Below are positions 1-27,221 of a stretch of 27,221 nt of DNA, in pieces (positions within the stretch are counted from its first letter, which is position 1; every line of letters starts with the position of its first letter). A program made the position numbers and the translations under genes. Source of the DNA: a virus (taxonomy: Duplodnaviria; Caudoviricetes); IMG/VR virus record IMGVR_UViG_3300030095_005707, positions 1-27,221 of that record; one strand, given 5' to 3'. The notes under the pieces are model-generated. The model made no database searches and was not told the DNA's origin. It worked only from the letters and a program-made list of their open reading frames with translations.

Positions 1-541
1 AGGCCTGACCTTCGACTTGTTTATATTCAAGCCAGTCGTCGAGTGCCTCCGGAAACCCTTCCAGGTTTTGGAGATCAATCGGTATCTGGACGGACTCGAG
101 AAGTTCAATTGGTGTCGGCTTTTTCTTGGACATATCCCCTTCTGTTAATATCTGTTTATTATATATAGGTGTATGTGTGCCGTCGGTGGCACATAACGTG
201 TGCCGTCCATGGTACTGTTCCATACATGGCACATTTCCCTTAAATTGGGCGTCGTAGTTGGGCGTCTTTTGGGTGATCTGGTAGGACGTCTGGCGACCCT
301 CCTGGGTCCTTTTCAAAAATCCTTTTTGTTCCAGACGTTTGGCGACCTTGTAGACCTTCCGGATGTCGTTCCAGTAGAGAACAGAGGCGATCTGCTCGGC
401 CTTGACGAGGATTGGGTCGCCGGGCTGGATCTTCATCGCCCCTTGATAGGCCTTCAGGACGGTCATTAGCCTCAACCCTGAGATATCAATATCCGTGTCG
501 AGGAACCACTTATCGACGTCCATGTCGATCTTGGTGAACAT
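1..541 (-). CDS. Phage replication initiator (winged-HTH, lambda O-like), 3' end outside window
   Basis: Not in the ORF track. ATG at 541 with GGAG RBS, open to the window edge: MFTKIDMDVDKWFLD...AEQIASVLYWNDIRKVYKVAKRLEQKGFLKR (wHTH-like)...FPEALDDWLEYKQ. Contains iterons. Confidence 0.8.
   Translation of the reverse strand, partial: MFTKIDMDVDKWFLDTDIDISGLRLMTVLKAYQGAMKIQPGDPILVKAEQIASVLYWNDIRKVYKVAKRLEQKGFLKRTQEGRQTSYQITQKTPNYDAQFKGNVPCMEQYHGRHTLCATDGTHTPIYNKQILTEGDMSKKKPTPIELLESVQIPIDLQNLEGFPEALDDWLEYKQVEGQA
141..233. repeat. Putative replication origin: three 18-bp palindromic iterons plus AT-rich tract
   Basis: TGTGCC-gtcggt-GGCACA (176-193), TGTGCC-gtccat-GGTACT (199-216), TGTTCC-atacat-GGCACA (216-233), beside an AT-rich stretch at 141-170, in the middle of the initiator gene as in lambdoid ori. 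Confidence 0.75.
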
Positions 542-732
542 TATTTCACTCCTTTTTTTTACCTGACTGACGGCCACCTTCGGCCATCGGAATTTGATCG
601 ATTTTCTTGTCGGTTACCATCTCCAGGCCAGAGTAGAGCAGATAAGGGAAAGGCTCTGGGGAGGAGGGGCATAAGGTATAAAATCCCGTCCTGCCAATCC
701 TGGCTGGGTTTGGACCATCAGCCGGTCGTTTT

Positions 733-876
733 TTATGCTTGAGGCCAGTCACGTTTTATTCTGATTTCTTCGATTTCTTCCTGGTCCAGGAATCGTTTGA
801 CCCGCCAGACCATGTAAAGGACGCCTAAAATGACGACGACCAGGTGAACATAAACAAGAATATTCAAGAAACTCAT
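733..876 (-). CDS. Small single-pass membrane protein (47 aa)
   Basis: Below the ORF-track cutoff. GGAGGT RBS; MSFLNILVYVHLVVVILGVLYMVWRVKRFLDQEEIEEIRIKRDWPQA. Confidence 0.7.
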   Translation of the reverse strand: MSFLNILVYVHLVVVILGVLYMVWRVKRFLDQEEIEEIRIKRDWPQA

Positions 877-896
877 AGCGACCTCCTGATAGCAAT

Positions 897-1631
897 TCAT
901 GCACTCTCGGTTTCTAGTTCCTCAGTGGCCTTCAGACCGTCTCTGTAGGCCTTGATATCCTTCTCCAGGATCGTGGTGTCCTTCCTGTCAAAAGTTTGCA
1001 GGGCGTCACTCCAGTACTGGGCCAGCCACTTATTCACCTCGTCCGAGGTCTTCAGCTTCTTCACCTGGTTCAAACAGTCCTGACGGTTATCCCAGGGCCC
1101 CCTCGACTCTTCTTTCGTCTCCGTCGATTCTGAGCGTCTTTCCCTGGCGTCCAGTTCCGGCGGGTCCACATCACTGGGGTCCAGCGGGTTGTCCTCTTTG
1201 GTGTAGATATCAAGACCTAATCCACACATAGCGATGGCCTTGACCAGGCATCTCTGAATGGTCTTATTTATGTCGAACATATCCGCCCCGTCTCCGTAAT
1301 AAGGGGCTGGCCGGATCGCCTTATTCCGGGAGTCCATGACGAACAGATCCGCAAACCGGACCGGCGTCTCTTCATCCTTCAGGTCCACACCGATCTCGAC
1401 CATGTATCCCTCCGGGCTGACCAGGTACGGTACGTTCGTGCCTTCCATCCATATAGGGCCGTCTGATTTAAATATAATTAGAGGCCAGTTCCGAAGGGTA
1501 TAGGTCGCTTTAGGATAATGCTTGAGAAGTTCATTCCAGGCATGGGTCCAGGGAAGATAATCCAGTTTTCCCTTCTTGGCGGTCAGGTGGCTGACGTCGA
1601 TGGATCTCAAAAATTCAAAACTACTTGGCAT
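897..1631 (-). CDS. Sak-type single-strand annealing protein (DUF1071, Rad52-like)
   Basis: F..L.SIDV...T.KKG.L.YL.W..AW..L.K.YP.A.Y N-terminus and DINKTIQRCLVKAIAM.GLGL.IY..ED motif; adjacent to an exonuclease. Confidence 0.88.
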   Translation of the reverse strand: MPSSFEFLRSIDVSHLTAKKGKLDYLPWTHAWNELLKHYPKATYTLRNWPLIIFKSDGPIWMEGTNVPYLVSPEGYMVEIGVDLKDEETPVRFADLFVMDSRNKAIRPAPYYGDGADMFDINKTIQRCLVKAIAMCGLGLDIYTKEDNPLDPSDVDPPELDARERRSESTETKEESRGPWDNRQDCLNQVKKLKTSDEVNKWLAQYWSDALQTFDRKDTTILEKDIKAYRDGLKATEELETESA

Positions 1632-1638
1632 AATTCAA

Positions 1639-1652
1639 TTCCGATTGAGGTT
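1639..1652 (-). promoter_or_regulatory. 14-nt motif AACCTCAATCGGAA upstream of the annealase (copy 2)
   Basis: Exact match to 2480-2493; ends 7 nt before the ATG. Confidence 0.55.
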
Positions 1653-2466
1653 AATTTAAAGCGTAGTCCGGCAACTCGACGGACTCGATGATGTTGCTGA
1701 ACCCGTAGACGGAGTCGGCGGGATCATAATCCTGGAGATCGACCAGGGCGTTCGTATATTGCGTCCGTCCGATATCCAGTTGTTTGGCCGGGATCGTATA
1801 GATTCCGACCTGATGAGGTGGGGTTTTGTGAACCATGACGTAGACGTAATCGACGTCGTCGCCATGATACTTCGCACAATCTATATAAAACGATGCCCGG
1901 CGGTGATATCCGCCATCGGCACACGCCCGGACAAACCCTTGACGGGTGGCATCCCTGGCGGTTTTCAGGTCCATCCAATACTTGCCGTTGACCCAGTCAG
2001 GCCGGGCCTTCAGTTTGTGGCCGTCCTTTTCCCAGAAATAGGAAACCTCTGGGGATCCGGACTTCATCATTAGCTGGACGAGGGGGTGAGCTAGGACTGA
2101 CTTCGCCATAGCCTGGGCGTGATCGAGTTGTTTCTGATCGATCATGATCAGGTTCTTCTCAAACGCCTTTTTTTTGAGGCCCTCAATTAAGGTTTTATTT
2201 TCCGGGTTTCTCTGATCCAGTTTAGGGATCAAAATATATTGCTTGCTGAAATGGTCCGGCTCGAGGACAAGGGTATGGGTCAGGGTCCCCAACTCCATGT
2301 CTGGAGTCGTTTTTTTGGGGTGATCTTTTCCATAGTAAAGTGCGTACACGCCACTTTTGTGGACCGTCTCACAATCCCCGGCCGAGGTGGCAGGGTCTGA
2401 GTGATATTCATTGGACGGCATCGTGGGCCGTACCATCTTTGATATTTGTGCTTCTTTTGTGATCAT
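1651..2466 (-). CDS. RecE/exonuclease VIII-like PD-(D/E)XK nuclease (DUF3799-like)
   Basis: EYH, M.LGT..H..VLEP, E.S.FW, K.RPD, DLKT and YH.RAS.Y motifs. Start placed at ATG 2466 (AAGG RBS) rather than 2508. Confidence 0.88.
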   Translation of the reverse strand: MITKEAQISKMVRPTMPSNEYHSDPATSAGDCETVHKSGVYALYYGKDHPKKTTPDMELGTLTHTLVLEPDHFSKQYILIPKLDQRNPENKTLIEGLKKKAFEKNLIMIDQKQLDHAQAMAKSVLAHPLVQLMMKSGSPEVSYFWEKDGHKLKARPDWVNGKYWMDLKTARDATRQGFVRACADGGYHRRASFYIDCAKYHGDDVDYVYVMVHKTPPHQVGIYTIPAKQLDIGRTQYTNALVDLQDYDPADSVYGFSNIIESVELPDYALN

Positions 2467-2479
2467 GTTACCTTTTAGT

Positions 2480-2529
2480 TTCCGATTGAGGTTGGGGACG
2501 GGGTACACTCCTTCTGGAGTCCCGCCCCC
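2480..2529 (-). promoter_or_regulatory. GC-rich hairpin followed by 14-nt motif (copy 1) upstream of the exonuclease
   Basis: Minus strand GGGGGCGGG-ACTCC-AGAA-GGAGT-(GTAC)-CCCGTCCCC, then AACCTCAATCGGAA. Confidence 0.55.
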
Positions 2530-2535
2530 GGTCTC

Positions 2536-2661
2536 TTAGGCCAGCTTCAGCATCCAGCCGAAACGGTTTTTCCAGTTCCCCAGAAAAATAGCCTGAGACT
2601 TTTGGTTTCGATTACGTCGGGACTCCTCGACGATTTGATTGATTCTAAAATGGGATTTCAT
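2536..2661 (-). CDS. Possible 41-aa basic peptide / leader ORF
   Basis: MKSHFRINQIVEESRRNRNQKSQAIFLGNWKNRFGWMLKLA fills the gap and overlaps the upstream gene's end; weak RBS. Confidence 0.35.
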   Translation of the reverse strand: MKSHFRINQIVEESRRNRNQKSQAIFLGNWKNRFGWMLKLA

Positions 2662-2887
2662 CCTTGACCGTGTTCTTTTCAGGTTTTGAAGATTGGGAAT
2701 CCATTTCCCGGGGCCTCATGATTTTAAAATCAGGATGCCTCTCCTCTTCTTTATAGTTGTTGACCAATGCGGTGTAATAGACACCTTCCTCCATGGGCTC
2801 ATCCAGTTTGATCGTGAGCTTGATGTCACCCGCCTGGGTCTCACCTTTCCAGATGGCCCCAATACTCGATTTTTTCTCTTCAGGCAT
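2645..2887 (-). CDS. DUF736-like small protein, probable ssDNA-binding protein
   Basis: IGAIW...G...L.I.LD.P and HPDF.I motifs; C-terminal DEIPF like bacterial SSB tails; lies in the recombination module. Confidence 0.7.
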   Translation of the reverse strand: MPEEKKSSIGAIWKGETQAGDIKLTIKLDEPMEEGVYYTALVNNYKEEERHPDFKIMRPREMDSQSSKPEKNTVKDEIPF

Positions 2888-3038
2888 TTTTCCTTTCTGC
2901 GATGATATCCATCACCGCTTGGTTGATTTTGCCGTTCAGTTTCGGGGAGAGAACCCGGCTGACGACGGTTGGATCGAGCCCCGCCCTCTTGGCGATCTCG
3001 ATCTGTGAAATGCGGTATTTCCGAATCAATTCAGTCAT
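2880..3038 (-). CDS. Cro/Cox-like HTH regulator (52 aa)
   Basis: ISQIEIAKRAGLDPTVVSRVL helix-turn-helix; first gene of the lytic operon, divergent from the repressor; ATG 3038 preferred. Confidence 0.8.
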   Translation of the reverse strand: MTELIRKYRISQIEIAKRAGLDPTVVSRVLSPKLNGKINQAVMDIIAERKNA

Positions 3039-3051
3039 TTGTGTTTTTTTG

Positions 3052-3137
3052 CTTGTCAAGTTTTCCAAACCTAATAACATAAATATTGTCAATTAATGTT
3101 GACAATATGATGCGTTGTTTGCTTAATGTCAACATTA
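3052..3137. promoter_or_regulatory. Lysis-lysogeny switch: overlapping antiparallel sigma70-like promoters and TTGWCAA operator-like boxes
   Basis: Plus TTGACA(3099-3104)-17-CTTAAT(3122-3127); minus TTGACA(3132-3127)-17-CATATT(3109-3104); inverted repeats ATATTGTCAA-N6-TTGACAATAT (3083-3108) and TAATGTTGACA/TGTCAACATTA; CTTGTCAAG at 3052-3060. Confidence 0.7.
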
Positions 3138-3212
3138 TTTTCCGGCCAAGATTTCCGCCGGGCTTATCAACCTCCCTAGAAGATGAATAGGGGTATTAAT
3201 ACGGAGATAGAT

Positions 3213-3308
3213 ATGTGCTTAAAAAACCAATGCTATGGTGCTGAATGGGACCGAAAATCAAACTTAGGATGGATGGGTAGAATCGATACTGGAGGGCCTA
3301 TTGAATGA
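3213..3308 (+). CDS. Possible 31-aa leader ORF
   Basis: GGAG RBS, MCLKNQCYGAEWDRKSNLGWMGRIDTGGPIE; stop overlaps the next ORF's start. Confidence 0.3.
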   Translation: MCLKNQCYGAEWDRKSNLGWMGRIDTGGPIE

Positions 3309-3501
3309 TAAAAAATCAGGCGGGTCTGTTTTTAGACATCCGCTGATGTTTGTTCCTCCACCGGAGGACGGGTTAAAAAAAGATCAGTCGAATATTGCAG
3401 GCGATGAGGGAACCGACTATAAACACTCAACTCACCAAATAACGATGATACCTACCCGTTATCTAGGCGTTTCGTTTTGCCTTAGAGAGGAGGTGTCATG
3501 A
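3301..3501 (+). CDS. Possible small hypothetical protein in the repressor leader
   Basis: TTG start with GGAGG RBS and ATGA overlap with the next ORF; the region also contains several hairpins. Confidence 0.3.
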   Translation: MNDKKSGGSVFRHPLMFVPPPEDGLKKDQSNIAGDEGTDYKHSTHQITMIPTRYLGVSFCLREEVS

Positions 3502-3776
3502 ATACATTTACTAATGAAATGGAATTGTTTTATGGCTTGATCAGGAAACAAGCCTGGATCGATTACCATCCACCACCATCGTTTAATTATGGAACGGAAA
3601 AAAGAAGACCCCGAGGTGTCGGCCCGCCTCCAAGAGGAGTGCCGTGCCCGGGGTTGGACCCAGAAAAACTTGCGGGAGGAACTGGATATCTCCAGGACCT
3701 TCGCCAGCCAGATATGGAATGGATCGGTCCCGTTAGGGCCGAAAACACTCCGCCGTCTGGCAGAACTTGGATTTGA
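3498..3776 (+). CDS. Strong-RBS ORF overlapping the repressor out of frame
   Basis: GAGGAGGT RBS; the first ~30 aa look protein-like, the remainder overlaps the repressor by 188 nt. Confidence 0.35.
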   Translation: MNTFTNEMELFYGLIRKQAWIDYHPPPSFNYGTEKRRPRGVGPPPRGVPCPGLDPEKLAGGTGYLQDLRQPDMEWIGPVRAENTPPSGRTWI

Positions 3777-3987
3777 TCTTAATTGGCTGATATCCGGTCA
3801 ACGGATGATGGGTGACTTCACCCAGAGTCAGATCAATGAGATTCAAGAGGAGTTGAAACAACTCCGATATTATAACAAACAACTGGAACGTCTTATTAAA
3901 GAAATAGGTAGGAATGACGACGACGATGTGCGAGAAACTAGACGAGGCCCAGAAGATTCTTCAGTTAATGCTGGAGAAAATAGATGA
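3589..3987 (+). CDS. XRE-family (cI-like) immunity repressor
   Basis: GWTQKNLREELDISRTFASQIWNG HTH, DLNWLISG motif, C-terminal coiled coil, no S24 peptidase domain; coupled to the integrase. Confidence 0.88.
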   Translation: MERKKEDPEVSARLQEECRARGWTQKNLREELDISRTFASQIWNGSVPLGPKTLRRLAELGFDLNWLISGQRMMGDFTQSQINEIQEELKQLRYYNKQLERLIKEIGRNDDDDVRETRRGPEDSSVNAGENR

Positions 3988-4153
3988 GATCGAGGAAACC
4001 CTTGTCGGTCAGGGACGGCCACTGGGTTTTCAGAGACTACACAACCAAACCGGCCAGGCTGATCCGCCTGTGCCGGACCGAGGAGGCCGACTGGAAGACG
4101 ACCTCAAAGGGAAAACGACGAAGAACGGATCCAGAAAGATCCCTTTTTCTTGA
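3914..4153 (+). CDS. Possible overlapping coiled-coil protein (third frame)
   Basis: AGGTAGGA RBS; heptad pattern in EKLDEAQKILQLMLEKIDEIEETL; overlaps both repressor and integrase. Confidence 0.3.
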   Translation: MTTTMCEKLDEAQKILQLMLEKIDEIEETLVGQGRPLGFQRLHNQTGQADPPVPDRGGRLEDDLKGKTTKNGSRKIPFS

Positions 4154-5093
4154 GAAACTAAAAGAGGGGAAAGTTCAGGAAATTCAGGCCCGGTCAAAGG
4201 TCGGAATCGAAGAGCTTTTCAAAGACTGGCTGGACCTCGCCCGGTCGGCGTTGTCTCCCAGGACGGTTACCTCTTATGAATCGACGGCCAGGTATTATTT
4301 AAAGGCCGTCAAGGATCATCCTGGGGATGAGTATGATGGACGTAAACAGAAGATTTTTGTGGACGCCCTGAAATCCCGGGGGTTGGCTGATCATTCAATC
4401 CAGGCCCATCTGAGACAGTTAAGTATCTGTTTTAAGCATGGGGAAACCGTCGGCCTGTTGGACAAGGCCCCGGCGGTCAAAAAGTTAGGCCTCGCAGATC
4501 GAGAGATCAAGGCGTTGTCTGACTCGGATCTGGATATGATCGGGCGACACTTAGAAAACCGGCTGAAGACAGGACCCGCCTTCAGGCAGAGGTTTTATCT
4601 TAACCACATCCGGGCCCACGTCTTGCTGACCTGGACCGGATTGAGAGCCGGTGAATTAGTACACCTCTTGATCAGAGATATTAACATAGAGGACCGAGTG
4701 ATTGCGATAGTACCGGACGGCCTGGATTGGGCCCCAAAAAACCGAAAGGTTGATCGGATTCCCATGTCACTCAAACTCCGTGAATTTCTGATAACTGATA
4801 TCAACGAACGTGAATCCCGGGAGAAGTATTTCCTGGACACTGGCAGAGGATCCCCGGCGTATCCTGAACGGGATCAACTGACCCAGGCATTTTCCAGGAT
4901 CCTCACCAGGGTCGGGATTAATGGGGTCAAACCGGTCCACGGTTATAGGGCCAGTCTTGCGACCAGGTTGATCAAGCGTGGAGTTGGTTTGGTGGAGGTA
5001 CAAAAAATATTGAGACATCGTCAGATCGACACGACTCGGCAATACGTCGATTCAATTCAACTCGATCTTCATCAGGCGGTCGATGCTCTGTAA
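3984..5093 (+). CDS. int: Tyrosine recombinase / phage integrase
   Basis: Catalytic set present: TGLRAGEL (R), PKN (K), HGYR (HxxR), LRH (H), TRQY (Y); SAM-like core-binding domain; tRNA fragment just downstream. Confidence 0.96.
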   Translation: MRSRKPLSVRDGHWVFRDYTTKPARLIRLCRTEEADWKTTSKGKRRRTDPERSLFLEKLKEGKVQEIQARSKVGIEELFKDWLDLARSALSPRTVTSYESTARYYLKAVKDHPGDEYDGRKQKIFVDALKSRGLADHSIQAHLRQLSICFKHGETVGLLDKAPAVKKLGLADREIKALSDSDLDMIGRHLENRLKTGPAFRQRFYLNHIRAHVLLTWTGLRAGELVHLLIRDINIEDRVIAIVPDGLDWAPKNRKVDRIPMSLKLREFLITDINERESREKYFLDTGRGSPAYPERDQLTQAFSRILTRVGINGVKPVHGYRASLATRLIKRGVGLVEVQKILRHRQIDTTRQYVDSIQLDLHQAVDAL

Positions 5094-5141
5094 TTCAATT
5101 ATGCTCAGACAAGGATCATTGGAAGGGGTATGTCGTTTAGA

Positions 5142-5205
5142 TGGTGCACCCGGGGCGATTCGAACGCCCGACCTTCTGAACCGCAATCAGATGCTCTATC
5201 CAGCT
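5142..5205 (-). other. attP core: 3' 64 nt of a tRNA-Arg(GCG) including CCA
   Basis: Minus strand AGCTGGATAGAGCA-TCTGA-TTGCGGT-TCAGA-AGGTC-GGGCG-TTCGAAT-CGCCC-CGGGTGC-ACCA; about 13 nt at the 5' end are missing; lies 48 bp after the integrase stop. Confidence 0.92.
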
Positions 5206-5210
5206 TACGT

Positions 5211-5278
5211 CCCTGATCCCTTCTCAGCCCTTCTGGAATCAAGGGTTTGACTTTAGCCGGGGAATCGCCTTTCCCCGG
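5211..5278. repeat. Short repeats beside attP (candidate arm-type or accessory-factor sites)
   Basis: CCCTTCT at 5218 and 5228 (10-bp period), inverted AAGGG at 5241, and CCGGGGAA-N6-TTCCCCGG at 5257-5278. Confidence 0.4.
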
Positions 5279-5351
5279 AAAACAACTAAATTAGTTAACC
5301 AATTATGCACGGACGAGGATGAAAAAAATACAAAAAATAGGCGGAGGTACG

Positions 5352-5558
5352 ATGTACAATTACCTCTCTGATGATGATTATGGTTGGTTTTATCGGAAGG
5401 GGACCAACCACGATATTGCTATCAGTCCTGCGACTCGTAAGCTGATAGAGCAAGGCCTCCAGGTAACAGTACGGGAAGTCCCTGATACGCAATCTTCCTC
5501 ACTTCCTCCGGAAGATTCTGGAACCCACGATCAGCAATCAACTGACGAAGCTTCATAA
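5352..5558 (+). CDS. Small convergent ORF (68 aa; alternative start 5319)
   Basis: GGAGGT RBS before ATG 5352; overlaps the 3' end of the 733-aa gene antisense by 137 nt. Confidence 0.5.
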   Translation: MYNYLSDDDYGWFYRKGTNHDIAISPATRKLIEQGLQVTVREVPDTQSSSLPPEDSGTHDQQSTDEAS

Positions 5559-7623
5559 TATCTTCCCGGATTGGGAGGTCATATTTTTTAGCAAACTCTC
5601 GATCAATTTTGTTTTGTTCGAGTAATGCACTTCTGAGCTTACCCTGGTCAAGCCTCTGGCCTATGTTTAATAGGCCTGGCTTTTCCAGTTCGCTGACTAG
5701 GTTTTTAGTCGCCGTTCCTGCCCCTTCTTCGGAAAACATTGTGGGTCTGTATCCACTTTCAAATCTTCCTGGAACATAATTAAAATTTCCTTCTTCCCCT
5801 TTCAGGACTTTTTTGACGATCTTCTGAATCTCAGTCCCGTCCAGGTCTCCATCAAATTTTCCAAACTGGATGGCATCTCCGACGTTGACGACGTCGAGGC
5901 CTTCATTGCTTAGATTCTGATTGATCTTGGAAAGGGTCGCCTCGTCAGCCTCAATCCTTCCACCGGTCTTTTCAAATCCCTTCATGGAAGAAGTCGCCGG
6001 TGTGAATTTGTGGTAACCTCCGGCCTCCTGGGCGTTCAGGATAGAACGAACCGTGGCGGTAAAGTCTAAAGCCTCCTTTGATGTTGGATCCATTTTAGGA
6101 CCGCCTCGTTTAGGTTCCCCTTTCTTAGTGAATCCCTCCAGTCTTGACGGAGTCAAACCCGTCAACGGCCTTGCTGTAAAACCTGGATTCTTTTCCAAGA
6201 GGCCAGCCGAGTTCATGTACTCCCCTTGGATCGGGATCACGTCGTCCTGGTACATCTGAAAACCTTCGTAATAAGGATCACGGTTTCCAATCGCCCCCTG
6301 CATCCTATTTGAATATTCCTTCCTGACACTTTCCGGAAGTTTGTTAAGCCCGGCTAGGTGACCGACACTTTCCCCGGTGATATATTCATAAGTTTCGTTG
6401 GCCTTTAGTCTAGGGATTGACTGATCAATCCCCCCCGAGGCCCTGGCGACCAGTTCATCAGCACTCGGCATTTTTGGGATAGATGGTCTTGAACCTTTTC
6501 CGCCATCCTTTTTTGAGGTCGAAGGTCTTGGATCGTTATCCCATTCCTTTTGCTTTTTTGTCGCATTGGTGACCCTCTCTCTAGCCTCGTCAACCAACTG
6601 GCGGAGTCTGACCGCCCCCCAGGTTGACGCTTGCATCCTTCGAGGTGTCATAGGTAGTGCAGTATCAAGAGCTTTTGTGGCCCTATCGGACGCTAGAAGG
6701 TTCTCTCCGGTAAGGAAACCATGTTCCTGGGGTGTAAACCCCCGGTCAAATTGAGACCCGCCCTGGCCGGAATAACCAAAAACACGCCCGTGCCAGATAT
6801 CGTTTGCGGTCTTGTAAAGCACGTCGTCGGAAATAGTCGGATCCTTTGCATCCGCATAGGGGCCTGTTTTTTCCCCGAGTTTAAGATCGTCGGGTCTAAA
6901 CTCGACCTGTCCGGTGGCCGGGTTGGTATCATAAATTTCATCAAGTTTGTCCGCCTGGGACTGAGTTCGGGGTCTGACCTTATCTCCTGAGATAACCCTT
7001 GCATTATGCTGGCGTATAAAATTTTCAACTTCCATCGGAGGCATCGCCTGGGGACTATAACTTGCCGTGCCCCTAGCAAATAGTTTCTGCTTGGTGGGAT
7101 CGCCAGGGGCTATTGTTTCAGCGACATCACGGGCCCGGTCGTACCAGTCATAATTAAACATCCCCTCTTCGACTTGCTTGTCCACTTCCTTTCTCATGGA
7201 GGAAAGGCCCTGGGGGGATGTTACGGATCGATAGTTTCCAGTTTCATCAAAAGGGGCCCCGATATATTTTCCGGTTTTGTCACGCTTTAAGTGATCGCCA
7301 CGTTGAGCAATTTTCATTGCCTCATCGTACTCATCAACCCCCTCAAATACTTTTGCGACGGACTTAGAAATGGGTCTTGATATTTTTTTCAATAGACCTT
7401 TTTTTGAAGGTCTGACTCCTCCAACTCCACTTCCACCAGCACCGGTCGGATTAATTTCCGCCCCGGCCGAAAGAGTCCCTGGGTTCAAGGGGTCCCCTAA
7501 CCAAGACATGAGCGTACCTGATAGCAAACCAGGCAAGTTCTTCACCGCATAGTCAGTGAAATCAAAAAGATTTCTATCGTATGCGTCAGCGTAATATTTT
7601 CTTTTAGATTGGGGATAACTCAT
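5422..7623 (-). CDS. Probable virion-packaged protein: shared leader plus HhH-GPD glycosylase-like domain
   Basis: Last late gene. Motifs WY(160)...SYSPQ...LGEKT(K252)...NDIWHGR(D275)...MQASTW; N-terminus homologous to the upstream gene. Confidence 0.65.
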   Translation of the reverse strand: MSYPQSKRKYYADAYDRNLFDFTDYAVKNLPGLLSGTLMSWLGDPLNPGTLSAGAEINPTGAGGSGVGGVRPSKKGLLKKISRPISKSVAKVFEGVDEYDEAMKIAQRGDHLKRDKTGKYIGAPFDETGNYRSVTSPQGLSSMRKEVDKQVEEGMFNYDWYDRARDVAETIAPGDPTKQKLFARGTASYSPQAMPPMEVENFIRQHNARVISGDKVRPRTQSQADKLDEIYDTNPATGQVEFRPDDLKLGEKTGPYADAKDPTISDDVLYKTANDIWHGRVFGYSGQGGSQFDRGFTPQEHGFLTGENLLASDRATKALDTALPMTPRRMQASTWGAVRLRQLVDEARERVTNATKKQKEWDNDPRPSTSKKDGGKGSRPSIPKMPSADELVARASGGIDQSIPRLKANETYEYITGESVGHLAGLNKLPESVRKEYSNRMQGAIGNRDPYYEGFQMYQDDVIPIQGEYMNSAGLLEKNPGFTARPLTGLTPSRLEGFTKKGEPKRGGPKMDPTSKEALDFTATVRSILNAQEAGGYHKFTPATSSMKGFEKTGGRIEADEATLSKINQNLSNEGLDVVNVGDAIQFGKFDGDLDGTEIQKIVKKVLKGEEGNFNYVPGRFESGYRPTMFSEEGAGTATKNLVSELEKPGLLNIGQRLDQGKLRSALLEQNKIDREFAKKYDLPIREDIMKLRQLIADRGFQNLPEEVRKIAYQGLPVLLPGGLALSAYESQD

Positions 7624-8567
7624 TTCAATAACCCTTTAAGTTGTTTAAAAGTAATCTTGTCGAATATCGGGTGGAGTTTTTTCCCGGCCTTGCCCTTAGT
7701 GTAGAACTCGCCAACCTGGTTCCCTAGCTCGATGTCGCCGGTCGTCATGGGCCTGAGTGTGGGCTCATTCCCGGCACGGACGTTCGCCATATCCTGGTAC
7801 ATCGTCACCGGGGAGTCGAACTGGGTCTCCAGCCCATAAACATGGCCCCGGTTTCCGTACCCTGGAAGATATAAATCACCTCCTTTTTTGACTTCTGCAC
7901 TGACTAAATAGTCCCCGGTCACGCCTCTCTCGAAAGTTTCGAGGGCGGAAGGGCGGTCGGTGTATTTTCTTAAAGGCCCGCCTCTCCCCGTCATTTTCCA
8001 GGGTTCGTTTTTATCGTAAATCGGAGAAAATTCTCTGAACAAATTAGTCACAAATTGTCGGGATCCTTTTGGGGTTTCATTGGGGTCAAAATCTTCCAGG
8101 AGTCCTGCGATTCTTAGGGCGGGCTTTTGTGGATTTGAGGCGTCAATATAACCGGATGAAAAAGTCTGACCCGAGATGTCTCTTGGCGGGCCGTCGCCCA
8201 TCATCAGGAACTGGCCCCCTAAAAGGCCCCCTTTGTATTTATCCTGGATCCTCGGGCTGAGACGTTTCCCTTTTTTGCTGAACCGTTCCGGGATCTCATC
8301 GGCTGGCACAATCTCAAAACTGGGATCCCCTTTGAGGGTGGACCGGAAGGGTTTAGGGAAGACGGATCGGATCTGGTCCTCCCGGAACTGGCGGAGGAGG
8401 TCTTCCTCACCGGCCATAGCCTCGGTCGGGTTCATAGGATCGCCCAGGAACGCCATACCGATGCCGGAAAGCATCCCCGGGATGGATCGCACTATCGGGT
8501 CGTAAAACTCACTGACGCCCTTGTCATAGCTTTTTGCGTACTGTTTTGCTTTAGACCTTGGGTACAT
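7620..8567 (-). CDS. Probable virion-packaged protein: shared leader plus domain of unknown function
   Basis: Follows the ejection genes; N-terminal 54 aa homologous to the 733-aa protein; C-terminal globular domain (TNLF...HVYGL...EPTLRP...HPIFDKI). Confidence 0.65.
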   Translation of the reverse strand: MYPRSKAKQYAKSYDKGVSEFYDPIVRSIPGMLSGIGMAFLGDPMNPTEAMAGEEDLLRQFREDQIRSVFPKPFRSTLKGDPSFEIVPADEIPERFSKKGKRLSPRIQDKYKGGLLGGQFLMMGDGPPRDISGQTFSSGYIDASNPQKPALRIAGLLEDFDPNETPKGSRQFVTNLFREFSPIYDKNEPWKMTGRGGPLRKYTDRPSALETFERGVTGDYLVSAEVKKGGDLYLPGYGNRGHVYGLETQFDSPVTMYQDMANVRAGNEPTLRPMTTGDIELGNQVGEFYTKGKAGKKLHPIFDKITFKQLKGLLK

Positions 8568-8568
8568 A

Positions 8569-10863
8569 TCAGTCCAATAAGCTCATGGGGTAGATGCCGG
8601 TCAGGGCCGACGGTAATCCGCCCTGGGTCAAGAGGCCTCTCTTCATTAGGGCCTGGTTCATCCGCCTGATCTCGTCCACCTCGTCGTAGGTCTTCAACTG
8701 GTTGACGGGGTTTGGATCAAAAAGACGTTTGCCTCCGGCCTCCGCCTCCTGGGTGAGTTTCTTCCGGGCCAAGTCTCCCATGCCCAGGTTCATCATCTCC
8801 CTCCTGACGGATCCGACCATGGACTGGGTATTGTCGGCCACATTCTGGAGGATGTTCCCTGCGAATCTCTGCTCGGTCTCCATTGGCGAGGTCTTAGACC
8901 CCTGGAAAAATTTGTTGTGGGTCGCCCCGGTGTCGGTCTCCAGTCGCATCTTGGCTATGAAGTCTGAGACGGTTGTCCCGTCTGGGAATAATCCCCCGAG
9001 AATCTTTTCAAACCGTTCCGTGATAAATCTTCCGGTATCCGGGATCGAGTAACCTTCCTGAGTCGCCCTTTTCCCCTCAATCTTATTAAGGAACCCGGAA
9101 ACCATGCCCAACTTAACCGCCTCCTTCTCGGCGTCCGACATCTGTCTAAACTCAAAAAGGACATCGTCTGCATTGGCGGAATCGGATTTCCCAAGGTCCT
9201 GGCCTCTGCGAAATGCACGGTCATAATCCATCTCGTCGTGCCAGAAGGAACGTGCCTCGGCATAGGGAGAGATCCCGGCGGGGTTGGTCGCCCGGAGTTG
9301 GCCGTCCACATCATCGAGGAGGGACTGACGAATCGAAGTCACCCGCCGGACTGCATCATCAGACATGGTGTTTGACCGTTGGCCCACTTGGCCTACGTTT
9401 TTTATTCCACGCTGGAGGTAGTCAAACTGCTGGACCGTCATCCGGCCCAATTCCAGGAGGTTGTCTGGTAGGACAAACCCGTCGTCGAGGGCGTCCTTTT
9501 TAGCCTGTTTAAATGCGGACTGCATGGTCGGCCTTTGGAAAAGATCAACCATATTGGGAGTGACATCGATGTACTGGGGGCCGACTGGGACTTGTTTCCC
9601 CATATCGTCGGTCACATACTTAGTGTAGGCCTGGTCATAGTAGGCCGGGGCCTTTTTTGACCTCTCGTTCTTTAACTGCTTTAAATATTCAAGCGGGCTG
9701 ACACGGATCCCCATGAGGTCCTGGATATAATTTCCGACCCTGGTCCCCATACCAGGTCCCTGAAAAAACTTGGGGGTCCCTGGGGGGTCTAGGGGGTTCC
9801 CTCGGCCCGTGATTCTCTGTTCCAATAATTGCTGGCCTTGCCCGGCGGTACTGGAGGGCGTCTGACTATAGCGTCCGCCAAGAGACCTAGTCTGAGGCCC
9901 TGTCATTAATTTGTCTGCCAGGATCATTGTGCCGTCCATCCCCAGTTCACCGGCCTTTTCTATTCTCTGACGTCCAAGATCAGTCGGGACCTGGTCTCTT
10001 TCCAGGCGGTCTGATATCTCTGAGAGGGCGGACCGTTCAGGCCCTGACTTGTCCCCTATGGACCCGGAAGGATCCCGTGGGTTCCCTTCTCCGCCTCCTG
10101 GGGAGAGTTTGCTTTTTACTCCCCTTGTAACCCTACTCCCGACACTTCCCAAAGCGTCACCAACCGGCCCAAGGACCGTGGACATGGCGGTCGGAATAGT
10201 TACTGAGGGGTCACTCATGATCGGGGGGAAAGTCGCATTTTTAACCTCCTCCTGGTCGAGGATCGGTTCCTCGTAAACACCCCGGTCTCTCAGTGCTTTT
10301 GTCGAGGCAATAGACGCCGGGTATGCGGTCAATGGCCCTGCAACAAATCCCGACCTGGCGATGTTCCGGATCGGCTGGCCTGATTTCAGTTGTAATGCTT
10401 TTGGAAGTAAACCGAGCCCGGATAGTATTTTGAGTTCTGTATATCCAGATATGAACCCGCCGGTGATGTTCGAGATGACGGCGGTGGCTGGGTTGTCTTC
10501 TGTAAACTGGCTCATCTCGCCCTGGATTCTCCCGAGGACTTCGTCGTAATCAGACCCCTCCATGCTTGACTCTATGGAGGCGACCATCTTGGGATACTGT
10601 TCGTAGGAAATCCCGGAAAAGACTTCCCGGATTACGCCCCTGACAAATTTTGAGACCTCGCCGTCATCCTTTCCCTGGGACTCTGCTTTCTGAATCTGCT
10701 TTCCGGCGGACTTAAGTTTCCGGTTCGTCCCTTTGACGATCTGACGGATACTTTTCAACCCGCCTTCAAAACCTTTCTTTTTCAGGCGTCCGGCTATCGC
10801 CTCGTCCGAGTGGCCTTTGGACTTCGCCAGGTTGTAATATTTATAGACGGTTGAATTATCCAT
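8569..10863 (-). CDS. DNA ejection / internal virion protein (P22 gp16-like position)
   Basis: Large helical protein with Gly-rich hydrophobic segments and A...Y..AY and Y.EAR..W motifs; third gene of the ejection cluster. Confidence 0.7.
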   Translation of the reverse strand: MDNSTVYKYYNLAKSKGHSDEAIAGRLKKKGFEGGLKSIRQIVKGTNRKLKSAGKQIQKAESQGKDDGEVSKFVRGVIREVFSGISYEQYPKMVASIESSMEGSDYDEVLGRIQGEMSQFTEDNPATAVISNITGGFISGYTELKILSGLGLLPKALQLKSGQPIRNIARSGFVAGPLTAYPASIASTKALRDRGVYEEPILDQEEVKNATFPPIMSDPSVTIPTAMSTVLGPVGDALGSVGSRVTRGVKSKLSPGGGEGNPRDPSGSIGDKSGPERSALSEISDRLERDQVPTDLGRQRIEKAGELGMDGTMILADKLMTGPQTRSLGGRYSQTPSSTAGQGQQLLEQRITGRGNPLDPPGTPKFFQGPGMGTRVGNYIQDLMGIRVSPLEYLKQLKNERSKKAPAYYDQAYTKYVTDDMGKQVPVGPQYIDVTPNMVDLFQRPTMQSAFKQAKKDALDDGFVLPDNLLELGRMTVQQFDYLQRGIKNVGQVGQRSNTMSDDAVRRVTSIRQSLLDDVDGQLRATNPAGISPYAEARSFWHDEMDYDRAFRRGQDLGKSDSANADDVLFEFRQMSDAEKEAVKLGMVSGFLNKIEGKRATQEGYSIPDTGRFITERFEKILGGLFPDGTTVSDFIAKMRLETDTGATHNKFFQGSKTSPMETEQRFAGNILQNVADNTQSMVGSVRREMMNLGMGDLARKKLTQEAEAGGKRLFDPNPVNQLKTYDEVDEIRRMNQALMKRGLLTQGGLPSALTGIYPMSLLD

Positions 10864-12950
10864 TAATCAAATATCGATTCGAGTTCTTGGTCGTCTTCAA
10901 TATTCCCAGGAGGCGACTCCGAGGTAACGGCGGACCTGATCTTTTCCACTATTTTTTCCCCGGCCGAGGCCTGGGGTGACTCTTTTTTTACGCCCCCAGT
11001 TGAGGAAGGCTTGACCGTGTTATCTAGGTGACTTTCTAAGGCCTTAAAATCAATTCTGGCTTTGGCCTTGTCCAATCCTTGGACCTTAGCAAATGGGTCG
11101 TATATCGCCTCATCTCTGACGCCAAAATATTTTGCTGACTCTTGGAAATTTTCTTTGACTGGATTAAACCTCTCCCTTATTGCACTCATGTAAGCACGGG
11201 CGGATTCAACAAACTTGGCTCGGGCTTCGTCAGTAAGAAGTTCTCCCTTCCTTAATTTGTTTGGCATCACCAGTAATTTATCTAGGAGGCCCTGAGTGTT
11301 CTGGGCATTCGCAAATTCTGTCTCCCTAACTACTGATGTCGGGTCTAACATCTTCTGAAAGGCCTGGATCAGCATCAGATCGCCTTGTCCGTTCTTTTGT
11401 GATGCCCCAGTCAGCATTGCCTGGTAGGCGTTGACGGCCCCTAGGTAGTCTTTAGCTTGAGACGAGTATTCTTTCCTTAGTGCTTGCTCTGTTTTAAACT
11501 CATCCAGCTTTGTCATCGGCTTGTCACCTTTTGACATAACTTCGACAGTGTACTTACCTCCGGTCTTCAGGAGGAAATCTTCGTCTCCCATTCTTCCAGC
11601 AAATGCCTTCTCAGTGGCGTTACCTTCCAAGGCCTGGGCCTTAGTCATGTAGGTTGGTTGTTCTTTGACTGGCTTATCCTTAGTCCAGTCCGGCTTAAAG
11701 GCGTTGGTCGGTTTCCCTTTATCGTTGTAAGCGATCTGGAAAATATCGCCGTCGTCGAGCTTTAACGCACTGGCGAGGGCCGGTTCCCTTTTCTTGAGTT
11801 CCGCCCCAGACATAAAGAGGGGGGTTTCCGTTTCCGGTTCTACAGTCTCGAGAGGCTCAGTCACTGGCGTGTAGTATTGGTCGAGGTACGAAACCGTGCC
11901 GTCCCCTTTAAGGGTCTTAAACTTAACCCTGGGATCCCCCAGGGCGTTCATTTCATCTATCTCAAGCGGGACGGTTGTCTCTTGGAAGGGTTCCTCTTTT
12001 TGTTTTGGAGGCTTGCCTAGCATCCCTCCTGACCGGAAAACCCGTTGATTGGTCGGGCTTATCTCAACCTCATCGGCCCACTCGGGGGCATTCTCCGGGT
12101 AATCAGGGGCCCCTTTTTTGATGTACTTGTACCCTTTTTCGACCTTCTCCTCCTTTGGAGGATCCAGGGCCTTGGTGACAACCTGGTTGTACCGGTTCAG
12201 GTACTCAAAGTCACCGTCCTCGGTCGTCCTTTTCCGGACGACACGGGGATCTTTTAAGGTCATCCGTTCGTCCTCTTCCAGGTCAAAATATTCAGTTTGG
12301 AATTTTTCTTCCTCTTTTTGATCAGGCTCGGGAAAACTTGTAACTTGTTGACCGAATTTATCGTAGAATTTTCGGATCCCGCCTTCGGTCTTACCGGTAG
12401 TTACATTCTCCGGAAGGCCGATCATTTGTCTCATTTCACTATCGACGACAAACGTCTGGTCGGTTTTTTCTTTTTCAGGACCTTTGATTTCCTCACCGAG
12501 ATAACCGTCCTCCCTATAGCGAAATTGACGTTTTGAATTTGGATCAGTGTAAATAAGTTGTTCGCCGGTCAGTTCAGGCCGTGGATCCTTCTGGGCCTTG
12601 ACCATCGCATTGTTTAAGTTGGCGACGACGACGGAAGGCTTGACAGAGGCCAGCATCTCGGCACTCCTGAGAAGGGCCTCATCGACCCCCATGGTCCGGG
12701 CCTGGGCGATCAGATCCGGGATCCGTTCTTCCAGTTCACCTTTCAACGCCCGTTCCTCTCGGAGGGCGTCCATTTTCTCCTCCATGGTCAGGGCCTGGTT
12801 AAAGGTCTGGAGGCCTTGCTGGAGTCCCTTGCCGAGGGCCTGGGTCCCGCCACCAGGAAACCTGGACGGGGCGTTATTCGCTAAAATCCCGGCCCCTAAA
12901 CCGAGTAGGCCTTGATAGAATGCTCGTTGTCTTGGGTCCATCTCTGCCAT
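10863..12950 (-). CDS. DNA ejection protein (P22 gp20-like position) with internal repeats
   Basis: N-terminal GLLGLGAGILA segment; C-terminal GD..LI..F.KMLDP.SVVRE.EFA motif seen in podoviral ejection proteins; charged repeated middle. Confidence 0.7.
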   Translation of the reverse strand: MAEMDPRQRAFYQGLLGLGAGILANNAPSRFPGGGTQALGKGLQQGLQTFNQALTMEEKMDALREERALKGELEERIPDLIAQARTMGVDEALLRSAEMLASVKPSVVVANLNNAMVKAQKDPRPELTGEQLIYTDPNSKRQFRYREDGYLGEEIKGPEKEKTDQTFVVDSEMRQMIGLPENVTTGKTEGGIRKFYDKFGQQVTSFPEPDQKEEEKFQTEYFDLEEDERMTLKDPRVVRKRTTEDGDFEYLNRYNQVVTKALDPPKEEKVEKGYKYIKKGAPDYPENAPEWADEVEISPTNQRVFRSGGMLGKPPKQKEEPFQETTVPLEIDEMNALGDPRVKFKTLKGDGTVSYLDQYYTPVTEPLETVEPETETPLFMSGAELKKREPALASALKLDDGDIFQIAYNDKGKPTNAFKPDWTKDKPVKEQPTYMTKAQALEGNATEKAFAGRMGDEDFLLKTGGKYTVEVMSKGDKPMTKLDEFKTEQALRKEYSSQAKDYLGAVNAYQAMLTGASQKNGQGDLMLIQAFQKMLDPTSVVRETEFANAQNTQGLLDKLLVMPNKLRKGELLTDEARAKFVESARAYMSAIRERFNPVKENFQESAKYFGVRDEAIYDPFAKVQGLDKAKARIDFKALESHLDNTVKPSSTGGVKKESPQASAGEKIVEKIRSAVTSESPPGNIEDDQELESIFD

Positions 12951-12957
12951 GGTGTCC

Positions 12958-13935
12958 TTAGTTAAAAAATCCTCCGGATCCGAGTCCGCCCACTACACCG
13001 GCCCCTAACCCGAGGAGATCGGCGAGGTCGTCTTTGAACATTGTCTGGTTTGTGGTCCCGGTCGAGGTCTTGCCATAAGGACCGCCGAGAAGGCCCTGGA
13101 CGGCCCCCAATCTCATCATCGGGTCGCCTTGTTCTCTCATAAACTCCTGGTACGCAAAGTCCAGGTCTTGCTGGTTCTGACCTTGTTGTTGTCCCCCGAT
13201 TGCCATTAGGTCCCGGGTGTCACCTCTCCGGGCGTTTCGGTATCGGTCCATGATCTGAGAAACATTTCCGGCCCCTGAAAGGTTTCTGTCGGCGGTCGAG
13301 AGGTCGAGCCCGGCTTGCTTAAAGCCATACTGGTCCCCTCGGCCTATATCCCTTTCCATCAGACCCTGGGCCTGGCCGAATCCCTGGTTCAGGAGGTTCG
13401 CCTGGAGGGCCCCAATATTCTGAGCCCCTAACGCCCTGGCGGTCCCCCGTTCAAGGGCCTCCGCCTCATTCATCCCTCCTGGGGAGGTCTGGACGGCGTT
13501 TGCACTGATCTGGTTCAGGTTCCTTTGGAGTTCATCCTGGGCCCCCTGGACGGCGGGGTTGATCACGTTCTGGGTGTACGGGTTCATGTACTGGCTGGGG
13601 TCCCCCATATTGAGGAATGACTGGTACTGGAGTTCTGGGGATCCCATACTGGCGACCCTCTGGGAGGCGTCAACGGCCCCCTGGTAGGACCCGGATCCGA
13701 AATTCTGGCCCCGCCTCACGTTCGCCATGGCCTGGTTCTGGTCCATGTTGAAATTTGCGAACCTCTGGAGTGGGTTATTTGCATCATCGGTGTAACCCTG
13801 GAAATCCTGGCTCAGGATATTATCCCGGCCGTAATCAAATAACTCATTCCGGAACTGTTTCATATCCGGATCAATAGCCGAGGTCTGGGTCTGGGTTGTG
13901 GGGTTGTTTATTTTTCTTTCAAATAATCCAAACAT
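12958..13935 (-). CDS. DNA ejection/pilot protein (P22 gp7-like position)
   Basis: Q/G/N-rich, QYMNPY..NVI motif, Gly-rich hydrophobic C-terminus. Confidence 0.72.
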   Translation of the reverse strand: MFGLFERKINNPTTQTQTSAIDPDMKQFRNELFDYGRDNILSQDFQGYTDDANNPLQRFANFNMDQNQAMANVRRGQNFGSGSYQGAVDASQRVASMGSPELQYQSFLNMGDPSQYMNPYTQNVINPAVQGAQDELQRNLNQISANAVQTSPGGMNEAEALERGTARALGAQNIGALQANLLNQGFGQAQGLMERDIGRGDQYGFKQAGLDLSTADRNLSGAGNVSQIMDRYRNARRGDTRDLMAIGGQQQGQNQQDLDFAYQEFMREQGDPMMRLGAVQGLLGGPYGKTSTGTTNQTMFKDDLADLLGLGAGVVGGLGSGGFFN

Positions 13936-13943
13936 GGTTTCCT

Positions 13944-14204
13944 TTAAGCGTCTGGGTTGCCCGAGGTTACGGGGATCCCGTCAATAGTTGATATCTCGGT
14001 TGTGGACAGTGACCCGGCGTCAGAGACGTCGAGGCGGAAATATTTAGGCGTCGTCCCGGTTGACTTCAAGATGATGGTCCCGGGTTCCATGACGTTGTCA
14101 CGGTCTGACCTAACATTGACCCTGGTCCCCTCATTGACCGTGGATGCTAACGTGAAAAAATACTCCTGGTCATAGGCGGAAGGGGGGTTCGGTAAATCAC
14201 TCAT
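13944..14204 (-). CDS. Small virion (tail) protein
   Basis: LP.PP..YD.EYF N-terminus; overlaps the tail hub gene's stop. Confidence 0.65.
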   Translation of the reverse strand: MSDLPNPPSAYDQEYFFTLASTVNEGTRVNVRSDRDNVMEPGTIILKSTGTTPKYFRLDVSDAGSLSTTEISTIDGIPVTSGNPDA

Positions 14205-16075
14205 CTTGTCCCTCCTGGAGATCCTTCTACTCTGGTTTCGCCGACCCGCCAGTCAGTGTCAAAGGGCCCTTCTACCCGGAACTGGATCTGACGTCCGTTA
14301 AAGCGGGTGTCAACAAACCCATCATTATCTAAGGCGAACGGCCCCCTCATCGAGGCCGTTGTGTCTGGGTTGTCGGCGGTCTGAAATTTAAGCCTGACCG
14401 CATTGTCTCCGGCCTCCGTGTCGGTGACGATCTGACGGACCTTCATCCGGTTCTGTCCGTTCCCGATCTCGATGGCCCCGGTCTCGGCGAAGACTGGGTG
14501 AAGCTCATCGGCGATCCCGGAATAATCTGTAGCCTTAACCGACTTCACTAAGGGACGGTTCGACGTGCCCAGGGCCTCATCAGTTGAGGGCGGTGTCACG
14601 CCTACAGACCTGCTTAACCCGATAACCGGGTCGAGGCCTAGCTCATGCTTGTAGAGATACCCGTCGGTCCCGGAGGCGACCGGGCTGTCCATGGTCCCGG
14701 AGGCTTGCCAGGCGGATCTCTTCAGATCGCCCGTCACCCAATGATTTTCCCGGTAAGAGTAGACAAGGTATCTTGTCGGAGTTTCGTCTCCTGACGTCGG
14801 ATAAAACCACCATAGTTCGCCAAAATCGGGGTTGTCCCCGCCGTAGATCAGGCCCGCAATATCGAGGTTGATATCACTGAACACATAGTCGGCGACATCG
14901 CACTGTAGTTCTTTAATGTAACCGCCTGAGTAGGACCACATACGGCCCCTGGAGATCCACCCCAGGAAGTCCCCGGATCCTGCTATTGAGTTCGGCCCCG
15001 CCGGGCCGATGCCCTCGGCGATCCGCACGGCCGAGTAGACGTAAGGAGGCCCAATATAATCGAGCCGGAAGACATCCGTCGTCGTGAATATTAGGACCCC
15101 GTATCGAGTTTTCCGAGCCCCTACGATCTCGCCGGTCGTCTGGAGTTCAATCGCCCGTGCCGTGTTCGTCGTCGAAGGCGTCCAGTCTGAGGCCGTAAAC
15201 CCTCCATCCTGGGTAGCGAAACGTATCTTTCGGACATTACCCGCCGGGGCCAAGACCATGAGGTGTCGTTCGGGCGTCACCAGGACCCCCTTTAAACCTG
15301 AAAGCTGAGAACCGGAATCGGTTACCTGGACGGCGACCGTACTGAGCCCGTTGGCCTGTTCCCATCGGTACAGTTTCCCGTCACCGGTGTGGACTCCGAC
15401 CAGGTCGTCCCCTTTATTATCCAGGGACCAGACTGGGGCGAAGATGTCATCAGGGTTCGGAAATCTCGGGGTCCCGTAGTAGTCGTCCCCGTAATTCAGG
15501 GCCCCGTACCCTAGCCCGGATATCTGGAAATCAGGCTTGCCAAAGGTCAGCGTCACATTGGAGGCCGTGGCCGTCGCACTGGCGGATAGTGTAAAACTTG
15601 TCGAGTTCGGCACGGTGTCCACGGTGGCCCCGTTAGGCACTCCGGAACCTGAAACCGCCATGCCAGGCTTAATAAGTGTGCTTGAGTCTACCGTCACCGT
15701 CACGGACCCGCTTGTGGTGTCGCAAGTGTTATTCGTGGAAAGAATCCCCGTCGGGGTGACGTTGTAAATTTCCGGGAGTGTGTCAGTGGCGTTATCCTCG
15801 ACCCCCTCAAATATCCTGAGAGAGTTGACTGAGCCGATCCCCAGGTAACGGATCCCCTCCTCAGACCTCCAGGAGTGGAGGCCCCTGATCGGGTCAGGGG
15901 TCGCCCCGTCCGGTTTTAAAACTCTGGTATTGGATAGCCGGGTCCATCCCCCAATAGGCCTGAGACGGCCCTCAGAGAACCGGACCAGGTTTCCTGAACG
16001 CCACCGGCCTTTTGTCTCGTAGGCGGTCCCGTTCCGGTAAAACCCTGGCGGTATCTTTAGTGGGATCAGGGCCAT
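14201..16075 (-). CDS. Tail hub / packaged-DNA stabilization protein (P22 gp10-like)
   Basis: L.IPPG.YRNGT...GRW...NLVRF..G...PIGGW start; ELWWFYP and Y.Y.EN.W..G.L.R.AW motifs; beta-rich, with an inserted Ser/Thr-rich domain. Confidence 0.8.
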   Translation of the reverse strand: MALIPLKIPPGFYRNGTAYETKGRWRSGNLVRFSEGRLRPIGGWTRLSNTRVLKPDGATPDPIRGLHSWRSEEGIRYLGIGSVNSLRIFEGVEDNATDTLPEIYNVTPTGILSTNNTCDTTSGSVTVTVDSSTLIKPGMAVSGSGVPNGATVDTVPNSTSFTLSASATATASNVTLTFGKPDFQISGLGYGALNYGDDYYGTPRFPNPDDIFAPVWSLDNKGDDLVGVHTGDGKLYRWEQANGLSTVAVQVTDSGSQLSGLKGVLVTPERHLMVLAPAGNVRKIRFATQDGGFTASDWTPSTTNTARAIELQTTGEIVGARKTRYGVLIFTTTDVFRLDYIGPPYVYSAVRIAEGIGPAGPNSIAGSGDFLGWISRGRMWSYSGGYIKELQCDVADYVFSDINLDIAGLIYGGDNPDFGELWWFYPTSGDETPTRYLVYSYRENHWVTGDLKRSAWQASGTMDSPVASGTDGYLYKHELGLDPVIGLSRSVGVTPPSTDEALGTSNRPLVKSVKATDYSGIADELHPVFAETGAIEIGNGQNRMKVRQIVTDTEAGDNAVRLKFQTADNPDTTASMRGPFALDNDGFVDTRFNGRQIQFRVEGPFDTDWRVGETRVEGSPGGTR

Positions 16076-16557
16076 TAATTCAGCCCGGGGAGATAGACGG
16101 TCTTGCCGTCTTGTTTCACGGCCCGGAGGATCTGTTTCCGGTTCTCCCGTTTACATCGTTTATTTGAAATATGGATCCAGCCTTGGAATAAATCTTTTCC
16201 CTCGGGGTCCTCAAATTCTAAAATTAATTGATCCCAGGAAAGCGTGGTGGACACGATCCACTCGGCGACCGCCCGGTTCCCTGGGCTCTTGAAACATTCG
16301 AAATCGAAGGCCTCGCCGAAACAATGCGAGCTCTTATTGGATGATTTCAAGGCCTCCGACAAATCAGGATGTCGGAAACCGCTGGAAATAGAGACCGGGC
16401 CGAAGTTGTTGCGGATTGGTTCCATAACCGTCTGGGCCAAGGCGACTAGGTTTGGGATCGCCTCCGGCACGTCGGATGCCTTGTTCTGGATCCCCATCCT
16501 CAACGCCGTCTGGCTTTTCTCCGCCTCCCTGAGTGTCACATGGTCGGACAGGAACAT
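16075..16557 (-). CDS. Endolysin, peptidase M15A family
   Basis: ISSGFR, SSHCFGEAFD (SxHxxGxAxD) and WIHIS zinc-binding motifs. Confidence 0.88.
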   Translation of the reverse strand: MFLSDHVTLREAEKSQTALRMGIQNKASDVPEAIPNLVALAQTVMEPIRNNFGPVSISSGFRHPDLSEALKSSNKSSHCFGEAFDFECFKSPGNRAVAEWIVSTTLSWDQLILEFEDPEGKDLFQGWIHISNKRCKRENRKQILRAVKQDGKTVYLPGLN

Positions 16558-16560
16558 TCA

Positions 16561-16752
16561 TCAACCCAAGAACTCTTTAACCGATTTGAACGAATTTTCG
16601 GGCATTGACTCGACGACTAGGTCCATCGCCTTTTTCTGGGAGTCATTCATGTTCTCTTCAATGAACTCCTCGACTTCTTCCTTAACAACGGAACAGGCGG
16701 GGTCCAGGATGAATTTTTGTGCTAACGATAACAGTATTGATTCAAGTCCCAT
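16561..16752 (-). CDS. Small hypothetical protein in the lysis module
   Basis: 63-aa ORF tightly packed between the holin-like gene and the endolysin. Confidence 0.6.
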   Translation of the reverse strand: MGLESILLSLAQKFILDPACSVVKEEVEEFIEENMNDSQKKAMDLVVESMPENSFKSVKEFLG

Positions 16753-17086
16753 ATTCGGTTTCTTTTTGGGGTTCAGGTTTGGGTTCTGGCTTATGAGGTT
16801 TTTCCTCCATTAAATCTGAGTCGCCGTTAAAATAGAACGTCGAAATTCCTGAGATCACACTAATAAATGATCCGATGAGTATGTTAAGAAGGTCCCGGCT
16901 AGATTGGTGCATCTCTGTTTCGGCGACCAGCATCATGTGAACGATGTACAGAAAAATTGCGAATGCACTGATGGAAATGACCAGGCGTCCGTAAAAACGG
17001 GCGACCGTGATCCTTTCATTGACTGTCATTTTCTTGGGAGGTGTGGGGTCCCCCTTCTTTGTCGTCTTCTCGATTATCTCTTCCAC
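16742..17086 (-). CDS. Holin-like protein with two transmembrane segments
   Basis: LVISISAFAIFLYIVHMMLV and LLNILIGSFISVISGISTFYF segments; GGAGG RBS; near the endolysin. Confidence 0.7.
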   Translation of the reverse strand: MEEIIEKTTKKGDPTPPKKMTVNERITVARFYGRLVISISAFAIFLYIVHMMLVAETEMHQSSRDLLNILIGSFISVISGISTFYFNGDSDLMEEKPHKPEPKPEPQKETEYGT

Positions 17087-17229
17087 TACTGTCCTCCTCG
17101 GATCTCTTCAAGTGTCGGTTCGTCGTCTTCGTCTTCTTCAATCTCATCGGGGTCATCCTGGTCCCCGTAAATCCTGGACTCAATCCAGTCTGGTTTCAGC
17201 CAATCCAAAAATCTTTGGATCACTTCCAT
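17086..17229 (-). CDS. Small acidic protein (47 aa)
   Basis: Below the ORF-track cutoff. MEVIQRFLDWLKPDWIESRIYGDQDDPDEIEEDEDDEPTLEEIRGGQ fills the gap exactly, with a TAGTG overlap. Confidence 0.65.
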   Translation of the reverse strand: MEVIQRFLDWLKPDWIESRIYGDQDDPDEIEEDEDDEPTLEEIRGGQ

Positions 17230-17232
17230 TTG

Positions 17233-17589
17233 TCACCGTCCTTTCGATATGATTAATTCCCGGATAACCTGGGAGTTCTGGTCCACTGACTGTTTCACTT
17301 GTTCCAGGGCAATCTTGATACTGAGTAGGGCGTCGCTGGACTTCTCGACCATCGAGATGATCTTGGCGTCCTTCTCCTCCTCCCGGATGGCGTAGGCCTC
17401 CCGTTCCTTCCTCGCCCAGTCAAATTGATATTTACAGAACCACAAGAGGATACCCGCCAAACAGACTGGGACCCCAAAACCATTAAGAAGATCGACAATC
17501 GTGTTCACATCCATAAGGGATTCTGGGGATGGGGTTGTCGGATAATTGTAATATTGCTGATCCGCCGGATTAAGATGGTGTCCACTCAT
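17233..17589 (-). CDS. Single-TM plus coiled-coil membrane protein (holin-like or lysis accessory)
   Basis: GFGVPVCLAGILLWF segment followed by a charged coiled coil. Confidence 0.6.
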   Translation of the reverse strand: MSGHHLNPADQQYYNYPTTPSPESLMDVNTIVDLLNGFGVPVCLAGILLWFCKYQFDWARKEREAYAIREEEKDAKIISMVEKSSDALLSIKIALEQVKQSVDQNSQVIRELIISKGR

Positions 17590-17879
17590 GTTGGCTTTGG
17601 ATACTTATCTTTTACTGCTTTAATCTTTGCTTTCCACCCATCTATATCATGGTAAATCTGGTCTAGCTGTTCAGGGATTGGGTCGTAAGCATCTGCCCTT
17701 GACCTAGCGTAAGCCTGTTTTTCGTACTCAGCTTCAAGCTCTTTTAGCTTTGCATTTACTTCTGATTCCGTTGGTGGTTTTTGTTCGTCACGAAACTTAT
17801 ATTCTGAAATTGGGCCATTAGTAGGTCCAGATATTTGCCCCCCAACTAACGCATGAACTGCGTTAAATTTTGTAATCAT
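17586..17879 (-). CDS. Putative tail fibre chaperone (cassette 3)
   Basis: PTE.E..AK...L...Y....Y.R.R...Y..I.EQLD.IYHD...WK..I.AVK.KYPK pattern, commonly found after fibre genes in aquatic phages. Confidence 0.72.
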   Translation of the reverse strand: MITKFNAVHALVGGQISGPTNGPISEYKFRDEQKPPTESEVNAKLKELEAEYEKQAYARSRADAYDPIPEQLDQIYHDIDGWKAKIKAVKDKYPKPT

Positions 17880-18550
17880 GTTATTACATCCCCTTGAATT
17901 TCATAATAATACAAAACTAATTTGTGTGAAGTATCCCAATTTACAGTAAAGCTAACACTACCATTATGACCAGAGTTAAATGCTAAACCTAAATAATGAG
18001 TGGCTTGAGTAGCTACAAATTGACCACCTAAATGAAAAGCGTTATACTGCCCTGCTTGTGTGTCAGTAGCTGAAACAAGCTCATTACCTATAATATAAGC
18101 AGGACCATTACTTCCTAGTGAAGATGTGTCTCCTGCTGAGACACTACTGGTATGATATTGCGTTCTTAAATATCCAAATCTATGCCTTGTGCTATTACTT
18201 GGGACTCTTTCTGCACCAACATAACCATTCCAAAAAAAGACAATACTGTTACCAGAAGTGCATGAAATTTGTTTGTAAGTTATAACAGCTTCATAACTGT
18301 CTGACGTTGTTGTATGACTACTTCCAGCCTCTTCGATTACTCTAAAATTAACAATGTGACCAGTAGGAAAAGTCACATCATTATGTAAAGTTACCGCACT
18401 TGAACTAAGTGTTGCTAGAGTCTTAGTTGCTGATCCGTCTTTAATGGTATTAGCATTAAGCGTATTATTCCCAGAACCATCGGTACTCAGAACTGTGTTC
18501 TGGGTTCCTGTTTTGTTTTTTATAGTATCTACTTCGATAATTGAAGGCAT
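17876..18550 (-). CDS. Tail fibre / receptor-binding protein (cassette 3)
   Basis: S.I.VDTI...G start, FP.G..V motif, S/T/G-rich beta domain; AT-rich DNA. Confidence 0.72.
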   Translation of the reverse strand: MPSIIEVDTIKNKTGTQNTVLSTDGSGNNTLNANTIKDGSATKTLATLSSSAVTLHNDVTFPTGHIVNFRVIEEAGSSHTTTSDSYEAVITYKQISCTSGNSIVFFWNGYVGAERVPSNSTRHRFGYLRTQYHTSSVSAGDTSSLGSNGPAYIIGNELVSATDTQAGQYNAFHLGGQFVATQATHYLGLAFNSGHNGSVSFTVNWDTSHKLVLYYYEIQGDVIT

Positions 18551-18555
18551 TGTTG

Positions 18556-18819
18556 TTACTCTGGTTTATTGGGCCAATTTAAATTATCTGGATCTGAAAA
18601 ATCCATATCTCTTAATGCTTGTCTGTATGCTTTCCATTCAGTAATTTTAGATTCAGACATACCACGATCCGTCACTATTTTATTGTCTGATTTTGCTAAC
18701 AATGAATTACGTTTAGCTCTTTCAATTGCTATTCTACGTTCTAATTTAGGTGGTGTTTCTCCACCAGTAGTCAGAATAACAGGATCACCCTGTCCAACTT
18801 TAAAAGAAAAAGTTCCCAT
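18556..18819 (-). CDS. Tail fibre assembly chaperone (cassette 2)
   Basis: R.KRN.LL..SD...W..YRQALRD...WP.KP motif. Confidence 0.82.
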   Translation of the reverse strand: MGTFSFKVGQGDPVILTTGGETPPKLERRIAIERAKRNSLLAKSDNKIVTDRGMSESKITEWKAYRQALRDMDFSDPDNLNWPNKPE

Positions 18820-18820
18820 A

Positions 18821-19636
18821 TTACGATGTACTAAGATTTAATTTTAATCCCAATAAGTGCATTGTCGTTTCTGCTTTTATAGTATCTCTGCTTTCATTAT
18901 AAATAACGAATCCTGTGACAGCATCATTAGCCTCATCAGCACTATAATAAGTATAACCTGCAATACGACAAGCTTCTGTCCCATAAGTAGCTGTGGGTTC
19001 GTGCCCATACAAAGAAAAACTATATCCACCTGAATAATATGAACCCCTATCACTTGTTACACTTGCATTTGTCCCATAGTCCCAAATATCTGCCCGTTGT
19101 GGCATCCAAAAATCAATGTAACCTCTATAGCCATCGTTAGCGTGATTCGCACTCATAGTATTCAGAATAATAGGAAACTCAGTTTGATCATGGATTGCGT
19201 ATTGTACGGCTATTTCAAAAACACCACCATCACCACCTTCTATTACACTCATACCTCTGTAATTAGACCCAGTACGCACATTTGTTGTACTCCAAGTAGG
19301 GGCAGATATAGTTTTTGATCCAGTGCTTACATCATACGATAAATAAATGTTATTTGAATTATCGTTTACACCAAAATACGGGATTATTAACCTATACATT
19401 GTATGGTATCGGTCAAATACATTTTGGAATTTAATATTACCATTTGTTATATCTGATGTTGATGAAAACGAACCTATATGATCCCACGGAGAATTAACAA
19501 TACCAGTTGCATTACTACCTAAATTAATAACAGGATTGTTATCTGTAAATGTTACTCTACCAGTAGTATCCGCAATGCTTATCCCAGCAGTTCCGTCTTT
19601 TGCTTTAACAGATGATACTTTTATTTCAGAACTCAT
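18821..19636 (-). CDS. Tail fibre / receptor-binding protein (cassette 2)
   Basis: MSSEIKV..V..KDGTAGISIAD.TG.VTF start, aromatic-rich C-terminal domain, followed by a chaperone. Confidence 0.72.
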   Translation of the reverse strand: MSSEIKVSSVKAKDGTAGISIADTTGRVTFTDNNPVINLGSNATGIVNSPWDHIGSFSSTSDITNGNIKFQNVFDRYHTMYRLIIPYFGVNDNSNNIYLSYDVSTGSKTISAPTWSTTNVRTGSNYRGMSVIEGGDGGVFEIAVQYAIHDQTEFPIILNTMSANHANDGYRGYIDFWMPQRADIWDYGTNASVTSDRGSYYSGGYSFSLYGHEPTATYGTEACRIAGYTYYSADEANDAVTGFVIYNESRDTIKAETTMHLLGLKLNLSTS

Positions 19637-19818
19637 GATGCTTCTTCTATTGTTAATTCACCTGCATCTACTTGTCGCATGATTTCTAAATAGTGTCTAT
19701 TATCGCCATTAATTGGAACCCAACAGTTTTCTCCATCTATAATACACTGCACTCCTTTATTGTCACTCCAACCATCTGGAGTCTGGTTTTTAGTATATTT
19801 TGCGTTTTCTATTTTCAT
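19633..19818 (-). CDS. Putative tail fibre chaperone (cassette 1)
   Basis: I..AKY...IDG....VP....NRHY.EI..QV..G.LTIEEA pattern. Confidence 0.7.
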   Translation of the reverse strand: MKIENAKYTKNQTPDGWSDNKGVQCIIDGENCWVPINGDNRHYLEIMRQVDAGELTIEEAS

Positions 19819-19820
19819 AA

Positions 19821-20945
19821 TTATGCCAATTCTGCATCCAAAGATAAGTATCCGTTTGCCTGAAATCCCATAAGTCCTGTATCTTCACTACTACTCCCTG
19901 TCATTTGAAAAGGAACTAAAGTAAAATTATTTTCACTATCTATAGTGTCATAAAAACTAACAGTTGTATAAGAAGTAGACCAACTTCCAGCAGGATGTGA
20001 CCATCTACCTAAATTAGCCTGATTAATAGTTGGTTGATGATGTCTCAGAGGTACTGGTAGATGAATTGGAAATACATGATTGCTGGTATTAAATCTATGG
20101 TATATCGCAAATTGCTGGTAAAGATTTCCAGTTATTTTCCAATAGTATCTCTGACACCTTCGTAACTCTTCTCCAAAACTTTTAAACTCAAAAGGAGTTG
20201 CTACACTGCCGAGTTCTAATTGAACTCCTGTTATATAAAAAGTATTATTTTGGGTTGCCATCAGGTTAACTTGATTAGAAGAAGAGTACTTATCACCTGA
20301 TCCCCAAGAATTAGCAGAAGCTGTATAAGTTGACCCCATTGCTATAGCTAACCTAATTTTTATAGACTTTGTATTAACTGCTTTAGGCCAAGTCCCTGTT
20401 TGATCACCCTGAAATGTGATTGTTTTACGTTCCCAAGTATCTGCAGAGTTTATGGTATATTCAAATGGATATGACCTATCACCAGCATTATTGGTTATTG
20501 AACCACCAAATGTCCCAGTTATACTAGAACGAACATAAAAAGATAGTGTGACTGTTTTTGCATTTGAATTACCAAACTCTAAATGGGCAGTATCATAACC
20601 CTCAAAATTATAAGTAAGCATATAATAGTCACCACTCGCTATACTAGAATCTATAGTATCTACATTAATTTTTGCTGAGTAACTAAACCCCACAGGGACT
20701 ACAGTAGATTGTTGCTGTACGCTAAATGCACCACCCCCTGCTTGATAAGTTTGTAAACGATCTATAGTGTATGCACCATTAGATGGGGATACAGCAGAAC
20801 CACTATTGCGTTGATCAATTATCATCCCCCCATTAATAATCATATTTCTATGACTTAACGGAGTTGCAGGAACTATATCATTTGAAAAAGTAATGCCACT
20901 ACCTGAAGTAGATTCAGCAATAGTATTTGTAAATAATCCTGTCAT
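19821..20945 (-). CDS. Tail fibre / receptor-binding protein with carbohydrate-binding-like domain (cassette 1)
   Basis: RN.IINGGM.IDQR, VTLSF.V.S, WE.KTIT and ITGVQLE.G.VATPFE..S.G.EL..CQRYY motifs. Confidence 0.82.
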   Translation of the reverse strand: MTGLFTNTIAESTSGSGITFSNDIVPATPLSHRNMIINGGMIIDQRNSGSAVSPSNGAYTIDRLQTYQAGGGAFSVQQQSTVVPVGFSYSAKINVDTIDSSIASGDYYMLTYNFEGYDTAHLEFGNSNAKTVTLSFYVRSSITGTFGGSITNNAGDRSYPFEYTINSADTWERKTITFQGDQTGTWPKAVNTKSIKIRLAIAMGSTYTASANSWGSGDKYSSSNQVNLMATQNNTFYITGVQLELGSVATPFEFKSFGEELRRCQRYYWKITGNLYQQFAIYHRFNTSNHVFPIHLPVPLRHHQPTINQANLGRWSHPAGSWSTSYTTVSFYDTIDSENNFTLVPFQMTGSSSEDTGLMGFQANGYLSLDAELA

Positions 20946-20965
20946 ACGATCACCAGTGTGCCTTT

Positions 20966-21556
20966 CTAAATTATAACAAGTGTGCCCTCGACCGTGATCG
21001 ATCCATTCGTACCCACGGTCACGGGTCCGGCCATGGTCGCCCCGTAGTTCGCCGGGATCGTCACCGCATGATCGATCTGGGCGTCATGCATCGCCACCCC
21101 GTCCTTTACGATAAACAACTTGTCGTCCACGGTTTTGATGTTCTGGTTCACATAATGTCCCCAAGAATCGGAGTCCCCGAGGATCGGTTTCCGGAGGGCG
21201 ACGTTCGACGTCGCTATAAACTCCGCCGAGGTTGTTGTCACGGCCCCGCCGTATCCCGAGTGCCCGGAACAATAGTAGTACAAGGTCGCCGGGGTCGAGG
21301 ACGTCACGCTTATTTCTGTGTAGGCCCCGGAGGACCCAGGCGTCCCATTTGTCGTTACGCCGGTCGTGTATTCAGATCCTGAGTTGTGGGTCCCGTCCGA
21401 GGTCGTGGAAAACCTCAGAGGGTGAGTCGCATTAGACGAATCAGACTGGGTGAACCGGTACGTTATGTCGTGGCCTAATTCCAAAGCCGGGACCGAATAC
21501 CCGTCGATCTCGTACTTCGAGCTAACCACTTTCACTTCAAAGACGTATGTTGCCAT
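20966..21556 (-). CDS. Tail fibre adaptor with N-terminal cupredoxin-like domain
   Basis: HPLRFSTT.DG.H...LYYYC..HSG.GG domain, internal L.KP..G...WG...N.N motif, C-terminal TIP.....MAGPVT...GTLVI motif. Confidence 0.7.
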   Translation of the reverse strand: MATYVFEVKVVSSKYEIDGYSVPALELGHDITYRFTQSDSSNATHPLRFSTTSDGTHNSGSEYTTGVTTNGTPGSSGAYTEISVTSSTPATLYYYCSGHSGYGGAVTTTSAEFIATSNVALRKPILGDSDSWGHYVNQNIKTVDDKLFIVKDGVAMHDAQIDHAVTIPANYGATMAGPVTVGTNGSITVEGTLVII

Positions 21557-22455
21557 CAGCTAACCTGGGGAACTTTTGCAAGGATTATAAAATTAACGAC
21601 GAAGAAGGGGTTGACGATATTATGGGCCTGGCCCCCGCCGGTGTTCGCATTGGTGACGCCTACCGTCGCCGTGTGGTTGTGTGCTAGGTTCGGGAGAGTC
21701 CCAGAGACAGTGTGACTATGGCCTGGGTCAACTATGACGGCGTTCCCAGTCTCCGTGGTCCGTGAGTGGGTCTCTTCTACGGCATTGCCGAGTGCCTGGA
21801 ACCCATCACCAGAACCGGCCCCCTGAGAAGTATTTCTCATTCCCTCTTCAGTGAAACCGTGTGTGTGCCCTGAATCCGTGATCGATGTTGTTGAGCTTTG
21901 CGTGTTTCCGGTAAAGGCTGACGTGTTATCTGAGTCCGTGTTTCCGAGTGTGCCGTCCCGTGGGTCTACGCTATTGATAGAGGCCGTTACGGACGGGACG
22001 TGAGTGTGTGACGGGATCTCAGTTTGGGTCAGTGTGTGGGTCTCATTACCCCCAGAGGCCCCGGCATTCCGGGAAGTGTTAGCGAAGCTGGACCGCCCGT
22101 TGACCGTCGTATTATTGACGTAACCTAACGGAGAACGGCCTCTGAGGTCCGGAAGGCGGAAGTTCCCAGTACCCGCATTGCTTGAGGGATCCAAGACCGA
22201 TTGAAGGGGTGACAGTATGGTGTAGAGGTCCGGGTAAGTCGTCTGAGAGACTCCAGACCCATCGCAGATCAACCAGATCCCGGTGTGGGTCGTGGTTGGG
22301 GCGGATGAACTAGGCCACATATGGATTATGCCAATCGGGCTGACATCGGCGACAAAATCATCTAATACCTGGAGGGCGGAATTATTCAACCCACCCCATG
22401 AGTTTCTAGATCCGCCGACGGTTGGAATTGTGATATTCAGTGCGTTTGTAGGCAT
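21556..22455 (-). CDS. Tail fibre with tail-collar domain and HxH needle repeats
   Basis: PIG.I.MW...WL.CDG..VS.TTY.DL...FRLPDLRGR collar motif, four HxH motifs, AH.I..PF.VVNFII end. Confidence 0.88.
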   Translation of the reverse strand: MPTNALNITIPTVGGSRNSWGGLNNSALQVLDDFVADVSPIGIIHMWPSSSAPTTTHTGIWLICDGSGVSQTTYPDLYTILSPLQSVLDPSSNAGTGNFRLPDLRGRSPLGYVNNTTVNGRSSFANTSRNAGASGGNETHTLTQTEIPSHTHVPSVTASINSVDPRDGTLGNTDSDNTSAFTGNTQSSTTSITDSGHTHGFTEEGMRNTSQGAGSGDGFQALGNAVEETHSRTTETGNAVIVDPGHSHTVSGTLPNLAHNHTATVGVTNANTGGGQAHNIVNPFFVVNFIILAKVPQVS

Positions 22456-22821
22456 TTAAACTATCTCTATTTGTGTCCAGGTTGTCGTCACATCGTCAAT
22501 ACCATCCCAGGCCAGTAACGCCTGACCTGAACCTCCCGCCGTGGACGTCATACTCATAATTGACCCCTGACGGATCCGTATTGGTCGCCCTGCTAAAGCC
22601 GAGACGGTCACTATAAGATGGGCGTTAAACCCTGACTCAGCTAAACCGAATTCCTCAAAGTTTCCTATACCGACAAGGCTGGCGACCGAGTTGATGGTCG
22701 CAAATCCTGGCCGGATCCTGGTCGGCTGGGCCGTTACCGAGGAAGTCGCTACGATCTCGGCGGAATCCTGACCGCCTACACCCCAGAGGCCCTCGCCAAA
22801 ATTCCCTAACCCCCAGGACAT
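22456..22821 (-). CDS. Virion structural protein
   Basis: WG.G.FG.G.WG start, repeated P.RIR.G, located in the structural operon. Confidence 0.6.
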   Translation of the reverse strand: MSWGLGNFGEGLWGVGGQDSAEIVATSSVTAQPTRIRPGFATINSVASLVGIGNFEEFGLAESGFNAHLIVTVSALAGRPIRIRQGSIMSMTSTAGGSGQALLAWDGIDDVTTTWTQIEIV

Positions 22822-23240
22822 TAGCTCAGACTGACCTTCAGGTTCCCACTGGCGATCTTAAAGACGTCGCCCTGGCTGATGATCTTAGACGTCGCCGATC
22901 CGCCCGAGTCTGTCAACTGGACATAGGCCAGGAAGTTCCCGGCGGAAGTGGCGTCAAATATCCCGATATAGGTCACGGTCCCCCAGTTCGATCCGGCCTC
23001 GTCAAAGAGGACGTCCGCCGAGGAAACAATCTGCTTGGTGGCCCCCTGGGTGGCGGGGGCGTTGAATGTTACGGCCTTCCTCACATAGCCAGTCCCGGAA
23101 ATCTCTGAGACGGACGTTGACTCATCCGGCTGGGCCGTTAAAAGGCCTACATAGACCGCCGACGGGCTGGCGTAGGTGTCCGGATTATTCCGGAAAAGGA
23201 AGTTCAAAAGATTCGTTTCAGTAAGGTCGGTAAAACTCAT
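22821..23240 (-). CDS. Conserved virion structural protein
   Basis: VYVGL.TA.P...E.SG.GY.R..VTF...WGTVT..GIFDA...GN.L motif widespread in tailed phages. Confidence 0.75.
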   Translation of the reverse strand: MSFTDLTETNLLNFLFRNNPDTYASPSAVYVGLLTAQPDESTSVSEISGTGYVRKAVTFNAPATQGATKQIVSSADVLFDEAGSNWGTVTYIGIFDATSAGNFLAYVQLTDSGGSATSKIISQGDVFKIASGNLKVSLS

Positions 23241-23241
23241 G

Positions 23242-23871
23242 TCAACCTATTCGGGTGATTGCGGTTTGGGGCGTCCGCCCGGAAAATTTTGTGTCCGTAT
23301 CATGCTGGATGATTTGCTGGACGGCCTGTTCAAAATAAGTATTAAACGTCGTCGTTATGCTCTGATCGCCTAAGTAAGGCCCGGCCTGTTTTAGGCATCC
23401 GTACAGATAGGCGTCCGGGTGATACTCGATCAGCCAGTTCGTCGTCTGACCGGCATCGGCGGTGATCGCCGGGATAGTCCGGTAATATGCGATCTCCAGG
23501 GTATGTCCAGTATCCGGAGACGGGTAAACCTCTATTTGCTGGCCTAGATGTGAATAAAACGCTGGCCTTCCAAAGGCGTTACTCGAGGCCCTCTTGTCGT
23601 CCATGACGTCCGGCGTGATCTGGGTCAAAGTCGCTGGAGGGTCCGTGTTCAATTGAATATTTCGTAACGCCACCAGTGTGGATGGCGGTTTGATGTATTG
23701 ATTGTCTAGAGTCGCCGTCGCCCTCGAGATCATCCTCCGGTCCCGTAGCCTCCGGGAAAGCTCAGTCTCGACGATCCCCATCCAGGTCGGGACGACGCTG
23801 GTGAGGTCGTCACGGTTCAGGTAGTCCTGGACGTTATCGATCAAAGATTGATAGTCGGTGATCTTCGCCAA
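23242..23871 (-). CDS. Head-tail adaptor protein
   Basis: Y..L...V.DYLNR.DL...P......E.EL.R.LR start and TNWL...HPD.YLYG.L motif; downstream of the capsid gene. Confidence 0.8.
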   Translation of the reverse strand: MAKITDYQSLIDNVQDYLNRDDLTSVVPTWMGIVETELSRRLRDRRMISRATATLDNQYIKPPSTLVALRNIQLNTDPPATLTQITPDVMDDKRASSNAFGRPAFYSHLGQQIEVYPSPDTGHTLEIAYYRTIPAITADAGQTTNWLIEYHPDAYLYGCLKQAGPYLGDQSITTTFNTYFEQAVQQIIQHDTDTKFSGRTPQTAITRIG

Positions 23872-24216
23872 TTAAAGCGTTCCTTCCCAGACTCTAAAAG
23901 GTTTATTCTCAAAGTCATTGAGTTTTTTCCGGAGATATTTTTTCCATTCCGGGTGGCTCAGTTTGTTATGGCGGGCGTACCGTCGCCATTTGTGATACAG
24001 AACCTGGGGGATCTCTGCGATCTTCCGCCAGGAGTTTAGGTTTCCTCGATTATCGAAGGACGGCAATTGGGCCTCCTTCATGGATTTGACGGTCTCGATG
24101 ACCGGTTGAACGTCCTGTTTCCTACGGTAGATGATGGCCCGCCCGTTATCGGACGGGTCCGTCACTACTTCGGACAGGACTCCCCCGGTGTGGGAGAGTA
24201 TTGTCCTTTTAGCCAT
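23872..24216 (-). CDS. Conserved hypothetical protein after the capsid gene
   Basis: QDV.P.IE...WRKIAEIP...W...LND.EN..FR...G.L pattern. Confidence 0.72.
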   Translation of the reverse strand: MAKRTILSHTGGVLSEVVTDPSDNGRAIIYRRKQDVQPVIETVKSMKEAQLPSFDNRGNLNSWRKIAEIPQVLYHKWRRYARHNKLSHPEWKKYLRKKLNDFENKPFRVWEGTL

Positions 24217-25181
24217 TATGCGTCAGTACAGTCGGCGATGATGGCGTGTGTGGCCTCATTATCAACCTGAATTCCTGCCTCAACATAGACGGCCTCGGTG
24301 ACACCGTCTCCGATTGCCCCCATCGGTTTTCTCTCGAAGTTCCGGAGGTATGCGACCCGTGCATATTCAGGGTTGATCAGGAAGACGTCACGTTCCCGGT
24401 TAAAATTATCCGGCATCACCTCGAGGTCTCCGAAATCGGAGGCGACGACGGTGACGGATGCCCCAACCTGGTTCGCATCAACCATCCTTCTCATGTTGGT
24501 TGAGGACTCGTCGAAGGCCCCGATCTTGGCCTTATTGAAGGGCCCGCATAAGAGGATTGAAGGTTTCTGGGATGAACTCCCGAAAACTTGTTGCATGGCC
24601 GAATTGATGTGGGCCTTTGTCAACGCCCTCTTCGTGCCATCGGTGATGGTATCAGACCCGTCTCCAGTGGCGACGGCGGGGGATCCGGCGGAACCCAGAA
24701 CCTTGTTCGAGGTCAGCCAGGATGATAAACCGGCGGTCGTCCGGACCGTGGTCGCATTCCCGGTGTTCTTTGCCGTCTTGGCAAAAAAGACTGTCTCTAG
24801 ATCAGTCTTGAGTGCCCGTACCACCAACTGCATTTGATGAGCCATGGCATCGGCATAGCCCGCCTGGGTGGAGGCCATGGTTGTGCCGGTGATTGTCGCA
24901 TTCCTTGTAAGGATGAGACACTGATTTGCTCGACGGGTTGTGCCGGTCGATGCCTGTCTGGTAATGGCGTCGCCTTCAAGAGCCCCGGTTCCGGATGCAC
25001 TTGGAAGGGACTGGACCAACCAGTCAAAGTTCGGCTGGGTTACCTCACGGGTCCCAACGGCCTGGATTCCGGGCGTTGCTTCCGGGCTGATCTCGTAGAT
25101 GATATCAGCAAGATCCTCACGGATCTCGTTCTTGGCCCCGGTCGTCGCATAAGTATCATATGCGTTCGTAATTTTAGTCAT
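24216..25181 (-). CDS. Major capsid protein (DUF5309-like, HK97 fold)
   Basis: REDL.DIIY.ISP..TP, N.C.I, LK.D.E and SDFG.L.V.P..F motifs; follows the scaffold; GGAG RBS. Confidence 0.9.
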   Translation of the reverse strand: MTKITNAYDTYATTGAKNEIREDLADIIYEISPEATPGIQAVGTREVTQPNFDWLVQSLPSASGTGALEGDAITRQASTGTTRRANQCLILTRNATITGTTMASTQAGYADAMAHQMQLVVRALKTDLETVFFAKTAKNTGNATTVRTTAGLSSWLTSNKVLGSAGSPAVATGDGSDTITDGTKRALTKAHINSAMQQVFGSSSQKPSILLCGPFNKAKIGAFDESSTNMRRMVDANQVGASVTVVASDFGDLEVMPDNFNRERDVFLINPEYARVAYLRNFERKPMGAIGDGVTEAVYVEAGIQVDNEATHAIIADCTDA

Positions 25182-26110
25182 TATGCACTCCTTTTGAGTA
25201 TTTCAGAGATCGCCTTAGTGGCGTCGTCTGGTTTTCCTGTTTTTGCTAATTGCATCTTTGCCCGGCGGTACTGGGAAACCCGTCTCTGGGGTTGTTGTCC
25301 CCCAGGGCGAAGTGTCGCCACTCCCTCCGGACCTCGTTGCAGTTTTGATTTTCCTTTTTGCGTCATGGAGTCGAAGAGCAAGCTCTTCCTCATAAGGGCA
25401 ATCGCCCTGGCATCTCCAATGGAATTCATCTCCTCGGCTGAATAGCCCAGGCTGACCCCGTACTCTCGAATGGCATCTTTCTCTTTGGTTGCGACGGTTT
25501 CGTCACGCCATTCAGGTATCATATTTGTGAGTTTCTCGGATTGTTGTTGGAGGTACTCCTGACGTTGAAGATTCGCCTCTTGCATCCGTTCCCCTTCGAC
25601 TCTCTGGTATTCAGACTGGGCCTGGCCTCGTTGGACTAGGGCGGTCCTATAATCGTCGTTAGCCTTTAAATAGCCTATGGGATCGGTCTCGTACAGTTCC
25701 TTAGCCGGAGGCTCAGGTTCAGGCTGGGACAAATATTGGTGAAGTCCGGCCTGATACTGTTCTCGTTCTTCGGCGACTTTGGCCCGTTCGGCCTCCATCT
25801 CCTTCCGTTGCTCTGCGAGAAGCTGAGTCTTCTGAGTGAATGTTTTTTGCCTCATCCATCCGTCCGCCAGTTCATCGCCGGTGTAGTATTCTTCCTCGCC
25901 GGTGTCGGGGTTTAAGACCCGAAACTTTGGAGGTTCGATACTATCGGCCTCGATCTGGTCGTCGTCGTATTCGGCCTCGAATTCATTCTCTTCGAGGTGA
26001 GCTTCTTCCTCAGTCACCAGCGTGTCCTCCTCCTGGGGATTCGGGGCTAGGATCTGAGAGATTCTCGAGGTGGCCTCCTCGGGCCCTAACGGGCTTGTCG
26101 ATTCAGTCAT
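25181..26110 (-). CDS. Capsid scaffolding protein
   Basis: Acidic N-terminus, EL..G.MRQ..FT.KTQ.LAE.RK coiled coil, IPEW.D, and L.KTG..DDA C-terminus. Confidence 0.88.
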   Translation of the reverse strand: MTESTSPLGPEEATSRISQILAPNPQEEDTLVTEEEAHLEENEFEAEYDDDQIEADSIEPPKFRVLNPDTGEEEYYTGDELADGWMRQKTFTQKTQLLAEQRKEMEAERAKVAEEREQYQAGLHQYLSQPEPEPPAKELYETDPIGYLKANDDYRTALVQRGQAQSEYQRVEGERMQEANLQRQEYLQQQSEKLTNMIPEWRDETVATKEKDAIREYGVSLGYSAEEMNSIGDARAIALMRKSLLFDSMTQKGKSKLQRGPEGVATLRPGGQQPQRRVSQYRRAKMQLAKTGKPDDATKAISEILKRSA

Positions 26111-26373
26111 AATGGTTGTCTCCGTTTTAATTTATCCAGTGCGTCTCGGGCGATTTTTCCGTTCTGCATTATCTGATTGAGATGCTGACGAACGGCGTCC
26201 AAAGCGAACCAGGCTTGCCACAAAACTTCCCTATCGAGTTCCTCCCCGGGTCTGGATTGTCTCCAGGCCTCCAGGTAAGTTGACTCCAGGGACTCAAAAC
26301 TCTCTTTTATCAGTGGGTCTTCGAGGAGTTCTTGGGCCCGTTGGGACCGTTGAATTTGCTCTTCGTTGGTCAC
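26107..26373 (-). CDS. Conserved small head-module protein
   Basis: A..LL.DP...E.F..L...Y...W......RE..W motif; start placed at GTG 26373 (GAGG RBS) rather than TTG 26409. Confidence 0.72.
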   Translation of the reverse strand: MTNEEQIQRSQRAQELLEDPLIKESFESLESTYLEAWRQSRPGEELDREVLWQAWFALDAVRQHLNQIMQNGKIARDALDKLKRRQPL

Positions 26374-26399
26374 TGTAAACCTCTGAAAATACTTATTAA

Positions 26400-26551
26400 A
26401 AATTGACAATTTTTCCTAATCGCTGAGAATCGATTTTTTATAGATCCCCTGGGGGATAGGACGTATGATTTGAATCTTGACAAGTTAACTCTGTAAGTAT
26501 TTCATTTTATTGACAAAAAAATACGTCAAAATTGGTCAATTTTCGACAATT
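26400..26551. promoter_or_regulatory. AT-rich intergenic control region with TTGWCAA boxes
   Basis: ATTGACAAT 26402-26410, CTTGACAAG 26476-26484, TTGAC-N10-GTCAA 26510-26529, ATCCCC-TG-GGGGAT dyad, IHF-like TAAGTATTTCATT. Confidence 0.55.
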
Positions 26552-27221
26552 TCAGACAGACGTTCTTGGCGTATTCATCGAGTCCTGGATCGCTTTTTCA
26601 TCGATCTCGGTCTTAAATTTTTCTTCCAGTTCTCTCGCTTTCAGTTTTAGATCGGCCTCCATTTCGTCCCGTTTTCGGTCGTCCTCCATCAGCATCGTCT
26701 GACGTCTTAGATCAAGCTCGGCCTGTTTCATGGCGACGTCCGCCTGGATCTGCATGACCTGGGCTTCTTGGAAAACTTCCTCCGGGGTCTTCTTCGGCGG
26801 AGGCGGTGGAGGTGGCTGGAAATTTTTCGGGTCGTTGAAGAACTGACTTGAATCCTGATACCCGGCAATCTCGGCCGACTTGACCAGGGCGTTGTACAAC
26901 TTATTCATATCGGTGATCGGGTTGTTCGGCCCGAGCCTCTCGATAAACTGTTCCTGCTTGGCAATAATCGCCGAGAGGTAGGCCATCCGTTCGGCGTCGT
27001 TAGACGAGGAAAGAGGGGCCGTCACTCGGACGTCCATGTCGGATGTCCAGGACCGGGGGTCAATCGGGACCCAGTTGTTTCTCAGGCGGATCACTCTCGC
27101 CTTCTCCTGGTGTTTTCTTAATAAGTCAAAGATCCCTTTGAATACCCTGTTCAGGCCTCTCTCGCTAAACGTCCGGGTGATCATCTCGATCCGGGCCATG
27201 GAGGCCCTGGACATGAGGTCG
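26552..27221 (-). CDS. Portal protein, C-terminal part (5' end outside window)
   Basis: RIE.I.R.F.E.G...F..I..L...HQ......RLRN.WV.IDPR.W...MDV motif, poly-Pro linker and long C-terminal helix; frame open to the window edge. Confidence 0.9.
   Translation of the reverse strand, partial: DLMSRASMARIEMITRTFSERGLNRVFKGIFDLLRKHQEKARVIRLRNNWVPIDPRSWTSDMDVRVTAPLSSSNDAERMAYLSAIIAKQEQFIERLGPNNPITDMNKLYNALVKSAEIAGYQDSSQFFNDPKNFQPPPPPPPKKTPEEVFQEAQVMQIQADVAMKQAELDLRRQTMLMEDDRKRDEMEADLKLKARELEEKFKTEIDEKAIQDSMNTPRTSV

What the first reader, a model, noticed from the sequence alone, without database searches (positions are those of the whole stretch)
1..27221. GCNGC, GCGC and CGCG appear absent, and the proteome contains no Ala-Ala
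Seen: a manual scan found no GCNGC, GCGC or CGCG in 27 kb of roughly 50-55% GC DNA, where on the order of 100 of each would be expected. GGCC, CCGG, GATC and GGNCC are abundant. Ala-Ala always encodes GCNGC, and none of the credible proteins (about 8,000 residues; very roughly 40 expected) contains AA, not even the Ala-rich capsid. Motifs I recall as AA in homologues read AS here (exonuclease YHRRASFY; 733-aa protein ASYSPQ and QASTW). Known: these are Fnu4HI-, HhaI- and FnuDII/BstUI-type 5mC specificities. Inference: selection against host restriction or methylation has been strong enough to alter protein sequence, and it fingerprints the host methylome.
Basis: partly seen in the sequence, partly recalled or inferred. 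Interest (0 to 1): 0.82.

Follow-up and report, generated by a model that had tools for sequence, protein, structure and literature searches.

The report
SAR324 phage purged of restriction words
This temperate marine phage, which likely infects SAR324 bacteria, has no copy of four short DNA words (GCNGC, GCGC, CGCG, GCTCC), so none of its proteins has two alanines in a row; the likely cause is selection to escape host DNA-cutting enzymes, which were not found in the closest host genomes.

Summary
Confirmed and extended. The window is 27 kb of a temperate SU10-type podophage. GCNGC, GCGC, CGCG and GCTCC/GGAGC are absent (each about 40-85 expected in coding DNA), as are eight hexamer palindromes. 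Ala-Ala is 0 against about 44 expected, and relatives share the pattern. Ala-Ala conserved in homologues reads AT or AS here (capsid 37 of 62, 733-aa protein 104 of 141). The attP matches SAR324 tRNA-Arg at 63 of 65 nt. Both mismatches destroy an avoided word, and a sister phage keeps the host allele. SNPs in relatives create forbidden words 3 times against 33 expected. SAR324 chromosome samples show normal Ala-Ala and GCNGC, so the purge is phage-specific. Best explanation: avoidance of Type II-type restriction sites, a known strategy, unusually complete for a temperate phage. Not supported: 'fingerprints the host 5mC methylome'. The two best host genomes show none of five DNA methyltransferase families, and no GCNGC or GCGC enzyme was found. 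The scan noted Ala-Ala loss before on other virus DNA, and a second unrelated marine phage clade shows it here.

The parts
1..27221 (.). Partial genome of a temperate podophage (a relative's contig is 36,441 bp). Free of GCNGC, GCGC, CGCG, GCTCC/GGAGC and eight hexamer palindromes throughout, including the low-GC fibre module and non-coding DNA.
5141..5205 (-). attP core: 3' part of tRNA-Arg(GCG), 63 of 65 nt identical to the tRNA of SAR324 genomes G001, G063 and G024.
5145..5145 (+). att-core difference from the common host allele that removes GCGC. Sister phage L240 keeps GCGC. G053 and L247 also lack it, so this allele is not phage-exclusive.
5154..5154 (+). att-core difference that removes GCTCC/GGAGC and turns a G-U into a G-C pair in the T-stem. 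Seen in none of the 18 host-type loci; G004's more divergent tRNA also lacks GCTCC.
3984..5093 (+). Tyrosine integrase. Homologues at 27-35% identity in 6 of 45 genomes of the host family.
3589..3987 (+). CI-like HTH repressor
2880..3092 (-). Small HTH protein divergent from the repressor (Cro-like by position; inference)
1651..2508 (-). Exonuclease VIII/RecE-like. Motif reads RAS where 5 of 9 outgroup proteins have xAA.
5422..7623 (-). 733-aa protein of no known family. All three positions where at least 25% of homologues have AA read AS (residues 187, 311, 332).
24216..25181 (-). SU10-type major capsid protein, 42 Ala and no AA. Residues 310-311 read AT where 37 of 62 outgroup proteins have AA.
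17501..21000 (-). Low-GC (36.5%) tail-fibre module, also free of the words (about 3.8 of each expected at zero order).

Best explanation
This phage lineage, which likely infects SAR324, lacks about 20 restriction-type DNA words, likely because site-specific restriction enzymes scattered among host strains destroy phage genomes that carry them; since every Ala-Ala codon pair spells GCNGC, Ala-Ala is missing from its proteins. Shown: the words are absent or nearly so across the clade but not in host chromosome samples; conserved AA has become AS or AT; new sites are filtered out among relatives; the tRNA-derived att core has lost its two sites. Inferred: the agents are Type II-type restriction-modification systems in the variable part of the SAR324 pan-genome. 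A phage methylated in one strain would be unprotected in the next, so avoidance would pay even for a temperate phage. The enzymes for GCNGC, GCGC and GCTCC were not found.
For: Absence is far beyond chance under codon-aware nulls. It holds across the clade: 12 related, partly redundant loci give AA 1 against 201.6 and GCNGC 1 against 402. It is phage-specific: AA O/E is 0.99-1.25 in six SAR324 genome samples, and Markov O/E for GCNGC words, GCGC, CGCG and GCTCC is 0.91-1.03 in 329 kb of G001 and 239 kb of G063. The words are mostly 4-6 bp palindromes or degenerate palindromes, the class Rusinov et al. tie to orthodox Type II systems (PMC6286503, passages read). The non-palindromic GCTCC is absent in both orientations, which points to double-stranded DNA. 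Both att-core mismatches remove a word. Sister phage L240 (integrase 97.8% identical) keeps the host allele, and over 243 nt only one other base differs. Both alleles recur in independent runs. The clade's single AA and its stray GCGC sites lie mostly in variable tail-fibre genes. A congener, G004, carries several RM systems, including PstI/BsuBI-type (CTGCAG, clade O/E 0.28) and a partial Eco29kI-like match (CCGCGG, absent) (specificities recalled). No methyltransferase match in the window or in about 32 of the 36 kb of the longest relative. In a second phage clade, sub-lineages keep AA when only GCWGC or only GCSGC is missing.
Against: No cognate enzyme was found. G001 and G063 match none of five methyltransferase families nor Mrr, and G024 has no C5 or N4/N6 enzyme. 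RE_Bsp6I matched 0 of 45 and R-HINP1I 0 of 64, though the controls were also silent. The hosts show little self-avoidance, and hexamer depletion in phage and host is uncorrelated (Spearman 0.12, p 0.42). Islands next to host tRNA-Arg held integrases and primase-like genes but no RM genes. Temperate phages rarely eliminate sites completely (PMC6286503). The host rests on tRNA matches and composition (tetranucleotide r 0.62); no prophage junction was seen. Junction GpC (251) is still below simulations that ban the listed words (303-334 with phage codon usage), so the word list is probably incomplete.
Confidence: 0.72

Rival explanations
1. Modification-dependent restriction. Some host strains methylate these words on the phage, and other strains cut the methylated form with Type IIM/IV enzymes (BisI-like for methylated GCNGC, Mrr-like), so lacking the word avoids being marked.
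For: BisI-family enzymes cut methylated GCNGC (PMC11347163, abstract read). Mrr_cat is in 2 of 5 candidate hosts, G024 and G004. The strongest words are GC-centred, and GpC is lower than the listed words explain.
Against: It still needs methyltransferases that were not found in G001 or G063. The many unrelated hexamers (AGATCT, AACGTT, GGTACC) fit ordinary Type II sites better. BisI homologues were not searched for.
Confidence: 0.1
2. The host lineage uses a sequence-specific DNA defence whose self-mark is not made by a recognised methyltransferase family.
For: G001 and G063 (3.5 and 3.6 Mb) match none of five methyltransferase families while the control genomes ring, yet the phage is still purging sites.
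Against: These are fragmented assemblies of unknown completeness, in which variable islands are often lost (general knowledge). A congener has classical RM islands. The word list resembles classical Type II specificities.
Confidence: 0.08
3. Mutational erosion: methylated cytosines in these words deaminate and the words decay without selection.
For: The att change at GCGC and the capsid AA-to-AT change are the transitions that deamination would give.
Against: Host chromosomes are not depleted. Expected decay products are not enriched: GCAC 0.90-1.10, CACG 0.83-0.87, CGCA 0.96-0.97. AA-to-AS needs a transversion. New sites are under-represented among SNPs. The GCTCC change is not a C-to-T change.
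Confidence: 0.04
4. Selection acts on the protein or the mRNA (Ala-Ala disfavoured in translation, or an RNA-cutting toxin).
For: AA is the only dipeptide lost entirely.
Against: GCNGC is also absent in the other frames (38.5 expected with proteins fixed) and outside genes. Host proteins have normal AA. GCTCC is missing in both orientations. The second clade keeps AA through GCS-GC or GCW-GC codons, depending on which word is banned.
Confidence: 0.01
5. The pattern is a relic of a former or additional host rich in RM systems, and SAR324 is a recent or wrong assignment.
For: No matching enzymes in the best host genomes; no prophage junction; phage GC is 50-52% against 47% for G001 and G063.
Against: Two different tRNAs point to the same genome: Arg in the window, and Lys in relatives L011/L012 with 0-1 mismatch to G001. 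The att-core purge happened after the sequence was taken from this host lineage.
Confidence: 0.05

Closest known systems
Restriction-site avoidance in dsDNA phages (Rusinov et al. 2018, PMC6286503, passages read; review Callens et al. 2021, PMC8410138, passages read)
   Same: Near-total loss of 4-6 bp palindromes of orthodox Type II type, much stronger in the phage than in the host.
   Different: There, complete elimination is typical of non-temperate phages, and GCNGC tends to be over-represented (below expectation in only 22.5% of pairs). The search for 'amino acid' gave 0 hits in that paper's main text, and the review says only that non-synonymous contributions cannot be excluded. Here the phage is temperate by gene content, conserved residues are replaced, and the cognate enzymes are not identified.
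GANTC depletion in pelagiphages (Seong et al. 2022, PMC9516812, passages read)
   Same: A marine phage lineage depleted of a methylation-type word, clustering by clade.
   Different: One word tied to a known host methyltransferase, and partial depletion; SAR324 is not mentioned (0 hits).
Type II specificities Fnu4HI/Bsp6I (GCNGC), HhaI/HinP1I (GCGC), ThaI/BstUI (CGCG), LmnI (GCTCC), NaeI, PvuI, BglII, SalI, BalI, AclI, KpnI, BsiWI (names recalled, from no call)
   Same: The absent words coincide with these recognition sites.
   Different: Only the ThaI family was found in the host order (2 of 64 genomes, outside the host family). A matching word does not identify the enzyme or the type of methylation.
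SU10-type capsid podophages (Pfam SU10_MCP, SU10_portal; nearest annotated capsids 35-36% identical)
   Same: Head, portal, scaffold and adaptor families.
   Different: No close annotated relative; 61 of 62 outgroup capsids contain AA.

Membership tests
Restriction-site avoidance against Type II RM | Short palindromic words strongly under-represented against a composition- and codon-aware null | tested here: met
Restriction-site avoidance against Type II RM | Depletion stronger in the phage than in the host chromosome | tested here: met
   (samples of 33-329 kb per genome, not whole genomes)
Restriction-site avoidance against Type II RM | Acts on DNA whatever the reading frame and strand | tested here: met
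Restriction-site avoidance against Type II RM | Host taxon encodes RM systems with the avoided specificities | tested here: inconclusive
   None in G001/G063. RM islands in congener G004, specificities mostly unassigned. ThaI only in another family. Bsp6I and HinP1I searches had silent controls.
Restriction-site avoidance against Type II RM | Phage lacks its own protective methyltransferase or base modification | tested here: inconclusive
   No match in the window or in about 32 of 36 kb of the longest relative. Several ORFs are unassigned and base modification cannot be read from sequence.
Restriction-site avoidance against Type II RM | Adding a site lowers plating on a host carrying the enzyme | not testable with these tools
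   needs a cultured host and phage
   PF00145 absent from G001, G063 and G024 even at E 0.01; the assemblies may be incomplete
Temperate tRNA-integrating phage | Integrase, repressor pair and an attP copy of a host tRNA 3' end | tested here: met
Temperate tRNA-integrating phage | Observed integrated prophage (attL/attR junction) | tested here: inconclusive
   No junction in 19 metagenome loci or 4 runs. L247 ends at the tRNA end and cannot be read further.

The most novel reading that the evidence does not exclude
The SAR324 lineage that hosts this phage defends itself with a sequence-specific DNA system that uses no recognised methyltransferase family. The phage's list of about 20 purged words, still being enforced down to two bases of its att site, is the first readout of that system.
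Probability: 0.08. Interest if true: 0.85.

Novelty: new variant of a known kind. Interest (0 to 1): 0.5.

Why it matters
It shows that DNA-level defence can delete a dipeptide from a proteome and rewrite conserved capsid and enzyme motifs, even in a temperate phage, where complete avoidance is reported to be rare. The att core gives a polarised view of the purge: host allele, sister phage with the host allele, this phage with both sites gone. The case also makes a testable prediction about an abundant marine clade: SAR324 populations should hide GCNGC, GCGC, CGCG and GCTCC systems that their reference genomes lack. Phage word lists could then serve as probes of the unassembled defence pan-genome.

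Tried and rejected
The host was reached through the relatives' tRNA-Lys core. Of 39 genome hits to that core, only L026 (SAR324) and L038 (G004, same genus) matched the longer core with at most 1 mismatch. No bipartite Type I-like word stood out among gapped patterns beyond scattered low counts. NgoFVII-family hits (4 of 64) lie in ORFs over 1,000 aa with weak scores and were not counted as GCSGC enzymes. PDB, NCBIfam and plasmid searches did not assign specificities to the G004 and G053 nucleases. The idea that the second clade is HTVC010P-like was not supported: best annotated match 48%. The 'sites spared beside GG/CC' rule from two earlier scan notes does not apply: the core words are absent in every context, and words with GG/CC such as GCCGGC, TGGCCA and GGTACC are absent too, although surviving GCNNGC sites often have G and C flanks. 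An apparent host depletion of GCGC and CGCG (0.53-0.59 in G001 under codon nulls) shrank to 0.91-0.98 under a Markov null; I treat it as mild at most. An alignment-based locus search for more distant relatives could not be run, so the DNA of the AA-bearing sister P0016 was not examined. The last 4 kb of the 36-kb relative was not read. Literature searches found no paper reporting loss of Ala-Ala through site avoidance, and searches found none on a SAR324 methylome or this phage group (listings only). The library lacks most subscription papers and no supplements were opened; Rusinov's supplementary tables may list GCNGC-free phages.
Full report
Observation. The three words are absent from all 27,221 bp, while GGCC, CCGG, GATC and GGNCC occur 210-228 times each. 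With codon-aware nulls on 26 CDS the expectations are 85 for GCNGC (38.5 with the proteins held fixed), 44-46 for GCGC and 48-56 for CGCG. Ala-Ala is 0 against 43.1 in 39 ORFs and against 43.7 in the 35 credible ones. Of all dipeptides, only AA has no permitted codon pair under the banned words. GCTCC/GGAGC and eight hexamer palindromes are also at zero. Pooled, partly overlapping clade loci add CCTNAGG, GGYRCC, RCATGY, GWGCWC, YACGTR, SAGCTS, several GCNNGC words and others at O/E of 0.3 or less.

What the window is. PHROG and Pfam matches give a portal fragment, scaffold, SU10-type capsid, adaptor, tail fibres, endolysin, ejection proteins, tyrosine integrase, CI-like and small HTH regulators, exonuclease VIII and Sak. 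A relative's contig is 36,441 bp, so about 9 kb are missing here. No methyltransferase was matched in the window or in the roughly 32 kb of that relative I could read. The pattern is clade-wide: 12 related, partly redundant loci hold AA 1 against 201.6 and GCNGC 1 against 402. Most survivors lie in variable tail-fibre genes.

Host. Downstream of the integrase lies a 3' copy of tRNA-Arg(GCG). Relatives carry a tRNA-Lys core instead. Of 39 genome hits to part of that core, the SAR324 record L026 (G001) and L038 (G004) matched best. The window's core matches G001, G063 and G024 at 63 of 65 nt; 16 of 64 genomes of the order match at E 1e-15 or better. Integrase homologues occur in 6 of 45 genomes of the family. 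Tetranucleotide correlation with the window is highest for G001 (0.62) and G063 (0.59) among six SAR324 samples. No integrated copy was seen, so the host is likely but not proven.

The att core records the purge. The two mismatches against the host tRNA remove GCTCC and GCGC. Among 19 metagenome loci with this core, 17 host-type loci carry both words and one host-type locus carries GCTCC only. The remaining locus is a sister phage, L240, that still carries both; they are 2 of its only 3 such sites in 6.5 kb. Over 243 nt the window and L240 differ at three bases, two of them these. An independent run has the window's allele and another has the host allele in phage flanks. Against this reading: G053 also lacks the GCGC site, so that allele could have come from a host, and G004's more divergent tRNA lacks GCTCC. 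More broadly, of 719 isolated SNP alleles between the window and 15 related loci, 3 create a banned word against 33.2 expected; among the 608 synonymous ones, 1 against 33.1. The loci are not independent and the expectation is simple, but the gap is tenfold.

Protein level. In the capsid, 61 of 62 outgroup homologues contain AA (339 against 304.7 expected). The window and six clade proteins contain none, while a 59%-identical sister fragment has six. Position 310-311 is AA in 37 of 62 outgroup proteins and AT in the clade. In the 733-aa protein, 149 of 150 homologues contain AA, and the three positions where at least a quarter have AA (41 of 143, 46 of 144, 104 of 141) all read AS here. In the exonuclease, 5 of 9 outgroup proteins have AA where the window and five clade proteins have AS; one outgroup protein also has AS. 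Alanine content is kept (capsid 13%); only adjacency is lost.

Not a host-wide bias. AA O/E is 0.99-1.25 and GCNGC 0.90-1.36 in CDS samples of six SAR324 genomes. GCGC and CGCG look reduced in G001 under codon nulls (0.53-0.59) but not under a Markov null on larger samples (0.91-0.98). Deamination products are not enriched. A natural control came from the one outgroup capsid without AA (P0072). It belongs to an unrelated marine clade of about 34% GC, for which 80 of 598 confirmed loci were returned. These hold GCGC 24 and CGCG 2 in 784 kb. Of the 61 loci of 6 kb or more (19 shorter ones left out), 34 have at most 2 GCNGC, 15 keep only GCWGC, 7 keep only GCSGC and 5 are mixed. AA follows whichever word is allowed, and the states alternate on the capsid tree. 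That is what changing DNA specificities predict, and not what selection on the dipeptide predicts.

The gap: the enzymes. G001 and G063 gave no match to C5, N4/N6, N6 (type I/IIG), D12 or Eco57I methyltransferase families, or to Mrr. G024 has no C5 or N4/N6 enzyme. In the order, 13 of 64 genomes have C5 and 31 of 64 have N4/N6 enzymes, and several of the richest have very long contigs. That fits loss of islands from fragmented assemblies, but those genomes may simply be different lineages. The congener G004 has PstI/BsuBI-type, N4/N6 Type II, C5 plus Vsr plus Eco29kI-like, Type III-like, Type I-like and Mrr genes. ThaI-family nucleases occur in 2 of 64 genomes, outside the family, each next to an N4/N6-family methyltransferase. 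Bsp6I and HinP1I searches were blank with silent controls. So '5mC methylome fingerprint' is not supported, and the restriction explanation rests on the pattern.

Mechanism. Shown: absence of the words, phage specificity, ongoing filtering and residue replacement. Inferred (0.72): diverse Type II-type systems, patchily spread among SAR324 strains, kill phages carrying the words; methylation gained in one strain does not protect in the next, so a temperate phage is driven to the same extreme as lytic ones. Rivals: modification-dependent cutting (0.10), an unrecognised marking system (0.08), a relic of another host (0.05), mutational erosion (0.04), and protein or RNA selection (0.01).

Comparison and novelty. 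Site avoidance is well known. Rusinov et al. (PMC6286503, passages) report that complete elimination is rarer in temperate phages and that GCNGC is usually not avoided. Callens et al. (PMC8410138, passages) note only that non-synonymous change may contribute. Four searches found no paper on Ala-Ala loss, within a library that lacks most subscription journals. The scan's own unchecked notes report Ala-Ala loss on at least five other virus genomes; I did not test them and do not count them as support. This case adds a temperate lifestyle, an assigned host with negative controls, and a polarised two-base purge of the att site. Verdict: real, a new variant of a known kind, interest 0.5.

Noticed in passing
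L150-L229 (capsid P0072 clade): A very abundant low-GC marine podophage clade (about 810 stored stretches estimated), host unknown, lacks GCGC and CGCG. Its sub-lineages switch between banning GCNGC, only GCWGC or only GCSGC, with Ala-Ala following: a good system for timing specificity shifts.
   Followed up: partly
window:3984-5205 against L011, L012, L232, L237: Near relatives use two integrase and att modules: tRNA-Arg(GCG) in the window and L240, tRNA-Lys(TTT) in the others (integrases about 77% identical).
   Followed up: partly
L239, L249, L252, L256 downstream of tRNA-Arg: The same host tRNA-Arg is used by small elements with an integrase (and, in L249 and L252, a DUF5906 primase-like gene), possibly phage satellites competing for this att site.
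   Followed up: no
G009 and G010 (L258, L259, L265, L273): Two small (1.6-1.7 Mb) genomes of the SAR324 order each carry 18 N4/N6 methyltransferase matches and a ThaI-family system, an unusual load for their size.
   Followed up: no
L079 (G054:C93): A C5 DNA methyltransferase lies directly beside a Tet/JBP-family dioxygenase gene in a SAR324-family genome.
   Followed up: no
window:5422-8567: The 733-aa and 315-aa proteins share a similar N-terminal 54 residues; several relatives hold only one of the two in full, or a truncated form. The 733-aa protein has 444 homologues but no Pfam or PHROG family.
   Followed up: no
window:17501-21000: The low-GC fibre module (36.5% against about 52% elsewhere) is also free of the banned words, so it probably came from a donor under similar pressure or has already been purged.
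   Followed up: partly

What the first reader, a model, noticed from the sequence alone, without database searches (positions are those of the whole stretch)
5422..8567. Two late proteins share an N-terminal leader fused to unrelated cargoes: candidate modular virion-delivered effector system
Seen: YPRSKAKQYAKSYDKGVSEFYDPIVRSIPGMLSGIGMAFLGDPMNPTEAMAGEE (8567-8403) aligns without gaps to YPQSKRKYYADAYDRNLFDFTDYAVKNLPGLLSGTLMSWLGDPLNPGTLSAGAE (7623-7456), 27/54 identical. Similarity then stops and each protein continues into a different domain. Both genes sit directly after the three ejection genes. Known: T4 internal proteins use a short shared capsid-targeting sequence, and podoviral ejection proteins are packaged and injected. 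Inference: this leader (basic/aromatic helix, Gly-rich hydrophobic helix, LGDPxNP) is a portable packaging/injection tag that loads interchangeable enzymes for delivery with the genome.
Basis: partly seen in the sequence, partly recalled or inferred. Interest (0 to 1): 0.88.

Follow-up and report, generated by a model that had tools for sequence, protein, structure and literature searches.

The report
Shared leader on swappable phage proteins
Two neighbouring late genes of an uncultured temperate short-tailed phage start with the same 55-residue leader and then continue into unrelated proteins, and related phages combine this leader and two others with four different cargo proteins, so the leader is likely an address tag that would load swappable host-attacking proteins into the virus particle.

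Summary
The 315-aa (7620-8567, minus) and 733-aa (5422-7623, minus) proteins share only their first 54-55 residues: 27/54 identical, no gaps, BLASTP E 4e-14. The remainders are unrelated by sequence and by profile comparison, and their predicted structures differ in kind.

Comparison with 20 related metagenomic loci takes this further. The slot after the last large ejection-type gene is a hypervariable cassette. Three leader types (A, B, C) occur with four cargo types in 7 of 12 possible combinations. The cargo types are the 315-type domain, the 640-aa core of the 733-aa protein, a PBECR5 nuclease-domain protein and a 477-aa cargo.

The cargo families belong to the 'polyvalent protein' world. 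Their relatives are fused to ART-PolyVal, LPD23 and Zeta-toxin domains, and in L055/L056 the two window cargo types sit in one polypeptide.

Synonymous sites between the window's two leaders are saturated (pS 0.86, pN 0.37), so selection acts on the peptide. In one lineage the cassette sits directly after the portal gene.

Portability and interchangeability are shown. A role in loading or injection is still inferred, because there are no virion data and the one complex prediction gave no verdict. I rate it a new variant of a known kind (T4/P1 capsid-targeting sequences, MuF toxins, polyvalent proteins). Interest 0.62.

The parts
8403..8567 (-). Leader A, subtype 1 (residues 1-55 of the 315-aa protein): basic/aromatic N-terminal stretch, Gly-rich hydrophobic stretch, GDPMNP
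   Evidence: pLDDT is below 50 for residues 1-5 and 13-44.
7620..8402 (-). Cargo of the 315-aa protein (residues 56-315 plus stop): beta-rich domain. Its C-terminal part (about 240-307) recurs in large multidomain phage proteins.
   Evidence: No Pfam or PHROG family.
7456..7623 (-). Leader A, subtype 2 (residues 1-56 of the 733-aa protein)
   Evidence: pLDDT is below 50 for residues 1-78.
7339..7455 (-). Gly-rich, then basic linker (residues 57-95). It travels with leader subtype 2 onto the PBECR5 cargo in L070 and L077.
   Evidence: residues 1-98 are 79% identical to L070:1536-3074, and similarity ends there. Also.
5473..7338 (-). Core of about 620-640 aa of the 733-aa protein (residues 96-717). 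Compact, confidently predicted, with many invariant or near-invariant polar residues; possibly a distant DUF7178 relative.
5422..5472 (-). C-terminal hydrophobic then acidic tail (residues 718-733) plus stop. A tail of this type (GLP, hydrophobic run, acidic end) is conserved across the core family.
7620..7623 (-). ATGA overlap of the 315-aa stop codon and the 733-aa start codon (translational coupling)
8569..10863 (-). 764-aa internal/ejection-type protein (phrog_5880, unknown function). It forms the upstream border of the cassette in 9 contigs.
10863..12950 (-). 695-aa internal/ejection-type protein (phrog_13634, unknown function)
12958..13935 (-). 325-aa Gly/Gln-rich protein, phrog_4287 'DNA ejection protein'
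3984..5093 (+). Tyrosine integrase. It forms the downstream border of the cassette in 10 contigs.

Best explanation
The two genes encode unrelated cargo proteins behind a common 55-residue N-terminal leader that related phages shuffle among at least three cargo types, and this leader is predicted to be a docking tag that would load the cargo into the phage head for ejection with the DNA.

Shown:
- The leader is a separable module. Leader A, in two subtypes, occurs on the 315-type domain, on the 640-aa core and on PBECR5 nuclease-domain proteins.
- The same core, 85-91% identical, occurs behind leader B (about 95 aa) or leader C (about 140 aa).
- Leaders B and C also carry a 477-aa cargo.
- The genes lie at the 3' end of the late virion operon and are translationally coupled.
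- The peptide, not the DNA, is conserved.

Inferred:
- The flexible leader binds a conserved internal virion component (scaffold, portal or ejection-protein complex) during procapsid assembly. The cargoes are then encapsidated without a prohead-protease step.
- The cargoes leave through the tail with the ejection proteins.
- Once inside, they act on host nucleic acids or defences, as proposed for polyvalent proteins.

The cassette would then be an effector island, renewed by recombination within and just behind the leaders.
For: 1. Modularity.
- BLASTP finds only the leader shared, and the cargo profiles are unrelated.
- The leader-by-cargo matrix shows 7 of 12 combinations among 32 leader-bearing proteins.
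- The L002 leader DNA follows subtype 1 for about 108 columns, then subtype 2.
- L004 and L009 carry the same core behind leader A and leader B respectively, in otherwise similar phages.

2. Selection on the peptide. Of 54 aligned codons, 27 encode the same residue, but only 10 of those are identical codons. Nucleotide identity is 84/162; pS 0.855 (saturated), pN 0.374.

3. Virion context.
- There is a 1-nt gap after the 764-aa gene and an ATGA overlap between the two leader genes.
- The cassette follows the 764-aa homologue in 9 contigs.
- In L073/L072 the leader-A gene starts at the end of the portal gene (phrog_1216, E 6e-118) and lies upstream of the scaffold and capsid genes. That is the slot MuF head proteins occupy (PMC5576092, passages).

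4. The cargoes are of the injected-effector kind.
- PBECR5 matches: PF18814, E 2e-17 to 3e-21.
- Core homologues are fused to LPD23, ART-PolyVal and Zeta_toxin.
- 315-type domain homologues occur in proteins of up to 3548 aa that carry ART-PolyVal, LPD23 or DUF7178.
- L055/L056 fuse both window cargo types in one frame.
- BFVD structural neighbours include an 'LPD domain-containing' protein and a RelA/SpoT protein.
- Iyer et al. 2017 (PMC5512222, passages) predict that such proteins are packaged and injected.

5. Shape. Both leaders have pLDDT below 50 in front of confident compact folds, with pTM 0.86 and 0.72.

6. Precedent. The N-terminal 30 residues of P1 DarB are sufficient to send a reporter into capsids, and T4 IPIII has a capsid-targeting sequence (PMC9024508, passages).
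Against: - There is no direct evidence that either protein is in virions. No cultured relative was found: tblastn against 50,697 phage records gave no match for either protein or for the 764-aa protein.
- Leader A is narrow. Among 68 hits at E<=0.001 in 1.84 billion representatives, only P0131 and P0132 are additional clear leader-only hits (P0172 has an ambiguous weak match to positions 36-85).
- Leaders A and B are not demonstrably homologous (hhalign E 0.18). If all leaders dock to one receptor, a common motif would be expected, and none is statistically supported.
- Across the 117-member core family the N-terminal regions are extremely diverse, from about 60 to about 530 aa. This could equally reflect post-entry targeting.
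- No prohead protease gene is seen in the head module, so the system cannot work exactly as T4's does.
- The enzymatic activity of both window cargoes is unknown. Neither model has a fold match among solved (PDB) structures.
Confidence: 0.5

Rival explanations
1. The proteins are accessory structural parts of the ejection apparatus rather than effectors. The leader would be the interface through which different periplasm- or envelope-acting modules plug into the 764-aa/695-aa complex. This would resemble the way a peptidoglycan hydrolase domain moves between T7-type ejection proteins.
For: The genes lie directly after, and are coupled to, the large ejection-type genes. Domain swapping among ejection proteins is documented (PMC8954989, passages). 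Gly-rich hydrophobic ends also occur on the 325-aa protein (C-terminus) and the 695-aa protein (N-terminus).
Against: One of the swapped cargoes is a PBECR5 RNase-type domain, and relatives carry ART, Zeta-toxin and RelA/SpoT-type partners. These are cytoplasmic-target activities. The cassette varies in presence and absence between near-identical phages, which is not expected of an essential channel part. Neither cargo shows lysozyme or transglycosylase similarity.
Confidence: 0.2
2. The leader acts after entry, or in the producing cell. It would be an amphipathic helix plus a Gly-zipper hydrophobic stretch that takes the cargo to the inner membrane or to a host partner. How the cargo gets into the virion, if it does, would depend on something else.
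For: The leader has a basic/aromatic stretch that AlphaFold draws as a helix (residues 6-29, low confidence), followed by a 13-14-residue Gly-rich hydrophobic run. The core family has its own conserved C-terminal hydrophobic/acidic tail that could be the incorporation signal instead.
Against: Kyte-Doolittle maxima over 19 residues are 1.2 and 0.64. I take these to be below what a membrane-spanning helix would give; the threshold is from my own knowledge, and no transmembrane predictor was run. The 315-aa protein lacks the C-terminal tail, so the leader is the only element it shares with the others. A family-built HMM of the tail finds no tail on the other cargoes or on the 764-aa protein.
Confidence: 0.15
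3. The shared N-terminus is only a remnant or handle of recombination (gene conversion between neighbouring genes) with no function of its own.
For: A recombinant leader exists in L002, and cassettes are clearly exchanged at or just behind the leader.
Against: The two window copies are only 52% identical in DNA, with saturated synonymous sites, yet keep 27/54 residues. Twenty-four positions are invariant across six leaders on three cargo types. That pattern indicates purifying selection on a peptide, not recent conversion.
Confidence: 0.05

Closest known systems
Capsid-targeting sequence (CTS) of phage T4 internal proteins (IPIII and others)
   Same: A short N-terminal peptide directs non-structural proteins into the head so that they are injected with the DNA (as summarised in PMC9024508, passages; PMC7697877, search listing only). 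That the T4 peptide is shared by several different packaged proteins is my recollection, not read from either paper.
   Different: T4 is a myovirus whose CTS is removed by the prohead protease. Here the phage is a temperate podovirus-type phage with a scaffold but no protease gene in the head module. The leader is 55 aa or more, comes in at least three unrelated types, and is combinatorially exchanged. Sequence similarity to the T4 CTS was not tested.
N-terminal packaging signal of phage P1 DarB
   Same: An N-terminal signal (30 residues are sufficient) loads a large anti-restriction polyvalent-type protein into the capsid (PMC9024508, abstract and passages).
   Different: In P1 no consensus is recognisable among the N-termini of the different Dar proteins (same paper). 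Here the shared leader is plainly recognisable (E 4e-14) across cargoes.
MuF polymorphic toxins of temperate phages
   Same: A conserved N-terminal virion-associated module is joined to variable C-terminal toxin or effector domains in temperate phages, with the gene next to the portal gene (PMC5576092, passages). In L073 the leader-A gene sits in exactly that slot.
   Different: There is no MuF domain (Pfam). The constant part is a short flexible leader, not a domain of about 300 aa. Two or three cargo genes sit in tandem. No small immunity-type ORF follows them.
Polyvalent proteins (Iyer, Burroughs, Anand, de Souza, Aravind 2017)
   Same: The domain vocabulary is the same among relatives: PBECR5, ART-PolyVal, LPD23, Zeta toxin. 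The virion-gene context is the same, and so is the predicted fate of being packaged and injected (PMC5512222, passages).
   Different: Polyvalent proteins string many domains into one polypeptide. Here the domains are split into separate genes, each with its own copy of a leader. The fused form of the two window cargoes exists in L055/L056.
Tail-fibre N-terminal anchor domains
   Same: A conserved N-terminus docks to the particle while variable C-termini are exchanged by recombination. The within-locus screen recovered such a pair in L053.
   Different: Those are external receptor-binding proteins, and the cargo here has no fibre features.

Membership tests
T4-type CTS-bearing internal proteins | A short N-terminal peptide shared by several different head-internal proteins | tested here: met
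   The leader is shared by two window proteins and by three cargo classes in relatives.
T4-type CTS-bearing internal proteins | The leader is removed by a prohead protease after targeting | not testable with these tools
   Cleavage cannot be seen in sequence. No protease family was found among the head-module proteins scanned, but the record is only about 70% complete.
T4-type CTS-bearing internal proteins | The leader is sufficient to encapsidate a heterologous protein | not testable with these tools
   This needs a leader-reporter experiment.
Polyvalent proteins | Two or more effector-type domains in one polypeptide | tested here: not met
   Each window protein has one cargo module. Fused forms exist only in relatives.
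Polyvalent proteins | Carries domain families catalogued as polyvalent-associated | tested here: inconclusive
   The window proteins have no Pfam hit above cut-off. Homologues of both cargoes are fused to LPD23, ART-PolyVal or Zeta_toxin. The third leader-A cargo is PBECR5.
Polyvalent proteins | Encoded among virion genes | tested here: met
MuF polymorphic toxins | N-terminal MuF domain | tested here: not met
   No Pfam family for the 315-aa protein at E<=5. The 733-aa protein has none except a sub-threshold DUF7178 match.
MuF polymorphic toxins | Gene immediately downstream of the portal gene | tested here: not met
   In the window the genes follow the ejection-type genes. The feature is met only in the L072/L073 lineage.
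MuF polymorphic toxins | A small immunity ORF downstream of the toxin gene | tested here: not met
   The next gene is another cargo gene or the integrase region.
DUF7178 (PF23802) | Score at or above Pfam's gathering cut-off of 27 bits | tested here: inconclusive
   The 733-aa protein scores 16.4 bits. Two of 52 family members give sub-threshold hits. The Atlas nearest clusters are DUF7178, cosine 0.92. The 445-aa cargo of L072 does pass, at 30.4 bits.
PBECR5 nuclease domain (PF18814) | Score above the cut-off of 25 bits | tested here: met
   This applies to the relatives' third cargo only: P0125 64.4 bits, P0131 76.7 bits, P0132 67.2 bits. It is not present in the window.

The most novel reading that the evidence does not exclude
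An uncultured clade of temperate podophages carries an 'effector island' of two or three genes. In it, short non-homologous N-terminal leaders (A, B, C) act as interchangeable address labels. They specify loading into the capsid, and possibly the order or route of ejection, for a rotating set of injected enzymes. One of these enzymes is a 640-aa, confidently folded core with no fold match among solved (PDB) structures. This would be the first recognisable, sequence-defined protein-loading code for short-tailed phages, and a ready-made handle for packaging foreign proteins into phage particles.
Probability: 0.4. Interest if true: 0.82.

Novelty: new variant of a known kind. Interest (0 to 1): 0.62.

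Why it matters
How short-tailed phages recruit internal and ejected proteins into the procapsid is poorly understood. In P1 a common signal among the Dar proteins was looked for and not found. Here natural shuffling marks the boundaries of the leaders for us: about 55 aa, or about 98 aa with the linker. That gives a directly testable candidate signal and partner-finding bait.

The locus also shows that 'polyvalent' effector domains can be deployed as separate genes, each with its own leader. This implies selection for independent loading or dosage.

Finally, it adds two abundant, confidently folded protein families of unknown activity to the list of likely injected phage proteins: the 640-aa core, with 118 relatives, and the 315-type domain.

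Tried and rejected
- **Complex prediction.** Leader A (alignment A1) with the 309-aa scaffold protein gave no verdict: score 0.08 against a mark of 0.32. This is no evidence either way.
- **A common C-terminal tail shared by all cargoes and the 764-aa protein.** It looked plausible by eye. However, an HMM built from 100 tails of the core family hit only core-family members among 797 ORFs. Dropped.
- **A general G-hydrophobic-L-[N/D] motif in N-terminal regions.** It occurs in 15 of 110 regions, against a shuffle mean of 3.7 and maximum of 10. The carriers are related lineages, so it is not claimed.
- **Homology of leader A with leader B.** hhalign E 0.18. Not shown.
- **Homology of the 477-aa cargo with the 640-aa core.** hhalign E 0.41. 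Not shown.
- **A pre-toxin (PT-TG)-like nature for the commonest N-terminal region of core homologues.** No Pfam hit at E<=1.
- **An ART-like identity for the roughly 110-aa insertion in P0127.** No Pfam hit at E<=5, and no phmmer hit among the 195 stored proteins. My impression from the 'FHGT' motif is unverified.
- **Fold assignment.** For the 733-aa model, Foldseek against PDB found nothing at E<=0.001, and the VIA-wide best was Z 6.8 on a small ferredoxin-like subdomain. For the 315-aa model, Foldseek found nothing and the VIA-wide best was Z 2.4.
- **Solved-structure sequence search with the core profile.** The best hit had E 0.14.
- **Cultured-phage relatives.** None for the 315-, 733- or 764-aa proteins. 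The capsid protein is at most 36% identical to any of 176 records.
- **Reference bacterial and archaeal genomes.** No leader and no core relative. The host is unknown.
- **Membrane-spanning reading of the leader.** Hydropathy is too low.
- **tRNA at the attachment site.** None found.
- **Promoter and terminator scan of 5000-8700.** No more sites than in shuffles.
- **Earlier notes of this scan.** None exist for this genome.
- **Supplementary files.** None were opened. The domain alignments of PMC5512222 are external files and might name the two cargo domains.
Full report
**What the window is.** The window is a whole IMG/VR-type virus record of 27,221 bases, estimated about 70% complete, with 50% G+C.

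All late genes are on the minus strand, in this order:
- portal fragment
- scaffold
- major capsid protein
- small head/virion proteins
- tail fibres
- M15 endolysin
- 624-aa virion protein
- 86-aa ORF
- 325-aa protein (phrog_4287, 'DNA ejection protein', E 2e-12)
- 695-aa protein and 764-aa protein (PHROGs of unknown function)
- the 315-aa and 733-aa genes of the finding

On the other side lie a tyrosine integrase on the plus strand, a repressor-like gene, an exonuclease and a Sak annealing protein. It is therefore a temperate phage. The capsid protein is at most 36% identical to those of 176 deposited phage records. By my reading of the record names, these include podoviruses of Pseudomonas, Pelagibacter, Rhizobium and Ochrobactrum; the listing itself gives no morphology.

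**The observation.** The quoted peptides are exactly what the DNA encodes. BLASTP of the two full proteins finds only residues 2-55 against 3-56: 27/54 identical, 39/54 positive, no gap, E 4e-14. Every other segment has E above 4.

The 315-aa gene starts 1 nt after the stop of the 764-aa gene. The 733-aa gene starts in an ATGA overlap with the stop of the 315-aa gene.

At the DNA level the two leaders are only 84/162 identical. Of the 27 conserved residues, 17 use different codons. pS is 0.855, which is saturated, against pN 0.374. The similarity is therefore old and is maintained on the peptide. It is not a recent duplication or a DNA repeat.

**The cargoes are unrelated.**
- Neither protein has a Pfam or PHROG family. 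The one exception is a sub-threshold DUF7178 match in the 733-aa protein.
- The 733-aa protein has 118 relatives at E<=0.001 among 8000 scored candidates. With a 117-row alignment, AlphaFold gives pLDDT 88 and pTM 0.86. Residues 1-78 and 718-733 fall below pLDDT 50, and everything between is a compact helical plus alpha/beta body.
- The 315-aa protein has 4 close relatives. With 34 rows it folds as a beta-rich body: pLDDT 80, pTM 0.72, with the leader (residues 1-5 and 13-44) below 50.
- Profile-profile comparison of the two families gives E 0.11.
- Neither model has a convincing PDB match.
- In the viral structure library the 733-aa model matches uncultured-phage proteins, including one named as carrying a 'large polyvalent protein associated domain' (E 2e-12) and one named RelA/SpoT.

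**The leader is portable.**
- Most relatives of the 733-aa protein cover only about 86% of it and have other N-termini. Across the 117 sequences, the region before the core ranges from about 60 to about 530 residues, and only P0004 and P0008 carry leader A.
- P0125 (511 aa) carries leader A plus the Gly-rich/basic linker in front of a PBECR5 nuclease-type domain: PF18814, E 1.9e-17.
- I built a profile from the leader rows plus the 315-type family and searched all 1.84 billion representatives. It found 68 proteins at E<=0.001. Two are further leader-only hits: P0131 (560 aa) and P0132 (509 aa), both PBECR5 (E 3e-21 and 3e-18). One row, P0172, is an ambiguous weak match to positions 36-85. The rest match the 315-type cargo.
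- Leader A is therefore confined to a small clade but sits on three cargo classes.

**The cassette.** Scans with the leader found 4 viral loci out of 89 pattern matches, 16 metagenome loci out of 253, and none in 185,579 reference genomes. Mapping the window's proteins onto them shows a variable slot between the 764-aa homologue (9 contigs) and the integrase (10 contigs):

| Locus | Arrangement |
|---|---|
| window | [A-315][A-733] |
| L001/L068 | [A-315][B-477] |
| L002/L078 | [A-PBECR5][B-480] |
| L070 | [A-302][A-PBECR5][464 aa] |
| L071 | [78-aa ORF][A-302][B-495] |
| L077 | [A-PBECR5][C-662, carrying the 477-type cargo] |
| L004, L075, L076 | [small basic ORFs or gap][A-733] |
| L009 | [gap][B-744, with the 733-type core at 91%] |

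P0010 carries leader C on the 733-type core at 85% identity. In total, 3 leaders and 4 cargoes give 7 of the 12 possible combinations among 32 leader-bearing proteins.

The PBECR5 cargo, at 94-100% identity, occurs behind either subtype of leader A. The L002 leader follows subtype 1 in DNA for about 108 alignment columns and then subtype 2. Recombination therefore happens inside the leader as well as behind it. The window's 733-aa protein and L070's PBECR5 protein are 79% identical over residues 1-98 and unrelated afterwards.

**Position is not fixed.** In L073/L072 the leader-A 311-aa gene begins at the last base of a full portal gene (phrog_1216, E 6e-118). It is followed by a 445-aa DUF7178 protein (30.4 bits, above cut-off), two small ORFs, the scaffold and the capsid gene. 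This is the position in which MuF head-protein and toxin genes are found (PMC5576092, passages).

A 170-aa basic protein in L079-L081 carries only the first 33 leader positions (E 1.8e-9). In L080 it lies upstream of the large terminase gene.

**The cargoes belong to the polyvalent-protein world.**
- Core homologues are fused to LPD23 (P0104, P0124), ART-PolyVal (P0105) and Zeta_toxin (P0116).
- The C-terminal part of the 315-type cargo (about residues 240-307) recurs in proteins of up to 3548 aa. Of the 15 such cargo hits scanned, 7 carry ART-PolyVal, LPD23 or DUF7178 matches, some sub-threshold.
- In L055/L056 a 1015-aa or 911-aa ORF contains the 315-type domain (i-E 3e-8) followed in frame by the 733-type core (27% identity, E 9e-28). 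The window's two 'unrelated cargoes' are therefore partners that are fused elsewhere. In the window each has its own leader.
- Iyer et al. (PMC5512222, passages read) describe PBECR, ART and related domains in phage proteins encoded among virion genes. They predict that these are packaged and injected.

**Mechanism.** What is shown:
- a separable N-terminal module under peptide-level selection
- combinatorial exchange of that module
- late-operon coupling
- effector-type kinship of the cargoes
- a flexible leader in front of compact folds

What is inferred, by analogy with the T4 capsid-targeting sequence and with P1 DarB, whose first 30 residues suffice to load a reporter (PMC9024508, abstract and passages): the leader docks the cargo to an internal component during procapsid assembly, so that the cargo is encapsidated and then ejected.

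I put this at 0.5. The rivals are:
- an assembly interface of accessory ejectosome parts (0.2)
- a post-entry or membrane-targeting peptide (0.15); hydropathy maxima of 1.2 and 0.64 argue against a spanning helix
- a functionless recombination remnant (0.05), which disfavours

The one complex prediction I could run, leader A with the scaffold, returned no verdict and counts for nothing.

**Comparison with what is known, and novelty.** The behaviour resembles a CTS. However, the leader is longer, comes in at least three types not shown to be homologous, and there is no protease gene in the head module. It resembles MuF toxins in logic and, in one lineage, in position, but it has no MuF domain and no immunity ORF. 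It uses polyvalent-protein domains, but split into separate leader-bearing genes.

The P1 authors looked for a common N-terminal signal among the Dar proteins and did not find one (PMC9024508). Here such a signal is plainly visible.

My literature searches returned no description of a shared leader on podophage internal proteins. They cover open-access papers and bioRxiv only, and I opened no supplements.

I file it as a new variant of a known kind, with interest 0.62.

Noticed in passing
L004:9106-9998 (also the gaps in L009:8857-9770 and L071:943-1416): In some relatives the slot between the 764-aa gene and the leader gene holds a run of four small, very basic ORFs (59-88 aa, rich in Lys/Arg/Gly) instead of a 315-type gene. 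They may be small internal DNA-associated proteins.
   Followed up: no
L055:1325-4372 and L056:5-2740: A single 1015-aa or 911-aa ORF fuses the 315-type C-terminal domain to the 733-type core. The window's two cargoes are therefore a split form of a polyvalent protein.
   Followed up: partly
P0127 residues about 150-265 (relative of the 315-aa protein): An insertion of about 110 aa sits inside the 315-type cargo at the loop corresponding to window residues about 158-165. It contains an 'FHGT' motif that reminded me of ADP-ribosyltransferases, but neither Pfam nor phmmer supports that.
   Followed up: yes
window 12958-13020 (C-terminus of the 325-aa protein) and 12860-12950 (N-terminus of the 695-aa protein): The end of one ejection-type protein and the start of the next both carry a Gly-rich hydrophobic 'LLGLGAG' run. 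It resembles in style the hydrophobic part of leader A. No statistics were done.
   Followed up: no
window 5425-5520 and the same region in 100 relatives: The 733-type core family has a conserved C-terminal element: a basic helix, then G-L-P, a hydrophobic run of 10-15 residues, and an acidic end. AlphaFold leaves it disordered. It is a second candidate signal, specific to this family.
   Followed up: partly
L053:6054-7190 and 7190-7882: Two adjacent tail-fibre genes share their first 39 residues (62% identical) and then diverge. This is an ordinary N-terminal fibre anchor, and it served as a positive control for the within-locus screen.
   Followed up: yes
L053:64-2244: In this distant relative the 733-type core gene (726 aa) lies directly upstream of an acidic 326-aa ORF and a 346-aa ORF. 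From position, size and composition I read these as the scaffold and capsid genes; neither was scanned against any family. If so, the core gene sits in the head module rather than after the ejection genes.
   Followed up: partly
L080:5995-6507: A 170-aa basic protein carries only the first half of leader A (positions 1-33). It lies between an endolysin-like gene and the large terminase gene of a 45.5-kb contig.
   Followed up: partly
L010:5486-7744: The N-terminus of this 752-aa core homologue looks like a mosaic: the first helix of leader A followed by a leader-B-like remainder. This was seen in the alignment only and was not tested statistically.
   Followed up: no
window 897-5093: The lysogeny/recombination module comprises a Sak annealing protein, a PDDEXK exonuclease, a repressor-like HTH protein and a tyrosine integrase. 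ARAGORN finds no tRNA next to the integrase.
   Followed up: partly
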